Shown here: one piece after another, positions 1-64,000 of the stretch | How the letters are laid out: each line of letters opens with the position of its first letter | How positions within the stretch are numbered: position 1 is the stretch's first letter | Virus record (IMG/VR): IMGVR_UViG_3300025162_000043 | Location: 1-64,000 of that record | Length of the DNA stretch: 64,000 nucleotides | Strand: one strand, 5' to 3' | From: a virus | Position numbers and translations under genes: made by a program | The notes under the pieces: model-generated | What the model was told of the DNA's origin: nothing | Seen by the model: the letters and a program-made list of their open reading frames with translations, nothing else | Databases searched by the model: none

Positions 1-98
1 AATGTCATACAATTTGAGTTTGGATTCGGGATGGACTCCATTGGTACTCGTTAAAGAACCATAGAAGCCCAATCTCTTTAGAGGTTGGGAGCATTCAC
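1..98 (+). mobile_element. Right end/omegaRNA 3' part of an IS200/IS605 (tnpB-type) element, truncated by the window start
   Basis: GAAGCCCAATCTCTTTAGAGGTTGGGAGCATTCAC: subterminal hairpin with TTTAG loop ending in TCAC. Confidence 0.7.
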
Positions 99-219
99 TC
101 TCGGCACAGATAACATAAGATTTTGACGGACAATACTTACCACGTACCAACTATCTGTGCCAACTAATAGTTCAATGGTATAGAGTATTGTTCGTCATTC
201 TAATAAAGGCACAGATAGT

Positions 220-1119
220 ATGATTATAGATAGTGAGATGTGGAAAAATGAAAATGGAAGTTGGTGTAGGAAATGCGGATTCTGCCATAAAATCATAATT
301 CATTCTTCCTTACAAGTTTGTAGTTCAGCATATAAAAAACATCGTTTGTGTAGAAAATGTTCCAAAGCAGGGAAGCATTTCGAACCCAATCAAAAGTTAA
401 TTGACGATGAGATTATTTGGAAGGATTTTCTATCTTCTAAATGGTGTAGAAAATGCCCTAATTGTTCAACGATCATTGGTCATACAACAATAAAAATTTG
501 TATTCGTGGGGTTAGGCAAAATCTGGATTGTTTTAGTTGTCGGGAGACAGGAAATAAAAATCATAGGTTTGGTACTACGGCTAGTTCGGAAACACGCAGG
601 CGGCTATCTCTTTCTCGTACAGGAACTAAACATTATTTTTTCGGAAAACATCATTCGTTAGATACTAAGAAAAAATTATCTTTAGCAGCCAAAAGAAGAA
701 CGCCACAGGAAATAGAAAAACGTATAATTAGTATGAACAAGAATAGATTCATACGAAAACCATATACTTTTCCCGACGGAAAACCAACTATATTTTTACA
801 AGGTTATGAGGCATGGACAATTGACTATCTCTTATCAAGTTCCTTATCATCACAAGATATTAAGACCGAGCACGCCGATAAGCCGAAAATTAAATACGAA
901 TTATCGGGTTCACCAAAAACTTATTACCCAGACTGTTTTCTGCCATCATCAAATACAATAGTAGAAACAAAATCTCCGTGGACATGGAATCAAAATTTGG
1001 CAATGAATAAGGCTAAAATAAGTAGTTCCATTGATTGTGGGTTTAATGTTAGAGTAATCATATGGAATCGAGATCATAAGTTAGTAGAAGATATCACATA
1101 CCTAAAAACAGTACCTTGA
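220..1119 (+). CDS. Free-standing homing endonuclease-like protein (CxxC repeats, NUMOD3-like motifs, C-terminal PD-(D/E)XK)
   Basis: Two WCRKC..C repeats; HYFFGKHHSLDTKKKLS; YYPDCFLPSSNTIVETKS. Confidence 0.75.
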   Translation: MIIDSEMWKNENGSWCRKCGFCHKIIIHSSLQVCSSAYKKHRLCRKCSKAGKHFEPNQKLIDDEIIWKDFLSSKWCRKCPNCSTIIGHTTIKICIRGVRQNLDCFSCRETGNKNHRFGTTASSETRRRLSLSRTGTKHYFFGKHHSLDTKKKLSLAAKRRTPQEIEKRIISMNKNRFIRKPYTFPDGKPTIFLQGYEAWTIDYLLSSSLSSQDIKTEHADKPKIKYELSGSPKTYYPDCFLPSSNTIVETKSPWTWNQNLAMNKAKISSSIDCGFNVRVIIWNRDHKLVEDITYLKTVP

Positions 1120-1143
1120 CTTTTTATGAGTGAGTGATATAAT

Positions 1144-2316
1144 ATGAGCATGATTATAGATTATCCGATTTTGAGTTCTATTTTAGATTCAGATTTGTAC
1201 AAATTTACGCAAGGCCAATTGGTATTTCACGACTTTCCCCATGCAATTGCCAAATATGAATTTATCAATCGTGGGAAAATAGAGTTCCCCCCAGAATTCG
1301 TGTCTGAACTAAGAAATCAAATTGATCTAATGAGACACATGATGCTAACAAAGGATGAAATTCGATGGCTTAATACAATTCCCTTTATTCGTTCGACGTA
1401 TGCCGAATGGTTAAGTGGATATAGATTTAACTCCGACGAAGTTCGCATTACTCAGGAGAACGGCAATTTGAAAGTAATAATTACAGGGCCGTGGTATCGC
1501 ACGATTTTATTTGAGGTTCCGGTCATGTCTATAATTTCCGAATTATATTTTCTATTAACAAATCAGAATAAATCAGATGATTGGAAACAGCGTATAGAAA
1601 ATACAGGATTACATCTGAGTAATAATGGATGTTATTGGATGGACTTTGGAACAAGAAGAAGATACTCTTTGGAAACACATGATGCAGTAGTAAAAATAAT
1701 GCGAGAGATGCATGGGTTTCTTGGAACAAGCAACCCCTACTTAGCATATAAATACAATGTGAATCCTCAAGGAACTCTGGCACATGAATACATCATGGGA
1801 CTTTCTGCTTTTTACGGAGTTCGCATGGCTAATATTAAAGCAATGCATCATTGGACCTCTCATTTCGAAGGAAATCTTGGAATTATGTTATCGGATACGT
1901 TTTCGACGAACGTGTTTTTAAAAGATTTTGATATGTATTATGCCAAACTATTCGACGGTGTTCGCCAAGATAGCGGAGACCCCATAGAATGGGGCAATAA
2001 GATGTTGGCACACTATAAGAAATTGAACATTTCGACAAGTAATAAACGCTTTGTATTCTCAGATAACCTTAATGACGAAAAATATATCCGAATTCATAAC
2101 ACATTCAAATCTGTATGCCAGCCAATTGGAGGGATAGGTACATTTCTAACGAATAATGTAAATGTAAAGCCTCTTAATATGGTCGTCAAGATGAAGTGCA
2201 TAAAGCAAAATCCAGATGTGGAATGGGTAGATGTGGTAAAATTAAGTGATGACCCAGGAAAACATACTGGAAATGCTGATGCTATTAGGCGTGTAACCGA
2301 GGAACTGGGAATATAA
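1144..2316 (+). CDS. pncB: Nicotinate phosphoribosyltransferase (start probably ATG 1150)
   Basis: SILDSDLYKFT, DFGTRRRYS, GTLAHE, DGVRQDSGDP, KLSDDPGK; TTGACT-N17-TATAAT promoter directly upstream. Confidence 0.93.
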   Translation: MSMIIDYPILSSILDSDLYKFTQGQLVFHDFPHAIAKYEFINRGKIEFPPEFVSELRNQIDLMRHMMLTKDEIRWLNTIPFIRSTYAEWLSGYRFNSDEVRITQENGNLKVIITGPWYRTILFEVPVMSIISELYFLLTNQNKSDDWKQRIENTGLHLSNNGCYWMDFGTRRRYSLETHDAVVKIMREMHGFLGTSNPYLAYKYNVNPQGTLAHEYIMGLSAFYGVRMANIKAMHHWTSHFEGNLGIMLSDTFSTNVFLKDFDMYYAKLFDGVRQDSGDPIEWGNKMLAHYKKLNISTSNKRFVFSDNLNDEKYIRIHNTFKSVCQPIGGIGTFLTNNVNVKPLNMVVKMKCIKQNPDVEWVDVVKLSDDPGKHTGNADAIRRVTEELGI

Positions 2317-2391
2317 TTTGTAACTGTTTATGTAAACTTAAATTGTTTACATAGTTGACAAATTGAAGTGGTTAATGTAGGATAGTTTCTA

Positions 2392-3024
2392 ATGGAAATT
2401 ACAATGGGGATTTGCGGTACCGCCGGACGGCGTGAAGATGCAAAACGTCTTACTCGAAAGCATTTTGAGGCGATGTGTATTCTAGCATCGGGTTTACTTG
2501 AACAGATAAATACTATAGGATACCCAATATCTTGTTTGATAAGTGGTGGATCGGCTTGGGCCGATTTCGTGGCGGTAAAACTGTTCCTCGACAAAAAAGT
2601 CCCCGCGTTAAGATTATGTCTACCTGCTGAGTGGCAAGATGGAAAATTTTATGATAATGGACAGACAGAACACAATGATGGAGGAGTTTGTAATTATTAT
2701 CATCTTCAATTCCAACGAAATACTGGAATTAATTCATTAAGTAAAATGCAGATTGCATACTTGGAAGGTGCCGAATTTATTCCAGTATCTAAAGGTTTTT
2801 ATGCCAGAAATGCTCTCGTGGCCAAGTCTGATTTTCTTCTTGCTTGCACCTTTGGAGAAGGAAAGATGGTAAAACGATGGGGTGGCACGGAAGACACTGT
2901 ACGAAAATATCTAAGAAGAGTTCGTAAAGAAGGAGTTTTTGATAAAAGTTTTCATTATGATCTTAATTCTGGACAGATTTTTGAAGGTTGTAATGTGGCT
3001 CCCGAAGAAAAAAAAAGATATTGA
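2392..3024 (+). CDS. SLOG/YspA-like nucleotide-binding protein
   Basis: ICGTAGR, LISGGSAWAD, ARNALVA, GGTEDT motifs. Confidence 0.6.
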   Translation: MEITMGICGTAGRREDAKRLTRKHFEAMCILASGLLEQINTIGYPISCLISGGSAWADFVAVKLFLDKKVPALRLCLPAEWQDGKFYDNGQTEHNDGGVCNYYHLQFQRNTGINSLSKMQIAYLEGAEFIPVSKGFYARNALVAKSDFLLACTFGEGKMVKRWGGTEDTVRKYLRRVRKEGVFDKSFHYDLNSGQIFEGCNVAPEEKKRY

Positions 3025-3035
3025 TAGTGAAATAC

Positions 3036-3251
3036 CTAAAAAACTACGGTCTTATTCTCTTTAGCCAAATAATGCCCAAGGCTCTTCATGCGGCGTTCGA
3101 CTTGTTCGAGCAAATACTCTGCTCGTTCCTTGTCTGCTTCGTAATCATCTTCGCCCCATCCATAACTTTTGGTGTAGACCGAGATCATAGTAGCATAATC
3201 AAAATTAACGAATTCCTTGAGCGGCTTATGCAAGGCTTCAAGAGTTTTCAT
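3036..3251 (-). CDS. Hypothetical protein
   Basis: 71-aa ORF; ATG abuts the mini-IS left end. Confidence 0.6.
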   Translation of the reverse strand: MKTLEALHKPLKEFVNFDYATMISVYTKSYGWGEDDYEADKERAEYLLEQVERRMKSLGHYLAKENKTVVF

Positions 3252-3319
3252 ATTTTCTATCGTTGCGGAAACCCCTATCCCTTCAGGGTCCCTACGCCTT
3301 TAGGCTAGGGGTTGTTGAC
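3252..3319 (+). mobile_element. 68-nt non-autonomous IS200/IS605 derivative (fused left and right ends)
   Basis: Follows TTCAT; CGTTGCGGAAACCCC left end as at 8396; CCTACGCCTTTAGGCTAGGGGTTGTTGAC right end as in the tnpB element. Confidence 0.8.
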
Positions 3320-3544
3320 ACTGCGAACTTTATTTAGATCGATCATGGTCTTCCATTTCTTTTTTCCACAGACATAAGGACACCACAAGAAGTGGGATGA
3401 GGACAAAAATGATAAATAACCATTCGCCTATCCACTTCAAGAATTTCTTCATGGTTCCAATATACTCGAAACTATCCCATCTGTCAAATGGATTTCGCAA
3501 AATTCAGTTTGACAATGGTAAGGAGTATGTTATATTGTAGATAT

Positions 3545-3727
3545 ATGCGCTGGACTGTAATATGTAATATTTGTGGAAAGAAAAGTATTTTCGCCGATGC
3601 GAAAGACATAACTCAGTCGCATTGGACTATTCTTACGTGGTTAGTCCCAAGTGGTGAACCTCGGTGCATCTGTCCCAATTGTGATTACGGTAAACCAACC
3701 CCAAAACAAAAAGGCAAGAAATCATGA
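3545..3727 (+). CDS. Small zinc-finger protein (CxxC...CxxC), leaderless
   Basis: MRWTVICNICG...CPNC; TTGACA promoter upstream. Confidence 0.55.
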   Translation: MRWTVICNICGKKSIFADAKDITQSHWTILTWLVPSGEPRCICPNCDYGKPTPKQKGKKS

Positions 3728-3990
3728 AACTTTTTAATCTGATGTATGGCAGGGCTAAAGACAGAATGCATTGTATAATGACTGATAAACTCTCCAAATG
3801 TGAGAACTATCGGGATGCCCGACTTCCTTCTGTAAAGGGATGGCACTCTATTGTTCCTGCCGAGGATGGTGCCGAGATATGGCGTAAGAAGTCTGCTACC
3901 GTTGGCGGTAACCGCTGTGAAATGGTTCAACGAGTAGGGCATGGTCCTGCTGGTTACATTAATAAACGCGGATTTAATCCACATACATAA
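3724..3990 (+). CDS. Hypothetical protein
   Basis: ATGA-coupled ORF. Confidence 0.6.
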   Translation: MKLFNLMYGRAKDRMHCIMTDKLSKCENYRDARLPSVKGWHSIVPAEDGAEIWRKKSATVGGNRCEMVQRVGHGPAGYINKRGFNPHT

Positions 3991-3993
3991 AAT

Positions 3994-4524
3994 ATGAAAA
4001 CACCACTGAAAGAAATTAGATATGAAACGCCAATTGCGGATATTGATTTTACAAAACCATCCCTGTTCTTGGCGGGGCCGACAGTCAGAGGAAATCAACC
4101 ACATTTAACTTCTTGGCGATTTGAGGCAATTAGACTATTCGCCAGCAAAGGGTTTGAAGGCAATCTTATTATTCCCGAATTCACCGATAAAACTGAATCG
4201 GATAAGTATCGTTACGATATTCCTATATGGGAATACACTTGTTTGCGTATGTCTCATGTCATTATGTTCTGGATTCCAAGAACCCGAGAATTAATTGGAC
4301 TTACAACGAACCATGAATTAGGATATTGGATGGCTCGTGACCGAAGCAAGGTGATCTATGGCCGACCTGATAATGCTTATAGAATTACGTATTTAGACAT
4401 CATGTGGGTAGAGGATTCCAAGCGAAAAGGATTACGCATGGATAATGATAAATGGTGCCCGATTTATAATACGCTGGATGATACGGTAAATGCAACATTG
4501 AAGAAACTGGCGCAAGAAATATGA
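3994..4524 (+). CDS. Nucleoside 2-deoxyribosyltransferase-like protein
   Basis: LFLAGPT...SWR...WE...VIMFWIPR...GLTTNHELG. Confidence 0.8.
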   Translation: MKTPLKEIRYETPIADIDFTKPSLFLAGPTVRGNQPHLTSWRFEAIRLFASKGFEGNLIIPEFTDKTESDKYRYDIPIWEYTCLRMSHVIMFWIPRTRELIGLTTNHELGYWMARDRSKVIYGRPDNAYRITYLDIMWVEDSKRKGLRMDNDKWCPIYNTLDDTVNATLKKLAQEI

Positions 4525-4542
4525 ACGAAGATTTCGAAAACA

Positions 4543-4825
4543 GTGAAAAACCCCCGAGATTTTAGCCTCGGGGGGTATTAATTTGAATGTTATTCGTCCC
4601 AGATTTCGGATTGTGGGTATCCCCAGTTAAAATTAACATGATGACTTAAATCAGCGGGAATGTCCAGAAAATTATTTTTTGATTGTGTTGTGAGACTTGA
4701 TTATCGTCTCTTATTCAATCATATTACCAATATATATTATGACACAGAAGAAGTCAACTAATTATATTTGTGGGTCGCATTCATCTCCTTGGCTGAAGAC
4801 CAAGGAGTTTTCTGCGACGACCAAA
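4543..4825 (-). mobile_element. Non-autonomous IS200/IS605 derivative
   Basis: Left-end hairpin CTCCTTGGTCTTCAGCCAAGGAG after TTTAT; right-end hairpin ending TTCAC; ~160 nt shared with 5736-6033. Confidence 0.75.
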
Positions 4826-4866
4826 ATAAATATCACAGACCCAATGAAAAATGTCAACAAGAAAAT

Positions 4867-4944
4867 TGGTGGCACCGAAGGGATTCGAACCCTCACTGTT
4901 TCGGGTTTGGGCCGAACGCCTCCTACCAATTGGGCTACAGTGCC
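4867..4944 (-). tRNA. tRNA-Leu(CAA), short variable arm, C33
   Basis: Cloverleaf, GGTTCGAATCC T-arm, TTCGG-CCCAAAC-CCGAA anticodon arm, encoded CCA. Confidence 0.8.
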
Positions 4945-4953
4945 ATTTATTTC

Positions 4954-5001
4954 TGGTGGTCTCGCAACAAATCACCACTACTACTTTTACATCAAGGGAC
5001 C
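4954..5001 (-). pseudogene. Internally deleted tRNA remnant
   Basis: GGTCCC..GAGACCACCA acceptor-like ends, only 48 nt, no anticodon arm. Confidence 0.45.
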
Positions 5002-5007
5002 ATAATT

Positions 5008-5081
5008 TGGAGCATGTGGAGGTAGTCGAAACCCCATCTCAAGTGTGGAAAACTCGCATAATGCCGTTATACTACACATGC
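5008..5081 (-). tRNA. tRNA-Gly(TCC)
   Basis: GCATGTG acceptor, loop TTTCCAC, ends TCCA. Confidence 0.85.
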
Positions 5082-5087
5082 ACAAAA

Positions 5088-5161
5088 GGGAGGACCAGGA
5101 TGGTTACGCTCCATCGCCACAACTCTACCAGGGTCGTATTCTGCTATTAAACTACAAGTCC
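5088..5161 (-). tRNA. Degenerate tRNA, anticodon GGT (Thr?)
   Basis: D-arm and loop CTGGTAG present; atypical T-loop; ends CCC. Confidence 0.5.
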
Positions 5162-5162
5162 G

Positions 5163-5237
5163 TGGAGCATCGTGAGGATTTCGAAACCTCGGCCTTCACA
5201 TTGGGAATGTGACGTTCTGCCTCTGAACTAACGATGC
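5163..5237 (-). tRNA. tRNA-Gly(CCC)
   Basis: TCACA-TTCCCAA-TGTGA arm, ends TCCA. Confidence 0.9.
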
Positions 5238-5426
5238 ATTTACAAAGAACAATATTTGAAAGCGTTGGCTCACATAACTCTGAACCAATAAGAGTAGGAG
5301 TTTAAAGCAGTCATCCCCGACCTGGCAGATATATCGTGATCTGCAACGATTGGTTTCTAGTACCAACCATGTAACTGTTGAGTTTTTAATTTAAGGACTT
5401 TCGCTATACACTCAACTAACCTAAAT

Positions 5427-5497
5427 TGGAGCATCTTGTATGATTTTACATACATTTGCTACTTGGAAAGTAGCCGTCTTAATTAAACGATCAATGC
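5427..5497 (-). tRNA. Divergent tRNA-Gly(TCC)
   Basis: GCTAC-TTTCCAA-GTAGC arm, ends TCCA, aberrant T-arm. Confidence 0.6.
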
Positions 5498-5554
5498 ATT
5501 TACAAAGAACAAATTGATTGGACATTATTGGCATCGCCATAACCCAATCAAAAA

Positions 5555-5629
5555 TGGTACGGACACCGAGTCAACGCTCTCGGACCTGAACCTTGGCAAA
5601 GTCCCATGATACTCTTTCACCATGCCCGC
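5555..5629 (-). tRNA. tRNA-Gly(GCC), atypical T-loop and discriminator
   Basis: GCGGGCA acceptor, loop TTGCCAA, ends ACCA. Confidence 0.7.
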
Positions 5630-5637
5630 ATTAAAAT

Positions 5638-5711
5638 TGGTGCCAACTCTCGGTTACGCTCCGAGGCATCTTCCTTATGAAAGAAACAGGCTACTATTAC
5701 ATCAAGCTGGC
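5638..5711 (-). tRNA. tRNA with CAT anticodon (Met or Ile2)
   Basis: GCCAGCT acceptor, loop TTCATAA, ends ACCA. Confidence 0.7.
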
Positions 5712-5735
5712 TTTATTGTAACTACACTCTAACTC

Positions 5736-6033
5736 ATGAACTACCCCTACGCTAAAGACGTAGGTGTTTCCGACCCAATCAACTGCTTCGTTATTTCTAA
5801 CGAAGTCTTATGTCAAGACAGACGGCTTATACGGTCGTTCCGACCGTTATCTGGTTTCTTAACCAGAAAATTATTTTTTTGATTGTGTTGTGAGACTTGG
5901 TTATCGTCTCTTATTCAATCATATTGCCAATATACACTATGCCACAAAAAAGTCAACAACAAAGTTTAATTATATTTGCGGGTCGCATTCATCTCCTTGG
6001 CTGAAGACCAAGGAGTTTTCTGCTCCCTAAAAG
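5736..6033 (-). mobile_element. Non-autonomous IS200/IS605 derivative retaining an omegaRNA-like 3' end
   Basis: Same left end as 4543-4825 after TTTAT; ACGGTCGGAACGACCGT hairpin; CCTACGTCTTTAGCGTAGGGGTAGTTCAT right end. Confidence 0.8.
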
Positions 6034-6120
6034 ATAAATATATTCGTATCAACAAAAAACTGAAATTATTTATTCGAGTTCTAACTTACAATAAGCATTA
6101 TACCACATTCCACCCATTTG

Positions 6121-6615
6121 TCAAGTCACCCACGAAGATTTCGGCATTCCATGTTCAGAAAGTCCCTGTTTATAGAACCTTATAATTTCTTCATTTTTAT
6201 CAACATAGTCTTGATAGACCTCATTAATATGATTATGAACCATACGATTAATTTCTCGGGCAGCACCTCCGAATTTCTTAGCGTCCCGAATATCTTTCTC
6301 CACAAAGGATTCGTTCCCTATCATTTTATAGGCAATATCTTCGGATTGAATTGACCCGACTGCAATTTGTGCATACACTACAAACTCGGAAAAATACGTC
6401 AACTCGTCTTCTGTAGATACCTTCAACGTAATATATGTTTCAACTTGGTCTTTCCATTTGTCTTTGTCTATACTAGCCTCGACCGTAATAGAACAAATTA
6501 AAGGAATATGGTCATCAGTCTTGAGAGTTAATTGCCAGTTTTCTCCCGCAGACCACTCATGTTGTTTGAGAGCTTTAACGAGTTGTAGTAAAATTGCTTC
6601 GGCTTTTGAATTCAT
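6121..6615 (-). CDS. Hypothetical protein
   Basis: ORF preceded by the ATATTTATA motif. Confidence 0.65.
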   Translation of the reverse strand: MNSKAEAILLQLVKALKQHEWSAGENWQLTLKTDDHIPLICSITVEASIDKDKWKDQVETYITLKVSTEDELTYFSEFVVYAQIAVGSIQSEDIAYKMIGNESFVEKDIRDAKKFGGAAREINRMVHNHINEVYQDYVDKNEEIIRFYKQGLSEHGMPKSSWVT

Positions 6616-6626
6616 AAGTATAAATA

Positions 6627-6791
6627 TCACTGTTTACGTAAAGGACGTTCGTATTTTCCCATCATATAAACCTTATGTGTATAGTCCTTAAGTTTCTCTC
6701 GCTCTTCGCGAGTCATTTTATCCATCGGTGGATATGTAGAGAAATACTCCCGCCATAGTATTTCAAACGCATTTATTTTTTCGTCGTGTTC
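6627..6791 (-). CDS. Hypothetical protein
   Basis: Short ORF in a minus-strand operon; start uncertain. Confidence 0.45.
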   Translation of the reverse strand, partial: EHDEKINAFEILWREYFSTYPPMDKMTREEREKLKDYTHKVYMMGKYERPLRKQ

Positions 6792-6799
6792 TTGGTAGC

Positions 6800-7141
6800 T
6801 CATAATCCTCGTGATTGTACTTCCCACTCGTTTAGATTTCCGATGGCATGTGCCAGTTCATGAAAATAAACATGGCGCACGTCATCTATAAAACGTTCTT
6901 GGTTTTCTTGACAAACCTCAAAAATTTCACCCACATAAATAACAATAGCTTGATTCCACATTCCACAAATTCCAAATACTCTTTGTGTATCAGTGGAGCG
7001 AGGACTGAATTTCTCAAGGAAACATGTCCATGTCTCCGTGTTTACCCACACTGGGTCGGGAAGTTCTGCCATTGCTTTCTGAACAGTTTTATCGGCTGTA
7101 TCAAACAGCTTTTCCCATTGTTCTTCAGTTAAGTTAATCAT
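6800..7141 (-). CDS. Zincin-like metallopeptidase
   Basis: VRHVYFHELAHAIG (HExxH) in a minimal zincin-size ORF. Confidence 0.75.
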   Translation of the reverse strand: MINLTEEQWEKLFDTADKTVQKAMAELPDPVWVNTETWTCFLEKFSPRSTDTQRVFGICGMWNQAIVIYVGEIFEVCQENQERFIDDVRHVYFHELAHAIGNLNEWEVQSRGL

Positions 7142-7143
7142 AA

Positions 7144-7470
7144 TTATTTTTCTGCCTTTTCTATAGCTTCACTCACATGACAAATTCGGCACGGATGGGT
7201 ATTTAATGTTCCCGCTTGGAAATTCAGACAGCACGAGTTTCCTACCTTAAACTCACGACACACATATGGACGTTTTCCATAAATATTACATTTGCCATCT
7301 TTAAGTGCAATACATTCCATCTTGTCATTGGTTCGCATTACCTTATCATACCGCATGTCTTTATCCTCCGTGACAAGTGTATCATCATAGAAAATTTCAT
7401 CGGCGCAATAGACATCGATAATTCCTACACAACATCGACCTTTACATTTATCGCAATTAGAATCCATTGC
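7144..7470 (-). CDS. YkgJ/CxxCxxCC Fe-S or Zn cluster protein
   Basis: CDKCKGRCC...CIALKDGKCNIYGKRPYVCREF. Confidence 0.8.
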   Translation of the reverse strand, partial: AMDSNCDKCKGRCCVGIIDVYCADEIFYDDTLVTEDKDMRYDKVMRTNDKMECIALKDGKCNIYGKRPYVCREFKVGNSCCLNFQAGTLNTHPCRICHVSEAIEKAEK

Positions 7471-8395
7471 AAGCATCCTCCACAAACAATTCTTCGACTG
7501 CCCGCACAAATTCTTTCTTTGCCTGTTTCCACCGACCGTCAGAACCTGGGAGACGAAGAATTCGACTATCCTTATCTGCGGAAATATCCCGCAGTTTATG
7601 TTCGTCAATCAACCGGACAAGCAGCTTTTTCCCAGCCTCCTGTCCGTGTTTTCTGATTTCTTTTAGATCTGGTCCTATGCATGGCATATTCTACCTCTTT
7701 CTCAAATGCAAACCGCAAGCATTCAATCATGCGGATTGCACCAATTGAACGATGCTTTTGCATAATTTTGCGGAAGTCATCCACTATTTGTTTGTCATGT
7801 TCCAATTGATTCATTATTATCTTCTTTCCAAGTTAATCCGTCAAAATTGGCAATGTTTATTTCGTATCTCCCATCATCGTTACTCATTGAAGTAAGAAAT
7901 GGAGAATTACAACAACCACACGCATTAACTATAATTTTGTATTGTCGAGAAAGTTTACTTAACTCTCTTACAAATGCTTTTACTTCGTCTTCTGCTAGTT
8001 CTTTTACTTCGTCTTGTTTTAATATTTTCATATTTTTAATTTTTTCATACTTCTCTAACTCTTTTTCCGCCCAGGGCGTCAGAATATCACCGTTATTCTT
8101 CATTTGCCTCAGTCCCTCTCCCCGCGACGTAAATGGGTGGCTAAGCCTACCTTTGAGGGTGGGCCACTCCGTATTATAAGATTTGTTCATTGACAATATC
8201 TCTATGAAAGTGATCAAACGCTTCGTTTATTGCCTCTGTCTTGGCCATCTCATCATTCAAATTTCCAATTACATGACGTTCAGCGTGCCACTCTCGTTCC
8301 AGACCATCCATCTCTTGAATATGACATGCCCATGCCCGCTCAAGGTTCAAATCCTTATCAGGGTTTCGTTTGTAACAAATGAAGTCAATTTTCAT
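7457..8395 (-). CDS. Run of four small hypothetical ORFs (7457-7687, 7605-7814, 7795-8190, 8174-8395)
   Basis: Tightly overlapping minus-strand ORFs; no recognisable motifs. Confidence 0.5.
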
Positions 8396-8791
8396 ATTTT
8401 TCCTTTCGTTGCGGAAACCCCGATGGCTTTAGCCTCGGGGAGGAGCAACGAAATATAATTAATAATTTCTGTTGACATTCTTCTTAATTCCTGTTATACA
8501 TATCACAGTTCTTTGATACATGGTTTGGATAGTAGAAAATAATTGCTTCTATCCAGTAAAATCAATCAAGCATCGTTTTGTGAATAGACCAGAAGTCACT
8601 CCGCTTTGCGGAGGAACCGTTATGCAGGTCTTTGACTCACAATCAACATCCTCCTCGTTATCCGTTAAGGATAAGCTGGAAGGCAGGCCACGGTCAATTG
8701 GCCAATCGTCTGTAAATCTTTCTTGAGTTATGTTAAGCATAAGCATTAGAGTCTGGCAAGCCCCGACCCTTCAGGGTCGCGGGTAGTTGAC
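8396..8791 (+). mobile_element. 396-nt tnpB-less IS200/IS605 cassette: left end + sigma70 promoter + omegaRNA
   Basis: After TTCAT; TTGACA-N17-TATACA; scaffold homologous to the tnpB 3' end; ends GGGTAGTTGAC; near-identical to 46752-47147. Confidence 0.88.
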
Positions 8792-9102
8792 AATCTTCCA
8801 GTACCATTACAATCAGTGCATTTAACACTGGGATTAGTGCTAAAAGAATAATATCCATTTCCCGAACACTTACAACACTTAGGACTGACATAAAAACGTT
8901 GCAACTGTTCAACATGAATATATCGTGCGATGAATTGGTCCACAGTCTTAATTTCGACAGGAACAAACGTTGATTTCCAATGATTTTTCACCATGAGTTC
9001 CAGCATTTCAGCGTGTGAAGGTTTGTGGTCAATGAATACGGACTCTGACGCCCACTCATTCCACACTTCGTAAATTTTATGTTTCTTTGATAATTTAATC
9101 AT
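8746..9102 (-). CDS. Hypothetical protein with DnaJ-like CxxCxGxG zinc finger; C-terminal 14 aa derived from the IS cassette
   Basis: CCKCSGNG...CTDCNGTG; tail STTRDPEGSGLARL. Confidence 0.65.
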   Translation of the reverse strand: MIKLSKKHKIYEVWNEWASESVFIDHKPSHAEMLELMVKNHWKSTFVPVEIKTVDQFIARYIHVEQLQRFYVSPKCCKCSGNGYYSFSTNPSVKCTDCNGTGRLSTTRDPEGSGLARL

Positions 9103-9219
9103 GACAATATCCTATCACATGATGTTTCAGTTGTCAAGGTACAAGAAAAAAAAAGAGCGACCCGAAAGCCGCTCTGGGGGCGTTACCGCCCTCCACCATT
9201 TGGCATCACTGCCAAATCC

Positions 9220-9807
9220 TTAGAATTTTATTTGTAATCCCAGAAAGTAAGTAAGCGCATTGACTTCGGAGAACCCACCGCTTCTATCCGTATAAGGATA
9301 TTCAAGTCTTCCGACAATAGCCACATCCTTTTTCATCCACCATCGCAGACCCGCCTCGGGGGCAACTATCCACGTTGCTTCGGTGTCTCCATAAATAAGT
9401 CCAACATTAGCACCCGCAAACAAATCGACCGTTTTATATGTGAACAATGTCAAATCTGCATATGCCTTTGTACTAAGCAATACATTACCATTATTTTGGG
9501 ACGCATAAGAAATGCCTTGCCGAACACCAACTTCAACGTTATTCAGATAACTTTTATCTGATAACATAATACTCCTGCCAACACTCAAATCTACACCGAA
9601 TACACTTTGAGAATCTCCCTTTGTAGTAGTACCTCCAGAACCACCCAGGGTCAAAACCCAAGCGTCAGTAGGTACATCCACAGCAACCGTGGTTACTACC
9701 ACAGGAGCATTGGTTGATGCATTTACGGCGGTGCTTGCGGCAAATGCCGAAGTCGCAAGTAACAAGGCGCAGAATACGCCAACTATCATTTTATTAATTT
9801 TCTTCAT
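9220..9807 (-). CDS. Outer-membrane beta-barrel-like protein with signal peptide
   Basis: MKKINK..SAFA signal, alternating beta pattern, C-terminal YFLGLQIKF; AAGGA RBS. Confidence 0.7.
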   Translation of the reverse strand: MKKINKMIVGVFCALLLATSAFAASTAVNASTNAPVVVTTVAVDVPTDAWVLTLGGSGGTTTKGDSQSVFGVDLSVGRSIMLSDKSYLNNVEVGVRQGISYASQNNGNVLLSTKAYADLTLFTYKTVDLFAGANVGLIYGDTEATWIVAPEAGLRWWMKKDVAIVGRLEYPYTDRSGGFSEVNALTYFLGLQIKF

Positions 9808-10129
9808 TGTATTTTCCTTTGGTTGTGTTCTGGCCCTACTAAAATAGGCCATCTCATTTTCGGACCACATTATGCCCGAAATAAATTTAATTGTCAAGTC
9901 ATAAGTATCCGCGAATATTAAAAAAACTCTATGCCCACTCATATTTTATTTGGAACATTCCGAAATTATTAGTTATTATATTCCACCGTTAGTTGTAAGT
10001 TCCATCCATCGGGATGCACAGCATAATGAACATGATTATAAAAAGAATATGCTATGGTTTTGACACCATATTTCTCGCCTTCCCGCTCCCATTCCATATC
10101 GGCACCAGGGCATCCTCCTGAATGACAAA

Positions 10130-11202
10130 TCATAACATATCTCCCAGTAATCGAGCGTATGCTCCATTAGGAATGTTCCAAACCTCTGGTTGAATAATAG
10201 TCTGATAATATACTTGTCGTCGATTTCCCGTTTCAGCATAGAACAAATTCAGATAGACATCATTGCGGCCATAACAATATGGTTCATTATTGTCCCAACA
10301 ATCATGCCAGTAAGAATCCGCTTTTAATGCTCCATCATTTAGCCATTTCATCCAGAATTCATCGGTATCTACAACCGATGTTTCCGTTTTCCATTCAGTA
10401 TATGAGACTCTCATAATGTTATTGTCTTCCCCCGATATTCATCCACTATTTTCAAGATTCTATTCCATCTTTCTTCGGCATCTAATTCCATCGACATAAC
10501 CATTTTAATGGCATTAATACGTCTATCTCGAAGTTCAACATTATCCAGTCTTTCCATTTCCATATTTGCTTTAATGTTGGAATAATCAGTTACAAAAAAC
10601 ATCTCGCGATAAGTTCCCATACCTTGATTTCCAGCCAAAGATACCACCACGATAGGACTTCCAGATTCAATACAGGTATCTATTTGGCTTTCTATGGTAT
10701 TAGATTCCAATTCATATAACTCACCATCTTTACAGTAAAAAGGACGTAATCTTTCTCCAACTTCACCAAACGCTTTGGCCCCATTTGTCACGTCTTTTAT
10801 GACGCCAGTTACCTTTGTCCGAACATACGCAATTATTTCCTCTCTCGTGCCACTATTAATTTCGATTGGTTTCATATTTTATTTATTTGATTCTAACTTC
10901 TCTATTAATTTTAACATGAGAAATTGATACGTTGGGTCTGGAATAACTTCATGATGTATAGGATATTCAATCTTCGTTTTTCGGACATTCCGAATTTCCA
11001 TTCGCAAAACATTTATGTCATTCGGATGTAATCTGCTTATGGTCACATTTGCCAGAAACACAGTTAGACAAACCTCGGCGATTTCATCAAGGTCTATTAC
11101 ATTCATAAACACCACCATATCATGGATGGATGCTTGAAATTCTTCATTTTGTAGAAACTTTATAAATTGTTCCTCGGCATATTTAGATAGTTGCTCGCTC
11201 AT
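10130..11202 (-). CDS. Three hypothetical ORFs (10130-10414, 10411-10875, 10879-11202)
   Basis: Operon-like packing. Confidence 0.6.
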
Positions 11203-11211
11203 ATAAACCTA

Positions 11212-11808
11212 TTATTGCTTTTTAACATAACAAGGAATCTTATCATAATCAAGTCCATGAGCTTTACATAAATCTCGGCATTTTATAAATGCTTGACCAG
11301 CTTCCGCAGGATTTGAACTCTGAGCAAGAGCTTTGAGTTTTTTTATTCGGTCAAACATGTCGAACGAAACTTTCCCATAAAGATATTCCTCCAAATCAGG
11401 AGTGTCTTTCAGAATAGTTTTTTCAATGTCGTCTTCACGTAACGACCCAAATTGTTCATTCAACTTATTCCTCTTTTCATAATGTTGAGGTCCATAATGA
11501 GGATCGTTATCCGATTCCCTAAGCATAAAATACAATAAATTCAGAATAGGCGTATAAACCGTTGGAAGAAATCCATGATACTGTTGCATCACGTCATTCT
11601 CCGATAACCCATGTGATGCTCCCTCGGATAAAAGTTTGGCACGCTTCTCTGTTCCATCTAAAATTTCATCTCTATACCTATCTCCATACAAATTCGCAAT
11701 TTCCAAGAGATTCTTTTTATCTTGTTTGATTTCCGTTACCTTCCTGGAAATACGTCTTCCGAATTCTGAATCGGATTGCATTATAGAAATAAGCGATAAA
11801 CTACTCAT
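11212..11808 (-). CDS. Hypothetical protein with C-terminal DUF2786-like domain
   Basis: DRIKKLKALAQSSNPAEAGQAF..C..L...HGL. Confidence 0.6.
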   Translation of the reverse strand: MSSLSLISIMQSDSEFGRRISRKVTEIKQDKKNLLEIANLYGDRYRDEILDGTEKRAKLLSEGASHGLSENDVMQQYHGFLPTVYTPILNLLYFMLRESDNDPHYGPQHYEKRNKLNEQFGSLREDDIEKTILKDTPDLEEYLYGKVSFDMFDRIKKLKALAQSSNPAEAGQAFIKCRDLCKAHGLDYDKIPCYVKKQ

Positions 11809-11816
11809 AATTTTAT

Positions 11817-12431
11817 TTAATAAAGATGAACATAACCCGTACACTTTTGCGATATATCACTCCATTTTCGAATATCTCTGAATCCAACACATATTCCATC
11901 ATCTATTATTGGCGTCATCCATTTATTATGTTGAATATCATACACTTTAATAGAATTCAATTTATTCAAACTATCTTGCCAAGTACTATAACCATCACAA
12001 TATTTTGTACAGATAATCTTTGAATAAAATTCTCCTTTTTCTTTTTGATGTGGAAGTGTAGTTTCTACAATATCATACAAAAAAAATTGGGAATACATTA
12101 TCTTCCAATCTATAGTATTGTATCGCAAGCAAGCATACCACTCATTTTTATCATTTTTAAGAATAAATGGCCATCGCGGATAAAGCCAATAATCATTGCC
12201 GTTATAAGTAAAAAATTTACTATTATATTCCTTTAAAAACACATCTTCATCTTCTACATATATAAACCCATTTTTATCACAATATGTCCTCAATTCGTCA
12301 ATTGTAAATAAACTCTTATTACACCGCTTCTTATTTGAGTTTCCTATTGATATATACGGAAATGCTACTGCTATTGCCGATGTTACCGTTGCTGATTTAA
12401 TAAAGTTTCTTCTATTCATAATTTTATTCAA
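11817..12431 (-). CDS. Hypothetical protein with Tat-like signal
   Basis: MNRRNFIKSA followed by a hydrophobic stretch. Confidence 0.55.
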   Translation of the reverse strand: MNKIMNRRNFIKSATVTSAIAVAFPYISIGNSNKKRCNKSLFTIDELRTYCDKNGFIYVEDEDVFLKEYNSKFFTYNGNDYWLYPRWPFILKNDKNEWYACLRYNTIDWKIMYSQFFLYDIVETTLPHQKEKGEFYSKIICTKYCDGYSTWQDSLNKLNSIKVYDIQHNKWMTPIIDDGICVGFRDIRKWSDISQKCTGYVHLY

Positions 12432-13880
12432 ATATCATGGAGCTTAGGGAGATTCACCGCATTTCTTATAGTTCCTATCACCCACCATTCCTTCCCATTT
12501 TTATATTCTGCCATAAGATGATTTCCACTTACAGAATATCTATAGAAATCCTTTATTTCTGACATTCCTTTAACAAAATCTATTTCCAACAATTCTTCGG
12601 TTGTATCAAATCCTACCATTTGGTTATCACTCAAAAAATAATCGTGAGTGTGAGATATAATGCGATTTTTTCTAATTGGTTGATTTAGCGGATCATAATT
12701 CACACATTGTTTATTATGACCACCCTCTATTATATCCCCACAACATTCAAATGTCGGCTTATAATTCTTTCTTACTTCCTCTTCTTCTAACTTTCGTTTA
12801 ATCTTATTGGACCGAAGTTCATTATACCATTCTATAGTATCCATATTTTATTCAACTTTTTCTAAAACAAATCTAAATTTACCAGATTTTGAGTCAGTAT
12901 AGAATTCATTCATTTTATCTTCTTCAGTAATTATAGAAATGACGTTTCCATCATTAATATTTATTACATACATCTTATGTGTCTTTCCATCCCTTACATG
13001 TTCCGAAAAAAGATATTTCCAGAAGTTAAATCCTCGTTCAGATAATAATTCATCGGAAATAATAACAGGTTCCCGCTTCAATATATAATCATCAAAGAAG
13101 TTGCGAGCTAATCCCTTATCCCACTTAAAATTCCATAAATGTTTATTTTCAATACCTTTTATAGGATCACTTATACGAATAAAGGAATATTCCATACTGA
13201 TAAACGGCTTATCTTTATCCATCAAATAATAAGTAATATTATCTCCGTCGGCATTATAAAATAATCGATAGGTAAAACTACTAAGCTTATAATCCCCAAT
13301 CTCTTTACATTTCTCTTCTACCCACACTGCATCCTGAGCATTTAATATAACATCATCACATCGATAATTGCCCCGGTAATATTTATTAGGCATCTCCGTC
13401 AGATTATATGTCTCTAACATATATTCGTTGTAATTGAAATTATGCGGGTCAAACATATCAACATTTACTTGGAATTTCAAGTTTAATGCCACAAATTTTA
13501 TATCGAATTACATCGTACCACTGCGGAATTTCCGATAAGTCAAACGTCTGTTTTCCTATGATTAATTTCGCTTTAGGTTTTATTTCATGTATTCCTGCAA
13601 GTTGTTGAAACCGACATCGACACGGACAAGGTTTCTCTTGATTCCAAGAAATCATCAAATTCTGAAAAAAAGATGATTTCTTAACCTTTAATGGTTCATC
13701 ATCACTTTCTAATTCGTCAATTAAATCGTCAATCTCTTCTCGTTTCGATCCCGGTTGACAGGGCAATTTAACTGTAATATCATCAAAAAATATGTTTCCA
13801 TTCTTCGGCGCATTGTCCCGAAGTGCCTTCGTATCATCAAGTGCTTGTTTTATTATCGGATTATTTGTTATTGTGTTCAT
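12428..13880 (-). CDS. Three hypothetical ORFs (12428-12844, 12848-13492, 13458-13880)
   Basis: Contiguous minus-strand ORFs. Confidence 0.6.
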
Positions 13881-15025
13881 AGGACTCCTTCCATTGGCTG
13901 ACAGAACTGACTCCACTTCTCAGGAGGCGGAGAAACTACTCCTATAATCCCGCCAACAATAGCGCAATTTGTATCTACATCACCGAACGCCATTGAAGTT
14001 TCAATGATAGCTTTTTCATACAATTCAGGTGACTTCCCGTTAAGCGTCAAATGTTTAATCACAAGGTAACAACAAAGCGGCACTGTGTCCTGACATGTAA
14101 CGTGGGTGCCATTCCCAAGGATTTGTATAACCTTGCTAATCGGCATATCATACGGCAAATCCCTCGCTTTGGCAATTCCATTCCACACTTGACCTTTAAG
14201 AGTAAGGCGTAAGAGATTCTGGTAGAAAATCTTGTCTTGATTCGGATAGTCAAGATAGTTGTTAATAGCTGCATCTGTCACATTATGAGACAGGGTAGTA
14301 ACAGCAATTGACCCCGCAATCCCTTCTGGATGACAATGGGTTACTTCGGCTTGTAATGCTGCCTCTGAAACAATTCGTTTCTCAAATCCACATAAACTAC
14401 TACCCTCGGACCATGCGTCTTCATCTCCATGCCACGTAGGCGCAAGAAACGCACCCAATGGGGCAACTCTCATGGCAGAACCATTGCCACAGGAACCTTG
14501 AAGTTCACCTCCCGTTTCGCCTTTCTTCTGCCTTTCCAAAACAAGATTGACCTCATGCATTGCTGCCTTCGTATCTTTCCCTTGGGAAAGACTATCAACC
14601 AAGCTATCAATGTGAGACGGCATACCTTCCGATTTTGGTTTAATAAACTTATTGGCAACTGGCCACGGAATTCCCTCGTAGATGTCTCGGAGAACTTTGC
14701 GAGTGTTGAGTCCATAACCGAAAATTTCTCCGTCGGGATCTCGCGTCATATATCGAGTCGCAAACTCCATAGCCAATTTATTTTGATTAATATATGGACT
14801 ACTTTTAACGTCAACCGCCATTAAATGATTAAAAATTACAATCGACTCTTCCGTATCATCCGAATATTGAAATTGCTTTTGAAACTTATTCAACTGTCCC
14901 CCAAACTGTTTCATTCCTTTTTCAAGAGCTTTAAGTATATCACCTACAGCGTACATTTGGCCCAAATTTCCAATACAATCTCCGACCCATAATCCTTCCA
15001 GTGATCTCTTTGCATAATTTATCAT
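13877..15025 (-). CDS. ADP-ribosylglycohydrolase (DraG/ARH family)
   Basis: GLWVGDCIG, YSDDTE, GSCGNGSAMRVAP, VTHCHPEG, GDVDTNCAIVGG. Confidence 0.92.
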   Translation of the reverse strand: MINYAKRSLEGLWVGDCIGNLGQMYAVGDILKALEKGMKQFGGQLNKFQKQFQYSDDTEESIVIFNHLMAVDVKSSPYINQNKLAMEFATRYMTRDPDGEIFGYGLNTRKVLRDIYEGIPWPVANKFIKPKSEGMPSHIDSLVDSLSQGKDTKAAMHEVNLVLERQKKGETGGELQGSCGNGSAMRVAPLGAFLAPTWHGDEDAWSEGSSLCGFEKRIVSEAALQAEVTHCHPEGIAGSIAVTTLSHNVTDAAINNYLDYPNQDKIFYQNLLRLTLKGQVWNGIAKARDLPYDMPISKVIQILGNGTHVTCQDTVPLCCYLVIKHLTLNGKSPELYEKAIIETSMAFGDVDTNCAIVGGIIGVVSPPPEKWSQFCQPMEGVL

Positions 15026-15059
15026 GTTTATATTCTTTCTGTGTATGTATTTCTATATG

Positions 15060-15395
15060 TTATTGTAACTTCTTCAGTGGTTTTAACGGAGTAAAACGTT
15101 TCGACGTTTCAATATCAGCATTGATCCTGTCTTGTATTTCTACAAGTTTTTGCTTCAAACGCTCTCGTCGCTGTGTTAACACCGTGAACATCTTAAGATT
15201 GTGTAAATATAACCCCTCATTTCGTGGATTTTTGAATTGTGGATTGGGGCCAATAGCGGCGAGTTCAAGCTCTATTTTAGGAATTTGCTCATCAATCTGC
15301 GTAATCATATCCTTCGTGCGATTATAGTAATCTATCACAGTTAGATTGTCAAGCAGGTTTCCTCTTACAAATCCAAACTCTTTCTCTTCTCCCAT
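15060..15395 (-). CDS. Hypothetical coiled-coil protein
   Basis: ORF track. Confidence 0.55.
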   Translation of the reverse strand: MGEEKEFGFVRGNLLDNLTVIDYYNRTKDMITQIDEQIPKIELELAAIGPNPQFKNPRNEGLYLHNLKMFTVLTQRRERLKQKLVEIQDRINADIETSKRFTPLKPLKKLQ

Positions 15396-15398
15396 AGG

Positions 15399-16463
15399 TT
15401 ATCTCCTATTACGATCTTCTACAAAAGTATAAAGCACTCTCGCCGTTGCTACTACTTCTTCGGGCGAAATTTTATTATCCCTATTATTGTGAAGTAATAC
15501 CGTTACGGCGCACTCTAAAATATCTTCCCTAATTTCAAACGCGTTTCGCCCTGCCACAGGCTGGCGACGTGAATAAACATCTTCAGTTTGAATTGTATCA
15601 TTCCCAACACTTGGATGTAGAGGTGCTCCCACGAGTTTTTGAATGCGTTTCTTATCTAAGACTAATGTGTTTCCGACCATGACTTTCTCCCCATCTTTCT
15701 CGATTGGAACATTTGTCTCGGGACGATTTTGCGAATGAATAACTGTATTGAAAAATTTAAATGGTAACGGAGGTTTTCCTTCGGCAATATAAGTAATAAC
15801 AAAATCTCGGGTATCATCAAACTCAATTTTAATATGAGAATTGAATTCCTGAAGTTTTTTTAAAGCATCACTGGGAAGTTGAGATAGAATAAGTTCTCTG
15901 TCCACCAATGGAAGTCCATTAAGACTAATGGATTCGGATTCATTAATTGACAACATCACACACAAAACTACCGACCCCTCATAAGTAAGATATTTAGGAT
16001 AGGTTGCAATTTTCTCTTTGAAAGTTTCTATTAACTTCTTGGTTTCAACCAGATTTTTGGTTTGTTCAATTGGGATTCCGCTGGAAAAATTAGGAGGAAA
16101 TGTTTTCAGAGTTCCACCAACTTCTGCAATGATAGCTTTGAGATCAGACGTAGTAAGTCCCTCTTGAGCTTTCTCCACAAGGGCAATTCGAGCAGCAATG
16201 CGCTCTTTTTGACCGTCGGCATAAAACTGTGCGGATGATGATAGCTCTTTTTTGCCTGTGGGAATCTGACAGCCCCGCTCTTCTGGTTGTGCCGCGAACT
16301 TTTCTGAGATATTCTTGAGCAAGGTAGTAGCAAGTTCTTTTTCTCGGGGGGATTTAGCTTGCTCCAAAATCGCAGTTGCTTTGGCGACGTGCTCGGGGGA
16401 CGGAAACATCTGACTCAAAGCTTTTTCTTGACGATCCCGCTCTTCTGGCGTATTATTCTGCAT
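15399..16463 (-). CDS. Hypothetical protein
   Basis: Long ORF, AAGGA RBS before ATG 16463. Confidence 0.7.
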   Translation of the reverse strand: MQNNTPEERDRQEKALSQMFPSPEHVAKATAILEQAKSPREKELATTLLKNISEKFAAQPEERGCQIPTGKKELSSSAQFYADGQKERIAARIALVEKAQEGLTTSDLKAIIAEVGGTLKTFPPNFSSGIPIEQTKNLVETKKLIETFKEKIATYPKYLTYEGSVVLCVMLSINESESISLNGLPLVDRELILSQLPSDALKKLQEFNSHIKIEFDDTRDFVITYIAEGKPPLPFKFFNTVIHSQNRPETNVPIEKDGEKVMVGNTLVLDKKRIQKLVGAPLHPSVGNDTIQTEDVYSRRQPVAGRNAFEIREDILECAVTVLLHNNRDNKISPEEVVATARVLYTFVEDRNRR

Positions 16464-16633
16464 ATGACTATCCTTTCTGTGTGTGATTTCCAAAATGGAA
16501 ATGTGTGTATTCTGCTAATACATAGAACACATCCATTAAAAACAGAAATAAAAATATTATTTTCTGTGTTTTTCGTAAAAACAAATATATGGCTTCTCAA
16601 TTAATAGAACATTCGCATGACTATTTATAACAA

Positions 16634-17104
16634 ATGACGCAAAACTTATTTAATAAACTACAATCAAATTTTAATACGTTTATTCGCGAAGCATCCAATC
16701 TCTTGCCAGAGCATTCAAACGATTTTACATTCAATTCGTCCCATATTGGAAGAAGACTGAATGATATTGCCAAAGACATTCAAATCAAGTCCATGATTGG
16801 AAGTGGAATACCAGAAGAAATCATTAAGAAATCCCTTCGAGGAAAGAAGTGGGGATGGGAAGTTTCTGTAAATAAAATATTTGATTTGGAGAAAACATTC
16901 ATATTTGGTTACGGCGACAATGAGATCGGATATAAGATTAGTTTCACCGATACACTTGGAAATGAATTCATATGTCTTGTTAATACAAACTTTGAACTAG
17001 AACTCGGAAATCATTGTGTTATTGACGGAACTATTTCGGAAATTACTCCCGATAGAAATCAAATCCGACTCAACCGTGTAAAAATCATCAGAAAAACACA
17101 ATGA
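16634..17104 (+). CDS. Hypothetical protein, OB-fold-like C-terminus
   Basis: FTDTLGNEF...VIDGTI...IRLNRVK; TATTTATA motif upstream. Confidence 0.55.
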   Translation: MTQNLFNKLQSNFNTFIREASNLLPEHSNDFTFNSSHIGRRLNDIAKDIQIKSMIGSGIPEEIIKKSLRGKKWGWEVSVNKIFDLEKTFIFGYGDNEIGYKISFTDTLGNEFICLVNTNFELELGNHCVIDGTISEITPDRNQIRLNRVKIIRKTQ

Positions 17105-20100
17105 TTACTTGAGCAATTTTGCTGTATGAGGATGCTCCATTATCATACTCACTAAATCTTTAATTATTCCTTCTTCGATAAATACTGAATACTTATCCCA
17201 CAAGAATTGCATTAAGTCTTTGACCGTATTATGATAGTATGGTCCATCCTCAGGAGTCTTCCAATACGCTCCTATACCACTTGCGAAGAAAAATGCACGA
17301 TCAGTTCCTCCTTTATTTTCATATATAACTTTGAAGGCAATATCCGTATCTGGTCCATCGTTGATTTTCTCCACGAACCCTATCTTAGCCAACGTATGAA
17401 CATCATCGGAATTCAATGCGATGGAAGTATTCGGCGGAACATCTGCCCAATAATTCTTCCACCATTCGGCATAGTCCGTACCACTATATGTCATCTCGCC
17501 CGTAACCTTTGGTTTTTTTTGAGTAGATGGTTTATGTTTGTTCCACAAAAACTCCATTCCTTCTTTTACGGATGAAAACTTCGTGGGGTCTGTACTAATA
17601 ACTAACAACGGCGCATTCGCGTCGGGTGTCGTCCACGTTCTCCACTGCGAAGTACCATCATCAAATACTTCAAACACTTCGTCTATAGTATCGGAGATTT
17701 TCTTGAAATATCCTTTGACGTTCGTATCCCGCTCGAATCCTATAGACTTAAGAACATTTTCATCATACAGATTCACCGTAGTTGGGTAATGATGCGAATC
17801 CTTTATTTTGTAAGTAGCACCGCTATATGGCATATCTTCCATATCCTCAGTGCCCGCCAACACTTTCTTTTTTTCATTTCCTTGTATGCTTGGCTTGAAT
17901 TTATCCCATAAGAACTGTAAACATTCCTTCACAGTAGGGAATTGATCCTTCTTCGTCCCAGTTCCCATATCATTTATACTTGCATGACCGTCAGCAAAAA
18001 ATTCAACAAATTGCCCAATCCCCGTTTTCTCATACCATATCACATTTTCAGTTTTCACACGGACAAACCCCATTTTATTCAAGGTTTCTTCGTCTTGTGG
18101 AATAAGACTAATAGTAGTGTAAACAGGCTTTTTCTTCGGGTCTTCAGATGGTTGATTATAATCATGCCCACTATATGGAACTTCATCTGACTGTTTCGCA
18201 GACCCCTTGTTCTTCCATAGCCAACGAATAGGCATTTCAATCTCTTGCCAATTTTGAGTGGGCTGACCATTCTTGTCGCTCCAATACTCCGTAAATCCAG
18301 AAGGATGGAATATCATCTTTTCATTTCCATTTTCATAGGAATATCCAACCTTACTATTACCTACTTCGTTCCAACCCATTTGCTTTAACGTATGCACTTC
18401 GGCTAGATGTATGCTCATACCCTTGCCAGTCCCTATAACTTTCAATGCCACCTTGCCCCATTGCAAATAGTCAGTCCCTGACCACGGCATATCCTCAGTG
18501 CCCGCCAACACTTTCTTTTTTTTGTTTCCTTTTATGCTCGGTGACCCCCCAAATAAGGTTTCCAATTTTTCAATAGCTTCTGGCACACTCAGAGTCCACT
18601 CCTCCAAAATTTTGTGGTATCCTTTCGTCGGCTTTGCATTACTCTTAGTAAACTCTATCGTTTGTTTCTCAACATGATAATTAATAGCGTATTGAAACGT
18701 CGATGTAAACTTCGTGAATAGAATCGGATAACTCTTCGGAGAGTTTGTATCAATATATTTAAATCCAAATTCTTTTATCTTTTCTTTTATCTTTTCTACT
18801 ATAGGTTCTTTCTCATGCGCGGTTGATAAAGGCGATGTTATCCACAACTGTTCCATAACACTCTTGACTGTGATAAAATCAAACTTTTTACCAGTACTAT
18901 CAATCATTCGAGCATGTCCATTCACGAAAAAGTATATGATGTCACCATTTTTACTATTGGAATAATAATAGGCATCATTGTTATCTTGTGATGTAACCCA
19001 TCCTAATTTCTGCATCACCAAATCATCGGCAGGCACAAGCTTAATGGTAGCATCGGGATTGTGCTTTGTATTTTTAGCCCATCCAGAATAATCATATTCC
19101 GAAAATGGCATTGGAGATGAAACTTTTCCTTTTGTCGATGTCCCAATCTCTTGTGGAGGAAGAATTTTTCCTTTTATCGTTGTCCCTATACCAGAAGTTG
19201 TCCCTGTGCCGCTTGGCTTGAATTTATCCCATAAGAACTGTAAACATTCCTTCACAGTAGGGAATTGATCCTTTTTCGTCCCAATTCCCATATCCTTTAT
19301 ACTTGCATGACCATCCCCAAAAAATTCGACAAGTTGTGCAATCCCCACTTTCTCATACCATATCATATGTTCAGTTTGCACACGGTGAAATCCCATTTTA
19401 TTCAAGGTTTCTTCGTCTTGTAGAATAAGACTAATAGTAGTATAAACAGGCTTTTTCTTCGGGTCTTTAGATGGCTGATTATAATCATGCCCACTATATG
19501 GAACTTCATCTGACTGTTTTAATGACGACATCGTTGAATGTTCAGGTGTAGATGCTTCAAAGTTCTTAGATGCAGACCATAGGATGGCGTCATAAAAATT
19601 TGTAAACTTCTTTTCCTTCACTTCTTCATATCCCTCACTGTTATCAGGCCGCATTAATTGCGCCTGTGCTTGTCCATTCCCAAAAAACGTAATGCATACT
19701 TTAAGTCCTCCACTGCCGAAGGCATGTTCATATCTCGTTTCTTCTGACACATAGATAAATCCTTGGAGGATAAGTTCAGCAGAAAGATCAGTGGCAAGAA
19801 GCAATTTGATTCCACTCGTGTTATGATCTTCCAATACATGAAGGCCATATGTCAAACTCTCAAACACGAAAGAACCAAGCAGCCTGTCTACTCCAGCAGT
19901 ATCATAAAGACAGAACTCCATAGTATGATTAGGAAACACCACTACCACTTCCTTGATTTTCAACGTCGTTTTATTATCAGGTAGAAGTTTATCGAAATAC
20001 AAGTCATTAGGCACTAATTTGTTCGTCTGTTCTGCAAACCCAATTATCTTCATCTTACTTTTAAGTTGATCTATCTCATACTTTGACAAAGGATGGAATC

Positions 20101-23100
20101 CCCATTCAAGTTCGCCATACTTCGACTTAAGCATATCGAAGAAATGACCAATGCTGTTATCCATACCCCCGCCCTCACCCATACCAGTAAATTTATACCA
20201 CACAAAACCTTCTTCAAAAATCTTGAACTTGTCTTTTGTCTTGTAATTCTCGTATGTGTTAGTTGTTGCATTGAACACAAATCCTGCCTGTAGAACTGCT
20301 TTATGATCCGAGTCAATCAATTTAACTGCTTTATTTGTGACCGAATACGTATTCCATTCGGGAACCGTTGGTGAGTAATTCTTTGGGTCCAACGGATAGA
20401 TTTTCTTTGGCGCTCCTGTGGATGTTCCCATAAGAAAATATTTCTCAATTCTCAATTGAATTTGACTGAAATCTTTCGAGCAAAAATACCGTGGGTTTCC
20501 TTCTGCGGTATGATAAAAATAAACAATAGTCCCATTCTTATCGAAACGAACGGCCTGCCAACTAGTTCCAACTTTACCATTGATATCTTTCCAAGAGTAC
20601 ATCGCACTATCTGGCATCCATTCAAACCCATAAGCATCTAACTCTTTATGTATCCAATCTTCTGGCTTGATATTAGTCGGATTTTTTTTCGGTGCATACG
20701 GTTGATATGGCGTCCACCCATTTGGAGCATTGAAATAGTTGGCATCACCTTTCTTAAGAGCATCATCTTCGGATTGAACAAAATTTCCAAAGTCGGCATT
20801 CTCTATCTTTTTTATGGTGACCAAAACATAATATAAATCAGAACTTGAGAATTCTCTATAGGTATAAATTTTTTCATCCGTTGTATGAGGATGACTTATG
20901 ACATAAACATTACCAGTCCATTTAATACATGTTCCCACGAACTCATTATACTTTTTGTAATAACTCTTCGTCGAGGGGTCATACTCAAATCCACGATTCC
21001 CAAAATCCTTATGAGCAAACGGCGGAGCTTGAAAACTATCTAAGTCGAGGAACGTCTGGGAAGCATTAGGCTTATTAATGGCAACATTAACTGGCTCCAA
21101 GGGTCCAGGCAAATCCTGCTGAGTATCAACAGGAATAGTCTTAATATTACCAGCTAATTTATGCTTCCATCGCTTCCAAATAAAAGCCAAGACGATAAGA
21201 ATCTTACCTTCTTCCGTTTGTTCTTCTGTATCTTTCTCAAAGTATTGCCAAATAGCATAGCCCGTATCATACGCAGTAAATACTTCATATTTGTCATCTT
21301 TTATGGCGTCTTTATTTATGGCTTCTTGAACTTTAGACATATCATTCGAGCCAAGCTCTTTGATATACTTCATGTTTGCCTTATCAAAATGAAATCCGAG
21401 CTGTTTCATTATAGCATCATCATGAGGATTGAGTTGAATCTCCACTACATTGCCTCCAACATCGGACTTGTAATCTTGATTACTAAATACACTGTGTTTA
21501 ACCACTACGAACTTCAAAGCATGAGGAATGTTATCAAACGTAGTAACCTCCCCGTTTTCAGGTTTATCGGGATGACCGAAATAATCAATATATTCCGCCT
21601 TTCCTGTATCAAAAAATTTAATAATATTTCCCTGCGGATTTTTATAGAGAGGATTTTCCGATGGAAATGGCATAAACTCCATCAATTGGAGTAATTCCGC
21701 ATCATGAACATTCAGCCAAATCATATCAGCATTTCCCTCAACATCATGAGTCTTGTATGCCTTGCCACTAGGAGTCATCGCACCCATTTCATGGTCTGTA
21801 TCTTCCTGAGATGGCATGGCGGCAATAAACATCTGGTCAATAGCTTCTTCATTAACACCAGGAGTAACATTCGCTAACGCCTTCTCCAAAAACTTAGGCT
21901 GGTCATCCTTGAGAATGCCAAATCCTTTCGCTCCTTGACTAAAATGCCAATTGATGGCTTTCTCATACAATTCAAAGTAAAATCCACTCGGGTGAACCCA
22001 CTTATTTCCATATGCGGACAGATTCTCAGACTTGAATCCTTTGCTCTTAAGAAGATCAAGGATTTCGGGACCGGGATAATACATCTCACCCTGGTCATTC
22101 AATGGTCCTTCCGCCTGGCCAAGATTATGTCCATCGGCATCCTTAATAGACTTGTGAGTAACAAGGTTTGTAATATTATTCTTAATCCATTCGACCATCG
22201 CATCTTTATGATGCTCTACAAATGTGTAAACTCTGTACATGCCACTTGGATCGTCTGACACCGCCTGTCTAATATACCACACGACATTGGTTCCGACTAT
22301 CTTTTTGCCGATAGCAAACTTCAAAACATTTCCGCCAAGAATATGAATTTCTCCATTCTCACTGGCATGGCTGGATTGGAAATAAATACTATCAATACTT
22401 CCCGCTGGTGCTCCTATGTCTTTTAAATCCTTCGTGATAAGATTTTTAGCATTAAAATCATTCGTAAGAATACTACCATCATTCGTAGAGAATTTGTCAG
22501 GAGTAAGACCATAAGAGGCACTAGGATTTGCTTCCAAAAAGGTAACTACTTGATACGGATATTTATATAGATGCAGACCAAACTCCTTAACAAGTTTGTT
22601 CATATCAGAAATACGACAAACTGGTTTACTCTCATCAACCTTTCGGTTATAGAATACTGCCCGATAACCATGCGAATTGTAGTAAGCGGCAACTGAATTG
22701 GTTTCATGACTTGGCTTAAAGATCCATCCCAGTTTCTTCATCCTATCGTCATCTTCTTTCGTCAGCCGAATAGAATAGACATTCGTGTAATGCCCGAGAT
22801 CATCATAATAACTCTTGGCGTAATCATCGTCGGAAGATTGTTGTGATGGCCATTGAGACGTTGTTGACATTCCTGCAGCACCAGACAAATAATTCTTCAA
22901 ATCTTGGTTGTTGGTAAATGCTAGATTCGCTTGGGTTGCGGGAAATACTATCTCGGAATTACCATCCAAGGTATAATAATGAAGTTTAGTTCCGTTAGAA
23001 TGCAAGAATATAAGATCTGTGCCTTCTTGAGAATTTTCTTGGCCGTGATATACAAATCCCGATTTAATAATAATATCATTAAGTGATTCGTCCCCCGTGG

Positions 23101-26100
23101 ACCATCCAAGGCCAACATAATCATCGCTATATTCCAACAATATATCAATGCGTTTAGCTAAATCGTATGTACTCTCATATGAAAACGATATTGGATCACT
23201 ATCGTCCACCGTTTGCATAACACCGCCAGATGGAAATGGCACAACTATTAATTTATCATTCGTCCATTTAAACCCCATCTCAGTTAATTGGTCTTCAATT
23301 TTCTGAAACTTTCCTTTCACAAGAACTTGAGTAAAATATGCATCAATCCAACTCTTCGGCTTCAAATACTTATCCGTAAGATATTGCTTTAAAATAGCAT
23401 ATGTATTGAAGAAAAATGACTTGGGCTTCGATGTCCCTGCCAGAACTGATCGGGCAGGAGTAACTGTAGAACTACCATCCGCATGAAGTTCAACATGGTC
23501 AATAACTGGTTTAAGATTTGAAATACTAGTCTTATCCCACTTCGTAGTCCATTGGTGAAACTTATTCTCGGTTTTGAATCCAATAACTTCCAACTGATTT
23601 TGTATATCTATGAGTTCAGAGGATACCTTATTCTCATACTTCATTTCCATCCAAGCAATAAGTTCAGGAATAGTCTTGAATCCCACCATCACTTTACTCC
23701 CACTTGGAGTTTCCTTAGTTTCCTTATACCATACACGAGAACTTCCATCGTCGAAGAGATAAATACGCTCATCCTCATCATTATCATACACTTTGGCATT
23801 CTTGGAAACATTAGCATCAAGCGCAAGCGTTGTTGTATTAATGTAATTATATCCAGCATTGGCCATCAACGAAGCCAACTTGCCTTCGGGCACAATATTT
23901 CCTTCATCAGGAAGAGGCTCATTTTTCATCTCCTTAGAAATAACATCATATATTTCCTCCCAAGAGTTTGCCGTGGATATAATTTTCCATTCGTCAAAAC
24001 TATTATTGGCTTCAAATAACTTGTAAGTTCCGTCGGCCATCTTGGAAAGGACATAATTCTTCCCGCCTGAATCTAATTCGCCCGTCTCAATAAAGACATA
24101 TGGAACCTTTCCCCCCGACTCCTTGGAAGTCATATACTTTCGACGAACTTTAGCTTTCGGCTTATACTCCTTGACCAAATCCTTTATAATCTTTAATTCA
24201 TCATCATCAATTTTATCTACTTCTGTCGGCTCTTCTTTAACATAACTGTTGAGGTAATAATCAAGATACACAAGCATTTTTTCAAATGTATTAAATTTCC
24301 TAATAGGGAAATAAGCATCATTAACTCCTTTGGAAATTACATATTCACCTTCATCTTTAGTAATCTTCAACCACACCTTATGAACAGGATCGGAAATACC
24401 TAAACTATACGCTTCTTCTGGAGACGAAGTATCCTCCGTCAACTTTTTAGTGTACATTGTGGAGATAGTAAGTTTAAACTTCTTAACCAACTTCTTCAAC
24501 TCTTCCACTTCGGTTACAGATAATTTCTCAGGGTTATGAGATGGAGTTGTCTTTGCTAATGGATGCTTAAGCTTGGAATTCTTCAATGCTTTAGCAATAT
24601 GAGTGACCAAATCTTCAATATAAGCCGTCAATTCATTGAACGTAGAAACTTGCTTCTGAATTATCCACTCGCCATTTTTATTCGTATGATTATCCGTATA
24701 AACTCGATAAACATTCTCTTCTTTTGTTATCTTGTAATTCACACTATTATCGCCTACCCATCCCCAAATAATCATCGCATCTCCCGTAGGATCATACCCA
24801 CTAAGATTAGGTAAGTGTTCAATAACAATATCTCCGATTGTCTTTTTCTCGTCGTCAAGCAATTTGGTCGGCACATCACCAGCAGGTGGAGGTTCTCCTA
24901 AATGAACAAGGAACTCGTCATTGTTCCCATCCATGTTCGGCAACCCATGCAGCTTGATATAGTCCAAGAACTGACCGAGATTCTCAATGGCCCATTTAGT
25001 CTTTGCAAGGCCACACGGCCCGCCCGTAACTTGCATAATGTAAACCCGTAACGCCTTAATGGCATTTACTTTTTTCGAATGTAATATTGTAAATTTATCT
25101 TGCTCTAGAAACTCACCACTATTTAACAGATTAAGAATACTATTATTAAATTTCGCTGCCGTGTCTGGAACCTGCCCCTTCAAATAGTAAATCTGGAACC
25201 AATTTGTAAATACTTGTGGATTCTTAGTGTGAATTGGTCCCATCACTCCCTTATGCGTATAAGTCACTGCACCATGTGGTCCCACTGAAATAGTTTCGTT
25301 ACCACCTTTAACATAAGTAAGTGACTTACCTTCCTCGGGCTTAATGGAATTGAAATTGGCACTCGTAGCTAAATCACCAATCATCTTCAATATTTCAGGA
25401 TGAACTTCTGCTTGACTCGCTATCGCAGACAATATGGAGTGGATACGAGCAATAATACCTGCTAAAGTTGGCGAATTGTCTTTGGGTTTGTTCTGGTCAT
25501 CATTAATTTGATAAAAATTGCCAAGTTTCCCAATACTAAATATTATAGTCCCTGGTTCATCAAACTTTGGCTTATGAGTAACTTCAACATAAGCACTCTG
25601 TCCATATGCCGCATGAACATATTCGGACCATACACTTTCTCCATAGCTATCAACTGCTTCTTTAATTTGTTGATAATCCTTTAATGTAATACCTTCTGCG
25701 GGTTTGTCTGTGGGTTTGTCTGGGGCCTCTATCTTATAAGGCTTCAATTGCTCATGCAAATATAAAATTAATTTTTCCCACTCTGGCGCAATAACTACAG
25801 GTTCAAGTATTGGAGAATCAAACAACGGTATTTTTTGGAGGTGAAATTTATTATCAAGTTTTCGAATGGTATAGAGCGTATCGACACCATCTTTAGCCAC
25901 GATGTGAATATAAGCATTTCCAATCGGGTGATCAATATACTTAACTTTGGCAGTTAATCCATAACTAAACACAATCGCCTCAATGATTCCTATCTCTGTT
26001 TCCGATAAAGAATTATTCAAGTTTTGGAGAGATGGGTCTGCAGGCTCTATCTTATAAGGCTTCAATTGCTCATGCAAACATGAAATCATCTTATCCCAAT

Positions 26101-29100
26101 CTGGTGTAAAAACTATACTATTAGCAGATGATGGACCACTGAAACCAACCGAAGGCAGTTTGTTGAAATGAAATTTATTATCAAGTTTTCGAATGTTATA
26201 GAGCGTGTCGATACCATCTTTAGCCATGATGGCTATATAAGCATTTGCTCCAATCTTGGAACCAATATGCTTAACTTTGGCAGTTAATCCATAGCTCTGC
26301 ACAATCTCTTCAATGATTCCCATCTCTGTTTCCGATAAAGAATTAGCTGACTGCGAAAGGGATGGTATAGTTGCCAAATAATTAACTAGAACGTCAGGAG
26401 TATCAAAGTGTTGAGATTCTCCATCGGAAGTTTTAGATATAGACTTCTTATTGCTCTTATCATAGACAATAATTTGACCCGTTGAATTATTCTTATATAC
26501 GTTAACAGTGTCAGAAGTCCCGTCTATTAACTTGAATCCAGAACTGGCGAGTACTACATCAATCTCTTGGTCAGAAGGAGGGGTTAATATTTTTTTTTTG
26601 TCTTGCGGAATATTCTTAAGATATGCGACAAGTGCTGGTAAACTGTCAAAAGTACTCATACTACCTGCGCCATCAACCAATGTGGACTTCGGGAAAGGCT
26701 TAATAGTAATAGTAGAATCATAACCAAAACTATTAGGCTTAATATACTTGCTTATAACCGGATCCCAGTTAAACCCCGCAGTAGAAAGAATTTTTTCATA
26801 CATTGCTCCCGCTTTGGACCCCTTTGGTGAATCCTGTGGTGGAGCTAAAATAGGAGACTGTGTGGCTCCTGAATAATTGACCTTTAACCATTCCAAAGCC
26901 TCTTCAATTTTCTTGGTAATAACAACCGAAATATGGTCCTTGTTGAGAACAAGAATCTTGGCAACATCATTCGGAAAGAACTTGACTGTATCGGCAATAG
27001 TCTTATGAACATACCATACATCAGTGCCTACCATCTTTGGTTCAAATCCTAATTTCTTTATTTCATTCTCATCTTCTGTAGTTAGACGAATGGTATGAGA
27101 AGGTGGTTTATCAATGCCTACATGAGCCGTGTAAGATGCCTTTGATAACGAGGGATAACCCATTGGAGTCGATGATACCTGCGCCATAATTGATGGACTA
27201 GTGGGCGCAAAGATTTGATGCGCTACCTCCGATGCAACTTGAGTAAGCAGCGAGAAATTATCTTCGACAAAACTATAAGTCTGATTCCAGTTGGCAAAAT
27301 GCCAATTTTCATTTTTTCCATCAGTAAGAAAATGGGTAACCACATAGTTCTTGCCCTCGGAAGAAATAGCTTTCTTTTGAATAATAAGAGAAATAAAATC
27401 ATACCCTCCAATCGTGATTGCAAAAGTCACACTTACACCTGGCATAGCATTGGGTACAACTTTAATGCCACTGTGTTGACTTGCGAGAATTTGTAATGTA
27501 TGCACTTCGACCGAAGACATTGCATTGCTGGATTCAGGAGTAATATAAGTGACTGGTGGAGGTGCCCCCACAGATGGAGACGTAGGAACAGCTTTGGACG
27601 GAATAATCTTTGGCGGAGGCGCTGTCATCGACAAACCAATCCATGCCTTACCTTCATCATACTCTGAACTTGGTAATGGCAATGCATTAGCCGTCATATT
27701 TTTGCAATGCTCAAATGCAGCACTCCAATTGTCAGATTTAACACCAATCATTCCAGTGGACTTGACACATCCCATAAACGTTCCGTCGGAAAATGCATAG
27801 AACTGGAATCTATTATCGTTCGGAAGATGTGCCTTATAATAACTATTTGAAGGTCTCCATGCCATCTTGCATTCTTCTAGCAATTTGGTTTCCTTATCGG
27901 CACTCAACTTAATTTTAACCTTTTCCGAAAGATATTTATCCTTTTCCGACATTTTCGTCGGAGTTGATGGTGCATAATTATACTGCCCAGGCGTAGATTT
28001 AACGAAAGAACTAGCATAATGCTTTAGTATTTCTTCAAGCTCTGGCCAAGTGGCAAATACTTGAACATCGGCATCCATCGAATCTGCAATAGAAAATAAT
28101 CCATTCTTATGAAACTTTACTGTATATTTGTAATTAACAGTCTCATTCTTCTTATTCGTAAATGGAGCGTGAACAGTCCATTCCTCCCCCGACGGGGACT
28201 TCACAAATTTGTTCTTCTCCAAAAATGTCTGTTGCTCTGGTGTAAACGGTTGAACAGGACTATGAATGGTCGATTGAATGTCCTTCTCTATCTCTGGATG
28301 TTTGCTAACATACGGAAGTACACGTAGAATAAGCCGCTGAATAAGTGTAGATACATTTGGAAGATAGCGAGATAAACTGATAATTTTAGCACGACGATCC
28401 AATTCAATTGTTGGAACATACATACCACCCTTATCCAAAAGTTCTCCATTATTATGATACAAATCATAGATATGATCAATCTGACCCGCCATTGCCTCAA
28501 TATCTTTGCTTTTCGCTTTTGGCATCAAACTCATGTATGCTTCTACACCAGCCCCCCACTTAGGTCCACCATAACCCTGATTCCATTTAAACTTGTTATA
28601 GCCAAGCATGATGTCGTTCCATGTTAATCCCGATTTATCAATTGCCTTCTTGAGTTTAAGAATAGTGTGAGGACTAAGACGACCAACAGCATAACTTGGG
28701 TTGTTAATACTCTCGGTGAATCCTGTAAGTCCTTTTTTATACTTAAGCAAATACTTATTCGTAAGTACTTTTTTCTGATCTATCCACTGCTTAAGTTTGT
28801 CCTTATTAACTTTCTTAAGTTCATCCGAATAATCAACTGGATCATCTTCTGACTCGGCTCCTGGTGGAACTTCCACAGGAGGCATGTCATAATCAGTATC
28901 ATCAGGCTCCAATGGCGTTTGAACTACTGAAGGTTCTTCTGGTTCTGGCTCAGGTTCAGCTTTCGGTTCAATAGGAGGCTTACCTACTATTGGCTCAACA
29001 GGCTCAGCGGAAGCCGCATCCGCAGGATCAGGAGACATTGGCGAGTAATACTTACAGAACTTTAATAGACGCTTGACAGCATCTTCATTCCCCTTCATAA

Positions 29101-29833
29101 CCGGAATTTTCTCGGCAACAGCAGCATTAAATTCTGATTTGGAAATCTTACCCGAATTTTTATTATAAATTCCAACCAACTTATGACGAAACAGTTGCCA
29201 GTCGGGACAAAGAGAAATAAAATATCGAAATTCTTGAACTAGCGTAAGACGCAAATGCGCCATTAACATATCAGAAACTTGAATAACAACTTCGTCAAAC
29301 ACTTGATCAATAATCTTACGAAGTCTGAAAGGAACAATAGAAACTCCACTTGGATGAAATTCAACATCATTCCAATCGGGAACAAAGAAAACACCCATAG
29401 TATTCCCACCTTGTAGACCAGCCTGAGCGATAGCACTTTTGTATTTATGTTTTTGCTGTGGAGTAAATTCCCCCGCATACTTCGGATTATTAAGATCTGG
29501 ATCTGGTATCGGACTTCCCACAAATCTATGCATTAATTCTATCGCGTAAAAATCATAAAATATCCGTGTAGCACTCTCACAAGTCTTGGGATCGCTCTTT
29601 CCTTTCTTAAGTATGTTCACAAAGGGAGCTTTATAGTGAAGCCTAATTGCAGTTGAAGAACCAGCTTTCGCTTTGGGATCATATTCAAATGTTGATTCTT
29701 CTCCCGCTGGATTAGTGTAATTCATCGTCGCTTCTGTCAAAGCGTTATCAATCTCAATTGAACTATACCCATGCATTATAGGTTGCCTTATTTGAATCGA
29801 TTGATACAATTGGTCTTTAAGTAAAATAGCCAT
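17105..29833 (-). CDS. Giant 4242-aa modular repeat protein, function unknown
   Basis: Uninterrupted 12.7-kb ORF with internal duplications; TATTTATA motif upstream. Confidence 0.85.
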   Translation of the reverse strand: MAILLKDQLYQSIQIRQPIMHGYSSIEIDNALTEATMNYTNPAGEESTFEYDPKAKAGSSTAIRLHYKAPFVNILKKGKSDPKTCESATRIFYDFYAIELMHRFVGSPIPDPDLNNPKYAGEFTPQQKHKYKSAIAQAGLQGGNTMGVFFVPDWNDVEFHPSGVSIVPFRLRKIIDQVFDEVVIQVSDMLMAHLRLTLVQEFRYFISLCPDWQLFRHKLVGIYNKNSGKISKSEFNAAVAEKIPVMKGNEDAVKRLLKFCKYYSPMSPDPADAASAEPVEPIVGKPPIEPKAEPEPEPEEPSVVQTPLEPDDTDYDMPPVEVPPGAESEDDPVDYSDELKKVNKDKLKQWIDQKKVLTNKYLLKYKKGLTGFTESINNPSYAVGRLSPHTILKLKKAIDKSGLTWNDIMLGYNKFKWNQGYGGPKWGAGVEAYMSLMPKAKSKDIEAMAGQIDHIYDLYHNNGELLDKGGMYVPTIELDRRAKIISLSRYLPNVSTLIQRLILRVLPYVSKHPEIEKDIQSTIHSPVQPFTPEQQTFLEKNKFVKSPSGEEWTVHAPFTNKKNETVNYKYTVKFHKNGLFSIADSMDADVQVFATWPELEEILKHYASSFVKSTPGQYNYAPSTPTKMSEKDKYLSEKVKIKLSADKETKLLEECKMAWRPSNSYYKAHLPNDNRFQFYAFSDGTFMGCVKSTGMIGVKSDNWSAAFEHCKNMTANALPLPSSEYDEGKAWIGLSMTAPPPKIIPSKAVPTSPSVGAPPPVTYITPESSNAMSSVEVHTLQILASQHSGIKVVPNAMPGVSVTFAITIGGYDFISLIIQKKAISSEGKNYVVTHFLTDGKNENWHFANWNQTYSFVEDNFSLLTQVASEVAHQIFAPTSPSIMAQVSSTPMGYPSLSKASYTAHVGIDKPPSHTIRLTTEDENEIKKLGFEPKMVGTDVWYVHKTIADTVKFFPNDVAKILVLNKDHISVVITKKIEEALEWLKVNYSGATQSPILAPPQDSPKGSKAGAMYEKILSTAGFNWDPVISKYIKPNSFGYDSTITIKPFPKSTLVDGAGSMSTFDSLPALVAYLKNIPQDKKKILTPPSDQEIDVVLASSGFKLIDGTSDTVNVYKNNSTGQIIVYDKSNKKSISKTSDGESQHFDTPDVLVNYLATIPSLSQSANSLSETEMGIIEEIVQSYGLTAKVKHIGSKIGANAYIAIMAKDGIDTLYNIRKLDNKFHFNKLPSVGFSGPSSANSIVFTPDWDKMISCLHEQLKPYKIEPADPSLQNLNNSLSETEIGIIEAIVFSYGLTAKVKYIDHPIGNAYIHIVAKDGVDTLYTIRKLDNKFHLQKIPLFDSPILEPVVIAPEWEKLILYLHEQLKPYKIEAPDKPTDKPAEGITLKDYQQIKEAVDSYGESVWSEYVHAAYGQSAYVEVTHKPKFDEPGTIIFSIGKLGNFYQINDDQNKPKDNSPTLAGIIARIHSILSAIASQAEVHPEILKMIGDLATSANFNSIKPEEGKSLTYVKGGNETISVGPHGAVTYTHKGVMGPIHTKNPQVFTNWFQIYYLKGQVPDTAAKFNNSILNLLNSGEFLEQDKFTILHSKKVNAIKALRVYIMQVTGGPCGLAKTKWAIENLGQFLDYIKLHGLPNMDGNNDEFLVHLGEPPPAGDVPTKLLDDEKKTIGDIVIEHLPNLSGYDPTGDAMIIWGWVGDNSVNYKITKEENVYRVYTDNHTNKNGEWIIQKQVSTFNELTAYIEDLVTHIAKALKNSKLKHPLAKTTPSHNPEKLSVTEVEELKKLVKKFKLTISTMYTKKLTEDTSSPEEAYSLGISDPVHKVWLKITKDEGEYVISKGVNDAYFPIRKFNTFEKMLVYLDYYLNSYVKEEPTEVDKIDDDELKIIKDLVKEYKPKAKVRRKYMTSKESGGKVPYVFIETGELDSGGKNYVLSKMADGTYKLFEANNSFDEWKIISTANSWEEIYDVISKEMKNEPLPDEGNIVPEGKLASLMANAGYNYINTTTLALDANVSKNAKVYDNDEDERIYLFDDGSSRVWYKETKETPSGSKVMVGFKTIPELIAWMEMKYENKVSSELIDIQNQLEVIGFKTENKFHQWTTKWDKTSISNLKPVIDHVELHADGSSTVTPARSVLAGTSKPKSFFFNTYAILKQYLTDKYLKPKSWIDAYFTQVLVKGKFQKIEDQLTEMGFKWTNDKLIVVPFPSGGVMQTVDDSDPISFSYESTYDLAKRIDILLEYSDDYVGLGWSTGDESLNDIIIKSGFVYHGQENSQEGTDLIFLHSNGTKLHYYTLDGNSEIVFPATQANLAFTNNQDLKNYLSGAAGMSTTSQWPSQQSSDDDYAKSYYDDLGHYTNVYSIRLTKEDDDRMKKLGWIFKPSHETNSVAAYYNSHGYRAVFYNRKVDESKPVCRISDMNKLVKEFGLHLYKYPYQVVTFLEANPSASYGLTPDKFSTNDGSILTNDFNAKNLITKDLKDIGAPAGSIDSIYFQSSHASENGEIHILGGNVLKFAIGKKIVGTNVVWYIRQAVSDDPSGMYRVYTFVEHHKDAMVEWIKNNITNLVTHKSIKDADGHNLGQAEGPLNDQGEMYYPGPEILDLLKSKGFKSENLSAYGNKWVHPSGFYFELYEKAINWHFSQGAKGFGILKDDQPKFLEKALANVTPGVNEEAIDQMFIAAMPSQEDTDHEMGAMTPSGKAYKTHDVEGNADMIWLNVHDAELLQLMEFMPFPSENPLYKNPQGNIIKFFDTGKAEYIDYFGHPDKPENGEVTTFDNIPHALKFVVVKHSVFSNQDYKSDVGGNVVEIQLNPHDDAIMKQLGFHFDKANMKYIKELGSNDMSKVQEAINKDAIKDDKYEVFTAYDTGYAIWQYFEKDTEEQTEEGKILIVLAFIWKRWKHKLAGNIKTIPVDTQQDLPGPLEPVNVAINKPNASQTFLDLDSFQAPPFAHKDFGNRGFEYDPSTKSYYKKYNEFVGTCIKWTGNVYVISHPHTTDEKIYTYREFSSSDLYYVLVTIKKIENADFGNFVQSEDDALKKGDANYFNAPNGWTPYQPYAPKKNPTNIKPEDWIHKELDAYGFEWMPDSAMYSWKDINGKVGTSWQAVRFDKNGTIVYFYHTAEGNPRYFCSKDFSQIQLRIEKYFLMGTSTGAPKKIYPLDPKNYSPTVPEWNTYSVTNKAVKLIDSDHKAVLQAGFVFNATTNTYENYKTKDKFKIFEEGFVWYKFTGMGEGGGMDNSIGHFFDMLKSKYGELEWGFHPLSKYEIDQLKSKMKIIGFAEQTNKLVPNDLYFDKLLPDNKTTLKIKEVVVVFPNHTMEFCLYDTAGVDRLLGSFVFESLTYGLHVLEDHNTSGIKLLLATDLSAELILQGFIYVSEETRYEHAFGSGGLKVCITFFGNGQAQAQLMRPDNSEGYEEVKEKKFTNFYDAILWSASKNFEASTPEHSTMSSLKQSDEVPYSGHDYNQPSKDPKKKPVYTTISLILQDEETLNKMGFHRVQTEHMIWYEKVGIAQLVEFFGDGHASIKDMGIGTKKDQFPTVKECLQFLWDKFKPSGTGTTSGIGTTIKGKILPPQEIGTSTKGKVSSPMPFSEYDYSGWAKNTKHNPDATIKLVPADDLVMQKLGWVTSQDNNDAYYYSNSKNGDIIYFFVNGHARMIDSTGKKFDFITVKSVMEQLWITSPLSTAHEKEPIVEKIKEKIKEFGFKYIDTNSPKSYPILFTKFTSTFQYAINYHVEKQTIEFTKSNAKPTKGYHKILEEWTLSVPEAIEKLETLFGGSPSIKGNKKKKVLAGTEDMPWSGTDYLQWGKVALKVIGTGKGMSIHLAEVHTLKQMGWNEVGNSKVGYSYENGNEKMIFHPSGFTEYWSDKNGQPTQNWQEIEMPIRWLWKNKGSAKQSDEVPYSGHDYNQPSEDPKKKPVYTTISLIPQDEETLNKMGFVRVKTENVIWYEKTGIGQFVEFFADGHASINDMGTGTKKDQFPTVKECLQFLWDKFKPSIQGNEKKKVLAGTEDMEDMPYSGATYKIKDSHHYPTTVNLYDENVLKSIGFERDTNVKGYFKKISDTIDEVFEVFDDGTSQWRTWTTPDANAPLLVISTDPTKFSSVKEGMEFLWNKHKPSTQKKPKVTGEMTYSGTDYAEWWKNYWADVPPNTSIALNSDDVHTLAKIGFVEKINDGPDTDIAFKVIYENKGGTDRAFFFASGIGAYWKTPEDGPYYHNTVKDLMQFLWDKYSVFIEEGIIKDLVSMIMEHPHTAKLLK
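17888..19520 (-). repeat. Near-identical ~310-nt intragenic duplication (about 17888-18197 and 19210-19520)
   Basis: KQSDEVPYSGHDYNQPS...CLQFLWDKFKPS occurs twice. Confidence 0.9.
25723..26345 (-). repeat. Tandem ~110-aa intragenic duplication
   Basis: SLSETE(M/I)GIIE...HEQLKPYKIE occurs twice. Confidence 0.9.
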
Positions 29834-29916
29834 AATTTGTTACATAGTATAAATATACAGGAACAGTGGAAAGGAAAAAAAAAAAAGAATGGGACGAATA
29901 TGATATATTTATTCTA

Positions 29917-30546
29917 ATGCAACAAAAAGATAAAATACCAAAATGGAAACGTATCTTAGACTATACATTAATTATAATATTATCTCCTATCTTACTTATA
30001 ATTGGTGCTGGTATAGCCCTATCGATAAAACTGAGTTCACATGGTCCAATACTATTTTGCCAACAACGTATAGGACTAAACGGAAAAGAATTCACATGTT
30101 ACAAATTTAGAACAATGCATCGGAATGCAAATGCTAAAATACACCACAATTACGTACGTCAGTTAATTGAGAAAGAAATTCCAATGATTAAATTGGATAT
30201 TCGGGGTGATACTAGATTATTATTCTTCGGAGCCACTCTGCGCGCCACTGGATTAGATGAACTTCCACAACTAATCAACGTACTATGTGGAGACATGAGC
30301 ATTGTCGGTCCACGCCCATGCACATTATATGAATACAAATTATATGCGCCTCGGGATTATAAAAGATTCAGTGTAGCCCCTGGACTAACTGGACTTTGGC
30401 AGGTTAGTGGTAAAAATAAAACCACATTCAAACACATGATTCACTTAGATATCGAATACTCCCAACATTTTAGTATTTGGTTGGATTTGAAAATTATACT
30501 GAAAACTTTTCCAACTCTCATTAAACAATGCTTGAATATTCACTAA
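29917..30546 (+). CDS. Bacterial sugar transferase (priming phosphoglycosyltransferase, WcaJ/PglC-like domain)
   Basis: KRILD-TM, FCQQRIG, YKFRTM, LDELPQLINVLCGDMSIVGPRP, PGLTGLWQVSG. Confidence 0.93.
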   Translation: MQQKDKIPKWKRILDYTLIIILSPILLIIGAGIALSIKLSSHGPILFCQQRIGLNGKEFTCYKFRTMHRNANAKIHHNYVRQLIEKEIPMIKLDIRGDTRLLFFGATLRATGLDELPQLINVLCGDMSIVGPRPCTLYEYKLYAPRDYKRFSVAPGLTGLWQVSGKNKTTFKHMIHLDIEYSQHFSIWLDLKIILKTFPTLIKQCLNIH

Positions 30547-30556
30547 TCGAACCCAC

Positions 30557-30606
30557 ATCAACAACCCCTACCCTAAAGGGACAGGGGCTTCCTTGCTCCC
30601 AAGGAT
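30557..30606 (-). mobile_element. 50-nt single-hairpin IS200/IS605 derivative
   Basis: TTCAC|ATCCTTGGGAGCAAGGAAGCCCCTGTCCCTTTAGGGTAGGGGTTGTTGAT. Confidence 0.7.
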
Positions 30607-30613
30607 GTGAAAT

Positions 30614-31013
30614 TGGTGGACCTGCCGAAGATCTGCCCTTCGGGTCTCTATAATAGAAAACTTACAATACTACAAGTTTAGTTCGTTGGTGATTTCTGCC
30701 GTTTACTTACGAACACCTGAGCGGCATATCCATACACTGGTATGTCAGCAGTAATATGATTGGAACCATATCAAGTTTCACCCGCTATAGAGCCGTGGAT
30801 TTTGTAGCGAGTATCCTTATCCACGTCCGAATTATGCCAAAGCCAACTCGAAAACTGACTCCTCAACATCGTTAAGCGACATCTCAAAATCAATTTCTGC
30901 AATCTTATTTAAGCGATTGTCATCTGTCTTCGGTCAGATTTTATGCTGTCCATCCGACCAACCAGCACTTGCATTATAAGCCATCAATCATAGATCGAAT
31001 CTATTACAGGCCC
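30614..31013 (-). ncRNA. ssrA: tmRNA
   Basis: GGGCCTG/CAGGTCC-ACCA acceptor with G3.U70, GATTCGA motif, pk1-like region, tag ORF 30921-30832 ending ELALA*, TTGACA promoter upstream. Confidence 0.92.
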
Positions 31014-31060
31014 ATTTCAATAAATATACCAGACCCCATCAAAGGTGTCAAGTTTTTTCG

Positions 31061-31128
31061 GTCAACAACCCCTAGGTCGGAATTCCTCCCCAAGGCTAAA
31101 GCCGTTGGGGCTTCCTTCCTCCAAGTAA
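31061..31128 (-). mobile_element. 68-nt IS200/IS605 derivative inserted in a gene 3' end
   Basis: After TTCAC; hairpin with TTTAG loop; ends GTTGTTGAC; excision restores ...GIFTEKT*. Confidence 0.78.
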
Positions 31129-31511
31129 GTGAAAATCCCCTTCTCCTCAGAATACATAACATCTTTGATAACTATCTTGTCAACTTTAACCTCTGACCCA
31201 TTCTCAAAATATACATCCCCCTTAATAGTAAACTGAGTTTCGTGAATACTGTCAATATCCCCCTCCTTTACCACAAGCCTTATGGCTAATGTATCATCAC
31301 TCCTAAATGCCAGACTTAATACATCAACTTTAATGTGATCAAAATACATGCTCACACAAGGACGCTTATCTAACTTCTGATTGAACTCTTCCACGGCCTC
31401 ACGTAATATATAAGGATGAAACTCGTATTGCTTAAATACAGGCGGAGTCACAATAGGATGATAATAATTAATCCCCCGATCCATTATCACACTCTCAGAA
31501 TCAAATCTCAT
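31062..31511 (-). CDS. Hypothetical protein, C-terminus IS-derived
   Basis: ORF track. Confidence 0.55.
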   Translation of the reverse strand: MRFDSESVIMDRGINYYHPIVTPPVFKQYEFHPYILREAVEEFNQKLDKRPCVSMYFDHIKVDVLSLAFRSDDTLAIRLVVKEGDIDSIHETQFTIKGDVYFENGSEVKVDKIVIKDVMYSEEKGIFTYLEEGSPNGFSLGEEFRPRGC

Positions 31512-31562
31512 AGCAATGAATAAAAGACAAATGCAATATAATGCATATGAAATAAACACAAA

Positions 31563-31850
31563 TTATTGGCCATATTCAGGATTAATAAGTAGTTCATGAG
31601 ATTTCTTTCTCCGTTCTTTATTCAACCGACGTTTCTTCTCTTGTAGTTTTTCTGCATCAGTCATCTCATTAATCCAATTATCAACTTCTTTGCGAAGCCC
31701 CCTTAATGTACGATTGCGCCGACGCATATCCCTGGAAAGAATTCGACTGCTCTCTATAAAACTCTCAGTAATAAGATCTTGAATCTCCGCTAATAACTTG
31801 ATTCGACTCTTTTGAAATTGATGCATATTCGATAATATATAGACGTTCAC
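31563..31850 (-). CDS. Hypothetical basic protein
   Basis: ORF track. Confidence 0.5.
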   Translation of the reverse strand: MNVYILSNMHQFQKSRIKLLAEIQDLITESFIESSRILSRDMRRRNRTLRGLRKEVDNWINEMTDAEKLQEKKRRLNKERRKKSHELLINPEYGQ

Positions 31851-31902
31851 AATTCTAAAAATAGGAAGTTGACAAATATTTCAGATGTGCTATGTTGCAC
31901 CC

Positions 31903-32172
31903 ATGAATACATCTTGGCCCGAAACCATTGACAAAGACAAATCTTGGCCCGAAACCATTGCTAAAGAAAAAGAAAAAATAAAAATAACCTTCCGACTTAT
32001 ATGTGCATCCAAAGTAAAGAAGTTTGCCCTGGAATTTGCAAAAAATCAAATCCGTACCAAAAATCATACCCGCGTAAGTGAAGAATTCCTCATCTCTTGC
32101 GAAATAGCACTCAAGAATTATATCATCTCCCGAGTAAAAATGCAACCCACAAAAGGAAAAACTTTGACGTAA
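31903..32172 (+). CDS. Putative histone-fold-like small protein
   Basis: LICASKVKKF...RVSEEFL...ALKNYI...GKTL resembles prokaryotic histone alpha1-alpha2-L2. Confidence 0.5.
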   Translation: MNTSWPETIDKDKSWPETIAKEKEKIKITFRLICASKVKKFALEFAKNQIRTKNHTRVSEEFLISCEIALKNYIISRVKMQPTKGKTLT

Positions 32173-32196
32173 TACTTATAACAAGGTAATATTACA

Positions 32197-32629
32197 ATGA
32201 ATAACTATAACAAGAACGAAGAGGAAATTATAACCCAATGCCTAATGGTCTCTTCTTGCTGTGGTGCTGCCCCATTAGGATGCTTGGAAGAAAATATATG
32301 CGGACATATGATCGGAATATGTTCGGAATGTCACCAAGAAACTAACTTCGAGAAAGATACGGAAGATGAAAATAGTCGCTAAATATATCGGAAAAGTAAA
32401 CGAATTCAACCAACCCCCAGCCCTATCCTATGTCACATTGAAAAATGTAGACACCAATGAGGAAATTAATACACATGCCCTATCCCAAATGCTCCTGGAT
32501 GCAGGAGTCGATTACGTGAAATGTGAATTCGAAGTCCTCGTCATGGAAAATGATGAGGGAAAACATAAAGCAATAACTAAAGAATTAAAATCCCATAATA
32601 ATACCCCAACTGATAATTTTGATATTTGA
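32197..32629 (+). CDS. Two small hypothetical ORFs (32197-32382 Cys-rich; 32366-32629)
   Basis: SSCCGA...GICSEC; overlapping ORFs. Confidence 0.55.
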
Positions 32630-32632
32630 TAT

Positions 32633-33964
32633 GTCAACTACTCCTAGCCTAAAGGCATAGGGGCTTGTAATACTTCCTTACTAGCAGAAGATTTACATAC
32701 AATTGGCGAATTGACTGTCGCCTGCCCATAAGTCAGATTCGAGGTCTGTGATACGGGAAGTTTGGATAATTTTGCTATATTTATACTAGCATTGATATCC
32801 GCATCATAAACAAGACCGTTTTTAGAATAAAACCTACAACCATGTCTTTCACCTTCAATCTTACCGCTTACGCAGTCAGTTTGAGAAGTATAAGATGGGC
32901 GAACGAAAGTTATGGTTTTACCCATATTCTCTGCCTTATATGTTATTATTCTACGGAGTTCAAACATCGGTACTTGACTAATGTTTCTCTTATTTTGATA
33001 TCTATTTTTCTTTTTCTTTATTCCTTTGAGATTTTCTAATACAATGGTGTCGGCATTAGTTTTTAATACTTCATTGGCAATTAAATGAGTTTGATTTTTA
33101 TTTTGGTTATGCTCTTTATGACGCAGTTTGTTAAGATGTTTTTTGGATGATTTATTACTTTTAGATTTAAGACAATCTTTTAAATGTCTTAACTTACGTT
33201 TATTACCATTAAATTTTTTATCAATAATTAATCTACCATCTGATGTGGCGGCACTACGTCTAATTCCTATATCAACCCCCAATGCTAATTTCTGGTTTAA
33301 CATTTCTTTTGGTTTATTTTCAAAACAAAAAGAAATAAACAATTTTCCATTATTTTCGTAAATAAGCGGATCTTTATATTGATATTTATCCAATAGTTTC
33401 TTAAGTTGTGGATAAACAACAAATTTAAAAGACTGTCGTTTGTTATTAGTGGTAATTCGGATGGAATATTTATCTTTTTTATCTTGAGAATAAAGTCGTT
33501 TATCAAGACGCATTGATAAATTCTTCTTAATAATTGGAAATTTTAATTTGTGTTTATTAGATTTTGTGGATTTGTAACTGGAAAGACACTCCTGTTCCGC
33601 TTTAATAATTACTTGAGATGGAATGTTTGAATATTGTTTTCGAATATTATTATAAACTTTAGAATGGAGAATTATCAGCGAATTCTTTTTTTCAGTAAAT
33701 TGAAGTTGGGAAGCGAAGTTAAATACTATTTTATGCATATCAAGAATTGATTTCAGCGAATCAAAATCTTCTTCATTTTTCATTAAAAGTTGAGTATTAT
33801 AACTTAGCACACTAATATATATCATTGAAATTATCAAAACATCAAATTATTTCAAAATAAATGATTTTTCTTTTGTTGACATTTGGAAAGGATGTGTTAA
33901 CATTAAGAATGGTCGCAATTCCTCCGCTACCCTAAAGGGATAGCGGTTTCCTTGCTCCAAAAAT
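32633..33964 (-). mobile_element. IS200/IS605-family element carrying tnpB only (IS1341-like)
   Basis: TTCAT|ATTTTTGGAGC left end with hairpin; right end GCCTTTAGGCTAGGAGTAGTTGAC. Confidence 0.9.
32644..33837 (-). CDS. tnpB: RNA-guided nuclease TnpB (start uncertain)
   Basis: RuvC motifs LGVDIG, IVLENL, DADINASINI intact; YTSQT motif; degenerate Zn finger. Confidence 0.92.
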   Translation of the reverse strand: MIISMIYISVLSYNTQLLMKNEEDFDSLKSILDMHKIVFNFASQLQFTEKKNSLIILHSKVYNNIRKQYSNIPSQVIIKAEQECLSSYKSTKSNKHKLKFPIIKKNLSMRLDKRLYSQDKKDKYSIRITTNNKRQSFKFVVYPQLKKLLDKYQYKDPLIYENNGKLFISFCFENKPKEMLNQKLALGVDIGIRRSAATSDGRLIIDKKFNGNKRKLRHLKDCLKSKSNKSSKKHLNKLRHKEHNQNKNQTHLIANEVLKTNADTIVLENLKGIKKKKNRYQNKRNISQVPMFELRRIITYKAENMGKTITFVRPSYTSQTDCVSGKIEGERHGCRFYSKNGLVYDADINASINIAKLSKLPVSQTSNLTYGQATVNSPIVCKSSASKEVLQAPMPLG

Positions 33965-34198
33965 ATGAATATGCCGTTCAAATCACCCCAAGAAGCTATC
34001 GATGCCTGTGAAGCCGAATCCCTACGAGCCTGGCAAGAATACCTCGTAACTAATAAACTCGACCCCGAGAAATCTCCCAAAGCCTGCGCAGCCGCTCATC
34101 GTGTGTTCCACGCAGGTTATATCGCAGGCGCTAAATGGGTCAGCGGTGCCATCATCGAAAAAATGATGGCAAATGACAATCCAAACTTAATATGGTAA
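33965..34198 (+). CDS. Hypothetical protein
   Basis: ATG abuts the IS left end. Confidence 0.6.
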   Translation: MNMPFKSPQEAIDACEAESLRAWQEYLVTNKLDPEKSPKACAAAHRVFHAGYIAGAKWVSGAIIEKMMANDNPNLIW

Positions 34199-34814
34199 CT
34201 GCCCACTCGGTGATGGCCTCATCCGCCGACCACTGTTCATTAACCAATCATCCACCTCAACCGTGTGCTCTCGATAATATTGCCACCCCAAAGGATTAAC
34301 CGGATCCTTCTTCCCACTCTCGCAAATCAAAAATGACGGCACATTCTCCAAATATACAACCTTACCTTTTAATTCTTTTTTCATATTTTTTTACCTTCTT
34401 GGGCCTCTTTACCCATGTCACCTTCGCAGGTTCTAAATCATACATAACAAAATATCCGCAAATAGTTCCATATTCTTCACTCCGATCATCCCCGTTGTCA
34501 TATAATATCCCCCCGTTAAAAGCAATCGCCGCGTGCCCAAACCTATCGTCAACCATCGAAAGACTAACAATACTGTAACCCTCTGGCCCAATCGGACCGT
34601 TTAATCGTAACCCCCCAGTCTCCATAAACGCACGAGCAGGAATATATACCAACCCCCTCCGAAAATTCTTCTTCAACCATACCCGAGTCATGTTCATATA
34701 CTTCTCCCCATATAACTTCACAAACTTCGGAACCCGCTCAGGCTCTATCTCCAATAAACATGCCAAACAATCCGACCAACATGTGTTCTCTGTGTTAGTT
34801 ATATACTTTTTCAT
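34187..34814 (-). CDS. Two hypothetical ORFs (34187-34384; 34362-34814 with a Cys/His papain-like pattern)
   Basis: TCWSDCLACLL...GHAAI...YD. Confidence 0.5.
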
Positions 34815-34981
34815 ATCCCACTACATTACCATACCCAATTCCAAAAAGCAAGCTATAAAATTTGTTTTCCAGGATTTTTTTGAAACACCTATACCTCTAC
34901 TACAAATTCTATGCCTATAAAATACGCATATGCATGAATACGTATATGTAGCTATTAAAAGTAGTATCCATATGTTAAACA

Positions 34982-35063
34982 GGTAGGGGGGGCGATTGGG
35001 AGGGGTGTTTTCAGGCCTGTTCAGACACACACCCCCGGGGGAGCCGGGGGGGAGTCTGGGGGA
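34982..35063. other. G-run/GC-hairpin tract at a compositional boundary
   Basis: GGGGGGG, GGG, GGGG, CCCCCGGGGGAGCCGGGGGGG, GGGGG within ~80 nt. Confidence 0.7.
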
Positions 35064-35066
35064 CTA

Positions 35067-35549
35067 TTAGGTTTTCTTAACTAAGTACCATTTAGATCGG
35101 GGAATATTGCTTTCCCGATCAATGTCTTCGTCTGGCGTCAAGTCGATTTTTCCGATAGTTCCATCTTGTGTCCCGTACGTGGACAAACAATTCCGTACCG
35201 ATTGCGGCCGGTATCTTGTCGTACCATTGGCAAACCTTACGCCGACCATGTCAATCACTTCGGTCGTGAATAGACTGACGCCGATTGCCACTGGCCGAAT
35301 TTCAGTCTTCTCAATACCTCTTGGCAATTCGGCATTGGCCATTCTAAGAATGTCCCGGACTAACTCCATGATGCCAATTACAGATGATTGCTTGCTCTTG
35401 CCAAGCTTGGCATAATGCGCTTGGAAGTGTGGCCGGACACCGGCAATGGTCAGCGTATTGTTGATCGCTTTGCAATTGTCAAGAATTTCAGAGGACATGG
35501 CTATAGCCGCCTCTTGATCCGCGTTCACTGATTCAATTTTATTTTGCAT
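35067..35549 (-). CDS. Hypothetical protein, possible C-terminal winged-HTH
   Basis: Leaderless start; LFTTEVIDMV..QSVRNCLS..SKWYLV. Confidence 0.5.
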   Translation of the reverse strand: MQNKIESVNADQEAAIAMSSEILDNCKAINNTLTIAGVRPHFQAHYAKLGKSKQSSVIGIMELVRDILRMANAELPRGIEKTEIRPVAIGVSLFTTEVIDMVGVRFANGTTRYRPQSVRNCLSTYGTQDGTIGKIDLTPDEDIDRESNIPRSKWYLVKKT

Positions 35550-35761
35550 ACTTGCCACTAAGATCGCACAACCAAGCTCAATTGTCAAAAAGTATTTGAA
35601 ACTACTTTTTGCGCCAGCGAGGGAGGGAAGAAATACTGGCCAGTAAATGATTCGGTGAAACGAGGGCAAAAAAAGAAATACTGGCCAGTAAATGGTTCGG
35701 TGAAACGAGGGCAGGAAAAGGCTCCCGGGAGCAATTCCCGGGAGCGTGAGATTAGGAATCG

Positions 35762-36136
35762 TTATGCTTCGTTGGGATCGCTAGGCCATCCCTGAATTGC
35801 ATTGGCCGGGAGCAGCCAAGTGCAATTGCCCTGCCCCGGACCGCTAACATAGGTTCGGAGCGTGCGCCCAAAGTAGGTCACGCGGTTGGCAGACCCATCT
35901 GCCGGCTTATAGCTGATGGTGCAGACCATCTTGACCTGCGCCTTGCCATCGGCAATGGCTTTGTTCAACCGGCTAACGGTCACGCTTCGGGTCTTGCCGA
36001 CCTGCACGCCAACGGCAACGGCAACCGCGTCAAGTTCCTCCGTGGACATAGACGCAATAAGGACGGATGCGGCAGCAGGCTTGCTGGTTTCAGGGGCAGC
36101 GGCAATGATGTTTTCGGCAGTATTTTCAGTATTCAT
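35762..36136 (-). CDS. Hypothetical protein
   Basis: ORF between promoter block and terminator hairpin at 35721-35745. Confidence 0.65.
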   Translation of the reverse strand: MNTENTAENIIAAAPETSKPAAASVLIASMSTEELDAVAVAVGVQVGKTRSVTVSRLNKAIADGKAQVKMVCTISYKPADGSANRVTYFGRTLRTYVSGPGQGNCTWLLPANAIQGWPSDPNEA

Positions 36137-36451
36137 TTGATTGTCTTTCCAACACAGTATTTTTCGAGACTTGGCGGGCTTACGTATCCCGCTCTCAACA
36201 TATAGACCATAACACAGGTTCTCTGTTTGTCAAAAAGTATTTGAAACTATTTTTGATCGCTATCGTCCGAGCTGAGGTTCTCCGGCATGGGGGAAGAAAT
36301 ACTGGCCAGTAAATATTCAAAGAAATACTGGCCAGTAATTCTTGCCATGCACAGTAAATGATTCGGTGAGCACAGTATTTAATTCGGTGAGATTTGGGCA
36401 GGGAAAAGGCCCCGGATGTCTGCCTCCGGGGATGAGTGATGATGCTTTCCG

Positions 36452-36709
36452 TTATTTATCAGCGTGCAACGCGATTGAACACCTGACATGGTGCAAATCG
36501 CTTTGATGGGTATATGTCGCGCCATCAATTGACCATGCATACCGGCATCCTTCGTAGCTACCATCGAAACCCCAATAGGTGCCAACTTCTATCACGGTAC
36601 AGGTTACTGCTACACTTATCAGTTTTGATCGCCGACCGTTGCCAGTCCGGTGGTGAACTAAATTTCTAAACTTCATTCCCAGAACAATGGGTGTATCATT
36701 CATGTCCAT
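36452..36709 (-). CDS. Hypothetical protein
   Basis: ORF between repeat blocks. Confidence 0.45.
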   Translation of the reverse strand: MDMNDTPIVLGMKFRNLVHHRTGNGRRSKLISVAVTCTVIEVGTYWGFDGSYEGCRYAWSIDGATYTHQSDLHHVRCSIALHADK

Positions 36710-36960
36710 ATCATACATCATCCAGGTAATTTGTCAAAAAATATTTACAACTACTTTTGATCGCCAACCCGGCTTCCCTGCCTTGACCGAAGAAATACTG
36801 GCCAGTAAATATTCTTATATCGCCTAATGTATTTAGAAATACTGGCCAGTAATTCTTGCGGAGCACAGTATTTAATTCGGTGAAATTTGGGCAGGAAAAA
36901 GCGAAGGACCGTACCATTTCTGGCACGATCCTTGCTCGTGTTGTGTTCTCGAATGGCCAA

Positions 36961-37563
36961 CTAATCGGCTAAAATGGATTCGACTTCGGCCATTTCTGGC
37001 ATTTCAACTACTACGCCAGATGCTCTTAGATAATAGACGTTTTTGAGATTGACGGCAATCACGGAGGGCTTAAAGTCTGGTTTTTCAGTTTCCTTGTAAA
37101 GCCAGGGAGCAACCACTTCATCAAACTCTGGTTCATTGGCTTCATTACAATAGGCACGTGTGGACTTATGCGGGAAGTATTGGAGATAGTATTGACCATC
37201 ACGCTTGGCTTCGTCCTTGTGTTGGACCAACGGAAGATTTTTGCCGTCTATGGTCTTAAGGTGTTCATACCATGTTTCGCCGTTCTGGTACTCAACTTGG
37301 GACAATTCGACGCCAAGCTTAGCAGCAATCCGAGTGCAAACGCTAGTATTATAGTTAGCGTTGACAATGCCAATCTTCCGGGATACCTTATACAAGCCAT
37401 TTTTGGACTTGGCAGATGCTCCCCAGGGGTTTCCTGCCTTGATCTTGACCACTGGCGTTTTGCTAAGGATAGCGACAAACCGGCAAGCTGTTCCATTGGT
37501 CTTGATAAAACCGAGCATCTCTAACACGGATACCATTTGAACCACATTTTTCTTGTCTAACAT
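36961..37563 (-). CDS. Phage hypothetical protein
   Basis: 200-aa ORF between repeat blocks. Confidence 0.7.
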   Translation of the reverse strand: MLDKKNVVQMVSVLEMLGFIKTNGTACRFVAILSKTPVVKIKAGNPWGASAKSKNGLYKVSRKIGIVNANYNTSVCTRIAAKLGVELSQVEYQNGETWYEHLKTIDGKNLPLVQHKDEAKRDGQYYLQYFPHKSTRAYCNEANEPEFDEVVAPWLYKETEKPDFKPSVIAVNLKNVYYLRASGVVVEMPEMAEVESILAD

Positions 37564-37862
37564 ATTTTTACTTTCGAGTTAACACTAGAGAGCGTGTTGC
37601 TCTCTTACACCAACACCATACCACAGGTTCTCTGTTTGTCAAAAAGTATTTGAAACTATTTTTGATCGCTATCGTCCGAGCTGAGGTTCCCCGGCATGGG
37701 GAAGAAATACTGGCCAGTAATTCTTAATTATATTATTCCACGGGTATTATATTAAGAAATGTTTACTGGCCAGTAATTCTTACGATGCACAGTAAATGAT
37801 TCGGTGAGAAGTACAAAAAAAAGGCCCGAGGTTTATACCCCGGGCGTGATCGACCAGATAAT

Positions 37863-38900
37863 TTATGCGGTAGTATTCGCCAATAGCTGTTTGCCTAAGT
37901 CAACACAACCGTTGAATGATTCGTCATCATCATCCCTAGTAACCAATCGCCAAAAATCGGCTTTAGATTGCTGCCCCGAACCGTATTCGGAGGAAAGGAA
38001 TTGACGCATTGGATTGGTGTCTTTGCCACTAGAGTAATGCGTATAGTAATCAGTCACCGCTGAAAATGCGTCGGCACGAGTACTACCGCCATTCCCCTTG
38101 CCAGACTCATAAAGGTTTACAAGTTGCAATATAGTATTGTTTGCCCGAGTGGAAAGACCTTTTTCCACGGTCTTTGCATCGGTTATTCTACGCCCGAGGA
38201 AGCCAGCAAAGAGATTTGTAGCGACTGGACTAGACAACGGCACTTGGCTTAGTTTTTGAAATTCAAGTTGAAATTCAGCTTGAACGCCAATTGCCTTATC
38301 GATCAATTTCGCCATCTCTGGCAACCGCATGATTGCGTTTTTTGTGTGGCGCTGGCGGATACGAATATCATCGGAATTATCGGAATGTTTATTTTCCACG
38401 CTAAACAGATTGGAAGAAAATGTATTGTCGCAAACCGTGCATGTATTACTAGTATTGACCCACAACACCGAGGATTTATCGTGTCCGTTGCCGAAATTGA
38501 GGTAGGCGGAGAATGAACGACCGCCAGCGACAAATGCTTCCATACCATTTAGCTTAGTGGAAACAAAGACCCTGCCCCTGTTGCGGACACTTCCCACGGA
38601 AACAATTTCATGCGAAGTTCCGGCGATACTAGCCCTGACCAGTTCAAGGAAGGATTTGTTGTCAACCGGCTTGAAAGTTTCGGGGTTGTAGGGTTGCCCT
38701 ATTTCAACGTCGGGAATGTCAGAGCATTCAAGGACTGCCCATTTCGATGGTTTCCCACGTTTTTCCAGGAGAATGGGTTGCACATCCCATTCTGTTAGCC
38801 AATTATCTTCTAACGTGATAACTGGCTTGATCTTAGTAAGACCGTGCCATGCCTGTTGAATACCTTGCTGTTGATCGTTCTGTTCTATTCTATGAGCCAT
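37863..38900 (-). CDS. DUF932-family protein
   Basis: AWHGL, GSVRNRGRVF, NGHDKS, VCDNT, RHTKN, AFSAVTDYYTH. Confidence 0.85.
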   Translation of the reverse strand: MAHRIEQNDQQQGIQQAWHGLTKIKPVITLEDNWLTEWDVQPILLEKRGKPSKWAVLECSDIPDVEIGQPYNPETFKPVDNKSFLELVRASIAGTSHEIVSVGSVRNRGRVFVSTKLNGMEAFVAGGRSFSAYLNFGNGHDKSSVLWVNTSNTCTVCDNTFSSNLFSVENKHSDNSDDIRIRQRHTKNAIMRLPEMAKLIDKAIGVQAEFQLEFQKLSQVPLSSPVATNLFAGFLGRRITDAKTVEKGLSTRANNTILQLVNLYESGKGNGGSTRADAFSAVTDYYTHYSSGKDTNPMRQFLSSEYGSGQQSKADFWRLVTRDDDDESFNGCVDLGKQLLANTTA

Positions 38901-39300
38901 ATTTTGATTCTTTCAATTTAATTGTTTTTTACTCTAACAATTACACACTACATCTAAACAGGAAAAAGTCAAATTGTTTTTGATTTATTTTGGATTTATT
39001 TGATGCACTAAAAAGAATTTAAGCACCGACGGCAGAGAGCGGCGGAGGCCGAAGAAATACTGGCCAGTATTTCTTATACTATATTTCAATAGTATTCCGC
39101 CCGTTATTATATTAAGAATTTGAAGAAATACTGGCCAGTAAATATTCAAAGAAATACTGGCCAGTAATTCTTACGATGCACAGTAAATGATTCGGTGAGA
39201 ATAGTATTTAATTCGGTGAGCGAAGGATGAAAAACAAAAATGCCTCTGGTTCCGACCAGAGGCACCTATACAATATGAATATAGAACCGCCAAAGAAATC

Positions 39301-40014
39301 TTACATTTTCACAGTCTCTTGTTCTCCAACATGGAGGACTTCTGTTTTATATTCTTCTGATTGACTGCAATAACCACCTTCATAATGCCCATAGTAAACA
39401 TTCTGAGGATCAAAGATTGTTCCGAGTTTTACTTTTTTGCATTCACATGCATAAAGATTGCCCCGAGGAGTACAGAACAATCCACCACAGCAACCAGCTT
39501 TTTGACTGCGATTGCCCCAGTTTTTAGCCCTGCCCATTGCTTGAACATAAGTTATTTCGCCATTTATGTCCCTGCAATCGTATTCATTCTGAAAGTTAGA
39601 CGCATATAAATCTTTTTTAGGGCGTTGAAATGCTTTGCGTACTTTATCAGTAACCATACTTTTATCATGGTATTGATCTTGAGATAAACGACACCCAATA
39701 ACTCCGCGCTCTGCCAAGTGTGCAAGCGTAAGAGAAACATTCTCATTGGTGCCGTTAGTTACCATAAACACAGCAGGAGACCCCAGACTATTGGATTGGG
39801 ATGCTAATTCCCATACAGCATACATAAGGAATTCCTGAAAAAGTGGATGCAAAGTAGGTTCTCCGCCTCCAATAGTAATTGAACAATCCTGATCGGAGAC
39901 AAGTTTAATTGCCGCGTGGAAAGTTTCCCTGCTCATATCGGTTCCCTTGGCAGTGCAAGCAAAACAGCAGTGACTGCAAGTCATATTACATTTTGTCGAA
40001 ATCTGTATATACAT
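39301..40014 (-). CDS. Radical SAM protein
   Basis: CNMTCSHC, GGGEPTLHP, VTNG. Confidence 0.88.
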   Translation of the reverse strand: MYIQISTKCNMTCSHCCFACTAKGTDMSRETFHAAIKLVSDQDCSITIGGGEPTLHPLFQEFLMYAVWELASQSNSLGSPAVFMVTNGTNENVSLTLAHLAERGVIGCRLSQDQYHDKSMVTDKVRKAFQRPKKDLYASNFQNEYDCRDINGEITYVQAMGRAKNWGNRSQKAGCCGGLFCTPRGNLYACECKKVKLGTIFDPQNVYYGHYEGGYCSQSEEYKTEVLHVGEQETVKM

Positions 40015-40050
40015 ATATCGTCTCCTACATTAACACAGTCTATCCTGTTG

Positions 40051-43000
40051 TCAAATGGTTATTCCTGAAAGTTTGTTCACGATTGAATGCTCTGCACAGA
40101 CAGGGAATTCCAATCCGTTTGTTTCCCGTCCTTCTGCTTGTTCCAGGAGGTTCCGCAAGTGAGCATCATTTGACACACAAGAATAAGACAGCGTAGAATA
40201 CAATGACCCTGGCTTAGGTGGAGCGTATGGAGTCCAACCGTCCAAATAGCTTTGCATCCATTCTGGCAATTTATCACATTGATTCCAATCTTCATTGCAC
40301 TTTGTTTTGAATTCCGCATTGGCAATATCCCAGAGACGATCAAGGATTTGATCGTTTGGCATGAATTCAAACTTATTCAAGTATGCTTGTGCAAGCTCGT
40401 CTATTTGATTAGTTCGGAATAAAATTGCGGCGAAGTAATTCATTAACGGTTGTGATTCAATTTTTTGTTTCATATTGTATTAACACCTTACACCATAAGC
40501 ATATAAATGTCAAACGGAATTTTCAAATATCTTTTAGGCACCGCCGACGAAGATCATACGAAGAAATACTGGACATTATTTCTTGGTGGAACCGTGAGCA
40601 TCCTATGAACATCCTGTGAGCATCCTATGAGCATAGCAGAATAATTACTGGACATTATTTCTTGTCTGAGCACAGTAAATGATTCGGTGAGAAGTACAGA
40701 AAAAAGCCCCAGCATTGAATGCTAGGGCCACATGGATTATTTATATTGTATATTAGTATTTCATATTATTTTATTGTGTTATAGTTTAGTCATTCGTCAG
40801 AGAAGAGGCGAGAAATTCTCGTGATATTCAGCTATGCAAAAAGATGTCATATCATTCAACTTTGCATATCCTCGTTCATCAAGATCAAGGGCACCGCTGA
40901 AAAGTGATTGAAACTTGTCAAGAGCAGTTTTAAAGTCACATGGAGCAGATTCGGCTAAAACTTTGTTGGCTCCATATTCTAACCGAATTAAAGCATATCG
41001 TTTCATACTGTTGTAAACTCTATCATTGTTCCCGTATGTCATATCTATTACACCATAACATACTCCTGTAAAATGTCAAAAAGTTTCTTCAAATATCTTT
41101 TATACACCACCGACGAAGATCAGGCGAAGAAATACTGGCCAGTAATTCTATATCATAGATATACATTTACTGGATATTATTTCTTGCCAGGCACAGTAAA
41201 TGATTCGGTGAGAAGTACAAAAAAAGCCCCCAGCTTAAAGAAGCTAGGGGCTTCGCTCACTACAAACCAATCATTGGCGCATTACTTTTTCGCTAAACAG
41301 TTTTTCGGCCAATGTATATTCATCAGGAGCAAGGTCCGCGACATGCAACAACTCATCCCAATTGCGGGCTAAATCATTTTCCGAACCGAGAAAATGGTTA
41401 TATCCGCTATTACCTTTAACTTGTGCGAGAACAAAGCCATCACCTGTTACCACCAAGCTATTAACTTGCGGAGTAACCCATTCTTGCCCGAGAATATAAG
41501 CAACAATGCTACCCATCTTTGGGGTCATAAGCCTAAAGCCTTTGGGATTAAGTTTTTCCACAAGTGTAAATATTGAAGCGGGAAGATTCCAAATTTCTCG
41601 ATATTCATGCAGGACAATTTTCTGACAATCTTTGGGCAATTCAGAAAAAGGAATGCGCGTGCCAAGATAATTTTTGCGACCAATAGCAGGAGCAAATCCT
41701 GCCTTATTCACGTCAACTTGACGCTTGCTTTCACTACGTTCAAAAGTACCTTTAGAATCAAACGGATTCTCCGACATGTAAATCCATAGGAATCCAGTAG
41801 GACCAGTTTTCGTACAACACTGCCGATTCGGGATTGAACGATATTTGCCCGAGTAAATAACAACATATCGCTCATCAGAACCTAAACAACAATTGTCATA
41901 AACTCGAATGTATCTTGGAATGCCTTTAGGCATTAGTGACCAAACTCTATTTGCAGTTTTTTTATTCATAGTAATACCTTACACCTATTTATATTTTTGT
42001 CAACCGATTAGTTAAAGAATCTTGCGCTAGTAACTAGCTGCCGAACAAGACATTTGGCATCCCGTCTGCTACTTGCCCGAACAAAGACCTGAACTGGTTC
42101 AAATTCAGACCAAGCACAATACATGTTGGTTTCTGGAGTGTATCCCCAATACGCCCCGCTTTTATCATAATCTAAATCAATCCATTTAAGTTTTTCCATG
42201 TGCAATTTAATAGGGGCATTAACATCTTGAGGCAAACGAGTTAACCTGCCCATACTTGCGCCGAACATATTACATGCTTTAGGAAGAATTAGTTTCATAT
42301 TATTACCTTAGCATAGTTATTGAAATTGTCAAATATTATCTACAATCTTTTTTATATTGTTTACGCCATTCTACCGGGGAAAGTGTCTGAGTGGTATGTG
42401 GGCGAAATTCTAATTCACCATCTTCCCGCGAGCCAATATAACCATGTTCTGTTTTAGTGGTTGCGGGAATACTGAAATAAGTGTCGGGGATAGTTGCTTT
42501 GCATCTTACTAGTTTACCAGTAACGGAATGAAAAACGATTGCTTGACGAGTGAACATGCCATAATCCCGACATTGTTCCTCAGATCCAATTGAAGTTATA
42601 TTCATGCTTCACACTATACCATAAAATACAAATGTCAAAAACTTTCGTCAAATATCTTTTGGACACCGCCAGCCATACGAAGAAATACTGGCCAGTATTT
42701 CTTTATCATAATATAAGAAATACTGGACATTATTTATTGCCAGACACAGTAAATGATTCGGTGAGAAGTACAAAAAAAAGCCCCCGGGAGTGAGAATCCC
42801 GGGGTATAGCGCCTGGCCAGCGTTATTTAATGGTTAGATGCTGAAATATATTGTGGCATAAGAGGCCTAAGCATTTACAGTTTATTCTGCTGTTCTATCG
42901 GCTACTCTCTATTAGAACCATTCGATGCCACGAAATGTTATTTGCTATCAGTTATTTCGTATTTTTCAATGTCCAATGTTTCAATGTTTACTTCGTCATA

Positions 43001-43659
43001 AATCTAATTGTTATCAAACGGAATTCATCTTAAGAAAACAGGTCATAACTCATTGGCAAGGATTGAACCGCTTCTGAGGCATGTTTCCTGGCACAAATAA
43101 AGCCAATGCAAAAAGAACGGGCTTGTTTATAGTCATCAAAGGTGTATATATCTTTTGCAAGTACACCAGATTGAACTTCAACTGTAATATGATCTTCGTG
43201 GTTAGTGATAATTAGTTTCATATAAGTTAATGGCTTTTACTTAAATCATCTGTCTTATCGGGAATAGCATCCCACAAAGTATCTGCTTTACTCTTAGCTT
43301 CTTCCATAGCAGTTTTGTATTCCCGCTCCATTGTTGGTGTGAGCCAAGACATGTACCAGCTAAGGGTTGCTTGATAGATGTCCCTGTAGTTTTTTGCCGC
43401 TTTGAGATATTCGCGGTGCGCGTCATTGAAGCAAACAACCGTACCCCAGTTCCCGAGATAAACTTCAGTTTTCATACCAATACATTAGCACACAAAAGTT
43501 ATTTGTCAAACCGAAAATGCCGATTGTTAGCATAAATGATGGGATACTTACTATTTTTCGGAGGGTTCATCCCATAAAAATAATAGGGCTTATCTGTATT
43601 GAAATGTATCCACCAAGAACCGTCATACTCGGATTGCTTGTAACAAAATATATTCTTCA
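40051..43659 (-). CDS. Series of small hypothetical genes, most with their own promoter (40051-40473, 40797-41042, 41271-41969, 42008-42298, 42336-42605, 43030-43221, 43227-43475)
   Basis: Most are preceded on the minus strand by TTGAC-N17-(-10)-N6-ATG. Confidence 0.65.
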
Positions 43660-43907
43660 TACCAATACATTAGCACACAAAAGGAATTTGTCAAAAAGTT
43701 TCTTCAAATATCTTTTAGGCACCGCCAGCCATACGAAGAAATACTGGCCATTAATTCTGCGTTATGAGAGAAGAATTACTGGACATTATTTCTTGGGATG
43801 ACTCGGTGAAACGCAGTATTTGATTCGGTGAAGTTGAGTAAATGATTCGGTGATAAAAACTTTGAAAAAGAATTTGACATCTTCATTTCGTGTGTTATGG
43901 TATAAGT

Positions 43908-46277
43908 ATGATAAATAAAAATCTTTGTGGTAAAATGAGAACGAAAGACAATCCTTATGAAGTCTGGCAATCCCTTGATGGGAGTTGGACATGGAAAGTT
44001 TTGAAAAAGTATCAAACTCCCGATAAAGAAATGAGCAATTCATTCGCTCGGTGGTTCTGTTATGTGACATCTCCCTTCTGTCCGTTCGGTGAAATGGGAG
44101 ATACTTACATTAATGAAATTAAAAGTCAAGCCGTCAAAATCTTCATTTGACAATTCGGTGAAACGTGCTAGGTTAAATATATGAACGCTAAACAATTCCG
44201 AATCGTAAAACTTGCCGTAGTGGTAAGAGAAAAAGATGCTGAATCAATTGCCGACCAACTGTGCAATATTTCATGCGACTTTGGCATCTATACTATGAGT
44301 GCCACGGAGAGCATTCCTACTCATGCAGAATGGAAAGAGATATTAGAGAACGTGCCTGAAGAAATACTCGGTGAAACAGATGAACAACAACGGCGGGATG
44401 AAAAGCATGGGCTTTATGGTGATAAACAAGATATTAGTAATTAACAATTAAACAAAACAAAATAAAATGAACGCAAAAACAGCAACGAAACTAAATGAAT
44501 TGCAAAATGCAGCAATTCCATTGGCCCTGGTAATCAATAGCCGGACACTTTGCATCCTCACTGGCAAAGTACATAAGTCAACAGCCAAGGCAATAACTGC
44601 CGCATTGACTAGAGTGCTTCCCGCAACAATTGCCAATCGGATTATCTATGGCGCAAAGCATCGGGAATTTGTAGCGTTGCCCGAAGTCGTTGAAATGTCG
44701 TGCCCTATGTTTTACTGGCTAACTTCTGAAGATACATACAAATTGGCACTGCCAGAGATTACTGCCATAATCAATCAACAGAATACGGAAACCCTCAATG
44801 CCTATGAAACATACAGACTGGCGTGTGAACAGGGAGTAGCCGTACCCCCTGAGAAATAACTATCAACTACAACCCCAGGGCTAAAACCCTTGGGGTTTCC
44901 CTCCTTCAAAATATGAAACAAGTAACTTGTAAATCTGGATTAAAAGGATGGCAGGGCCATTTGCGAGAGAATTATGCATCCTTCAATGAGTTTGAATATT
45001 TCTCGGAGCAAAATGGACTTCATGCCAGGCTTGGGTATAAAACCGCTTTAGCGGCTTGGCACAATAATCCAAAAATTCAAGGCTCGGTGAATCCCAGTGA
45101 TTATCGGAGGGTTCGGTGAAAACAATATACTTTCAATTAACTCTCAATGTTGCATTTGACCCGAATGGAACTACTCCTGCTGAATTGAAAGCAAATCTAT
45201 TACAAGTTATTAAGGATGCCACAAGTAACGGCACACTGACAGGAGAGACCCCCGCAACCGTGAAGCAGTATGCTGTTTCGGTGAATCAACTTAAAAAATG
45301 ATGTTATGTCATATTTTGCCCATCTTAAAGCGAACTGGAAAGTTGCCGTGAAATGTTTGGCTTTATCCACCTTTCATTTTATTCATGGTATTGTTCCTTG
45401 CAAATATACCGAGCATGAATATTATGGGTTTAATTTCAAAAAAGATAGTTGACATTCTTCCCCCGAACTGTTATTCTTAGTGGCATGAAAAACAAATGGA
45501 TATTAAGAAATAGAATGTCAACACAGGAATTTGATAGTTTCCCCTATGCTTTCCGTAATATGTTCGCTATTGTGAAAAAGAGTGCAGAGACAGGAAAGCT
45601 AGAGGAAACAATTAAAAGCATAAGAATCATTAGTCCTCAAAAAGATAGTTATGGAGACCCACGAAAATATAACTATACTGCCGCGTGTGAAATGGCTAAA
45701 GCAAGCGGACTTCTGAGTTCTGATGATCAAATCAATTCAAAGGAATTCAAACGAAAATGAAACAAATCACTTAACGTGAACTAAAATTTTATCCATTGCC
45801 CCGCTTATGCGGGGTTTTTTATTGCCCACCGAATATAAGAAATACTGGCCAGTAAATTTTATTTCAAACGCACTTGACATTTTCCGAAAATGTGGTTTAT
45901 TCGTGCTATGACAAAAATTGAAGCCATAGCATATCTTCGCAAGAAAGTACTTTTGGAAAAGAAAGCTGCACTCAAAGAACAATTCAATGTTGCTCGGCGG
46001 GAAACCGAAGAAACAATGAGAGAACTTGAAGAAATAGAGAAAAAGAATTTGACAAATCAAGAAGATGATATAAAATAATAATATGACTAACAAAAAAAGA
46101 AATTCATTGCCGACGGTGAAACAATCCATTGCTCACATTGAAGCTACAGACTATAAGTTAATGCACCGCAAACGAGGATTGTATATCTTTCGCAGTGAGA
46201 CCCGTCCATTACATGCCAGAGAATTAGCATTCACCATGCGAGAATTGCGGGATGCTCACCGAGGAATTGGATTTTAA
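43908..46277 (+). CDS. Plus-strand series of small hypothetical genes (43908-44150, 44181-44444, 44467-44859, 44913-45119, 45116-45301, 45485-45760, 45908-46078, 46083-46277)
   Basis: ORF track; several leaderless promoters; terminator at 45798-45822. Confidence 0.65.
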
Positions 46278-48576
46278 GACACAATTTCGTAAGCATCTTT
46301 CGGCAATCCATAATAAGTATCCCCGTCATAGGTTTCAAAGAAAACAGGATTCAACGTCTCTACGTTGAGTTCCTGCCATTTTCGTAAGGTAATATCCCAT
46401 GTCTCATCCAATTTCGGTTTGTACACCTCAACCAATATATCTCTGAGAATTCTTATTTTAGTCATATTGATATATACTGGCCAGTAAATGTTTACGTATC
46501 CATTTTCGGTGAGTAAACAAAAAAAGACCCCATCACTTGATGGAGTCTTCGGCAATAAAAAGAAACTATTTAGAAATTGGACGAGTAAGTATGATTATAC
46601 GAAAGACTGTTTCGCCCTCAAGGAGTAATTCCTGATTATCATTGATAAGTTGTACAATCTTTTTACCTTCAATCAAATCACCCTTTTTAATCATCTTGTT
46701 CTCATCGTATGTCATTTCTACACTGGGCACCCAAATTTGAGTTAGTTTCATATTTTTCCTTTCGTTGCGGAAACCCCGATGGCTTTAGCCTCGGGGAGGA
46801 GCAACGAAATATAATTAATAATTTCTGTTGACATTCTTCTTAATTCCTGTTATACATATCACAGTTCTTTGATACATGGTTTGGATAGTAGAAAATAATT
46901 GCTTCTATCCAGTAAAATCAATCAAGCATCGTTTTGTGAATAGACCAGAAGGCACTCCGCTTGCGGAGGAACCGTTATGTAGGGTCTTTGACTCACAATC
47001 AACATCCTCCTCATTATCCGTTAAGGATAAACTGGAAGGCAGGCCACGGTCAATTGGCCAACCGTCTGTAAATCTTTCTTGAATTATGTTAAGCATAAGC
47101 ATTAGAGTCTGGCAAGCCCCGACCCTTCAGGGTCGCGGGTAGTTGACATTTTTACACCCTTACCCACCAATTGTAATGCATCATCGCTTTCAATGGCGAT
47201 CAATGTCCAATCGCATATATCCCCGCCAGTATCACTAAGACCATCAAGATCCCGCAATCGGAAATACTCCATGTCAAAACAAGGATGCTCCATTGCAATT
47301 CTACGAATGGATTTTAATGCTTTTATCATCTCAGCTTCGGCAGATAGATTTGTCATAATTCAGTATATTCCACCGAGACAGAGGAAGGAGTAGCTAAATA
47401 TGGAGAAGCACAATATTTCTTCTTAGCTTTCTTCTCAGCCGCATTGTGAGAGCCAGCTTTGATATATCCCCTCTCAAGCCCATTTACATAAACAATAAAG
47501 GTTTTCATATTATTTTTAATCGCCGCTGTCAATTTTGATATATGCCTCTGCAAGATAGATATAACGACATCCTTCTACCTTAGTGAATGCCCCAAGACTA
47601 CAGCCAGCATTCCCCTTTGGTAACATTTTGGCAATCTCACTTCTCCATTGCAAGGAAGTACGAGACGAAACATTGTCATAAGTGGTATCATCTGGATTGC
47701 CTTTAACATATACCAAGTAATTGAAATGGTCATAAGACCGACCAAGCGGTTTACTTCCATTCTCAACGATTGCTATGTGAATAGACTCAAGGTTAATTGT
47801 CATATTGTTATTTAATCTACAAATTCATGATCGGCAAATACTTTTTCAATAGGTTTCAGCTCTGCCTTTGCTTTTGGTTCTGGACTTTTTGTGGCGAACA
47901 ATCCTACTCTCCATCCTAATTTTAACAATGCCTTATCAAGTGCATCGTCATAATCATATGCTTCCACTTCAAAAGAATTGTTATTGTCTTTATAGTTATA
48001 TACAGTAAATGTTCTCATATCTATACAATACACCGCTTGCCTAAATTGTCAAATTCTTTTTCTGATTATTTTTATCGTTCGGGCCAACCATTGAGGATGA
48101 CAGCCACAATCATAATAAGGATAGCCACAACGAGGACAACATTCCCCACAAATTCTTATGTGAGTCATAAATGAGTCAGTTACTTTATCTCCTTCGGGAA
48201 ACATAGATATACGTCTCCATCGGTATTTCTAACAATAAAAGAATTGTCATTGGGAAGATATACAATTTCAGAAATAGTAATAACATCACCCGTACTAATT
48301 GTAATTTCATCTCCTGGCTTCAGATTCTTTCTCCAATCTTTACAATTGTCTGAAACCGTTGAATTCTTAGCTGTCTTTATTTTCATATTGTTGACTCAAC
48401 GCCTGATATATTTTTCGGGTATATTCCGCTAAATTCATAAATTGTTCTTCCGTATAAGCCATAGACTTCTCTTCTATTTCTCTTTGTTTATTCTCCGCAA
48501 TCATAGCCTGCATCTGACATTCAGAATAAAATAAAAGTTCTGCTATGGCCATCTCGGTTGTATTGTCTATAATCAT
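46274..48576 (-). CDS. Series of small hypothetical genes (46274-46465, 46566-46751, 47102-47356, 47353-47508, 47516-47803, 47812-48018, 48180-48386, 48367-48576)
   Basis: ORF track; duplicated 45-nt promoter at ~48015 and ~48573. Confidence 0.55.
46752..47147 (+). mobile_element. Second copy of the 396-nt promoter+omegaRNA cassette
   Basis: Near-identical to 8396-8791; after TTCAT; ends GTAGTTGAC. Confidence 0.88.
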
Positions 48577-48670
48577 ATCTATACAATACACCGCTTGCCT
48601 AAATTGTCAAATTCTTTCTCCGATTATTTTCTATTTGACATTCTCAATAGGTGTGCTATATTTATCGTAT

Positions 48671-49407
48671 ATGGCAAAAATAGATTCAAATAATACGTTC
48701 GGTGATTTTTCAAAACGAATTAACCTGTCTTCAGATAGACATAACCTTAAACCTATAGCACCATCACTAACCTTTGAAAAATACCTTATACAATCTATTA
48801 AAGAAGGTAACGCTATACTTGAAGCCGAAAAGAATTCGGTGAATACACCGCCTAAACCTGACTCGGTGAAGTTACCTACCAACCCCTGCACTGAAGTAAG
48901 TAAAAATGCCTACACAAGAGCAAGAATTGAAATCCTGGCAAAGTTAACCCCAATAGCCCGAGGTGTTATTGAAAAAATGGAACGAAATGAATTGGAAAAA
49001 GATAATCGTTACGATAGATTCTGCCAAGCTATCGCCATACTCGGAGATAAATTAAGTGAACAAAAATAGTTATGTTATACATTGACCCATCAAAATTACT
49101 CAGTCGTAAATTCTACGTCCATGACTCAAAAATCATTTATACTGCAATCGGATATGGCCAAAATGAAACCGCATTCATTGTAGGAGAATACCCAGACCCA
49201 GGCTATTTAGCCAAATATAACCGTCTCGTAACCCATAAACTAACCGATTGCAAATTCACTGACTTTGTGCCATCAGCAGTATCTTCACCTTCACCACCAC
49301 CGCCAATTCCACCTTCATGGGATACAGATTCAATTGCACCACCACCGTATCCACCACCACCAATTCCACCTTCATGGGATACAGATTCAATTGCAACTGT
49401 TCCATAG
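48671..49407 (+). CDS. Two hypothetical genes (48671-49069; 49072-49407 with a duplicated Pro-rich tail)
   Basis: TTGACA promoter; PPPIPPSWDTDSIA occurs twice. Confidence 0.6.
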
Positions 49408-49596
49408 CTTTCATTGCAATTGCAACAAACCTAACCCCTTGACCGTTCAAGGGGTTTTTTAATGCCATTGGCTATAAGAAATACTGGCCAGTAAATCTAT
49501 TCTAACTATATGATTCATATCAAGACAGGAAAAAACGGCAGGAACCCCCTGCCGCCAATATGACTAACACCACACCTTAAGGCTTCCAAAATTTAT

Positions 49597-49629
49597 GTTT
49601 CAATCCGCATCCCTTGCGGGATGATATAC
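49597..49629 (-). CRISPR. Solitary CRISPR-repeat-like unit (type I-C-like), not an array
   Basis: GTATATCATCCCGCAAGGGATGCGGATTGAAAC: hairpin plus GGATTGAAAC end. Confidence 0.55.
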
Positions 49630-49635
49630 CGCATC

Positions 49636-50139
49636 TTAAGGCTTCCAAAATTTATGACGGGCTACATCGTATGCTTCTTTAACATTTGACCCGTGTCCAT
49701 ATACGTTCTCGTGACATAATGGATCACAGGGTATGTTATTGCACCAAACCTGTATTCCCGCATCATCTGCAATTACAGTCATTGGCCCATCACAAAGAGG
49801 ACATTTATATATCAGGTTTCCTGTAGTTACCACACGATGATTCAATTTAGCCACTGGAGGCGTCGAAACCACTGGAGGCGGGTTAGACATGGTTTGACGC
49901 ATTACAGTGGCTAGAATAGGCCCTGGCGAATTAGTACAGGCATTACCAGTTACAAGTCTGTAGAGATTTGATGCCTTTCCTCTGCCAGAAGGTTGTGGAC
50001 GAGTACCTGTTTTTACAATAATACCACTCTTAAGGTCATCTTGAAGCAAAAAATAAATTGAAAGCTTCTCTCTGCCATTAGAATCTGCCAATTCAGCTTG
50101 AGTAAATTCACCGTCGGGATATTGTAATGTATTAACCAT
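49636..50139 (-). CDS. Winged-HTH plus Zn-ribbon protein
   Basis: EFTQAELA...GRGKASNLYRL; CPLC...WCNNIPC. Confidence 0.55.
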   Translation of the reverse strand: MVNTLQYPDGEFTQAELADSNGREKLSIYFLLQDDLKSGIIVKTGTRPQPSGRGKASNLYRLVTGNACTNSPGPILATVMRQTMSNPPPVVSTPPVAKLNHRVVTTGNLIYKCPLCDGPMTVIADDAGIQVWCNNIPCDPLCHENVYGHGSNVKEAYDVARHKFWKP

Positions 50140-50143
50140 AAAA

Positions 50144-51127
50144 TTAACCTTCTTCTAAATTTGTAATCTGTTCCACCAGGTCTTTTATAGTTTTCTCCAA
50201 TTCAACCGCCTCATCTATTTTCTCACAGACAGGACAGTTTTTGCATTCGTAGCAAACTTCTTCGTGATTATGGCAACATAGAGTCATAGTTTTAATCAAC
50301 CAGATTAGGGTTATCTTCGCACTCATGAAGCACAGAATCTTTAAGGCTAAAATAAGCAGTCTTTGCTGCATCATCCAGTGTTTCCCGCTGTTTATCATCC
50401 GAAGCATCGTCGGGAACTTGAACTGTCACAATTGCCGACCAAACATAAGTTGCGGTCAAACTTTTCATGCTCTTATTCATTCGTGCATCCTTTTGAATTG
50501 CTTTAACAAAATTATGTAACTTAGCATAATTACTAGTATTAAAGTCGCCATCACAAAACTTATCTGCCCATTCTTTTGGTGTTTTCATATTTATCACTCT
50601 AACACAACATTGAAATTTGTCAAATGGAATTATCAATCTTTAACGATTTGCTCATCATAAATCCATTGACCGAGTTTGCCGCTCAAGGTTTCCCCAATAT
50701 AACCCTCTTTGGGATTTTCGGGGGTACCCATCATTCGTACTTCCACTATTTTCATTTTTCTGATTACATATTTGCTATCATCAATCCCATGTATGGGATA
50801 TACTTTATACCGAACTACATCATTGAGTTTTAGTTTCATAATTTTCATGACATTGCAGCAGGATTAAACGATACAACTTTGAATTGCCGTATTCTTGACT
50901 GGCAGAACTTCTTGAATTGATAGCGGGGATGTTCATTCTTTACGGTTCTCTCCAATCCTGTAATATAACTCCCCGTTGCTGAAATAAGACGTACAACACG
51001 AAATACAAGTTCCCCCTGTAATTGACGAAGGATAATCAAAAGTGACAAGAGGACTCTTTTCAATTATCCGTGAATTCCTTGAGGCTTTAGCTCTCACATA
51101 ACCAGAAAATACAAACACATTCATCAT
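50144..51127 (-). CDS. Small hypothetical genes (50144-50287, 50292-50588, 50633-50848, 50933-51127)
   Basis: ORF track. Confidence 0.45.
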
Positions 51128-51352
51128 GCCTATATAATAACACAACATTGAAATTTGTCAAATGAAAATAAAAAATATAAAAAGTTGCCGACAGGATTAT
51201 TTGTGTTATAGTTATCCAACATTGACGAAATGAAGTTTTGGTTCATAGTTATTGATTGACACGAAAGCACTACCAATAAAATAATTTCTCAGTTAAGCCC
51301 CCCGGAATTTTGGGTAGTGCCTTCTTCCGAGGGGCATTTTATTTAAGGCACT

Positions 51353-51838
51353 ATGACTAAACCGTTTTTTTTGAAAGTTCCGAGTGATTTACTCGCCCGA
51401 ACTGATATTACATCAACCCGAAAACTAATTCTTTCCTATTTCCAACTTCGCTCAGGTATTAACAACTGGACCTTTAATGCCACTGATATATCCATAACAA
51501 TAGGGATTTGTTATAGAACTGCCAAAAGAGAACTCAAAGACCTTGAATCAAATGGAATAATCAAATGTATAGGTTATTCTTCCAGATGGCAAAAAAGATA
51601 TAAGAAATACATTCTCATAGAACAGGACAAAATGTCCTTTTCCAGAAAGGGACAAAATGTCCCCTCCAGAAAGGGACAAAATGTCCCACTAGAAGAAGTA
51701 CAGAAAAAAGAAGTACCAGAAGTATATAAGAAAGAGAGTACAGAAGTACATAGTACTCCTGGTATTATACAGGAAAACGTAGAAGACATTATTCGGCAGA
51801 TACGATATAACTCCCAATTTCTTGTAACTCGAAAATAA
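51353..51838 (+). CDS. HTH replication-initiator-like protein with intragenic iterons
   Basis: FLKVPSDLLARTDITSTRKLIL + HTH (ATDISITIGICYRTAKRELKDLESNG) + GQNVP repeats. Confidence 0.6.
   Translation: MTKPFFLKVPSDLLARTDITSTRKLILSYFQLRSGINNWTFNATDISITIGICYRTAKRELKDLESNGIIKCIGYSSRWQKRYKKYILIEQDKMSFSRKGQNVPSRKGQNVPLEEVQKKEVPEVYKKESTEVHSTPGIIQENVEDIIRQIRYNSQFLVTRK
51625..51686. repeat. Three iteron-like palindromes GGACAAAATGTCC
   Basis: At 51625, 51650 and 51674. Confidence 0.85.
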
Positions 51839-51841
51839 TCT

Positions 51842-52057
51842 ATGAACTTAATGAATCCTATTGAAATTCAATTAAAACGAAAAGCCAAACGACTTGGGTA
51901 TAGATTGAGACGTATTCCAACAAATGATCCGTGGTATCTTTCAATTGGTCCCTATTACATGGTTAATCGATCTTCCAATAGGGTATATTACAAACGGCTT
52001 GGCTTACACGAAGTATTTGGAATCCTAACCACCATTCAACCTCCCAATAAAAAATAA
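51842..52057 (+). CDS. Hypothetical basic protein
   Basis: ORF track. Confidence 0.5.
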   Translation: MNLMNPIEIQLKRKAKRLGYRLRRIPTNDPWYLSIGPYYMVNRSSNRVYYKRLGLHEVFGILTTIQPPNKK

Positions 52058-52735
52058 ACAAATACTGGCCAGTAATTCTTATACTATATTTCAATAGTAT
52101 TCCGTCCGTTATTATATTAAGAATTTGAAGAAATACTGGACATTAAATATTAATAAATACTGGCCAGTATTTCTCAATATTGGCAGTAAATGATTCGGTG
52201 AAACGGAGTATTTCATTCGGTGAGTACAAAGAAAAACGACGAATGAAATAATTGCATACGTTCTCACGTGCATAAGTGCTTAAGCAACTACTTACATTCG
52301 CCGTTTTAATGAGAGTATGGAGAAAGTTAGCTATCCTTTTATCCATACTCTCTTTCACCGTTACATTAGACAAGAGGGTTTATTTAACCTCTGTTATATT
52401 CTCTTATTTATCAGGGCGAGGGCTTCCACTGAAAACCAGTCTAATTCAACGGGATTTGATTCCCATTCTACTGAGATTCCTCTGTTACTTGTGACTGTGA
52501 CTTAACTTGACTTGTGACCGCACTTGTGAAGGTCACAGTAGAATGTTATCCTTACTGAATAGAATCAAAATTAGATGTTACGGGGGTTTGTGTTTACTGG
52601 ACTCACCTTATCCCGTTTTTGTGGTAGTTGTCCTATTCCTACCCATTAACTAACATCCAAATTCAAAGATCAATCTGCAAAAACACCAACTTTCCGAGTC
52701 ATTTTCAGTTGGTTGACTCATCAACTAGTCATCCG

Positions 52736-53564
52736 CTATTCCTCATTATACAAAAGCATATCCGTATGATCCCCCTTGAACCTTACTCCTGTTTTATCAT
52801 ACGTTTGCTTTGTATTCTCATCATACCGACCCACAGTTGCACCAGATGCATCCTGTACCAATGTCTGAGAACCATACTTAACCTTATACCCTATCGTCCT
52901 ACCACTACCGTCTCTTATTGTCTCTTTCATACCTATACCCTAACACATTCTTGAAAATTGTCAAATTCTTTCTTCATTTTTGTTCAATCAAAATTCTTCC
53001 TCAATCTTCAGAGGAACCAATGAATAAAGCCGAATGACACTTTGACTACCCTCATGATCATACAACGAAATCAGATGGTCACTACTCATAATCGCATTGC
53101 TCAATCCAATCTCAGTGAAAATAACAGAAAACTCCTGCTCATCATCAACCCAATTCATGCGGAGAACTTCGTTATCCTCTTTCCCCGTGATCTCACTCAC
53201 AGTCACCGAATGTAAATAAGGACTGTCATCCACAACTATAACATCGGTGCGATCAATAAAATTTAGTAAATATTTAACTTTCTCAGTATTCATAACACAC
53301 TCTTGATAATTGTCAAATTCTTTCTTCACTTTCTTCGGAAACCCCCCTCTCTCCCGGGGGTATGGGAATATATGTTACTTTATTCTCAATGTCCACAATA
53401 TGGACACCCTCTCCCACCGGTAACTCCCTTGGGGGAAACCACCAAATTTCTTCACCGTAAATGGTTGCTTTATCACGTTGAACCCAGTCTTGGGCAATAT
53501 CACTCCAGAACAGATTCAAGTCATTTTCTCCAACGGGACCAATGATTAAGTATTTAGGCATAAG
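52736..53564 (-). CDS. Three hypothetical genes (52736-52930, 52988-53293, 53313-53564)
   Basis: ORF track with promoters. Confidence 0.55.
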
Positions 53565-54396
53565 TAACCTTGCGAAATATGGAATCATAATTGGCTCGCA
53601 TGGTATCAATTTTCGGAGTAATCTTTACAGCGGGCACACTGACAGTTTTATTTTTAGACTTAGCATAATGACCAAAATAATCAGACTTGTAACCACCTTT
53701 GCCAGACTTAATAATCTTATACCATGCTTTCCCTGCCTCCGAATTTTTAGGCTGTTGGCCATGAATCACAATAGCAAAGTCTTTATCACCCTTCCAACAC
53801 AAACAATCATCATGATCAATCTCAAGATTCAATTTCTCCGCCTCATCCTCCGAAAATACAACCCTCACCGAACGCAACCCCAGTGCATCAATCAATATAT
53901 CATGCGTACCACCACGAGAAGCAACTAACTTCATATTGAAAGGAATTGAATTAAGCCGCTTGGCCCAATACGGCAATGCCTTAGTATAACCATATACTAC
54001 AAATTCAGAATGTTGTTCAGCAAATAATACCCAAGCATCAAAATATGCCTGACTAAAGAAATCACCACTGGAATGCATCCGAACTAACTTGATATTCTCC
54101 TTTCCAAACAAAGAGGATTCAATTAGATTTGCCATTCCGATTGTTGTTTTTGCCTCTTTAATCAATTCAAAATTCCGCCAGCGGGATTTTCTCACGTTCG
54201 GAAAAAGACATTCTGCCCCAGTAGCATAACAACGGAATTTGCAATCCTTCCCATCTTCAATCTTCCCAGTAACTTTATTCACATGACTCCTACAATCCTT
54301 GGCAAAAGGACAACTATATCCCGCAGGCAAAGAAAGAATCGCGGTATCTCTTTCTAACTTAGCATTCCCCAATCCAAAAGTTAATTTGTTAATCAT
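53554..54396 (-). CDS. Gene product 88-like protein (Cys-rich, radical-SAM-related)
   Basis: GNAKL, LPAGYSCPFA..C...CYA, VRMHSSGDF, YGYTK. Confidence 0.75.
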   Translation of the reverse strand: MINKLTFGLGNAKLERDTAILSLPAGYSCPFAKDCRSHVNKVTGKIEDGKDCKFRCYATGAECLFPNVRKSRWRNFELIKEAKTTIGMANLIESSLFGKENIKLVRMHSSGDFFSQAYFDAWVLFAEQHSEFVVYGYTKALPYWAKRLNSIPFNMKLVASRGGTHDILIDALGLRSVRVVFSEDEAEKLNLEIDHDDCLCWKGDKDFAIVIHGQQPKNSEAGKAWYKIIKSGKGGYKSDYFGHYAKSKNKTVSVPAVKITPKIDTMRANYDSIFRKVTYA

Positions 54397-54510
54397 ATTA
54401 TACCCCAACACACAATCGATAATTGTCAAATTCTTTTTATATAAATAATGCTCTCGTCACTGCTATCCTATGAAAAATACAATAACGAGAGCATTCACAA
54501 TCCCACGTTC

Positions 54511-55215
54511 TTAAATGTTTACCAGATTAGTCTCAAGCACAGGAATAGCTTCAGGAGTAGCTTCGGCTTGATTAGTCTCAAACGCAGCAGCAGCCTCAGG
54601 AGCAACTTCAACTTGAACAAGAGTAACTTCAGCAACAATGGCAGGAGTAACGACAGAAACCACTTCAGGCGTAATTGTCACAGCAGGAATGGTCAATGAG
54701 GGGATAATTTCAGGAGTAGCAAGAATAGCATGAATTGCATCAAGCTTATCAGCGGTTGGTGTCTGGCTCTTGCTAATAGGTGTTTTCTCCTTAGCAACCT
54801 TAGTAACCGCAGTAACCGCAGTATCCTTCCCCGCACGAAGACTAAACAGTAAAGCCCTACGGCCAAGCCCCTTCTTGGAATTAGGCTCCGCTGTTATACC
54901 CCGTATGGCAATGATAATACTACGCGGATTTGCCTGCGTTCTATTCGCAGCAATAATACGCTCCCCCTTCTTGTGAAAATACATGTCCCGCTCTATTGCC
55001 TTGCGAAGTGTAAGCATAGAACATAATGGACCTTTCCCAAATGTCTTGCTCTCCGAATCAGTATCAATATCGTTCGCTATCATCCAATCCGTAAATGTCC
55101 ACTCCTTAGACTTGGGAAACTTCGGCGAATACTTTGGACGACCAGGACGATCATATTGCTTCTCAATAATTGCTTTCTTCGCGGCATTTACTTTGTTTTT
55201 ACTATTCTTCTTCAT
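54511..55215 (-). CDS. Basic DNA-binding-like protein with acidic low-complexity tail
   Basis: RPGRPK AT-hook-like motif, EWTFTD, GLGRRALLFS. Confidence 0.5.
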   Translation of the reverse strand: MKKNSKNKVNAAKKAIIEKQYDRPGRPKYSPKFPKSKEWTFTDWMIANDIDTDSESKTFGKGPLCSMLTLRKAIERDMYFHKKGERIIAANRTQANPRSIIIAIRGITAEPNSKKGLGRRALLFSLRAGKDTAVTAVTKVAKEKTPISKSQTPTADKLDAIHAILATPEIIPSLTIPAVTITPEVVSVVTPAIVAEVTLVQVEVAPEAAAAFETNQAEATPEAIPVLETNLVNI

Positions 55216-55328
55216 AACTATTTTTTCTTTCTATCTATTTTTGTTTTTGGCTTAACTATTTTTTTCTTAACTATGTCAATACGTTACTACATGTATATGC
55301 ATCTGTCAAATTCTTTTTTATATTTCTT

Positions 55329-55890
55329 TCACCACTTACAATTCGCAGTTATATACAACGGCGCAATAAATCCTAATGGAGTAAGAATGTTCTCCAAATC
55401 ATCGTAAGTATAATCTACATTCCTTTTCGCCACATCAACGGCAGCATCAACTATTCGGATTGCTTCGTCTGTCTTCATTCCTTGGGGAATAATAAAATGT
55501 AAATCATACTCCCTATCAGAATCTTTGTCTTGTACTGTAATCAATCTCATATTATTTTTCATATTTTGTTTACCAGTGTTAACTTGTTTTCTCTCTTTTG
55601 TATGGTGAAATTGGTATAAAATGCCAAAACAAGTTAACGCTCTCTCAATCAAATTGACTCATTCCCCGTATAGCATCGGGTTGTACCATAGTAAACGGGC
55701 AATATGGCTCTACCCTGCCACAATCTTCCCCCGATCTCCACCACTTAATGTCATAATAAGAAAGAGGTTCTCCCTTCTCATCTTCGTAAGTTACTTCATC
55801 CCCCGCAATAAATTCCTGAGACAAAAGAAATTCTTTCTCAGTGTCAAATGTTTGAACTACAAATCCAATTGTTATTTTTTTAATAATCAT
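55329..55890 (-). CDS. Two hypothetical genes (55329-55562, 55645-55890)
   Basis: ORF track. Confidence 0.55.
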
Positions 55891-56664
55891 ATATGCACTT
55901 TCGCATGTCTTTCGTAATTGTCAAATTCTTTCTCTCTATTTTTCTTTTTCTTTTCTCAACCCCCACCAAAAAACAAATACTGGCCAGTAATTGTTTGAAG
56001 AAATACTGGATAGTATTTGTTTTTTATGCCAGTAAATAAGCATACTTATGTTCGGTGAGAATAGACACATTTATATACGTATATATATGTGTAAAGAATA
56101 TTTACACTTTGTAATGCAAAGTGATTTGCAGCGCAAAGTATATATACCAGTAAATAGTATAGATAACGCTCGGTGAAATTGGGTAAATATATGCTGTTTT
56201 GCTAAGGAATATGCATATTTATCACTCGGTGAGATTGAAATGTATTTATATACGTATTGCTTTCTATTGGAATATATGTGTATGTATTCTTTATATTTCA
56301 TTCAAATTGCTCTGTATCACAGAGTAAATTACAAGAAATATAAAAACTGAGAATTTAACAAGTGAATACGTATTCAAAAATGAATTATAATATATCTATA
56401 CGTTGCATTAGAATTACTGGATAGTAATTATTTCATAAACATTAGAGTTACTGGATAGTATTTGTTTACGCATACCAGTAAATAAGCATACTTTAATTCG
56501 GTGACATTTGCATGGATAGGCGAAAGGAAACTGGAATATGGATATATGCACGTCTATACACCAGTAATAAGCATACTTTAATTCGGTGACATTTGCATGG
56601 ATACAACGTATATTTTACGATGATATCTGGGATATGTATTGGCAAAAAGAAGTAAGGAATAATT

Positions 56665-57123
56665 ATGATTGAAATACAGAAATCTAAAACTGCCGACACT
56701 CGGACTTGTGATTATGTCAATACTAGCAAGTCAACACTTTTGGCATCAAGCCGCCAGCACATTGGGGACATTGCGAAGGCATTGGCGTTCTTCAGCGGCA
56801 AGATGACTGAGGCCGCAGCAGAGCACGACTACGACAAGCTGACAGCAATCGACGGGTTTCATGCCGACTTTGTGACTGGGTTCAAGCAGACTGGATGGTG
56901 GGACAACCACCGAAAGGTCCATCGTCATCATCTTTCCGCTCCTGACGGCGTGCCAGAGAACGTGAACCTGTTGGACGTGTTGGAATACATTTCAGACTGC
57001 GTGATGGCTGGAATGGGACGCAGTGGAAGCGTTTACGAACTAAAGGTTCAAGACGAGTTACTACAGCGTGCTTTCCGAAATACGGTTGAACTTCTGAAGG
57101 CTGAGATTGTGGTAAAGGAATAA
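56665..57123 (+). CDS. HD-superfamily / DUF5662-like protein
   Basis: HIGDI, EHDYDK, HRKVHRHH, LLDVLEYISDC; AAGGA RBS. Confidence 0.6.
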   Translation: MIEIQKSKTADTRTCDYVNTSKSTLLASSRQHIGDIAKALAFFSGKMTEAAAEHDYDKLTAIDGFHADFVTGFKQTGWWDNHRKVHRHHLSAPDGVPENVNLLDVLEYISDCVMAGMGRSGSVYELKVQDELLQRAFRNTVELLKAEIVVKE

Positions 57124-57269
57124 ATAATATAAAGTAATTATTTCATACACCAGTAATTAGTATTAAGAACGTTCGGTGACATGGATAGAAAGCAGGCACC
57201 GATGGATTAGAATATGGATATATGCATACCTGTATATCAGCACATTAGTATATTCAATGTTCGGTGGGA

Positions 57270-57545
57270 TCAGAGGGTAAGGTACCATTTATTATTTGCG
57301 GTATTGATTTCGGAGATTAGGCTATGGTAAGCATGTTCCAGAGTTAATTTACAATGACCAGTTATTTTTAAACTAGGGGACCATTGGGCGGAGAGAATAT
57401 ATCCACATTTCCCCTCATATTTTCCATAGGAGAGGATAAGGGTATTGAAGGGGAATGTTTCCATGACAGAGTTACCGTTGGGGTTTATTCCGTTATATTT
57501 TAAGGTACTACCTTTTAGTTGCAGTTCTATTTCTTCGTATGTCAT
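57270..57545 (-). CDS. Hypothetical protein
   Basis: ORF track. Confidence 0.5.
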   Translation of the reverse strand: MTYEEIELQLKGSTLKYNGINPNGNSVMETFPFNTLILSYGKYEGKCGYILSAQWSPSLKITGHCKLTLEHAYHSLISEINTANNKWYLTL

Positions 57546-57618
57546 TGGTTGATTTGTATAGTATGTATATGCGTGAGTAAATATTATAAGAATAATAACC
57601 CCCGACGGGATTAGCCGT

Positions 57619-57662
57619 GGGGTTTAGTATTGGGGTTTAGTATTGGGGTTTAGTATTGGGGT
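57619..57662. repeat. 13-nt tandem repeat GGGGTTTAGTATT x3
   Basis: Seen directly. Confidence 0.85.
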
Positions 57663-57665
57663 ATA

Positions 57666-58434
57666 TTATTTAATCATTTGGACGATGGTTTGGGCGGCAA
57701 AGAATTCTGGGTTACAGATTTTGCCTATGGTATCACTTCCCAAGAGCATGATATTAAAGAAGATGATAACACCGAGTACAGTTCCAGCGAAATACCCGAA
57801 CATTGATTTATCTCCGCCTTCATCCAATTTGCCATTAGCGATGCCCATACGAATTAGCAAGACAGACATGATGACACCTACAGCCATTAGGAGCAATTGA
57901 GAGATACCTGTGATGACTTGTTGTCTGACGAAGATTGGGTAGAAGTGATCTGTAGCGACGCCAGCTTTTGATGCTAAGATGGCAATACCTTTCTCTAATT
58001 TATCTCCGAGTTTACTAAAGACTTGGGTAGTATCATTAATTGACACGAAGATATTTGTTTGGGTATTTGGTTCACTAGCGGAAGCCAGTGATGGGAGTGA
58101 GAGGGCTATTGATGTAAGTATGGATGCAAGTATTGATGTATGTAATTTCATATTTTGATTAATGTTTTGACTATTGTTTTTGACTATTTGTTCTTGGATT
58201 TTGGTCATATTGGCTGATTTATTTATTATTGATTTGTTCCATGCGTTGCATTATGCAAGTACCGACTAGGGCAATTGAAGTGATGGTAGCGATGATACCA
58301 TTACGGAGGACTTCGATTTCTTCTTTAGCGGAATTCATACGGTTCATATGATAGATAACTATCCATGCCAGGAAGATGAGGATACCGACATCGAATAGGG
58401 TTGAGATAACGGGTTTATTTTGTTTATTTTGCAT
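57666..58434 (-). CDS. Two membrane proteins (57666-58151 with signal peptide and 2 TM; 58219-58434 with 2 TM)
   Basis: Hydrophobic segments. Confidence 0.6.
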
Positions 58435-58466
58435 ATATTTTTAATATAGCACAGTTCTTTGGGTTG

Positions 58467-59057
58467 TCAAATTCTTTCCAGGTATACACCGAGGGATATA
58501 ATAAGATTACGCACCGCGTTATGTTTCATTAATTCTGGATTGAAGGCACCGCCAGCGGAGAGGTAATTTTGTATTTGGGTGAGCAATGCTATTTTCTCGC
58601 TATTATATCCTGGTGGATTAAACACTACGATAGCACTTGGGAAGGGTGCCGAGCTTAGGACGCGGTTATTTTGTAGGAATTTGACTCTTCCTTTAATGAA
58701 CTCAATATTTCCTTTCATGCAATAATCGTGCCAAACCTTAGTATCTGGTCTGGCAGGTACTAAAAGGACGACTGTGGCACCTCTGAGGGATTCTTCGTAT
58801 GCTTTTTTAATCCATTTTGCTTGGGTTCCACGGGAGTAGGGGGGGTTACAGAATACGCGGTGTCCTGTCCAGGGTTGGGACAGTCCATCTTCTTTAACGG
58901 TAAAGTGTTTAATGCATTTGGCAGTTTTGTGAGTACAGCAGGGGTCTAGGGTAAAGTTATAGGTAGCGTTTAATTTGGCGAACAATTCGGGTGGGGTTTC
59001 CCATTCATCTGTATTACTGGAGAAGTGGACATTTGATTTGGTGTTTAATTTATTCAT
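58467..59057 (-). CDS. Phage DNA N6-adenine methyltransferase (Dam-like phage family)
   Basis: DEWETPPELF, FTLDPC, DGLSQPW, FCNPPYS, LVPARPDT, APFPSAIVVF. Confidence 0.9.
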   Translation of the reverse strand: MNKLNTKSNVHFSSNTDEWETPPELFAKLNATYNFTLDPCCTHKTAKCIKHFTVKEDGLSQPWTGHRVFCNPPYSRGTQAKWIKKAYEESLRGATVVLLVPARPDTKVWHDYCMKGNIEFIKGRVKFLQNNRVLSSAPFPSAIVVFNPPGYNSEKIALLTQIQNYLSAGGAFNPELMKHNAVRNLIISLGVYLERI

Positions 59058-59103
59058 ACCCACAACGTAGCACAGGTTGGGTATTTGTCAAATTATTAAT
59101 GAA

Positions 59104-59119
59104 TGTTCCACGTGGAACA
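59104..59119. promoter_or_regulatory. parS-like site
   Basis: TGTTCCACGTGGAACA, perfect 16-bp palindrome matching the bacterial parS consensus; intergenic. Confidence 0.8.
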
Positions 59120-59127
59120 TTACAGAT

Positions 59128-60212
59128 TCAAGAGGAATTGGAGCCGACGGAGACAATTTTGACTTTGAGTGGTTTATATTCCCTGCCGAGGTAATATGCC
59201 ATTGTAGATTCCATATAATTCTCTATATCTTGTCTTAGTCGTTCAACTGTTGTGTCGGTGATATTATCGGGCAATTCAATTTTTAGATAGTGGGTGATTT
59301 TACTCATAACATGTGAACCTCTAATTTTTAACTCATCCATATTTGTTTTGAACGTCTTGTCGGTTTTATTAATTGTGTTATCATATTTTGTGTTATATTA
59401 GATTATAATTGATTTTTTATCGAGCCAATCGAATGATATAGTAAATAATCCACACCCGAAATAGAATCTACTATGTCCATTATATTTGTCCACATAAGGC
59501 CAACAAAATCCATTTAGGGTAAGTAATGTAAAAACAAACCATTTACTATATCCATTAGCTATGCCATATGGAAATTCTATATAAATTAAACAATTATTAC
59601 AATTTCCCTTGTTAGAATAGGAAGGTGATGTTAATCTAAAACGTTTGTAAGACAATTCCATATAACAGGGTGTTTCTTTTTTTTAATAATTCAATATTAG
59701 TCATAATTTTTTAATTTATAATATTCTTTAGTAGCATCTACCGCCAACTTCTTATAATATTCTTTTATAGCATCTTCCATCATGTTAAATTGGGCCAGAC
59801 ATTGTTCACAGGGTTTAGTACCAAAACATTGATTACAATTAATCCATGAGAAGCAATGAATCAATGCTAGATTTAATTTTTTGGCAACTTCCTTCCACGT
59901 ATCTAATTCAGTTTCATTATTATTCATAATTTTGCCAATATTACAGTGTAGATTCCATGCTCATGTTACCTCCATTTTAATTTCGTAACGTACTTCGTCC
60001 AAAAAATCATGTAATAATGTCATTTCATCGATTTTATTCTGTATTTCTTTAATATAACATTCCAACTTAGTTTGATGTTTAGAATCTATTACGTTTCCAC
60101 GTTTAATCATTGTACACCATCCCATTCGATATTTATTAAATTGTGCTTTAAATTTATAACCACGTTTTGTTAGGGTAAATATGGTGGTATTTTTAGGTTT
60201 TTTAATTTTCAT
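59128..60212 (-). CDS. Four hypothetical genes (59128-59340, 59398-59661, 59697-59927, 59961-60212)
   Basis: ORF track. Confidence 0.55.
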
Positions 60213-60274
60213 ATTTTGTGGTGTATCATTACTACGTCATTGTTTTCGATTTTTATTATATGTGGTTTTATATT

Positions 60275-60607
60275 TTAATCCATTACTGCTCGTTGCATTT
60301 TTTGGAAATAGTCATATTCTTGGACCCGACCAATTTCCCAAATGCCCGCGTCCAGTGTTACGGGACCGTGTTCTTCGTGGACCACGGTAGCAGGAGCTAC
60401 GAGATTGAGCAACATACGATTGCCGATTTCAATTAACTCCGATTCATCGTCTTCAACAACGTGTGAATGCCCAGACTCTCCGTGAGCCAATATCATTTTC
60501 TTCATTGTAATCTTAGTTATGGTTCCCTCTGGCATTTCTGTCAGTTTTCGCATAAGAACATCACCCTGCTGCACCGACGTTATCATTTTATTTTTCATAA
60601 TTTTCAT
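60275..60607 (-). CDS. His-motif protein typically adjacent to DUF6745 genes
   Basis: QQGDV, LAHGESGHSH, HEEH, RVQEYD. Confidence 0.6.
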   Translation of the reverse strand: MKIMKNKMITSVQQGDVLMRKLTEMPEGTITKITMKKMILAHGESGHSHVVEDDESELIEIGNRMLLNLVAPATVVHEEHGPVTLDAGIWEIGRVQEYDYFQKMQRAVMD

Positions 60608-60651
60608 TTTATCAATATACATTGTATCTATTACTTTACTATTGTCAATCT

Positions 60652-62358
60652 CTATGTCAAAATTTCAGCATCTTCATACCAATTATTATTTCTCCATTTA
60701 AGTGCCTCGGTAATAGTTGAAATTCCCGGTTCTATACCTTCAATATGCCAAGTTTTAATGGATGGATTTAACATTTTAAGATACCGAGCATCTTTAACTT
60801 CATTACTCAAATCAATACTATATAATTCATAATTTCCTCTTTTTTCGAGTAATTTATGGGGCAGTGAGTTCATTGCTCTTTCAACACCAACTTTCCTCAG
60901 CAATTCCCGACGTACCTCTGTATTAGTTTCCTTTAATATCATTTCACCAGAAATTTCATGGCTCGGAGTCATTACATATTCTTTTTTCATAACAACTCCA
61001 TTCAACGCATAAATCTCATTATCTCCATTATAAGATAATGCTGGACCATTTTCGCAATGTAAGCCACTATTATTCTTCTTAATTATTGTTGGTGGCTGAC
61101 AGACGATGCATAATTCATCAAGAGGAAAAACCATTCCATAGTCCTGACAATTTTTAAATGTATCATATTCGGGTGGATAGTTAATACCGCATTCATTTCT
61201 AAAGAATTCATAGAAAGAGAACCATCCTGCCCAGAATTGGCAATCAAAGTAAGGATACACGAAAGTCAACTCTTGTCCATTTAACTTAACTTGTTCCCCA
61301 ACTTGTGAATCAACTTGTGACTCAACTTGTGACCGAACCTGCGAATAAACTTGTGATCTAACTTGTGAATCAACTTGTGACTCAACTTGTGACCGAACCT
61401 GTGAATTAACTTGTGATCTAACTTGTGAATTAACGTGTAGCCTAACTTGCGAATAAATTTGTGACCTAACGTGTGATCCCACTTGTAACCATACTTGTGA
61501 ATTAACTTGTGAACCAACTTGTGACCTAATTTGTTCCCCAACTTGTGAATTAACTTGTGAACCAACTTGTGACTGAACCTGTGAATAAACTTGTGACCAA
61601 ACTTGTGGATTAACTTGTGATGCAACCTGTGACCTAACTTGTGACCCAAATTCATAATGAATTTGCGATACAACTTGTGAATTAACTTGTGACCAAACTT
61701 GTGAACTAACTTGTGACCAAACTTGTGACCCAACTTGCAATGCAACTTGTGACCAAACTTGTGAATTAACTTGTGATGCAACTTGTGAATTAACTTGTTC
61801 CCTAACTTGTGATCTAACTTGTGAACTAACTTGTGAACTAACTTGTGAATTAACTTGTTCCCTAACTTGTTCCCTAACTTGTGAACTAACTTGTGAACTA
61901 ACTTGTGAATTAACTTGTTCCCTAACTTGTGACCAAACTTGTGAATCAACTTGCGAATAAACTTGTTCCCTAACTTGTGACCCAACTTGCAATGCAACTT
62001 GTGACCCAACTTGTGACCAAACTCGTGAATAAACTTGTGACTCAACTTGTGAATTAACTTGTGAACTAACTTGTGAATAAACTTGTGACCAAACTTGTGG
62101 TCTGACTTGCGATTTGATTTGTTCTTGAGATTTATTAAAAAGTAATTTAACAATACTGACCGCAATCCAGCATTTTAATGGAGAATCAAGAATTACGACT
62201 GGAGCCACGGATTTTTTTAAGATGTTTTTTTGAAACAGACTAAAATCAATGATGGCATTTTCCAGAGATTTCGGTTTAATAGTCAGTCCCTTTTCTGTCC
62301 AAAGTTTAACATATTCTGGAAACTTGTTGATTTGTAACTGTGATAAAGTGTTAATCAT
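60652..62358 (-). CDS. DUF6745-like protein with a long (xSQV)n tetrapeptide repeat
   Basis: C-terminal LHCENGPA..Y.LNGV, NTEVRRE, PS...HIEG; ~270-aa repeat. Confidence 0.75.
   Translation of the reverse strand: MINTLSQLQINKFPEYVKLWTEKGLTIKPKSLENAIIDFSLFQKNILKKSVAPVVILDSPLKCWIAVSIVKLLFNKSQEQIKSQVRPQVWSQVYSQVSSQVNSQVESQVYSRVWSQVGSQVALQVGSQVREQVYSQVDSQVWSQVREQVNSQVSSQVSSQVREQVREQVNSQVSSQVSSQVRSQVREQVNSQVASQVNSQVWSQVALQVGSQVWSQVSSQVWSQVNSQVVSQIHYEFGSQVRSQVASQVNPQVWSQVYSQVQSQVGSQVNSQVGEQIRSQVGSQVNSQVWLQVGSHVRSQIYSQVRLHVNSQVRSQVNSQVRSQVESQVDSQVRSQVYSQVRSQVESQVDSQVGEQVKLNGQELTFVYPYFDCQFWAGWFSFYEFFRNECGINYPPEYDTFKNCQDYGMVFPLDELCIVCQPPTIIKKNNSGLHCENGPALSYNGDNEIYALNGVVMKKEYVMTPSHEISGEMILKETNTEVRRELLRKVGVERAMNSLPHKLLEKRGNYELYSIDLSNEVKDARYLKMLNPSIKTWHIEGIEPGISTITEALKWRNNNWYEDAEILT
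61290..62110 (-). repeat. 12-nt tandem repeat array (core AACTTGTGA on +), roughly 68 units
   Basis: Seen directly; encodes xSQV. Confidence 0.95.
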
Positions 62359-63340
62359 ATTCTCTAAAACTTACATTTTTGAGACACTCACATTGGAGTA
62401 GAAAATCTCCTATAGTCATCACTGCATCAACCTGTGCGGTAATTCCATTCGTGCAAACTCCTGCGTTAAGTACGGAAATTATGTCTCCGTGACACAGTTT
62501 ATAGAAAACTCCTGTATCATAATTGGCATAGGTTATTTCGGCTCCATTTTTTAATTCTTCGATTGCTTGTTCCGCATTCATATTTTAATTATAATGTTTA
62601 CCGCACCAACAATATATTACAAACCATTTGTTTGGTTTGATGATAACCCAATGTTGATTTTTTACCCAATGTATTTCAAATGGACTTCTTTCGATCATTA
62701 GGTGATGGCACCCGAATCTAATATTAAACCACAAATTGCTCATGATATATAAACTTTTAGTTCTTTCTTACTTCTACTTTTCAATAGTTTCTCAATATTT
62801 TCTATTTCTTCATCCACCCATTTTTTAATATATTCAAAGTCTTTCGTATTGTTAAACACCCCATCTGTTTTACCTCGAATCCATCGAATATAAATCTGCA
62901 AAGCGTGTTTTGCTTTCTGACCTGTTACCGCCGGTGAAACTTTCCCATTTGGTTGGACCATACACATATATGTGATATGTGTTGGCGTTTGTTGCAATTC
63001 TATCCTGTTACAATGTAGATTCATGCTCATATTTTTATTAACTTAATCCCCAAAACCTTTTCATTTCAGGATTAGGATGATCTTTATAGGTGGATGCGGC
63101 AGCATCTTTAAGTTCCTTATTTATTTCATCAAGCTGATTGGATGACTCTAAGAAAATCTTATGTGCTTTATCCCTTCCTGACAACTTATTTCCTCTTACC
63201 ATCTCGGATGGAATATACTTGCAAGCGGTTTGAAATTCTTTTTCCAGCTTTTTCTGTTGGTCTTCAATCAAGGACCGCAAATAAGCATAAGTTTCATAGG
63301 ACATTCTGGTATTAGTTCTATCTTGTAAATTGTTTTTCAC
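62351..63340 (-). CDS. Hypothetical genes (62351-62581, 62740-63030, 63038-63340)
   Basis: ORF track. Confidence 0.55.
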
Positions 63341-63885
63341 TTATTTTTTAATAATTCTGGATTTTCAAAGATATTACCGATAACTTTTGAATGGGTTGCA
63401 TATAGGAGTGGAAAAGTCATATGGGTACTATTAGGATTTCCACATACAATGTCCAAATTCACCGATGTTAGATTACATTGAATTACTCCTGTATAGTGTT
63501 TACCGATCATCCCACATTGAGCAAATGCCTCCGTCTCTGTCAAATTTTCCCACGCAAAATCTCCAACAAAATACTTAAATTTGATAATATCGCCCTCAAA
63601 TATTTCTTTTTTGGATTTATCTTTGATACCAATATATTGTTGAATGACAAAATTAAGTGGATTGGGTAATGGATTAAACACTGAATCTGCGGAATTATCT
63701 CCGTTTCCACTTGGATATAAAGCGACTCTAATATTTCCACTAAAATCTAGCAGGAGTTTCCCCACTTCTCCGTATCGGCCATATTTAGTTTTTTCAAAAT
63801 ATTCACCCCAACAATATTTTTCGGAATCAATAAAACATTTGTGGGAAATATCCCAAACTCTAAATTTTAATTCTCTGTTATTCAT
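63337..63885 (-). CDS. YopX-family protein
   Basis: RELKFRVWD, QQYIGIKDKSKKEIFEGDII, VIGNIFENPELL. Confidence 0.88.
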   Translation of the reverse strand: MNNRELKFRVWDISHKCFIDSEKYCWGEYFEKTKYGRYGEVGKLLLDFSGNIRVALYPSGNGDNSADSVFNPLPNPLNFVIQQYIGIKDKSKKEIFEGDIIKFKYFVGDFAWENLTETEAFAQCGMIGKHYTGVIQCNLTSVNLDIVCGNPNSTHMTFPLLYATHSKVIGNIFENPELLKNK

Positions 63886-64000
63886 TTTTTAATAATCCTG
63901 GGGTTTCTGAGATATTGCTTATTACCTCTCCATGAGTAGATACATTACGAATCCAGTTCCAATATTTACCTTTTCTGTGGGTTAATACAAATGCACTATA
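63882..64000 (-). CDS. 3' end of a second YopX-like gene (truncated by the window)
   Basis: Minus strand reads ...GEVISNISETPGLLKNE*. Confidence 0.55.

Follow-up and report, generated by a model that had tools for sequence, protein, structure and literature searches.

TnpB is the ancestor of Cas12, and TnpB-driven retention is established for elements that carry the tnpB gene. In ISDra2 the TAM, which is also the transposon target, is TTGAT. In the ISDra2 TnpB–omegaRNA system (reRNA; 8BF8, 8EXA, 8H1J), a ~400-aa protein with the RuvC triad D-E-D works with an omegaRNA that is formed from the 3′ end of tnpB plus the right end (RE) of the element, contains a pseudoknot with its 3′ end beside the guide and takes the flanking DNA as guide. 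Protein-less relatives of such elements are the PATE-like elements of Geobacillus stearothermophilus (PMC10055086), and according to Meers et al. (2023, PMC10055086) omegaRNAs that need TnpB in trans are often encoded by PATEs; no experimental characterisation of this trans use was found in that paper. In freshwater phages, gp49 of the Microcystis cyanophage Mic1 is a TnpB-like immediate-early gene whose disruption was accompanied by lower infectivity (PMC11237433). Cutting of an element-free allele in a co-infecting relative, followed by copying of the element through repair, is known from the free-standing homing endonucleases of T4-like phages, SegF/SegB, which cause marker exclusion (reviewed in PMC13565253).

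The DNA analysed here, referred to as the window, comprises positions 1-64,000 of an IMG/VR virus record 78 kb long. The record carries inverted terminal repeats and has a CheckV completeness of 22%, i.e. it is a fragment of a roughly 350-kb genome, and sequencing runs that contain this stretch come from several studies of freshwater and lake metagenomes. Within the window lie one tnpB-bearing element and two 396-nt copies of an element without tnpB, which an initial annotation had proposed to be stand-alone promoter–omegaRNA cassettes supplying guides to the resident TnpB. The two copies (cassettes A and B, Table 1) are as described there, bounded by TTCAT and GTAGTTGAC. As their guides differ, use by TnpB in trans is the most economical reading, and we put at about 65% the probability that A and B are protein-less, PATE-like derivatives of an IS200/IS605 element whose omegaRNA is used by TnpB in trans to cut cassette-free sites.

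The cassettes resemble the G. stearothermophilus elements in being protein-less and in having left-end (LE) and RE hairpins of the type found in an IS family with TnpB; like those elements, they would be mobilised in trans. Those elements lie on a bacterial chromosome, whereas the cassettes are in a phage and have a conserved sigma70-type promoter of their own. Two further differences are a leader of ~135 nt, common to cassettes with different omegaRNA halves, and selection on the structure after gene loss, documented here by compensatory changes. The likeness to Mic1 gp49 is that of a TnpB-like gene carried by a freshwater phage, and the report on that gene describes neither an omegaRNA nor gene-less cassettes.

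Table 1 Features of the two cassettes and the resident tnpB element (coordinates are those of the window)
Feature	Position	Strand	Remarks
Cassette A	8396-8791	+	Gene-less IS200/IS605-type (PATE-like) element: LE, promoter, leader, omegaRNA scaffold, RE
TTCAT left of A, TAM-like target motif	8391-8395	+	Reverse complement is ATGAA, the start of minus-strand gene 8174-8395
Left-end nested hairpin of A	8407-8450	+	CGTTGC..CCCCGATGGC TTTA GCCTCGGGG..GCAACG
Sigma70-like promoter of A	8472-8500	+	-35 TTGACA 8472-8477; 17-nt spacer with TGn; -10 TATACA 8495-8500
Leader module of A	8501-8634	+	Conserved; hairpins 8527-8554 and 8599-8613 (CTCCG..CGGAG)
omegaRNA scaffold of A	8635-8791	+	Covariance model R1 63.5 bits, E 2.6e-16, model positions 1-137
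P1 core stem of A	8658-8663 with 8669-8674	+	
P2 of A	8686-8703	+	Loop GTCAA 8693-8697
P3 of A		+	Enlarged loop
RE hairpin of A	8761-8783	+	
Terminal TTGAC of A	8787-8791	+	Pairs with P2 loop
Predicted guide of A	8792-8811	+	AATCTTCCAGTACCATTACA; antisense to 3′ end of gene 8746-9102
Cassette B	46752-47147	+	98% identical to A; promoter 46828-46856; omegaRNA scaffold 46991-47147
TTCAT left of B	46747-46751	+	Reverse complement is ATGAA, the start of gene 46566-46751
Predicted guide of B	47148-47167	+	ATTTTTACACCCTTACCCAC
tnpB-bearing element	32633-33964	-	1332 nt; LE after TTCAT (33965-33969); RE ends TTGAC (32633-32637)
tnpB	32644-33837	-	Up to 397 aa; Pfam PF07282 (Cas12f1-like_TNB) 1.9e-12
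omegaRNA scaffold of tnpB element	32633-32772	-	Almost wholly within tnpB frame; covariance model 134.6 bits
Predicted guide of tnpB element	32613-32632	-	ATATCAAATATCAAAATTAT

Over their 396 nt, A and B differ by 6 substitutions and 2 one-base indels. Their identity starts directly after TTCAT and stops exactly at GTAGTTGAC, which is also the 3′ terminus of the tnpB element, and their flanks are unrelated. As had been claimed, TTCAT immediately precedes the LE of each of the three window elements; the same motif was found at more than 20 independent insertions of related elements, and the flanks show no duplication. ISDra2 is alike in having a 5-nt TAM that is the transposon target, TTCAT being TAM-like by prediction. 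Imperfect hairpins lie sub-terminally at both ends of the cassette, which have no inverted repeats, and both hairpins covary among relatives. In its TTCAT, its two end hairpins and its terminal TTGAC, each cassette agrees with the tnpB element and with 15 relatives linked to tnpB. The LE type of cassette A is shared with an element carrying tnpA and tnpB in a related virus (G003, below) and with loci L016/L017. The only ORF in the cassette encodes 68 aa and is not conserved, and similarity to TnpB is confined to its last ~22 codons.

Both cassettes are reversed and placed exactly before the start codons of genes 8174-8395 and 46566-46751. Removal of the cassettes in silico gives the junctions ...AGATTATGAAA... 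and ...AAAATATGAAA..., at both of which the TGA stop of the upstream gene overlaps the ATG of the next gene (ATGA). This overlap is split by the cassette and therefore the upstream genes, 8746-9102 (-) and 47102-47356 (-), run into the RE; although these genes are unrelated, they share a 14-residue C-terminal tail, STTRDPEGSGLARL, read from the RE reverse strand. On the other side, the reverse complement of the LE puts AAAGGAAAAAT ahead of the downstream ATG, with AAAGGA 6 nt before it, and this looks like a usable ribosome-binding site. Because of where the insertions sit, the predicted guides, whose length was taken from known TnpB systems, lie antisense to the final codons of the genes upstream. 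The three guide sequences are those of the initial annotation and differ from one another. The P1–P2 linker of cassette A, CTGGAAG (8676-8682), is complementary to guide bases 4-10, CTTCCAG (8795-8801), and the two are paired in the MFE fold. As cassette B has no such match it is probably due to chance, yet it could mask the guide of A.

The relationship of the cassettes to tnpB is clearest in a 39-mer, found at 8682-8720 and 47038-47076 (1 mismatch), which shares 34 of its 39 bases with positions 32688-32726 (minus strand) of the tnpB element; no match was obtained with any of 100 shuffled sequences. Read in the tnpB frame, the cassette version gives QATVNWPIVCKS and the tnpB version QATVNSPIVCKS. 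Since 4 of the 5 base changes are synonymous, the origin of the cassette lies in a diverged tnpB, at its 3′ end. In the cassette, stop codons close this frame upstream of the 39-mer. The parent tnpB was absent among the tnpB-linked loci compared.

The resident TnpB scores 47.6 bits with PF07282 (cut-off 26.3) and stays below the cut-off with PF01385 (OrfB_IS605; 21.7 bits, cut-off 30.5). Its true start is probably a few codons inside the annotated frame, and its stop codon is 11 nt from the end of the RE. The protein aligns to TnpB-like and Cas12f chains in the PDB, with which its RuvC triad, D189/E268/D347, is aligned, and the triad is invariant across 8 TnpB homologues (the alignment was made without L023, which has an in-frame stop). 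A nuclease-dead repressor of the TldR type was considered and rejected, because the protein is full length and the catalytic triad is kept. In contrast to ISDra2 TnpB, to which it is distantly related (E 1.6e-5), the resident TnpB has no canonical zinc-finger cysteines, and the cassette RNA lies apart from the gene. The absence of the CxxC...CxxC cysteines is common to its clade, in which TSQxD....G...G.R.G.R is conserved instead.

The promoter begins 76 nt into the cassette, and the spacer ends in TGT, i.e. with a TG two bases before the -10 box; a strict consensus scanner passed over it, as its -10 hexamer ends in A. The claim that the gene-less copies keep a sigma70 promoter holds well beyond the window. 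TTGAC(A/T), a gap of 16 or 17 nt and TATAnn were present in all 11 gene-less cassettes examined, which belong to several lineages, with TATACA, TATATA, TATATT, TATAAT, TATAGT and TATTTT as -10 hexamers. L040, in the related record G005, has a different LE type and does not have the shared leader, and its P2 is the same as in the window cassettes. L041/L042 and L046 have another LE type, with pseudoknots ATCAA:TTGAT or GTCAT:GTGAC. As it is found in these separate lineages, the layout LE–promoter–omegaRNA–RE has arisen or been kept repeatedly. The promoter was probably inherited from that of a tnpB gene.

Two metatranscriptome runs of one freshwater study contained contigs of 156-191 nt that match cassette variants at 90-99% identity, one of them a variant of the second cassette type (type 2). 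They span about 8516 to 8688-8702, from ~16 nt past the -10 box to P2, and stop short of the RE and guide; the flanks were uncovered in both runs. As assembled contigs of a different strain from a single study, in which carry-over of DNA is possible, they are a weak hint that cassette RNA is expressed.

The structure of the scaffold was derived from tnpB-linked elements. Fifteen tnpB-linked 3′ ends, from loci with 51-84% protein identity to the resident TnpB, were fetched and gave four helices in RNAalifold, to which the GTCAA:TTGAC pairing was added as a pseudoknot before pairs were counted. In these 15 relatives 96.9% of cells were paired, as against 31-45% in slid controls, and 25 of 37 pairs had changed on both sides, a count that none of 500 shuffles attained. 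The difference between GGCCA/TGGCC in the cassettes and GGCGA/TCGCC in the tnpB element, which had been noted as compensatory, is real: this helix, P2, covaries at 3 of its 5 pairs in the 15 relatives. The pairing suggested between the GTCAA loop and the terminal TTGAC covaries at two pairs, with GTCAC/GTGAC in L020 and A-U replacing the terminal G-C in L021 and L024. These counts identify the tnpB-linked scaffold as a genuine structured RNA. On the RE hairpin, selection may act at the DNA level, through TnpA; P1, P2 and P3 lie inside the element, which argues for RNA.

A covariance model (R1) built from the tnpB-linked sequences only, with no cassette included, matched the cassettes over its full length (positions 1-137), with 65.1 bits and E 9.1e-17 for B. 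This E value, about 1e-16 as for A, and the shared 39-mer bear out the alignment of the cassette scaffold with the 3′ end of tnpB. In the alignment to R1 the cassettes keep 9 of 11 pairs of P1, 5 of 5 of P2, 3 of 3 of P3a, 4 of 5 of P3b and the pseudoknot; the RE stem seems lost only because a one-base bulge shifts the register. Identity to the tnpB-linked scaffolds is 50-64%, and 58% to the resident one (aligned core), which is not the closest lineage. At this low overall identity the cassettes retain 30 of 34 bases that do not vary among 16 tnpB-linked scaffolds, so invariant positions have been kept preferentially; of the four exceptions, two make up a compensated pair (A-U to C-G).

Pairs have also changed on both sides within the gene-less lineage. 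Among six type-1 gene-less copies there are 6 such pairs (in P1, P2 and the RE stem), 98.2% of cells are paired and none of 500 shuffles did as well. P1 is TTATCC/GGATAA in the window, TTGCCC/GGGCAA in G001/G004 and TTATTC/GAATAA in L048, and P2 is GGCCA/TGGCC in the window and GGCTC/GAGCC in L048; in L052 a different 8-bp stem replaces P1. These double changes support selection for the fold after the loss of tnpB. They are not a proof of it, since only six copies were available and the structure was named from the same sequences. In type-2 cassettes the P3 hairpin is lost and P2 is weakened, so some copies are probably decaying.

One alternative is that the cassettes are inert relics left by deletions in tnpB elements, moved or carried along, in which promoter and scaffold survive because the copies are young. 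The 98% identity of the window copies, the damage to P3 and P2 in type-2 copies and the presence in the window of clearly decayed fossils (30557-30658 and 5736-5889) and of stubs with LE and RE only all agree with this. It is nevertheless improbable, as it leaves aside the 6 compensated pairs of the gene-less lineage, the 98.2% of named-pair cells that are paired in six copies, the 30 of 34 invariant bases kept at ~60% overall identity, the promoter in 11 of 11 cassettes of several lineages with varied -10 hexamers, and the coverage of the cassette by RNA-library contigs.

A 68-nt stub, consisting of an LE fragment and the RE hairpin, lies at 3252-3319 (+) after TTCAT (3247-3251), ends in TTGAC and precedes a minus-strand start codon; it is mirrored near 74769-74805 of the full record and appears to lie inside the inverted terminal repeat. 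Other miniature or decayed relatives of the family are at 44860-44912 (-), about which position there is a single-hairpin stub after TTCAT, and at 31060-31130 (-), 30557-30658 (-) and 5736-5889 (-). They include one remnant of 20.7 bits and two fossils that follow TTCAC; with the omegaRNA model one of these fossils still reaches 26.8 bits, GGCAGG..CCAAT being preserved and the loop missing.

The leader raises a second alternative. Its first ~80 nt are 98% identical between type-1 and type-2 cassettes and are the part most conserved between the two. Most of the module is found again in L046, each version being joined to a different omegaRNA 3′ half. This recurrence (8501-8634, 46857-46990, L046, L033/L036), with an LE in L046 that differs too, suggests an exchange of modules. 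The leader hairpin CTCCG..CGGAG is also present in the otherwise different L041/L042. No counterpart of the ~135-nt leader was found in tnpB-linked elements, where a comparison of cassette bases 1-295 with all tnpB loci by blastn and tblastx returned the LE hairpin only. The cassette RNA might have another job, as an antisense regulator acting on the upstream gene at its 3′ end, a decoy for TnpB or a small RNA active through its leader. Conservation of the leader, the compensatory change in its hairpin (CTCCG/CGGAG in the window, CTCCA/TGGAG in L048) and a transcript that runs antisense into genes 8746-9102 and 47102-47356 would all fit. Against this, the leader has no match in Rfam, the selected features of the 3′ half (P1, P2, pseudoknot, invariant bases) are those of a TnpB scaffold, none of which an antisense or leader-only role needs, and the resident TnpB keeps its triad and is not a TldR-like repressor. 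We thus consider another job for the RNA quite improbable. Two Rfam matches to the cassette at permissive thresholds, to HEARO (19.7 bits against a gathering score of 83, on the wrong strand) and to a CRISPR repeat (E 3.3), were rejected as chance.

That the cassettes serve to encode the 68-aa peptide (8520-8726 and 46876-47082, +) can be practically dismissed: the frame is open in both window copies despite the two one-base indels, a deletion and an insertion 21 nt apart that cancel, but its ATG has no preceding ribosome-binding site, the start in G001/G004 is ATA followed by a frameshift, the type-2 frame stops after 29 codons and the homologous 39-mer is read in a different frame in tnpB.

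Outside the present record, gene-less copies were obtained from three virus records and from three metagenome contigs, so that the family occupies at least 7 different sites (four virus records and three metagenome contigs); the GenBank phage collection gave no match to the cassette. Related phages were searched for empty sites, as had been suggested, and none was found. The flanks of A were absent from five related virus records, the proteins flanking A and B had no relatives in IMG/VR, and neither the right flank of A against JGI metagenome contigs nor the right flanks of both against IMG/VR gave a match. In DNA runs X9 and X10 the flanks and pieces of the cassette were present and no contig bridged the site. 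As near-identical records may have been missing from the material searched, this failure does not argue that empty sites are absent.

The supply of TnpB and TnpA was examined in the record and in two viruses with the same element family, G003, a complete 368-kb record with direct terminal repeats, and G005, a 304-kb record that is 89% complete. One TnpB was counted in the 78-kb record, as against 10 TnpB hits in G003 and 7 in G005. The idea of a single resident TnpB hence stands within the record and is unproven for the phage, because the record holds ~22% of the genome and the near-complete relatives have 7-10 hits. For the same reasons, and with a cassette scaffold which is 58% identical to that of the resident element and up to 64% to others, the proposal that one nuclease serves all guides is unsupported. 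No Y1 TnpA was found in the 78-kb record, about a fifth of the genome. G003 has one homologue, L044 (G003:321910-322194), beside an LE of the cassette type that reads CGTTGCGGAAACCCC...GGGGAGGAGCAACGA. Its open frame is 102 aa and starts at position 29 of the Pfam model, so it looks N-terminally truncated. As this is the only Y1 TnpA homologue found in G003, one may ask, if it is truncated, by what means the many elements of that genome are moved.

Other features of the window are a tRNA gene cluster at 4867-5237 (-), in which ARAGORN found Leu-CAA, Gly-TCC and Gly-CCC and Rfam a fourth, weak tRNA at 5091-5161; tRNAs were the only Rfam matches at gathering threshold in the whole window. Many AAGAAATACTGGCCAGTAAAT-type palindromic motifs and promoter-like blocks containing TTGTCAAA occur from 35.6 to 56.4 kb (35600-56440), and a long run of 12-nt periodicity, starting near 61203, extends over 61203-61850.

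The family to which the cassettes belong is an IS200/IS605-type insertion sequence carrying TnpB, common in a group of freshwater jumbo phages, and each cassette keeps four things: the hairpin ends for Y1 TnpA, the sigma70-type promoter, the conserved leader and the full omegaRNA scaffold. If the cassettes are indeed used by TnpB in trans, the following sequence of events can be envisaged. As the scaffold ends at the RE, transcription would enter the flank and so provide a site-specific guide. The RNA would be loaded onto TnpB from another element of the same phage, either the resident protein (32644-33837) or one encoded outside the record, in the other four fifths of the genome. Cleavage by this complex would fall on TTCAT plus the flank, i.e. 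the cassette-free version of the same site, whether left by excision through TnpA or present in a co-infecting relative, and recombinational repair from the cassette-bearing copy would restore or spread the cassette. The outcome would be functionally analogous to that of SegF/SegB, except that those enzymes recognise fixed sites by protein–DNA contacts, whereas recognition here would be by RNA, with the target set by the position of the cassette.

The anatomy, the family membership, selection for the fold after gene loss, the retention of the promoter, the RuvC triad and the existence of several insertion sites have direct support. Loading in trans, cleavage and homing we infer from sequence. 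Use by the resident TnpB is assumed, because the cassette scaffold is 58% identical to the resident's and at most 64% to any, and, with the empty site not found, homing and phage–phage competition are likewise things we infer. The trans-guide interpretation has thus held as regards tnpB-less derivatives of the same family which have a promoter, a selected full scaffold and differing guides, and is unsupported as regards one nuclease. The trans idea is not new, having already been stated for bacterial PATEs, and the cassettes are a well-documented variant and not a new type of system. What seems new, as far as was checked, is the documentation of a conserved promoter, of a leader shared across omegaRNA halves and of compensatory evolution after gene loss, and the phage setting.

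A bolder proposal is that, in this group of jumbo phages, the promoter–leader–omegaRNA cassettes form a modular family of guide-RNA genes, each transcribed separately, several of which simultaneously arm the TnpBs of the phage to cut cassette-free alleles of co-infecting relatives at many loci, a kind of RNA-guided marker exclusion. We regard this as unlikely; if true, it would represent a natural stage of guide genes uncoupled from the nuclease gene, as in CRISPR-Cas12.

The cassettes touch on how guide RNAs split from the nuclease gene and on whether one nuclease serves many guides in nature, for which they are a clean natural test case, with a promoter of their own, a fold selected without the nuclease gene and the same layout in several lineages. 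If they are not used in trans, they are well-preserved miniature transposons. If they are, homing guided by RNA would be shown to occur between the genomes of phages, and a compact nuclease whose guide cassettes are modular by nature would become available.

What the first reader, a model, noticed from the sequence alone, without database searches (positions are those of the whole stretch)
35000..57300. 22-kb domain marked by ~30 operator-like palindromes and bounded by two skew switches: candidate terminal-repeat/first-entry control system
Seen: intergenic blocks with a fixed order. On the minus strand they read terminator, TCACCGAATCATTTACTGTG, 1-3 copies of AAGAAATACTGGCCAGTAATTCTT (variants TACTGGACATTA, TACTGGATAGTA), TTGACA promoter, small gene. 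They begin abruptly at 35628, fade by ~57270, and I saw no palindrome copies outside. Established: T5 and SPO1 carry pre-early host-takeover genes with strong sigma70 promoters in long terminal repeats, and T5 has repeat-rich injection-stop signals. Inference: this block is a similar domain, coated by one sequence-specific protein recognising the CAGTAWWT half-site. I do not recognise this motif from any described system.
Basis: partly seen in the sequence, partly recalled or inferred. Interest (0 to 1): 0.85.

Follow-up and report, generated by a model that had tools for sequence, protein, structure and literature searches.

The report
Phage operator arrays with their winged-helix regulator
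A 21-kb block of small phage genes carries the same composite DNA signal at almost every gene boundary, and comparison with related uncultured freshwater phages points to a small winged-helix protein encoded at the edge of the block as its reader, so this looks like a regulatory operator network rather than a terminal repeat.

Summary
There are 29 palindrome sites (core TACTGGCCAGTA), all at 35628-56466 and none elsewhere in the 78-kb record. There are 26 same-strand copies of TCACCGAA, against 2 inverted. The order is fixed: terminator, octamer, half-site, 1-3 palindromes, sigma70-type promoter.

The terminal-repeat and first-entry reading is not supported. The block is single-copy and internal, and the record's end repeats are unrelated 4,836-bp inverted repeats. 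Contig depth is not consistently 2x, and a complete 354-kb relative has no long repeat.

The operator reading is supported and extended. The right arm CCAGTA is invariant while the left arm degenerates without compensation, so this is a directional DNA site and not an RNA hairpin.

At least five related viral contigs and about 20 metagenome loci keep an invariant polar TCACCGA. It is followed at fixed spacing by a half-site specific to each lineage. ORF 35067-35549(-) models as a winged helix. Its helix-3 sequence changes together with the half-site, and the half-site recurs inside that gene's own promoter.

Best reading: an autoregulated winged-helix regulator with about 40 sites that insulate or repress an accessory-gene regulon. 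It works like mycobacteriophage stoperators but belongs to no described family. Binding and its effect are inferred, not shown.

Other first-stage notes of this scan had already recorded the polar octamer on this same genome.

The parts
35067..35549 (-). Gene of the candidate regulator: 160 aa (P0014), with an N-terminal long helix and a C-terminal winged-helix domain. It is the last gene of the block in the direction of transcription.
   Evidence: AF2 model with pLDDT 78. All top 50 structural matches are winged-helix DNA-binding domains, Z 7.2-8.8. No Pfam or PHROG family. Orthologues occur in all relatives that carry the octamer. Helix 3 co-varies with the half-site.
35549..35560 (.). Degenerate palindrome (10 of 12) lying on the start codon and predicted transcription start of the regulator gene. 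Candidate autoregulatory operator.
   Evidence: In relatives the equivalent half-site sits in the spacer of this gene's promoter.
35578..35745 (-). Module 1: terminator 35721-35745; two fused octamer+palindrome units (35673-35703, 35628-35658); -35 TTGACA at 35578-35583.
36206..36431 (-). Module 2: terminator 36410-36431; octamers 36383-36390 and 36362-36369; palindromes 36320-36343 and 36294-36317; promoter 36206-36233.
36710..36933 (-). Module 3: terminator 36904-36933; octamer 36876-36883; palindromes 36834-36857 and 36790-36813; promoter 36710-36737.
37615..37845 (-). Module 4: terminator 37824-37845; octamer 37800-37807; palindromes 37758-37781 and 37702-37725; promoter 37615-37642.
38945..39267 (-). 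Module 5, upstream of the DUF932 gene: terminator 39238-39267; octamers 39212-39219 and 39191-39198; palindromes 39149-39172, 39123-39146 and 39052-39075; promoter 38945-38972.
   Evidence: The orthologous upstream regions in G001 and G002 keep half-sites and a palindrome, and G001 also keeps the octamers in the compared stretch.
40485..40729 (-). Module 6: terminator 40705-40729; octamer 40683-40690; variant palindromes 40640-40663 and 40561-40584; promoter 40485-40513.
41052..41254 (-). Module 7: terminator 41223-41254; octamer 41204-41211; palindromes 41162-41185 (weak) and 41127-41150; promoter 41052-41079.
42611..42804 (-). Module 8: terminator 42782-42804; octamer 42757-42764; palindromes 42715-42738 and 42680-42703; promoter 42611-42638.
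43667..43853 (-). Module 9, at a divergent junction: octamers 43846-43853 and 43824-43831; palindromes 43771-43794 and 43736-43759; promoter 43667-43694. The opposite promoter is at 43874-43901(+).
44085..45284 (-). Four octamers (44085, 44154, 45112, 45277) inside a plus-strand gene island. They keep the same DNA strand as the rest. One lies in the spacer of the plus-strand promoter 44147-44174.
45798..45860 (.). Solitary palindrome 45837-45860 beside terminator 45798-45815, with no promoter.
46469..46550 (-). Module without a consensus promoter: terminator 46523-46550; octamer 46505-46512; palindrome 46469-46492.
48698..48842 (-). Two octamers inside the plus-strand gene 48671-49069. Its orthologues in G001 and G002 also contain the octamer.
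49476..49556 (-). Terminator 49534-49556 followed by palindrome 49476-49499, with no octamer, at a convergent junction.
52057..52223 (-). Module: octamers 52216-52223 and 52194-52201; palindromes 52152-52175, 52128-52151 and 52057-52080. In one lake data set a contig continues after 52077 with a further palindrome variant.
   Evidence: table 7 (X3).
55972..56058 (-). Module: octamer 56051-56058; palindromes 55998-56021 and 55972-55995; -35 TTGACA at about 55914-55919.
56409..56589 (-). Last, weakest module: octamers 56582-56589 and 56497-56504; variant palindromes 56443-56466 and 56409-56432.
57172..57179 (-). Last octamer of the block.

Best explanation
The block 35.5-57.2 kb is a regulon of individually transcribed, mostly small accessory genes in an uncultured freshwater phage. 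Nearly every boundary between transcription units carries a composite cis element on the DNA:
1. An intrinsic terminator.
2. 11-21 nt later, an invariant, strand-polar TCACCGA(A).
3. 6-7 nt after that, a half-site (W)WTACTG.
4. One to three inverted-repeat sites built from two such half-sites. The arm nearer the promoter is kept strictly.
5. 50-90 bp further on, a strong sigma70-type promoter.

Dimers would sit on the palindromes. One subunit would sit on the octamer-plus-half-site unit, with the variable helix 3 on the half-site and a conserved part of the protein (or a second, conserved factor) on TCACCGA. The gene controls itself through a site on its own promoter.

Bound protein most likely acts as an orientation-dependent block or insulator behind each terminator, and as a repressor of the module promoters. 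Expression of the whole block would then be shut down or held together once the protein accumulates.

Shown: the sites, their order, polarity and confinement; their conservation in relatives; the winged-helix fold of the model; and the co-variation between protein and site. Inferred: actual binding, stoichiometry, which factor reads TCACCGA, and whether the effect is repression, insulation or activation.
For: Confinement and enrichment:
- 29 of 29 sites lie in 35628-56466, with 0-1 expected.
- The octamer is 26:2 by strand inside the block.

DNA site rather than RNA hairpin:
- The right arm CCAGTA is invariant in 29 of 29 sites.
- There are 67 left-arm against 23 right-arm deviations, and only 4 are compensated.
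- The modules lie between a terminator and the next promoter.

Fixed geometry:
- Terminator to octamer is 11-21 nt.
- Octamer to TACT is 6 nt in 15 of 39 copies, and 6-7 nt in 12 or more other lineages.

Conservation:
- G001 is colinear with the window over 6-55 kb at 40-70% protein identity. It has 18:0 octamers and 8 palindrome variants in the syntenic block.
- G002, G003, G005 and G006 carry polar TCACCGA clusters at 22:2, 16:5, 27:6 and 33:2, although the giant neighbouring protein is only about 33% identical in G005 and G006.

Regulator:
- ORF 35067-35549 has orthologues in all five relatives. It is preceded by octamer units in G000, G001, G002, G005 and G006 and in most of the metagenome loci that reach far enough upstream. 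In G003 the octamers are not adjacent.
- The model has pLDDT 78, and the 50 best structural matches are all winged-helix DNA binders (histone H5, Fur, MecI, PadR, MarR, forkhead), Z 7.2-8.8.

Co-variation:
- Helix-3 class RY[KR]xQ[SA]V[KR]NxLSTYG goes with xTACTG.
- RYPLKTVKQYLGV goes with TAAGTCTAG.
- RYPIETIWQYLGV goes with TAACTCTAC.
- RYP[YL][NH]TI..YLS[IV]FM goes with ATAAATACT.
- RYPDATILSYLAH goes with TAATTACAGG.
- In each class the same half-site reappears in the spacer of the regulator gene's own promoter.
- A 7-mer of a lineage's own half-site is found in its own promoter window in 12 of 20 lineages. For a different lineage of the same class the figure is 82 of 184, and across classes it is 16 of 196.
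- One lineage has a symmetric double change, TACTAGCTAGTA.
Against: - No binding, expression or phenotype data exist. No RNA data set holds this DNA.
- The proximal palindrome centre lies at -88 to -126 from the predicted start, with no helical phasing. Direct contact with polymerase at the promoter is therefore unlikely, and repression would need looping, spreading or a roadblock.
- The structural Z scores (7-9) are in the range the tool calls middling. The argument rests on the uniformity of the matches.
- The lineages used for co-variation are related, so they are not independent trials.
- The invariant octamer could be read by a host factor or by another conserved protein. Two others are conserved in all relatives: 45515-45760(+) and 54511-55215(-).
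- In G003 a helix 3 resembling G006's goes with CCAGTAT-containing sites, which blurs a simple code.
- Octamers inside coding regions all read TTCGGTGA on the sense strand (and my frame check), which the model does not explain.
Confidence: 0.6

Rival explanations
1. The modules are primarily recombination substrates that let gene cassettes be gained, lost and shuffled. They would work like T4-type promoter-early stem-loop elements or integron attC sites, and any protein binding would serve recombination rather than transcription.
For: - Modules bracket one to three small orphan genes each.
- The module families are near-identical over 90-250 bp. The promoter halves at 36233 and 37642 match, as do those at 40513, 41079, 42638 and 43694.
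- The 39.2-43.9 kb segment, with five modules and about 11 genes, has no counterpart in colinear G001.
- A lake variant has a different palindrome complement at 52077, and one contig joins 37621 back to 36213 through the repeat.
- The octamer keeps its DNA strand when genes are inverted, as attC sites do.
Against: - No integrase or recombinase family appears among the Pfam or PHROG hits listed for the 122 ORFs. Only the top 25 families of each scan were visible.
- Every cassette has its own promoter, unlike integron cassettes.
- The half-site recurs inside the regulator's own promoter and co-varies with a winged-helix protein. This points to transcription control.
- Homologous recombination between any repeated modules would give the same cassette turnover as a by-product.
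Confidence: 0.15
2. The polar octamer-plus-half-site units are replication elements: iteron-like initiator sites or polar fork barriers. The winged-helix protein would bind them as a monomer and bind the palindromes as a dimer for autoregulation, as in RepE-type initiators or RTP/Ter.
For: - Asymmetric sites are almost all on one DNA strand, even in plus-strand gene islands.
- The asymmetric unit and an inverted repeat at the protein's own promoter share a half-site. This is the RepE pattern, where the dimer binds inverted repeats at its own gene and the initiator binds iterons (PMC13028717).
- RTP is among the Foldseek matches (rank 11, E 0.12).
- GC skew flattens across 35-47 kb.
Against: - The sites are spread over 21 kb at gene boundaries rather than clustered at one origin.
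- Their position is tied to terminators (11-21 nt) and promoters.
- The protein has one winged-helix domain, not two.
- No DnaA boxes or AT-rich unwinding element were sought or seen.
Confidence: 0.1
3. The elements act as RNA: nut- or put-like antitermination signals (a linear box plus hairpins), processing sites, or stabilising hairpins on read-through transcripts.
For: - A linear conserved box followed by one to three stable inverted repeats resembles boxA plus boxB.
- The elements lie just behind terminators, where read-through RNA would carry them.
Against: - There is no compensatory change: 4 of 90 deviations.
- The palindrome is perfect through its centre, which a hairpin loop does not need.
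- The strong terminators upstream should leave the modules mostly untranscribed.
- Single half-sites recur in promoter spacers, where no hairpin is possible.
Confidence: 0.06
4. One reading: the block is a long terminal repeat or first-entry (pre-early) segment like those of T5 or SPO1, and the repeats control DNA entry.
For: - The block has dense strong sigma70-type promoters, small orphan genes and many repeats.
- In two of three data sets the block contigs are about 1.2-1.6x deeper than the left-flank contig.
Against: - The block is a single internal copy with unique conserved flanks in G000 and G001.
- The record's end repeats are different sequences.
- The complete relative G003 has no repeat longer than 500 bp.
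- The depth ratio is 0.8-1.3x in the third data set, and nowhere 2x.
- The same promoter type occurs outside the block.
Confidence: 0.04
5. The palindromes are cruciform or hairpin promoters for a virion RNA polymerase, as in N4, possibly the neighbouring 4,242-aa protein.
For: - A giant ORF of unknown function lies next to the block in all close relatives.
- The palindromes are oriented and lie upstream of genes.
Against: - The giant protein matches no polymerase family or solved structure by sequence.
- G003 has the module system but no homologue of the giant protein.
- Up to three palindromes per module and palindromes without a downstream gene do not fit.
Confidence: 0.03

Closest known systems
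Stoperators of cluster A mycobacteriophages (L5 gp71, TipsytheTRex repressor)
   Same: - More than twenty copies of a short asymmetric site lie in short intergenic spaces across many kilobases.
- Orientation is strongly biased.
- The same site is used as an operator at a promoter.
- A small phage protein is proposed to read an asymmetric sequence with two contact surfaces.
- Specificity differs between related phages (PMC9283540; PMC6550527 by title and abstract).
   Different: - The protein here is an unrelated winged-helix family with no Pfam or PHROG match.
- The sites are composite: an invariant anchor plus a variable half-site. They are accompanied by true inverted repeats.
- They lie behind terminators and 90-130 bp upstream of promoters, not inside operons.
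- They are confined to one 21-kb block.
- Their polarity follows the DNA strand even in inverted gene islands.
- No integrase or other sign of lysogeny was found.
Conserved inverted repeats bound by the phiC31 repressor, and dispersed C1 operators of phage P1 (from my own knowledge; no paper was retrieved)
   Same: One phage regulator has more than a dozen operators scattered through the early region, many in intergenic spaces near terminators and promoters.
   Different: Those are repressors of temperate phages with known families. There is no invariant polar anchor element. The comparison is recalled from memory, not tested here.
Iteron-type initiators (RepE, RepA, pi)
   Same: A winged-helix protein uses one half-site in two contexts: asymmetric repeats, and an inverted repeat at its own promoter for autorepression (PMC13028717).
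   Different: - Rep proteins have two winged-helix domains and about 250-350 aa.
- Iterons are clustered at one origin.
- Here the sites are spread over gene boundaries and the protein has one domain.
T5 and SPO1 pre-early or host-takeover regions in long terminal repeats
   Same: A dense set of strong host-type promoters drives small genes of unknown function.
   Different: This block is not repeated and not terminal in any assembly examined. Those systems have no known palindrome-plus-anchor modules.
T4-type promoter-early stem-loop elements and integron attC sites
   Same: Repeated intergenic modules delimit exchangeable small-gene cassettes, and cassette content differs between relatives.
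   Different: No recombinase was found. The modules contain a site that co-varies with a DNA-binding protein. The cassettes have their own promoters.

Membership tests
Long terminal repeat or pre-early domain (T5/SPO1 type) | The segment is present at both genome ends (direct repeat). | tested here: not met
   One internal copy. The record's ends are a different 4,836-bp inverted repeat. The complete relative G003 has no repeat longer than 500 bp.
Long terminal repeat or pre-early domain (T5/SPO1 type) | About 2x read depth with sharp edges and read-start pile-ups. | tested here: inconclusive
   Only contigs were available. Per-contig depth of the block relative to the left flank is 0.8-1.6x in three studies, and contigs bridge 35.0 kb. 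Raw reads were not available.
Long terminal repeat or pre-early domain (T5/SPO1 type) | A cluster of strong sigma70-type promoters with small early genes. | tested here: met
   The same promoters also occur outside the block.
Stoperator-type repressor system (cluster A mycobacteriophages) | More than 20 asymmetric sites in short intergenic spaces, with biased orientation. | tested here: met
   26 octamers on one strand against 2. 29 directional palindromes.
Stoperator-type repressor system (cluster A mycobacteriophages) | The repressor is homologous to the L5 gp71 family (HTH plus C-terminal domain). | tested here: inconclusive
   No Pfam or PHROG family for ORF 35067-35549. A profile search of PDB sequences gives nothing relevant. 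The fold is winged helix and no gp71-type repressor is among the top matches. An unlisted family is not excluded, so homology is neither shown nor ruled out.
Stoperator-type repressor system (cluster A mycobacteriophages) | Temperate life style (integrase, immunity). | tested here: inconclusive
   No integrase among the listed families, but the record is probably a fragment.
Stoperator-type repressor system (cluster A mycobacteriophages) | Sites stop transcription elongation in an orientation-dependent way. | not testable with these tools
   This needs in vitro transcription or reporter assays.
Winged-helix DNA-binding proteins (fold level) | H1-b1-H2-H3-b2-wing-b3 topology that superposes on solved winged-helix domains. 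| tested here: met
   Model residues about 57-160. The top 50 chains are all winged helix, Z 7.2-8.8, rmsd 1.4-3.4 A over 64-94 residues. Foldseek gives the same theme at weak E values.
Iteron-type Rep initiators | Two tandem winged-helix domains, with iterons clustered at an origin. | tested here: not met
   One winged-helix domain. Sites are dispersed over 21 kb.
Integron gene cassettes | An IntI-type tyrosine recombinase beside the array, and promoterless cassettes ending in attC. | tested here: not met
   No recombinase family is listed. The cassettes carry their own promoters.

The most novel reading that the evidence does not exclude
A whole clade of uncultured, probably huge, freshwater phages uses a two-part operator code read by one small winged-helix protein. 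One part is an invariant polar 'anchor' (TCACCGA). The other is an exchangeable 'key' half-site 6-7 nt away that has diversified into at least five specificity classes together with helix 3. Placed behind every terminator of a 20-kb accessory-gene block, the bound protein would act as an orientation-dependent insulator and shut-off switch. It would also define immunity-like incompatibility groups among co-infecting relatives.
Probability: 0.3. Interest if true: 0.75.

Novelty: new variant of a known kind. Interest (0 to 1): 0.62.

Why it matters
If the reading holds, it provides four things:
1. A named cis code and a named regulator for a large, otherwise entirely dark gene block in a clade of uncultured lake phages.
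2. A natural series of matched protein and site variants, in at least five classes. This is a ready-made system for studying how winged-helix specificity evolves, and a source of orthogonal repressor and operator pairs.
3. A second, unrelated example of the 'many dispersed, oriented sites' strategy known so far mainly from mycobacteriophage stoperators. This suggests the strategy is a general solution for silencing or insulating mosaic gene cassettes.
4. A sequence tag (polar TCACCGA clusters) that recognises fragments of this phage clade in metagenomes.

Tried and rejected
The contigs of the giant-protein homologues P0003-P0013 could therefore not be fetched that way.
The homodimer test of the winged-helix protein was not run.

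Searches that found nothing useful:
- No near or protein-level match in 50,697 phage records for the block, the giant protein or the DUF932 protein.
- An exact 19-mer of the palindrome was not found in IMG/VR.
- Three single hits of the 20-mer box in bacterial genomes are at chance level.
- No RNA holder was listed for this DNA.
- An earlier-findings look-up by sequence found nothing.
- The Atlas gave no lead for protein 54511-55215.
- The phiC31 inverted-repeat literature was not retrievable.

Candidate binders examined and dropped:
- The AF2 model of protein 54511-55215 is poor (pLDDT 53), so no fold search was made. Its conserved GPGRP and GLGRR motifs remain only a hint of DNA binding.
- ORF 49636-50139 was dropped because only its C-terminal zinc ribbon is conserved in relatives.
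- ORF 51353-51838 has weak HTH_36 and Crp-like hits (E about 0.1) but no orthologue in relatives.

Ideas rejected:
- A class-I activator geometry, because palindrome-to-start distances are unphased.
- A relation between the palindrome and the CRISPR repeat of relative G004, because there is no significant match.
- A regulator paralogue in the record. Only module artefacts and a weak helix-3-like remnant at 52143-52373 turned up.

Full report
WHAT THE RECORD IS

The window is the first 64 kb of a 78,054-bp virus record. The record has perfect 4,836-bp inverted repeats at its two ends. About 122 ORFs were scanned, and neither Pfam nor PHROGs lists a capsid, portal, terminase, tail or DNA polymerase family.

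The largest ORF, 17105-29833(-), encodes 4,242 aa. It has no family, no phage-database match and no PDB match, but it has metagenomic homologues.

The DNA is found in lake and freshwater metagenomes of five studies. Relatives with the same gene order include contigs of 60-131 kb and one complete 353,772-bp phage. The record is therefore probably a fragment of a large phage genome that assembled between two copies of an inverted repeat. I could not prove this.

TACTGGCCAGTA with up to 2 mismatches occurs 30 times, against 1.6 expected. There are 19 exact copies, and none lie in the unread 64-78 kb. A symmetrised 24-bp matrix gives 29 sites, all at 35628-56466. Shuffled sequence gives 0-1.

The 20-mer box occurs 13 times, against 0.01 expected. 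Its core TCACCGAA occurs 26 times on the minus strand at 35651-57179 and only twice inverted inside the block.

- A strong intrinsic terminator. Terminator-like sites number 39 against 16 expected in 35-55 kb.
- The octamer 11-21 nt later, for nine of the ten strongest terminators.
- A half-site TACT exactly 6 nt after TCACCGA in 15 of 39 copies.
- One to three palindromes.
- A GC-rich spacer and an A/T-rich stretch.
- TTGACA-N16/17-TAnnnT, often with TG before the -10.

Three palindromes lie beside terminators with no promoter (45837, 46469, 49476). The skew boundaries are only partly as described.

NATURE OF THE SITE

The palindrome is directional. The arm nearer the promoter (CCAGTA, usually CCAGTATTTCTT) is invariant in 29 of 29 sites. 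The other arm carries 67 deviations against 23, and only 4 of the 90 deviations are mirrored.

A hairpin maintained for pairing would show compensation and would not need to be palindromic through its centre. Together with the position between a terminator and the next promoter, this argues for recognition of double-stranded DNA.

The centre of the proximal palindrome lies at -88 to -126 from the predicted start, in steps that do not follow the helical repeat. This holds here and in relative G001. A simple activator contact is therefore unlikely.

RELATIVES

G001 is a 59.8-kb IMG/VR contig. It is colinear with the window from 6 to 55 kb at 40-70% protein identity.
- In the syntenic block it has 18 octamers on one strand and none on the other, plus eight palindromes of the form TACTGNCCAGTA or TACTGGNCAGTA.
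- Upstream of the shared DUF932 gene, G000 and G001 both keep the octamers, half-sites and a palindrome. In G002 the compared stretch shows the half-sites and a palindrome. The sequence between these elements has diverged in all three.
- The segment 39.2-43.9 kb of the window, with five modules and about 11 genes, has no counterpart in G001. Cassette content therefore turns over at the modules.

G005 and G006 share the giant protein at only about 33% identity. They still carry 27:6 and 33:2 polar TCACCGA copies in the block next to that gene. Their second element is different: ATAAATACTT-type in G005 and TAATTACAGGACT-type in G006.

The complete 354-kb phage G003 lacks the giant gene. It keeps a syntenic block with TCACCG variants and CCAGTAT elements upstream of its promoters.

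So the anchor is invariant across the clade, and the second element is specific to each lineage.

THE LIKELY READER

Of the block's genes, three are conserved in all five relatives:
- 35067-35549(-)
- 45515-45760(+)
- 54511-55215(-)

The first is the last gene of the block and is itself preceded by two fused octamer+palindrome units. It has no Pfam or PHROG family.

With 22 homologues the AF2 model reaches pLDDT 78. It has a long N-terminal helix and a C-terminal domain. The 50 best matches of that domain in an all-against-representatives structural search are all winged-helix DNA-binding domains (linker histone, Fur, MecI/BlaI, PadR, MarR, forkhead, viral F-93 and Stf76), with Z 7.2-8.8. Foldseek shows the same theme weakly.

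A scan of metagenome contigs gave 21 loci. Where enough upstream DNA is present, the gene is preceded by one to four copies of TCACCGA followed 6-7 nt later by a half-site. The last copy is usually extended to a full inverted repeat. The same half-site lies again directly after the -35 hexamer, or in the spacer, of the gene's own promoter.

The half-site changes with the sequence of helix 3, the recognition helix of the fold:
- Class RY[KR]xQ[SA]V[KR]NxLSTYG (13 lineages including the window) goes with xTACTG.
- RYPLKTVKQYLGV goes with TAAGTCTAG.
- RYPIETIWQYLGV goes with TAACTCTAC.
- RYP[YL][NH]TI..YLS[IV]FM goes with ATAAATACT.
- RYPDATILSYLAH goes with TAATTACAGG.

In a crude test, a 7-mer from a lineage's own anchor-adjacent site occurs in its own promoter window in 12 of 20 lineages. 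It occurs in promoters of other lineages of the same class in 82 of 184 pairs, and in promoters of other classes in 16 of 196 pairs. One lineage shows a symmetric double change in the palindrome (TACTAGCTAGTA).

In the window, a degenerate palindrome (35549-35560) lies on the gene's start.

These lineages are related, so this is suggestive co-variation and not a proof. It is still the pattern expected if this protein reads the half-site and regulates itself. The conserved wing (KPRxKWY) and the HY motif are candidates for reading the invariant anchor. That is speculation. A host factor or one of the other two conserved proteins could do it instead.

MECHANISM

I favour the following model at about 0.6 for 'operator network read by this protein', and lower for the details. 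The protein accumulates from its own autoregulated promoter. It binds as dimers to the palindromes and with one subunit to the anchor+half-site units behind each terminator. There it blocks read-through in an orientation-dependent way and, through multimer contacts, damps the module promoters. The accessory-gene block would then be insulated unit by unit and shut off together.

This works like the stoperator system of cluster A mycobacteriophages. That system has more than twenty asymmetric 13-mers in short intergenic spaces, with orientation correlated with transcription, read by a monomer with two DNA-binding parts (PMC9283540). It also resembles the use of one half-site in asymmetric repeats and in an autoregulatory inverted repeat by RepE-type initiators (PMC13028717).

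It is not a member of either family. The protein is unrelated, the site is composite, and the block is confined. The polarity follows the DNA strand even in plus-strand gene islands.

The rivals are set out in the Rival explanations section with their evidence: recombination modules, replication elements, RNA signals, a terminal repeat, and hairpin promoters.

THE TERMINAL-REPEAT IDEA

- The block is single-copy and internal in the record and in G001.
- The record's end repeats are other sequences and are inverted.
- G003 has no repeat longer than 500 bp.
- Logan contigs of three studies run across 35.0 kb. Contig depths of block pieces relative to the left-flank contig are about 1.4x (X1), 0.8-1.3x (X2) and 1.2-1.6x (X3), not 2x. 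Per-contig depth is a poor measure, and raw reads were not available.

I rate this reading at about 0.04.

LIMITS

- There is no experiment and no transcriptome, and the host is unknown.
- My gene calls are home-made and misplace some starts of leaderless genes.

Noticed in passing
window 1-4836 and record 73219-78054 (locus L006 13219-18054): The two ends of the 78,054-bp record are perfect 4,836-bp inverted repeats carrying eight ORFs, including NAPRTase and a NUMOD3 endonuclease. No capsid, portal, terminase or polymerase family is detected anywhere in the record. It may be a fragment of a much larger phage genome bounded by an inverted duplication rather than a complete genome with terminal repeats.
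   Followed up: partly
whole record, e.g. window 41976-42003, 42305-42332, 43482-43509, 48025-48052, 52937-52964: 31 of 50 consensus TTGACA-N16-18-TAnnnT promoters have an ATG starting 4-9 nt after the -10 hexamer, 18 of them at exactly 6 nt. The figure is 12% at random positions. Most genes here appear to be expressed as leaderless mRNAs, which hints at the kind of host.
   Followed up: partly
window 17105-29833 (-): A 4,242-aa ORF has no Pfam, PHROG, PDB-sequence or phage-database match. Homologues of 2,500-3,800 aa (32-58% identity) occur in metagenome contigs of up to 236 kb. It lies next to the operator block in G000, G001, G005 and G006 but is absent from the 354-kb relative G003.
   Followed up: partly
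locus L010 1848-2830 and 8631-19260 (IMG/VR contig of 368,758 bp; same sequence in L011): A relative carries a CRISPR-like array of 14 repeats of about 36 nt. It also has nine solitary copies of the same repeat in intergenic positions of the block homologous to this one, several directly downstream of promoter-like sequences. Dispersed single repeats seem to take the place that the palindrome modules have here.
   Followed up: no
window 60652-62358 (-), repeats at 61298-62085: About 60 tandem 12-bp units (consensus close to CTAACTTGTGAA on the plus strand) lie inside a 568-aa ORF that has a DUF6745 C-terminal domain. This makes a tetrapeptide-repeat protein.
   Followed up: no
window 32644-33837 (-) and 46752-47147: A TnpB gene sits just outside the block and has a 72% identical copy in the 354-kb relative G003. 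The gene-less mini-element at 46.75-47.15 kb shows 2-3x the summed contig depth, many variant letters and many loose ends in all four lake data sets. It is multi-copy or mobile in these communities.
   Followed up: partly
window 52143-52373 (-): A 76-aa ORF overlapping a module contains SSCLSTYAREN, which resembles helix 3 of the winged-helix regulator. Several orthologues hit it weakly (E 0.5-4). It may be a decayed paralogue.
   Followed up: no
locus L009 15318-19708 (G003 about 21.3-25.7 kb): In the 354-kb relative, seven or more promoters of the homologous block share TTGACAAATAGATTTAAATCTATATTCT. This places a 12-bp palindrome AGATTTAAATCT exactly in the spacer between -35 and -10. It is a second, different operator-like family.
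   Followed up: no
window 34000-37000: GC content rises to 47-48%, against about 38% elsewhere. The rise lies over the regulator gene and its conserved neighbours at the downstream edge of the block.
   Followed up: no
window 43867-58470: A second promoter family carries the upstream motif AAAGAATTTGACA. It has ten copies, eight on the minus strand at 48.0-58.5 kb. Most have no palindrome module, which suggests a differently regulated class inside and just beyond the block.
   Followed up: no

Follow-up and report, generated by a model that had tools for sequence, protein, structure and literature searches.

The window analyzed here, a stretch of 64,000 nucleotides, belongs to a 78-kb linear viral genome with inverted terminal repeats of 4.8 kb. 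An asymmetric octamer, YTCGGTGA, is restricted to about 34-57 kb of it, that is, to 22 of the 78 kb, a region in which genes turn to the plus strand at 43.9 kb, as an earlier note on this DNA had read them. The window holds 39 exact copies, 35 on the plus and 4 on the minus strand, against 2.35 ± 1.6 (maximum 6) in dinucleotide shuffles; the whole 78,054-bp genome holds 36 and 5, against approximately 1.4 expected per strand. For positions 35650-57180 the note had put the copies at about 30 and about 3, and we count 32 and 3, the minus-strand ones at 46263, 53210, and 53872. Both the enrichment and the strand bias are real. The note had also asked whether the bias vanishes once duplicated blocks are masked; it does not, as 18 plus-strand and 5 minus-strand independent contexts are left after copies with similar flanks are collapsed.

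TTCGGTGA shows the strongest strand skew of all 8-mers in the genome (27:4), once a 12-nt tandem repeat in coding sequence at 61-62 kb is set aside. Variants with one mismatch occur at background level, with two on the plus strand in the domain. No mirrored set of octamers is found elsewhere in the 78-kb genome, neither across any candidate origin nor near the ends. The plus-strand copies fall into three populations: a duplicated module (n = 16), a long unit (n = 6), and copies in or at plus-strand genes (n = 9) (Table 1).

Table 1. Octamer copies and associated features, by position in the window.
Feature	Position	Strand	Details
Isolated copies outside the domain	13980..28719		13987 (-), 18537 (+), 28712 (+); fit the chance expectation of ~1.4 per strand
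Leftmost domain copy	34206..34213	+	antisense, 3' end of minus ORF 34187-34384; function uncertain
Module	35629..35745	+	two tandem units of 45 bp, each with a palindrome half-site and an octamer (35651, 35696); abuts minus-strand terminator 35745-35721
Module	36295..36431	+	palindromes 36295, 36321; tandem 18-mers, octamers 36362, 36383; minus-strand terminator 36431-36410
Module	36791..36933	+	two palindromes; octamer 36876; minus-strand terminator 36933-36904
Module	37703..37845	+	two palindromes; octamer 37800, GAAGTAC, A8; minus-strand terminator 37845-37824; T-run to octamer 7 nt
Module	39053..39267	+	three palindromes; octamers 39191, 39212 (21 nt apart); minus-strand terminator 39267-39238
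Module	40562..40729	+	two palindrome variants; octamer 40683; minus-strand terminator 40729-40705
Module	41128..41254	+	two palindromes; octamer 41204; minus-strand terminator 41254-41223
Module	42681..42804	+	two palindromes; octamer 42757; minus-strand terminator 42804-42782
Divergent control region	43737..43901	+	two palindromes; three 22-nt-phased octamers 43802, 43824, 43846
Intragenic sense copy	44085..44092	+	codons F-G-E, plus gene 43908-44150
Leaderless plus promoter	44147..44183	+	TTGACA-N16-TAGGTT-N6-ATG; octamer 44154 in spacer
Intragenic sense copy	44367..44374	+	L-G-E; fused to palindrome left arm (GAAGAAATA-CTCGGTGA)
Two copies, 3' end of plus gene 44913-45119	45083..45119	+	one codes S-V-N; the other supplies the stop codon with its TGA
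Intragenic sense copy	45277..45284	+	S-V-N; CAGTA 11 nt upstream
Plus-oriented module paralog	45798..45880	+	plus terminator, T-run, CCACCGAA (mirrored octamer, 7/8), palindrome 45838, TTGACA
Exact minus copy	46256..46263	-	immediately downstream (3') of the stop, minus gene ending at 46274; convergent with plus genes
Module	46470..46550	+	palindrome; octamer 46505; minus-strand terminator 46550-46523; T-run to octamer 6 nt
Leaderless plus promoter (48635) and plus gene (from 48671)	48635..48869	+	sense copies 48698 (F-G-D), 48835 (S-V-N), 48862 (S-V-K)
Candidate binder, winged-helix protein	51353..51838	+	pLDDT above 90 for residues 11-90
Cluster	52058..52223	+	three palindromes, two octamers (52194, 52216); directly downstream of winged-helix gene
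Minus copy	53203..53210	-	sense, S-V-T, minus gene 52988-53329
Minus copy	53865..53872	-	sense, S-V-R, minus gene 53554-54429
AT-rich stretch (30% GC), largely non-coding	55973..57179	+	four palindromes, six octamers in direct orientation

We find that the module has a constant order: along the gene strand, a terminator and its T-run are followed by TCACCGAA, a CAGTA half-site, TACTGG/CCAGTA palindromes, a sigma70 promoter, and a leaderless gene. In all 10 cases, the first octamer of a module-type site is 6-13 nt away from the T-run of its minus-strand terminator, and beyond the octamer come one to three palindromes and then a TTGACA-N16-TAnnnT-N6-ATG promoter. The palindromes have 39 matches, every one within the octamer domain. 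The phased octamers of the divergent control region stand at -72, -50, and -28 from the -35 box of the plus promoter at 43874, and also 115-159 nt upstream of the minus promoter at 43694. In addition to the plus-oriented paralog in Table 1, a second (49440-49500) is without the octamer, having a decayed mirrored match (about 3/8). Because the module is co-oriented with minus-strand genes, the polarity of its 16 copies is that of gene orientation. The placement of octamers beside terminators could also reflect the mere compactness of intergenic DNA.

As the note had claimed, copies occur inside plus genes (44085, 44367, 45083, 45112, 45277, 48698, 48835, and 48862) and within a promoter spacer; most of its coordinates hold, and two, 44155 and 44368, were off by one (44154 and 44367). 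Against these 8 sense copies, 0.065 are expected from codon-shuffled plus genes (3.6 kb), and the density of intragenic octamers in plus genes, 2.2 per kb, is 15 times that in minus genes. The copies use three reading frames. Of 76 Ser-Val pairs, 10 are encoded by TCG-GTG (1.9 expected), and the GSVN peptide, octamer-encoded here and in the related fragment L100, is encoded by AGC-GTA in unrelated phages. Overall, 12 of 15 intragenic copies are sense, including four minus-strand copies in minus genes and two copies in the related fragment L033; the antisense copies (18537, 28712, and 34206) are about as numerous as chance predicts. Because all well-supported intragenic copies are sense, the octamer does not ignore gene orientation, contrary to the earlier reading.

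In the AT-rich stretch, octamers at 56051, 56169, 56225, 56497, 56582, and 57172 form an array that flanks the plus gene 56665-57123. Five of the six belong to the long unit CCAGTAAWT-N13-YTCGGTGA, with 56225 lacking the CCAGTAAWT half. Most of the window's six long-unit copies are thus in this stretch, and a seventh lies at genome position 64,949. A fixed 18-mer, CAGTAwwTGA-TTCGGTGA, holds 26 of 67 copies and has its CAKTA half-site in common with nearby palindromes; the 41 bare octamers, with no informative flanks, would suit a word read by an enzyme equally well. Distances from CAKTA to the octamer peak at 10-11 (26 cases), 20-22 (8), and 29-32 (13), so that half-sites 10, 21, or 31 bp upstream share one helical face. 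Tandem octamers are 20-22 bp apart, and the long and short forms differ by 11 bp. Pairing at 21-22 nt had been noted before: it is present at 36362/36383 and 43802/43824/43846, there is no copy at 36405, and further pairs occur at 39191/39212 and 52194/52216. The fixed 18-mer, the shared half-site, and the helical-face spacing therefore point to protein binding on duplex DNA, rather than to a word that a helicase or translocase would recognize as it moves.

The octamer is conserved in related freshwater viral elements. Six metagenomic fragments (L109, L100, L260, L033, L018, and L074), with 37-77% protein identity and 36-54% GC, have retained the octamer unchanged, along with the module, the copy in the promoter spacer, and copies inside genes. 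Together with the window they show a polarity of 68 to 7; in L033, two of six octamers lie on the strand opposite to the modules, both sense. The spacer arrangement at 44147 recurs in L100 and L260, the L100 homolog of gene 44913-45119 has three copies, and the L260 homolog of the gene at 48671 has one in its promoter spacer and one in the gene. The copy at 53865 is not kept in the L260 homolog, which is 64% identical. The region is rearranged between relatives, with a DUF932 gene beside the 54511 homolog in L260. Exact in sequence, with near-misses at background, invariant across the GC range of its relatives and indifferent to reading frame, YTCGGTGA is supported as a DNA-level, asymmetric, strongly selected signal. 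This much the note had proposed, and its interpretation as a whole is partly supported.

The winged-helix protein is a candidate binder of the octamer. It has weak PHROG matches to "replication initiation protein," its homologs carry HTH_36, MarR, or DnaD_N domains, and it is generic in kind; no homolog was seen in L109, L100, or L260. A Rep_3-type initiator was not found by Pfam or PHROG searches of about 87 ORFs or by phmmer, nor was a DnaA-like protein, and no DnaA boxes lie near the octamer array. Iterons of 22 bp that begin with this octamer are nevertheless present upstream of a Rep_3 gene in a contig of unrelated origin (L229, IMG/VR).

From the sequence, we give an even chance to an oriented network resembling iterons and operators, in which a protein-site octamer is wired to terminators, promoters, and palindromic operators and is a candidate polar roadblock. 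YTCGGTGA would be the invariant, asymmetric core of a duplex-DNA site for a putative sequence-specific protein encoded by the element, and would form one cis-regulatory system with the CAKTA half-site and the TACTGG/CCAGTA palindromes. This system may organize the 22-kb region, whose early or accessory genes are small, mostly leaderless, and each provided with its own promoter. Much as in an iteron or DnaA-box network, one oriented octamer would serve in three settings: right behind the intrinsic terminator of each minus-strand unit, before the next unit's operators and promoter; at, in, or just past plus-strand promoters and within plus-strand genes; and as direct-repeat arrays in an AT-rich non-coding stretch. 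Strand polarity would be mostly architectural, because modules run with the minus-strand genes, the repeats of an array share one direction, and the well-supported intragenic copies are oriented as their genes are.

We infer a rule from these placements: TCACCGAA would never be read in the sense direction within a gene, only behind the gene's terminator, which fits a protein-DNA complex acting directionally on RNA polymerase. Orientation-dependent roadblocks are documented (PMC10310618, PMC13646843), and the octamer is possibly a polar transcription barrier of this type, a roadblock or insulator that would back up terminators and stop antisense read-in. The 15-fold gap in intragenic density and the decayed mirrored octamers leave room for a true global polarity, which the network explains in an ad hoc manner only.

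Such a global polarity would be expected of a directional DNA word for a moving machine, whether a Chi-like attenuator of RecBCD or AddAB, a KOPS- or SRS-like translocase guide, or a primase or helicase loading word, functional only in the plus orientation whatever the gene direction. The 68-to-7 skew, the intolerance of mismatches, the many bare copies, the insertion of octamers into plus genes while minus regions carry them between genes only, and the decay of mirrored octamers in both plus-oriented modules all agree with this reading. We nevertheless consider it unlikely. The octamer is regional, with no mirrored population beyond candidate origins or near the ends; CAKTA at helical-turn distances, tandem 21-22-bp arrays, and fixed positions relative to terminators and promoters do not suit such a word; and every minus-strand copy is either sense or placed at the end of a gene, with two of six on the other strand in L033. 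The analogy to Chi, KOPS, or primase and translocase sites drawn in the earlier note is not supported on these grounds. Similarly unlikely is a site for a strand-specific nicking or recombination enzyme, introducing single-strand interruptions like those of T5, tf, and phiKMV-type phages, or marking cassette boundaries for the exchange of small gene units. An exact word on one strand, its position at the edges of terminator-to-promoter gene cassettes in a rearranged region, and the presence of several HNH or endonuclease genes would fit. Some contigs join different modules (36293/52126 and 36213/37621), but the joins fall at exact repeats and may be assembly ambiguities; genes and promoter spacers are odd places for recombination sites, and CAKTA phasing suggests stable binding, not cleavage.

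There is a slim chance that a dedicated RNA polymerase or sigma factor, specific to the element, uses the minus-strand reading, GTACTTC-TCACCGAA-TCATTTACTG, as a promoter or terminator that drives or stops leftward transcription of every unit and gives antisense transcripts through plus genes. Each minus-strand unit does have a conserved block of ~27 nt at its head, directly past the previous terminator, the block's exactness is typical of phage-polymerase promoters, and a 4,242-aa ORF of unassigned function could hide a polymerase. However, no RNA polymerase or sigma factor was detected, a near-consensus sigma70 promoter is already present at every unit, and both the 11 extra bp between sub-sites of the long form and the bare octamers misfit a promoter of fixed geometry. 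Action at the RNA level, with UUCGGUGA in sense transcripts bound or cut by a protein or pairing with UCACCGAA in read-through transcripts, is quite improbable: the sense bias of intragenic copies and the likeness of an exact 8-mer to a pairing seed are set against 16 best-conserved copies behind terminators, on the non-transcribed strand with no plus promoter nearby, a copy within a promoter spacer, phasing at whole helical turns, which is a duplex-DNA property, and an Rfam search that gave no matches. We see next to no chance that the octamer is functionless and hitch-hikes in duplicated intergenic blocks. Although 16 of the 36 plus copies belong to one repeat family, 18 independent contexts survive masking, copies lie in unique coding sequence in three frames, and in relatives the flanks diverge around an octamer that does not change.

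The DnaA box is an asymmetric 8-9-mer, bound by a monomeric DNA-binding domain and reused in arrays, promoters, and transcribed DNA, with direction-dependent effects. The octamer is a short asymmetric word reused in the same places, but it is another word and its strand uniformity is much stronger. In 1989, Schaefer and Messer reportedly found that DnaA-box complexes block RNA polymerase in one orientation. Chi, KOPS, and SRS are also exact 8-mers with strong strand skew, but they are spread over the whole genome, change strand at the origin and the terminus, occur as isolated words, and are recognized on DNA that is unwound or translocated, whereas the octamer has fixed neighbors in helical phase and ties to terminators and promoters within one region. 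We know of no polar protein roadblock or terminator system of the proposed kind in phages. As an asymmetric site in fixed orientation just past the end of a transcription unit, the octamer resembles Tus-Ter, MTERF1, and Rap1/Reb1 sites (PMC10310618, PMC13646843), and by analogy an orientation-dependent action might be expected of it.

Plasmid Rep proteins with iteron/operator duality (pPS10 RepA, F RepE; PMC4857107) likewise use direct repeats at ~22-bp spacing, arrays in an AT-rich stretch, and an inverted-repeat operator sharing a half-site with the repeat, here CAGTA in both 18-mer and palindrome. Unlike those systems, the element has a single winged-helix protein and no detectable two-domain Rep_3-type initiator, is without DnaA boxes near the array, and has its sites across 22 kb, at nearly every transcription-unit boundary and in genes, rather than at one origin. 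The PeSL cassettes of T4-type phages (PMC2839356, PMC4122927) are similar in repeating terminator and early-promoter units between small, variable, mostly unknown genes of a plastic region, and here too relatives are rearranged at the units. PeSL consists of a stem-loop and promoter with no extra protein sites, whereas in the module the terminator is separated from the promoter by one to three palindromes and the invariant octamer, which is found by itself as well.

The octamer YTCGGTGA occurs 39 times in the 64-kb window, with 35 plus-strand and 4 minus-strand copies, compared with 2.35 ± 1.6 copies (maximum 6) in dinucleotide shuffles of the window. The full 78,054-bp genome holds 36 plus and 5 minus copies, and about 31 to 32 of the 36 lie between 35.6 and 57.2 kb. 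Once a coding 12-nt repeat is set aside, TTCGGTGA is the top strand-skewed 8-mer of the genome (27:4); CTCGGTGA has a strand count of 9:1. Low-order Markov models predict about one copy of such words, and the octamer's excess over expectation is 25-fold. The enrichment and skew described in the earlier note are confirmed, and its estimate of about 30 plus and 3 minus copies at positions 35650-57180 agrees with the 32 and 3 that we count. The plus-strand copies that it listed are found, two of them (44155 and 44368 there) displaced by one nucleotide; a further copy reported at 36405 is absent. One-mismatch variants stay at background, with genome-wide counts of 27 plus and 29 minus and just 2 in plus orientation within the 34-57 kb domain, so the octamer is an unusually sharp word.

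Sixteen copies are members of one duplicated intergenic module, and the word might have hitch-hiked passively in such blocks. When copies are grouped by a similarity of at least 64% between their 25-nt flanks, 18 independent contexts remain on the plus strand and 5 on the minus strand. Codon shuffling predicts 0.065 sense copies within plus-strand genes (3.6 kb), where 8 are found, and 0.28 within minus-strand genes (13 kb), where 2 are found. Thus, enrichment and bias persist after masking of the duplicated blocks; the loss of both that the earlier note had contemplated was not seen, and passive hitch-hiking is highly improbable.

We distinguish three populations of copies (see table). The module, read on the minus (gene) strand, begins with an intrinsic terminator and its T-run, followed by TCACCGAA, TCATTTACTG, one to three palindromes (AGAAATACTGG/CCAGTATTTCT), a conserved block, and a promoter (TTGACA-N16-TAnnnT-N6-ATG) heading a leaderless gene. 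TCACCGAA lies 6-13 nt past the T-run in 10 of 10 modules, and terminators are paired with TTGACA-N16-TAnnnT in 10 modules. Palindrome matches (n = 39, at most two mismatches) occupy the same 35.6-56.4 kb domain as the octamer. The second population is an array of six octamers in direct orientation, in a largely non-coding stretch of 30% GC. Five of the six belong to a long unit, CCAGTAAWT-N13-YTCGGTGA, which recurs once at genome position 64,949; the array copy at 56225 lacks the CCAGTAAWT half. The third comprises nine copies in or at plus-strand genes, eight intragenic and one in a promoter spacer, as the earlier note had recognized. The left end of the domain (34000-38000) has a GC content of 45-47%, compared with 38% genome-wide.

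Octamer copies and other features (positions above 64,000 are those of the full genome)
Feature	Position	Strand	Remark
Intragenic octamers, plus-strand genes	44085, 44367, 45083, 45112, 45277, 48698, 48835, 48862	+	sense
Promoter-spacer octamer	44154		at plus-strand gene
Intragenic octamers, minus-strand genes	13987, 53210, 53872, 65677	-	sense
Octamers in giant gene	18537, 28712		antisense
Octamer at 3' end of small minus ORF	34206		antisense
Octamer directly past stop codon of minus gene	46263	-
Module copies (n = 3) by plus promoter 43874	43802-43846		72, 50 and 28 nt upstream of -35 box
Octamer array	56.05-57.18 kb		direct orientation
Plus-oriented module paralogs	45798-45880, 49440-49500		decayed mirrored octamers only (CCACCGAA and CATTGGCT)
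Winged-helix gene	51353-51838		adjoins palindrome-octamer cluster
Palindrome-octamer cluster	52058-52223
Inverted terminal repeats	1-4836, 73219-78054		perfect, 4,836 bp
Endonuclease-like ORF	220-1119		points inward
tRNA cluster (ARAGORN)	4867-5237	-	Leu-CAA, Gly-TCC, Gly-CCC; just within left repeat boundary
Fourth tRNA of left cluster (Rfam)	5091-5161
Giant ORF	17105-29833	-	4,242 aa
TnpB/Cas12f-like gene	32644-33837	-	left edge of motif domain
GGGGTTTAGTATT, three to four tandem copies	57617-57665		immediately past stem-loop
DNA methyltransferase gene	58467-59063
parS-type palindrome TGTTCCACGTGGAACA	59104-59119		16 bp, perfect; directly upstream of methyltransferase gene
Tandem 12-nt units, about 60 (AACTTGTGAANN on +)	61200-62000	-	inside ORF 60652-62358

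The octamer had been said to ignore gene orientation, and our counts contradict this. Twelve of the 15 intragenic copies lie on the sense strand, eight in plus-strand and four in minus-strand genes, while the three antisense copies are judged to match chance (about 1.2 expected). Because the modules point the same way as the minus-strand genes, their copies fall on the plus strand, and that share of the polarity reflects gene orientation. Likewise, a related fragment (L033) has four module copies on one strand and two intragenic sense copies on the opposite strand. A residual global polarity may exist beyond gene orientation: room for it is left by the octamer density (2.2 per kb in plus genes versus 0.15 per kb in minus genes), by the decayed mirrored octamers of the plus-oriented paralogs, and by the polarity summed over all elements (68 to 7).

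A phage database contained no match to a 12-kb megablast query or, by tblastn, to the giant ORF. We recovered relatives by pattern scans, as six metagenomic fragments (GC 36-54%) with diverged flanks. Synteny links L109 to 35-42 kb (53-75% protein identity), L100 to 43.2-45.1 kb, and L260 to 46.3-55.2 kb but in a different gene order; L033, L018, and L074 are shorter. Despite the diverged flanks, the octamer is exact in all six, and the module order is maintained. The placement of TCACCGAA behind a terminator is conserved in L109, L074, L018, and L033, and the promoter-spacer octamer is found again in L100 and L260.

The scan with a degenerate 18-mer in metagenome and genome contigs returned mostly chance single matches; the true relatives were L018, L033, L074, L100, and L109, and none was among the genome-contig matches. 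In viral contigs, the tandem-octamer pattern yielded one relative (L260), the rest being unrelated coding or iteron repeats, while the exact 18-mer had no match and the octamer plus AGTACA gave no further relative. Locus searches with single proteins found no relatives, and an alignment-based protein search found only distant N-terminal-domain homologs without the motif; closer homologs (proteins P0007, P0022, P0028, and others) are carried on 18-54-kb contigs. Among the sequencing runs listed, those that contain the element are freshwater or lake DNA only, with no RNA. Contig comparison indicates a near-clonal population in which unitigs break at the repeats and octamers show no informative variation. 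Loose contig ends at 52077 represent the repeat at 55.99 kb, and the contig joins seen between different modules may be assembly ambiguity. A literature search on the octamer returned primers only, and an Rfam scan returned tRNAs only.

An intragenic octamer persists across a change of reading frame, encoding V-R-stop in the window and R-S-V-K in L100. In unrelated high-GC phages, the homologs of gene 44913-45119 preserve the GSVN peptide through the codons AGC-GTA, without the octamer. Furthermore, TCG-GTG encodes Ser-Val in 10 of 76 cases, compared with 1.9 expected. Together, these observations show nucleotide-level selection on intragenic octamers, consistent with the DNA-level signal proposed in the earlier note. 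In two such high-GC phages without the octamer system, the 44913-45119 protein has a homolog of 56% identity (L204:16924-17121 and L206:18016-18213) that shares its C-terminal GSVN..RRV motif and belongs, like it, to an unannotated family.

In 26 of 67 copies the octamer forms the 3' part of an 18-mer, CAGTAwwTGA-TTCGGTGA, and the remaining 41 are bare octamers. The CAGTA of the 18-mer is identical to the half-site of the TACTGG/CCAGTA palindromes. CAKTA half-sites lie at preferred distances of 10-11, 20-22, and 29-32 bp from the octamer, neighbouring octamers in tandem are spaced 20-22 bp apart (7 pairs, bearing out the earlier report of pairing at about 21-22 nt), and the long form exceeds the short form by 11 bp. 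Because these spacings are whole helical turns, they favour one protein, or a pair of proteins, bound to duplex DNA on a single face, and argue against a word read on a single strand or in RNA. An RNA-level signal is, in our judgment, very unlikely.

We propose, with moderate confidence, that a sequence-specific DNA-binding system, similar to an iteron/operator or DnaA-box network, lies behind the octamer. The palindromes would be dimer sites, and the asymmetric octamer the site of a monomeric domain. The winged-helix gene beside the palindrome-octamer cluster encodes a candidate binder, a link that we infer. Its product has weak matches to three PHROG families of “replication initiation protein”, its remote homologs bear HTH_36, MarR, or DnaD_N domains, and its predicted structure is a confident, single-domain winged helix; a fold search gave only generic MarR, ArsR, TubR, and AspA-type matches (E above 0.005). 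The winged helix is followed by a short GQNVPSRK-like peptide repeat, present in 2 copies here and in up to 4 in the homolog P0050, and varying in copy number among P0049-P0052.

Iteron origins have tandem direct repeats of 17-22 bp, about two helical turns, and an inverted-repeat operator that includes an iteron half-site. We find both here, the former in the 20-22-bp pairs and the array, the latter through CAGTA. In Rep systems, monomers bind the iteron and dimers the operator (PMC4857107), a pairing of repeat and palindrome that the window resembles. It differs in that no Rep_3 protein was detected and that its sites extend across 22 kb. Pfam and PHROGs searches of about 87 ORFs found no Rep_3/RepE-like two-winged-helix initiator, nor did phmmer with a Rep_3 protein. 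DnaA-box-like words occur at chance level, without a cluster in the window genome and with none in the 30% GC stretch at 55950-56660. An unrelated contig, L229 (IMGVR_UViG_2864804954_000001), has five or six 22-bp iterons starting with TTCGGTGA at 8880-9230, upstream of a Rep_3 (WH1+WH2) gene and beside a DnaA box; it is a precedent only, since the scan selected for tandem octamers.

The earlier note likened the octamer to Chi or KOPS, which share only length and skew with it. Chi, the RecBCD/AddAB hotspot, is in excess throughout the replicon and, on either arm, follows the direction of replication; here most copies lie at 35.6-57.2 kb, and no mirrored set exists elsewhere in the 78-kb genome. 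KOPS/SRS skew reverses at dif or the terminus, whereas the octamer skew shows no reversal and its minus copies are scattered intragenic sense copies. The analogy is not supported, and a true global signal for a moving machine is unlikely. A nick or recombination site is likewise unlikely, and an element serving a dedicated polymerase or sigma factor is quite unlikely. Readings of the octamer as a sigma54, ECF-sigma, or Bacteroidota-type promoter, a Shine-Dalgarno-like sequence, a UUCG tetraloop, or an IHF or DnaA box do not fit its spacing or counts. Type III restriction-site orientation bias predicts avoidance, contrary to the excess seen.

By the rule that we infer, a polymerase moving in the sense direction meets TCACCGAA only directly behind a terminator and never within a gene, which points to a one-way barrier or insulator. 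Roadblocks that depend on orientation have been described for Tus, Rap1, dCas9, and MTERF1 (PMC10310618 and PMC13646843), and the modules resemble polar roadblocks (Tus, MTERF1, and Rap1-like) in having an asymmetric, fixed-orientation site just beyond the transcript end. A protein 6-13 nt past the T-run could hold polymerase over the terminator. Tentatively, the octamer-bound protein might be a one-way RNA polymerase barrier, analogous in a bacterial virus to MTERF1, TTF-I, or Tus, and part of a dedicated insulator system encoded by the element. Octamers behind every intrinsic terminator would enforce unit-by-unit transcription, and those in permissive orientation across oppositely oriented genes would stop antisense read-in; the barrier protein would double as the iteron-binding or operator protein. 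The modules also resemble the PeSLs of T4-type phages (terminator-promoter cassettes; PMC2839356 and PMC4122927), with a stem-loop terminator and then an early promoter between small variable ORFs, and differ from them in carrying extra putative protein sites.

If the DNA-binding reading is true, the element would be a compact case, defined at the sequence level, of a mobile genome in which one oriented word connects dozens of small early or anti-defence-type genes, each with its own promoter, through copies in terminators, promoters, gene bodies, and repeat arrays. A one-way barrier, or an initiator site with regulatory spread, would represent a new logic of phage gene insulation and offer synthetic biology a part that, at 8 bp, is very short, highly specific, and dependent on orientation. 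A mere operator or iteron set would still be a well-documented regulon motif of a novel lineage, of moderate interest. The results also flag an uncharacterised freshwater virus lineage. Its 78-kb genome ends in inverted terminal repeats of 4.8 kb, has leaderless sigma70 units, encodes an orphan protein of 4,242 aa, and contains a parS of the chromosomal type.

The record is linear, and terminal genes point inward at both ends. No polymerase, protelomerase, terminase, or capsid gene was recognized among the scanned ORFs. The giant ORF has a strong coding signal and no Pfam, PHROG, or phage-database match. More than 20 near-consensus TTGACA-N16-TAnnnT promoters lie at 36206-59091 (e.g., 43694, 43874, 44147, 48052, 48610, and 52964), and their ATGs, 5-8 nt downstream, imply leaderless mRNAs. 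Elsewhere in the genome, A-rich stretches without a Shine-Dalgarno sequence precede the genes; together with the leaderless promoters, this may be a clue to the host. The nearest Atlas clusters of the TnpB/Cas12f-like gene are mostly viral. The parS-type palindrome is of the chromosomal type, with zero matches expected by chance, and the tandem 12-nt units encode a 4-residue repeat in a 568-aa protein.

Follow-up and report, generated by a model that had tools for sequence, protein, structure and literature searches.

Protein-less IS200/IS605-family cassettes with a TnpB-type omegaRNA adjoin start codons in a freshwater jumbo-phage fragment

Results

Two near-identical cassettes lie at gene junctions

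The record IMGVR_UViG_3300025162_000043 is a freshwater jumbo-phage fragment representing ~22% of the genome, and the stretch analysed here (64,000 nt, hereafter the window) carries two 396-nt cassettes on the plus strand, A (8396-8791) and B (46752-47147), which are ~98% identical (Table 1). TTCAT stands before each cassette and GTAGTTGAC closes it. The homology between copies begins at 46747, the flanks of separate copies part exactly at 47148, and contigs from lake/freshwater metagenomes break or diverge precisely at 46747 and 47147. These boundaries are also backed by independent copies with other flanks (L010, L014, L038, L041 and loci in G001 and G003); cassettes of this type occupy differing sites in G001, G003, L038 and L041, and cassettes with other flanks are present in lake metagenomes.

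Table 1. Elements, their parts and the adjoining ORFs in the window.
Feature	Position	Strand	Description
TAM TTCAT of cassette B	46747..46751	+	Antisense of ATGAA, with which gene 46566-46751 (-) begins
Cassette B	46752..47147	+	396-nt protein-less PATE-like IS200/IS605 element: left end, promoter, omegaRNA scaffold, right end
Left-end structure, cassette B	46763..46806	+	Outer stem CGTTGC/GCAACG; imperfect hairpin 46774-46796
Left-end DNA guide GGAAA	46769-46773	+	Within the left-end structure of cassette B
Putative internal promoter	46828..46856	+	Sigma-70-like, TTGACA-17-TATACA; points to right end; read from sequence
OmegaRNA scaffold, TnpB-type	46978..47147	+	Portion alignable with tnpB 3' ends; invariant core 47038-47061
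Right-end hairpin and end motif	47116..47147	+	Hairpin 47116-47140, imperfect; end motif TTGAC 47143-47147; codes for part of the shared tail when read on the minus strand
Predicted omegaRNA guide segment	47148..47167	+	~16-20 nt of right flank; expected from TnpB biology (PMC10055086)
TAM TTCAT and cassette A	8391..8791	+	TAM 8391-8395, cassette 8396-8791; at ATGA overlap of 8792-9102 (-) and 8174-8395 (-)
tnpB-only IS	32633..33964	-	1332 nt; left end 33964; right end ...GTAGTTGAC at 32633; same family as cassettes
tnpB ORF	32644-33837	-	397 aa; RuvC D-E-D present; omegaRNA region in same element
Relic, 68 nt	3252..3319	+	Two hairpins (left and right end only); follows TTCAT 3247-3251; adjoins ATG of 3036-3251 (-)
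Relic, 51 nt	44862..44912	-	Single hairpin; adjoins ATG of gene 44913-45119 (+)
Relic, 68 nt	31061..31128	-	TTCAC-targeting sub-lineage, left-end guide GGAAG; inside last four codons of 31129-31559 (-)
Relic, 50 nt	30557..30606	-	Single hairpin, TTCAC-targeting sub-lineage; intergenic, just past stop of sugar-transferase gene 29866-30546 (+)
Start-abutted ORF, cassette A	8174-8395	-	73 aa
Start-abutted ORF, cassette B	46566-46751	-	61 aa
Start-abutted ORF, relic 3252	3036-3251	-	71 aa
Start-abutted ORF, tnpB element	33965-34198	+	77 aa
Start-abutted ORF, relic 44862..44912	44913-45119	+	68 aa; fifth case, absent from the initial annotation

When the cassettes are removed in silico, ATGA overlaps are restored (GRL* and VKI*): the upstream reading frames, of 107 and 71 open codons, then terminate 4 nt into the downstream start codon. 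With the cassettes in place, both upstream proteins terminate in STTRDPEGSGLARL* while having nothing else in common, and part of this tail is encoded by the minus-strand reading of 47116..47147. The damage of an insertion is thus small: the upstream protein acquires 14-15 extra residues as a tail, and the downstream ORF remains intact, with the cassette left end presenting CGAAAGGAAAAAT-ATG to it. Likewise, the relic at 31061-31128 swaps EKT* for a 22-aa tail in gene 31129-31559 (-), and cutting it out gives back ...GIFTEKT*. The sequence statements of the initial annotation all hold, among them the restored overlaps, the shared tail, the restored GIFTEKT* and its reading of TTCAT as the reverse complement of ATGAA and of elements at 3252, 8396, 33964 and 46752 that abut the ATG of an ORF.

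The left-end hairpin is supported by compensatory changes in L010, L038 and G003. Downstream of it, the position of the putative promoter is kept in 7 cassettes, with TATATA, TATAAT, TATATT and TATAGT as -10 variants; the -10 hexamer of cassette B ends in A and is hence unlisted by a strict promoter scan, which demands a T at this place. A cassette ORF at 46876-47082 (68 aa) was rejected as a gene or a TnpB remnant, being broken in G001 and unrelated to TnpB. The hairpins were likewise rejected as ordinary terminators, as no T-run follows them on either strand.

The cassettes belong to the IS200/IS605 family

We then compared the ends and flanks of all copies and relatives. Subterminal imperfect hairpins are found at both ends throughout, without terminal inverted repeats. 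Insertion occurs 3' of TTCAT (30 sites) or TTCAC (5 sites), with the motif on the left only, right flanks that are mutually unrelated and no target-site duplication. The motif covaries with a short guide in the element: TTCAT is paired with GGAAA in 30/30 left ends and TTCAC with GGAAG in 4/5, TTGAC at the right end accompanies nCAAG, and a second family combines TTTAT with GAAAA and TTCAT with GGAA. Motif positions 3 and 5 pair with guide positions 2 and 5. In agreement with the criteria for PATEs, each cassette is devoid of a protein-coding gene and has both IS200/IS605 ends intact. A MITE of a DDE transposon does not fit, because the two ends do not form an inverted repeat and the insertions lack a flanking duplication; an IStron does not fit either, since Rfam searches gave no intron family match in the window, nor around the elements when hits up to E = 10 were allowed. 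Judged by these sequence features, the cassettes are non-autonomous IS200/IS605-family elements of PATE-like type, that is, protein-less derivatives with a TnpB-type omegaRNA. The initial annotation had missed this identity, and what it took for a small element at 33964 is the left end of the 1332-nt tnpB element.

This tnpB element sits between TGA-TAT and ATG, ahead of gene 33965-34198 (+). Four relics of 50-68 nt accompany it in the window; the one at 3252..3319 falls within a 4836-bp terminal inverted repeat, so a second copy exists at the other end of the record. No Y1 tnpA was found in the 78 kb of the record, which is ~22% of the genome. The complete 369-kb relative G005 yielded 16 tnpB hits and a single short Y1 tnpA (PF01797, 85.7 bits), which is part of an element whose left end is of cassette type; this tnpA product has just 95 aa, keeping HUH and Tyr and missing ~30 N-terminal residues.

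A TnpB-type guide RNA is conserved on the top strand

The TnpB of the window matches PF07282 at 47.6-51 bits. Its RuvC residues D (GVDIG), E (LENL) and D (DADIN) align to the ISDra2-type catalytic positions, and its zinc ribbon retains just two of the four cysteines. The cassettes and the tnpB 3' ends have in common the core GGCAGGC(C/G)AC(G/A)GTCAATT(G/C)GCCAA together with three stems, a fold that is shared by tnpB-linked and protein-less copies and is supported by compensatory changes in 17/27 pairs (23 sequences). A tnpB-linked omegaRNA with the exact GGCC core type of the cassette was not found, and exact searches with the omegaRNA core in GTDB genome contigs gave no match and no host lead.

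In a rival reading, the cassettes would instead specify a minus-strand guide RNA of IscB (HEARO-like) type, made by operon read-through and guided by the 3' end of the upstream gene. IscB scaffolds come from the right end and need outside transcription. TTCAT, which goes with TnpB in the cassette family, is indeed the TAM of the IscB element ISGst5 in Geobacillus, and weak minus-strand matches to HEARO (RF02033) begin exactly at the right end (22.3 bits, E = 0.19), with a match of 17.6 bits for the tnpB element. Both scores fall far under the Rfam gathering score of 83 bits and essentially cover the right-end hairpin alone, so that HEARO membership was rejected. The 5' end of HEARO (GUCAAC-UA-hairpin-CUUG) corresponds, in reverse complement, to this type of right end, pointing to a shared transposase end type. 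Unlike HEARO, the cassettes have their conserved fold on the opposite strand: the consensus comprises 27 pairs on the top strand vs only 5 on the bottom (consensus energy -18.5 vs -8.1), the pair types agree with the top strand (G-U 73 vs A-C 10), the same block is present in the sense strand of tnpB 3' ends, and the conserved promoter faces away from the direction that an IscB-type RNA would require. An IscB-type guide RNA is accordingly very improbable.

The TnpB-type omegaRNA would run from this promoter into the segment 47148..47167, which is antisense to the 3' end of gene 47148-47356 (-). Such a transcript, with its conserved promoter, could also be expected from a domesticated module that is no longer mobile and serves phage regulation, either by pairing a promoter with an RNA antisense to the upstream gene or by guiding a TnpB-like regulator whose nuclease is dead; exapted TnpB-relative RNA-guided transcription factors have been outlined (10.1101/2023.11.30.569447). 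The cassettes, however, are ~98% identical at unrelated sites and recur elsewhere in other phages, which indicates recent mobility, their ends are intact, and the TnpB of the window keeps its RuvC triad. We therefore regard domestication as having only a slim chance of being correct.

TTCAT insertions are concentrated at start codons

Among phage and metagenome contigs, 24/30 independent TTCAT insertions adjoin the ATG of an ORF with 45 codons or more, and none of these ATGs is an internal Met of a long ORF. Gene starts make up 10% of all ATGAA sites (P = 3.5e-19 for 24/30 against this baseline), and ATGAA opens about a third of the genes that these phages carry. In contrast, the TTCAC-targeting sister lineage has 0/5 insertions at starts, which shows that the motif, and not recognition of gene junctions, decides where insertions survive. 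The start link thus comes from the target motif and the loss of gene-breaking insertions, with no sensing of starts.

Start insertions were also commoner than survival bias predicts, both when the null comprised start, intergenic and last-30-nt sites (P = 1.2e-4) and when it comprised start and intergenic sites (P = 0.0075), although these nulls are crude, resting on a home-made gene model and on intergenic sites that include promoters and the elements themselves. The initial annotation had named start insertions no commoner than survival bias predicts as grounds against its proposal, which is not what these comparisons show. The excess leaves room for more than motif plus selection, and a conceivable reading is an adaptive safe harbour, in which the target and the left end evolved for start junctions so as to restore downstream translation, with the right-end stop present by design.

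The initiation context offers some encouragement for this safe harbour. All left-end variants are of AAAAAT-, AAAATT- or AAGAAT-type, A-rich with T at -1 and resembling native starts, and they score higher on a start-context matrix (mean 1.54 bits) than real starts (0.90) or random ATGs (-0.87). The cassette lineage, and it only, further adds AAGGA 5-6 nt upstream of the ATG, and the hairpin loops hold TAA/TAG on the gene's strand (CTAAAG). Yet the SD-like motif is absent in tnpB-type left ends, which show CCTCC towards the gene, and the relative G005 does not use SD sequences (7.7% of starts vs 8.9% of random positions). TTCAC relatives also sit at gene boundaries without any association with starts, TTCAT is equally a TAM of Geobacillus elements in a very different type of genome, and TnpA recognition may be what keeps the loop and the opening left-end bases fixed. 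The safe harbour by design therefore seems unlikely, if less so than the two alternatives above.

These data also bear on three functional proposals of the initial annotation. Its low-damage targeting of gene junctions holds for the exact insertions at TTCAY and the small damage they cause; the part that implies junction recognition is not borne out by the TTCAC lineage. Of its built-in RBS, the A-rich, T(-1) context of all left ends stands, and the AAGGA motif as a general ribosome-binding site does not. The built-in stop codon was not upheld as a repair feature: it follows from the hairpin loop and chance, with no sign of a designed feature.

Searches for empty sites

Neither cassette yielded an empty-site allele. 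Locus searches at the protein level, with three flanking genes as queries, returned nothing or only the transposon-encoded tail; homologues of the 118-aa upstream protein comprised a near-identical one, which carries this tail as well, and two relatives that are truncated. In five related phage records, nucleotide and protein comparisons matched the elements and not the flanking genes. Searching 32 in-silico junctions against all sequence available to the analysis gave 0 matches, no contig in four lake/freshwater runs compared with 46200-47700 joined 46751 to 47148, and the phage GenBank collection had no match for the cassette or for a 20-kb stretch.

Discussion

The anatomy, family and boundaries of the cassettes, the covariation of their RNA, the start-codon bias and the TTCAC control are established. 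The whole explanation, mobile omegaRNA cassettes that come to lie at starts through the TTCAT/ATGAA relation and the loss of genic insertions, is very probably correct. By the chemistry of the family, a Y1 HUH TnpA acting in trans would move the cassettes as single strands and insert them immediately 3' of TTCAT without duplication, and TTCAT and the right-end TTGAC would be found by pairing with a 5-nt DNA guide located 5' of each subterminal hairpin. The cassette's own promoter would then produce a TnpB-type omegaRNA whose final 16-20 nt are the flank past the right end. With this RNA, the TnpB of 32633-33964 or a relative could cut the cassette-free allele, which consists of TTCAT and the flank, and recombination after the cut would restore the cassette; during co-infection the cassette could in this way spread to a competing phage. 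The antisense of TTCAT, ATGAA, holds both ATG and TGA, and insertions within genes would be lost; since about a third of the genes start with this word, the surviving copies would be flush with start codons and antisense to the operon. The cost would be small, as the short tail of the upstream protein runs only to a stop codon within the hairpin loop or close to it and the downstream ATG retains an A-rich, T(-1) context from the first left-end bases, from which it is presumably translated.

This kind of element is already known. Meers et al. 2023 (PMC10055086) described TTCAT and TTTAT TAMs, the TEM concept and omegaRNA-bearing PATEs together with ISGst1-5 of Geobacillus stearothermophilus. 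Like PATEs, the cassettes are protein-less, have conserved ends and carry an omegaRNA needing a TnpB encoded elsewhere, and as in PATEs and ISGst elements a 5-nt TAM and TEM covary with DNA guides, even with the same TAM words. Unlike those elements, which ride a bacterial chromosome, the cassettes ride freshwater jumbo-phage genomes and have a conserved sigma-70-type promoter of their own with a ~115-nt leader. The consequence for start codons is little discussed; the words 'start codon' have 0 occurrences in the text of PMC10055086, where this consequence is undiscussed.

The tnpB element resembles ISDra2/IS1341-type elements in being a tnpB-only IS with an omegaRNA scaffold that overlaps the ORF end and the right end and takes its guide from the flank, and its RuvC D-E-D aligns to the structures 8EXA and 8H1J. 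It differs from ISDra2 in its very distant sequence (E about 1e-5), its TAM (TTCAT, not TTGAT) and its reduced zinc ribbon. IStrons, in which an IS605-type element is fused to a group I intron (10.1101/2023.11.20.567912), likewise cut the cost of sitting in or beside genes; the cassettes contain no intron, and their cost is lowered by position at a gene junction, not by splicing.

A more speculative extension, which we hold only tentatively and consider doubtful, is that the TTCAT clade is adapted to start junctions in gene-dense, SD-free genomes and that its dispersed guides act as a gene drive or exclusion device. If so, the first six left-end bases would restore the native A-rich, T(-1) initiation context, and each cassette would be an extra guide, such that several cassettes and one TnpB would form a dispersed guide set cutting cassette-free competitors at several gene junctions during co-infection. 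The compact TnpB (397 aa, TAM TTCAT) and the putative promoter-driven guide-RNA cassettes may also be of use as a tool.

Our findings explain why unrelated proteins bear the same C-terminal tails, why ATGA overlaps are split by ~400 nt and why small cassette "ORFs" occur. The TTCAC lineage provides a natural control that parts the effects of the motif from those of selection. IscB elements are strongly co-oriented with upstream genes (PMC10055086), which by analogy may partly stem from the TTCAT/ATGAA relation. The jumbo-phage lineage is loaded with this family, at 16 tnpB hits per 369 kb. Overall, the target word is the antisense of ATG-AA and contains TGA, so that gene boundaries are the places where insertions survive, which shows a way in which RNA-guided transposons can hold on in phage genomes of very high gene density.

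Protein-less IS200/IS605 cassettes at gene starts

The record whose first 64 kb form the window (78,054 bp, CheckV completeness 22%, with a perfect inverted terminal repeat of 4836 bp) carries two 396-nt cassettes of ~98% identity, both directly preceded by TTCAT and terminating in GTAGTTGAC. Their ends are not inverted repeats, and each contains an imperfect G+C-rich hairpin, located 22 nt inward of the left end and 7-8 nt inward of the right end; this layout is the anatomy of IS200/IS605 elements. TTCAT reads ATGAA in antisense, and at five sites in the record, where the initial annotation had listed four elements, this ATG opens a small gene pointing away from the element. In-silico removal of the cassettes restored the proposed ATGA overlaps with the upstream ORFs (107 and 71 open codons), and the two upstream proteins were indeed alike solely in the tail STTRDPEGSGLARL plus stop, encoded by the right end. 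Excision of the 68-nt relic at 31061-31128 likewise gave back ...GIFTEKT and its stop. The observation that insertions land on gene junctions was confirmed, and its interpretation as a low-damage strategy was partly supported. No cassette-free allele was found by protein locus searches, in-silico junction searches, or in related phage records and lake/freshwater metagenome runs.

Features of the window and of the tnpA-bearing element in the related phage G005
Feature	Position	Strand	Remarks
Cassette A	8396-8791	+	396 nt
Cassette B	46752-47147	+	396 nt
Small gene opened by element-adjoining ATG	3036-3251	-	
Same	8174-8395	-	
Same	46566-46751	-	
Same	33965-34198	+	
Same	44913-45119	+	
tnpB element	32633-33964		1332 nt; contains TnpB ORF
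TnpB ORF	32644-33837	-	PF07282, 47.6-51 bits; weak PF01385 match
Relic	3252-3319		68 nt, two hairpins
Relic	31061-31128		68 nt, two hairpins
Relic	30557-30606		50-51 nt, single hairpin
Relic	44862-44912		50-51 nt, single hairpin
Second end family	5738-6029	-	target motif TTTAT; right end ...GGGGTAGTTCAT
Second family, partial copy	~4660-4829	-	crosses repeat boundary at 4836
Third end type	68-110		...AGCATTCAC
tRNA cluster	4867-5237	-	Leu-CAA, Gly-UCC, Gly-CCC; between two family-B promoter modules
Fourth tRNA-like match in cluster	5091-5161		weak, 35 bits
Candidate non-coding RNA	30607-31060	-	~450 nt without ORF, flanked by two relics; TTGACA-17-TATATT at upstream end (31060); G+C hairpin near its end; no Rfam match
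Palindrome TACTGGCCAGTA	35600-56450		~30 copies in intergenic blocks, adjoining repeated motifs AATGATTCGGTGA and TTGTCAAA
Promoter-like repeats	48015-48072, 48573-48630, 52927-52984, 55887-55944	-	TTGACA-16/17-TATTGT/TATAGA
4242-aa ORF	17105-29833	-	internal ~300-nt duplications (17888/19211, 93% identity)
568-aa ORF	60652-62358	-	~60 tandem 12-nt units at 61203-62000
Bacterial sugar transferase (auxiliary)	29866-30546	+	PF02397, 195 bits
ADP-ribosylglycohydrolase-like (auxiliary)	13877-15025	-	
Radical-SAM-like (auxiliary)	39301-40014	-	
tnpA-bearing element	G005:321843-324440		sole one in G005; locus L097 = G005:320410-323694

The RuvC residues Asp, Glu and Asp of the window's TnpB line up with ISDra2-type TnpB structures, and the element annotated initially at 33964 proved to be the left end of the tnpB element, whose right end is the hairpin at ~32640. 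A 68-aa ORF inside the cassette is not conserved and has no relation to TnpB. No Y1 transposase was found in the 78-kb record. The complete phage G005 (368,758 bp, direct terminal repeats), a distant relative with ~25 matching proteins at 31-72% identity, contains 16 PF07282 matches and a single Y1 tnpA (85.7 bits), which lies in an element running from TTCAT and a cassette-type left end through tnpB to GTTGTTGAC. This tnpA ORF (95 aa) keeps HUH and Tyr and has its N-terminal part absent; no full-length tnpA was found in the 78-kb record, and the only tnpA of G005 is this short one. Between tnpA and tnpB, the same element carries two further ORFs, one of 124 aa and one of 161 aa that resembles HNH endonucleases (CHYCG...CCKGCN).

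The second end family (left-end hairpin CTCCTTGGTCTTCAGCCAAGGAG, promoter TTGACT-N16-TATATT, interior of ~230 nt without genes) is multi-copy in G005 and in the related records G001 and G003. Separately, the promoter-like repeats at 48015-55944 stop only ~5-10 nt short of ATG; this spacing suggests that a set of small genes has very short leaders or none at all.

The target motif produces the start-codon association

The cleavage motifs covary with the five bases directly 5' of the hairpin. TTCAT goes with GGAAA at 30/30 such left ends and TTCAC with GGAAG at 4/5, while right ends of the cassette family combine TTGAC with nCAAG; in the second family of the same phages, TTTAT goes with GAAAA at left ends and TTCAT with GGAA at right ends. 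This covariation corresponds to the DNA-guide rule for TnpA of the IS608 type, and it matches the covariation of target and right-end motifs in Geobacillus ISGst elements, whose target motifs are likewise TTCAT and TTTAT.

The insertion set combined the genome of the window with four related records and the loci of the pattern scan, and was deduplicated by 40 nt of flank. Among 30 unique TTCAT insertions, 24 adjoin an ATG opening at least 45 codons, several of these genes having unmistakable N-termini (e.g., MKKILVTGGAGYIGS and MKTCIYPGSFDPVTFGH); none of these ATGs is a Met codon within a long ORF, with at most 36 in-frame open codons upstream. Gene starts account for 214 of the 2133 ATGAA sites (10%) in the record and G005, giving a probability of 3.5e-19 for at least 24/30 (start share 0.100). 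Under survival nulls, which use a home-made gene model and whose "intergenic" sites include promoters and the elements themselves, the values were 1.2e-4 for starts, intergenic sites and the genes' last 30 nt (start share 0.455) and 0.0075 for starts and intergenic sites (0.571). These counts do contain more start-abutting insertions than such nulls predict. TTCAC insertions (antisense GTGAA), which belong to the same family under the same selection and differ in target by one letter, were intergenic or at gene 3' ends, with 0/5 at starts. This contrast shows that the target motif itself produces the start-codon association. TGA is also part of ATGAA, and the insertions away from starts include at least one (G005 245409) that hits the stop codon ending an ORF of 133 codons. 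Our literature search found no paper tying a TTCAT target motif to start codons.

Left ends supply a native-like start context

The built-in RBS claimed initially was present as AAGGA 5-6 nt before ATG, but it was restricted to the 396-nt cassette lineage; in the direction of the gene, left ends of the tnpB type read TCCTCCAAAAAT. SD-like 4-mers preceded 7.7% of starts in G005 (8.9% at random positions) and 22% in the window's record (7.6% at random positions). Taken together, a classical RBS is therefore not what matters. Native starts of these phages favour A from -7 through -2 followed by T at -1, and all left-end variants give exactly such a context (AAAAAT, AAAATT, AAGAAT or AAATAT). In a 12-nt start-context matrix their mean score is 1.54 bits, whereas real starts reach 0.90 and random ATGs -0.87. 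Either selection for expression of the host gene or the requirements of TnpA may account for this context. The claimed stop codons do exist, within the loop of the hairpin or close to it (gene-strand sequence CTAAAG or CTGAAG), but we treat them as incidental.

A predicted promoter-driven guide RNA in the cassettes

Over its final ~170 nt, the cassette aligns with the 3'-terminal part of the tnpB element in the window, and both contain a 24-nt core in which one C-G pair is swapped to G-C. An exact-pattern scan for this core hit 12 loci in viruses, 28 in metagenomes and none in GTDB genomes; every copy terminates at (G/T)TTGAC, past which the flanks differ. Aligned across 23 distinct copies, of which 7 are protein-less, the putative omegaRNA had a consensus fold of 27 pairs; for 17 of these, one or more sequences carry changes on both sides that keep the pair. 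The consensus energy was -18.45 on the tnpB strand versus -8.11 (5 pairs) on the opposite strand, and G-U occupied 73 alignment cells versus 10 for A-C. A HEARO RNA on the minus strand was rejected by this strand-specific fold and by its score (22 bits, threshold 83); the weak match reflects only the common right-end hairpin, because IscB scaffolds are made from the right end (PMC10055086).

Seven full cassettes have a sigma-70-like promoter at the same position (TTGACA, once TTGAAA; spacer 16-17 nt; -10 TATACA, TATATA, TATAAT, TATATT or TATAGT), followed by two alternative scaffold modules, and the cassettes are therefore mosaics. For the cassette's GGCC-type core, the search for a cognate TnpB yielded no tnpB-linked omegaRNA of exactly that type.

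TnpB genes are reported to be common in phages (PMC12607003). PATEs "often encode omegaRNAs" that need TnpB in trans, and retention by TnpB cleavage and recombination has been shown for Geobacillus elements (PMC10055086). The cassette is best read as a PATE-like element with a promoter-driven TnpB omegaRNA: TnpA would move it in trans, and TnpB would cut the empty site (TTCAT plus flank), whereupon recombination would keep the cassette. All start-abutting copies are antisense to the operon that harbours them, and the guide segment would therefore lie antisense to the upstream gene's 3' end.
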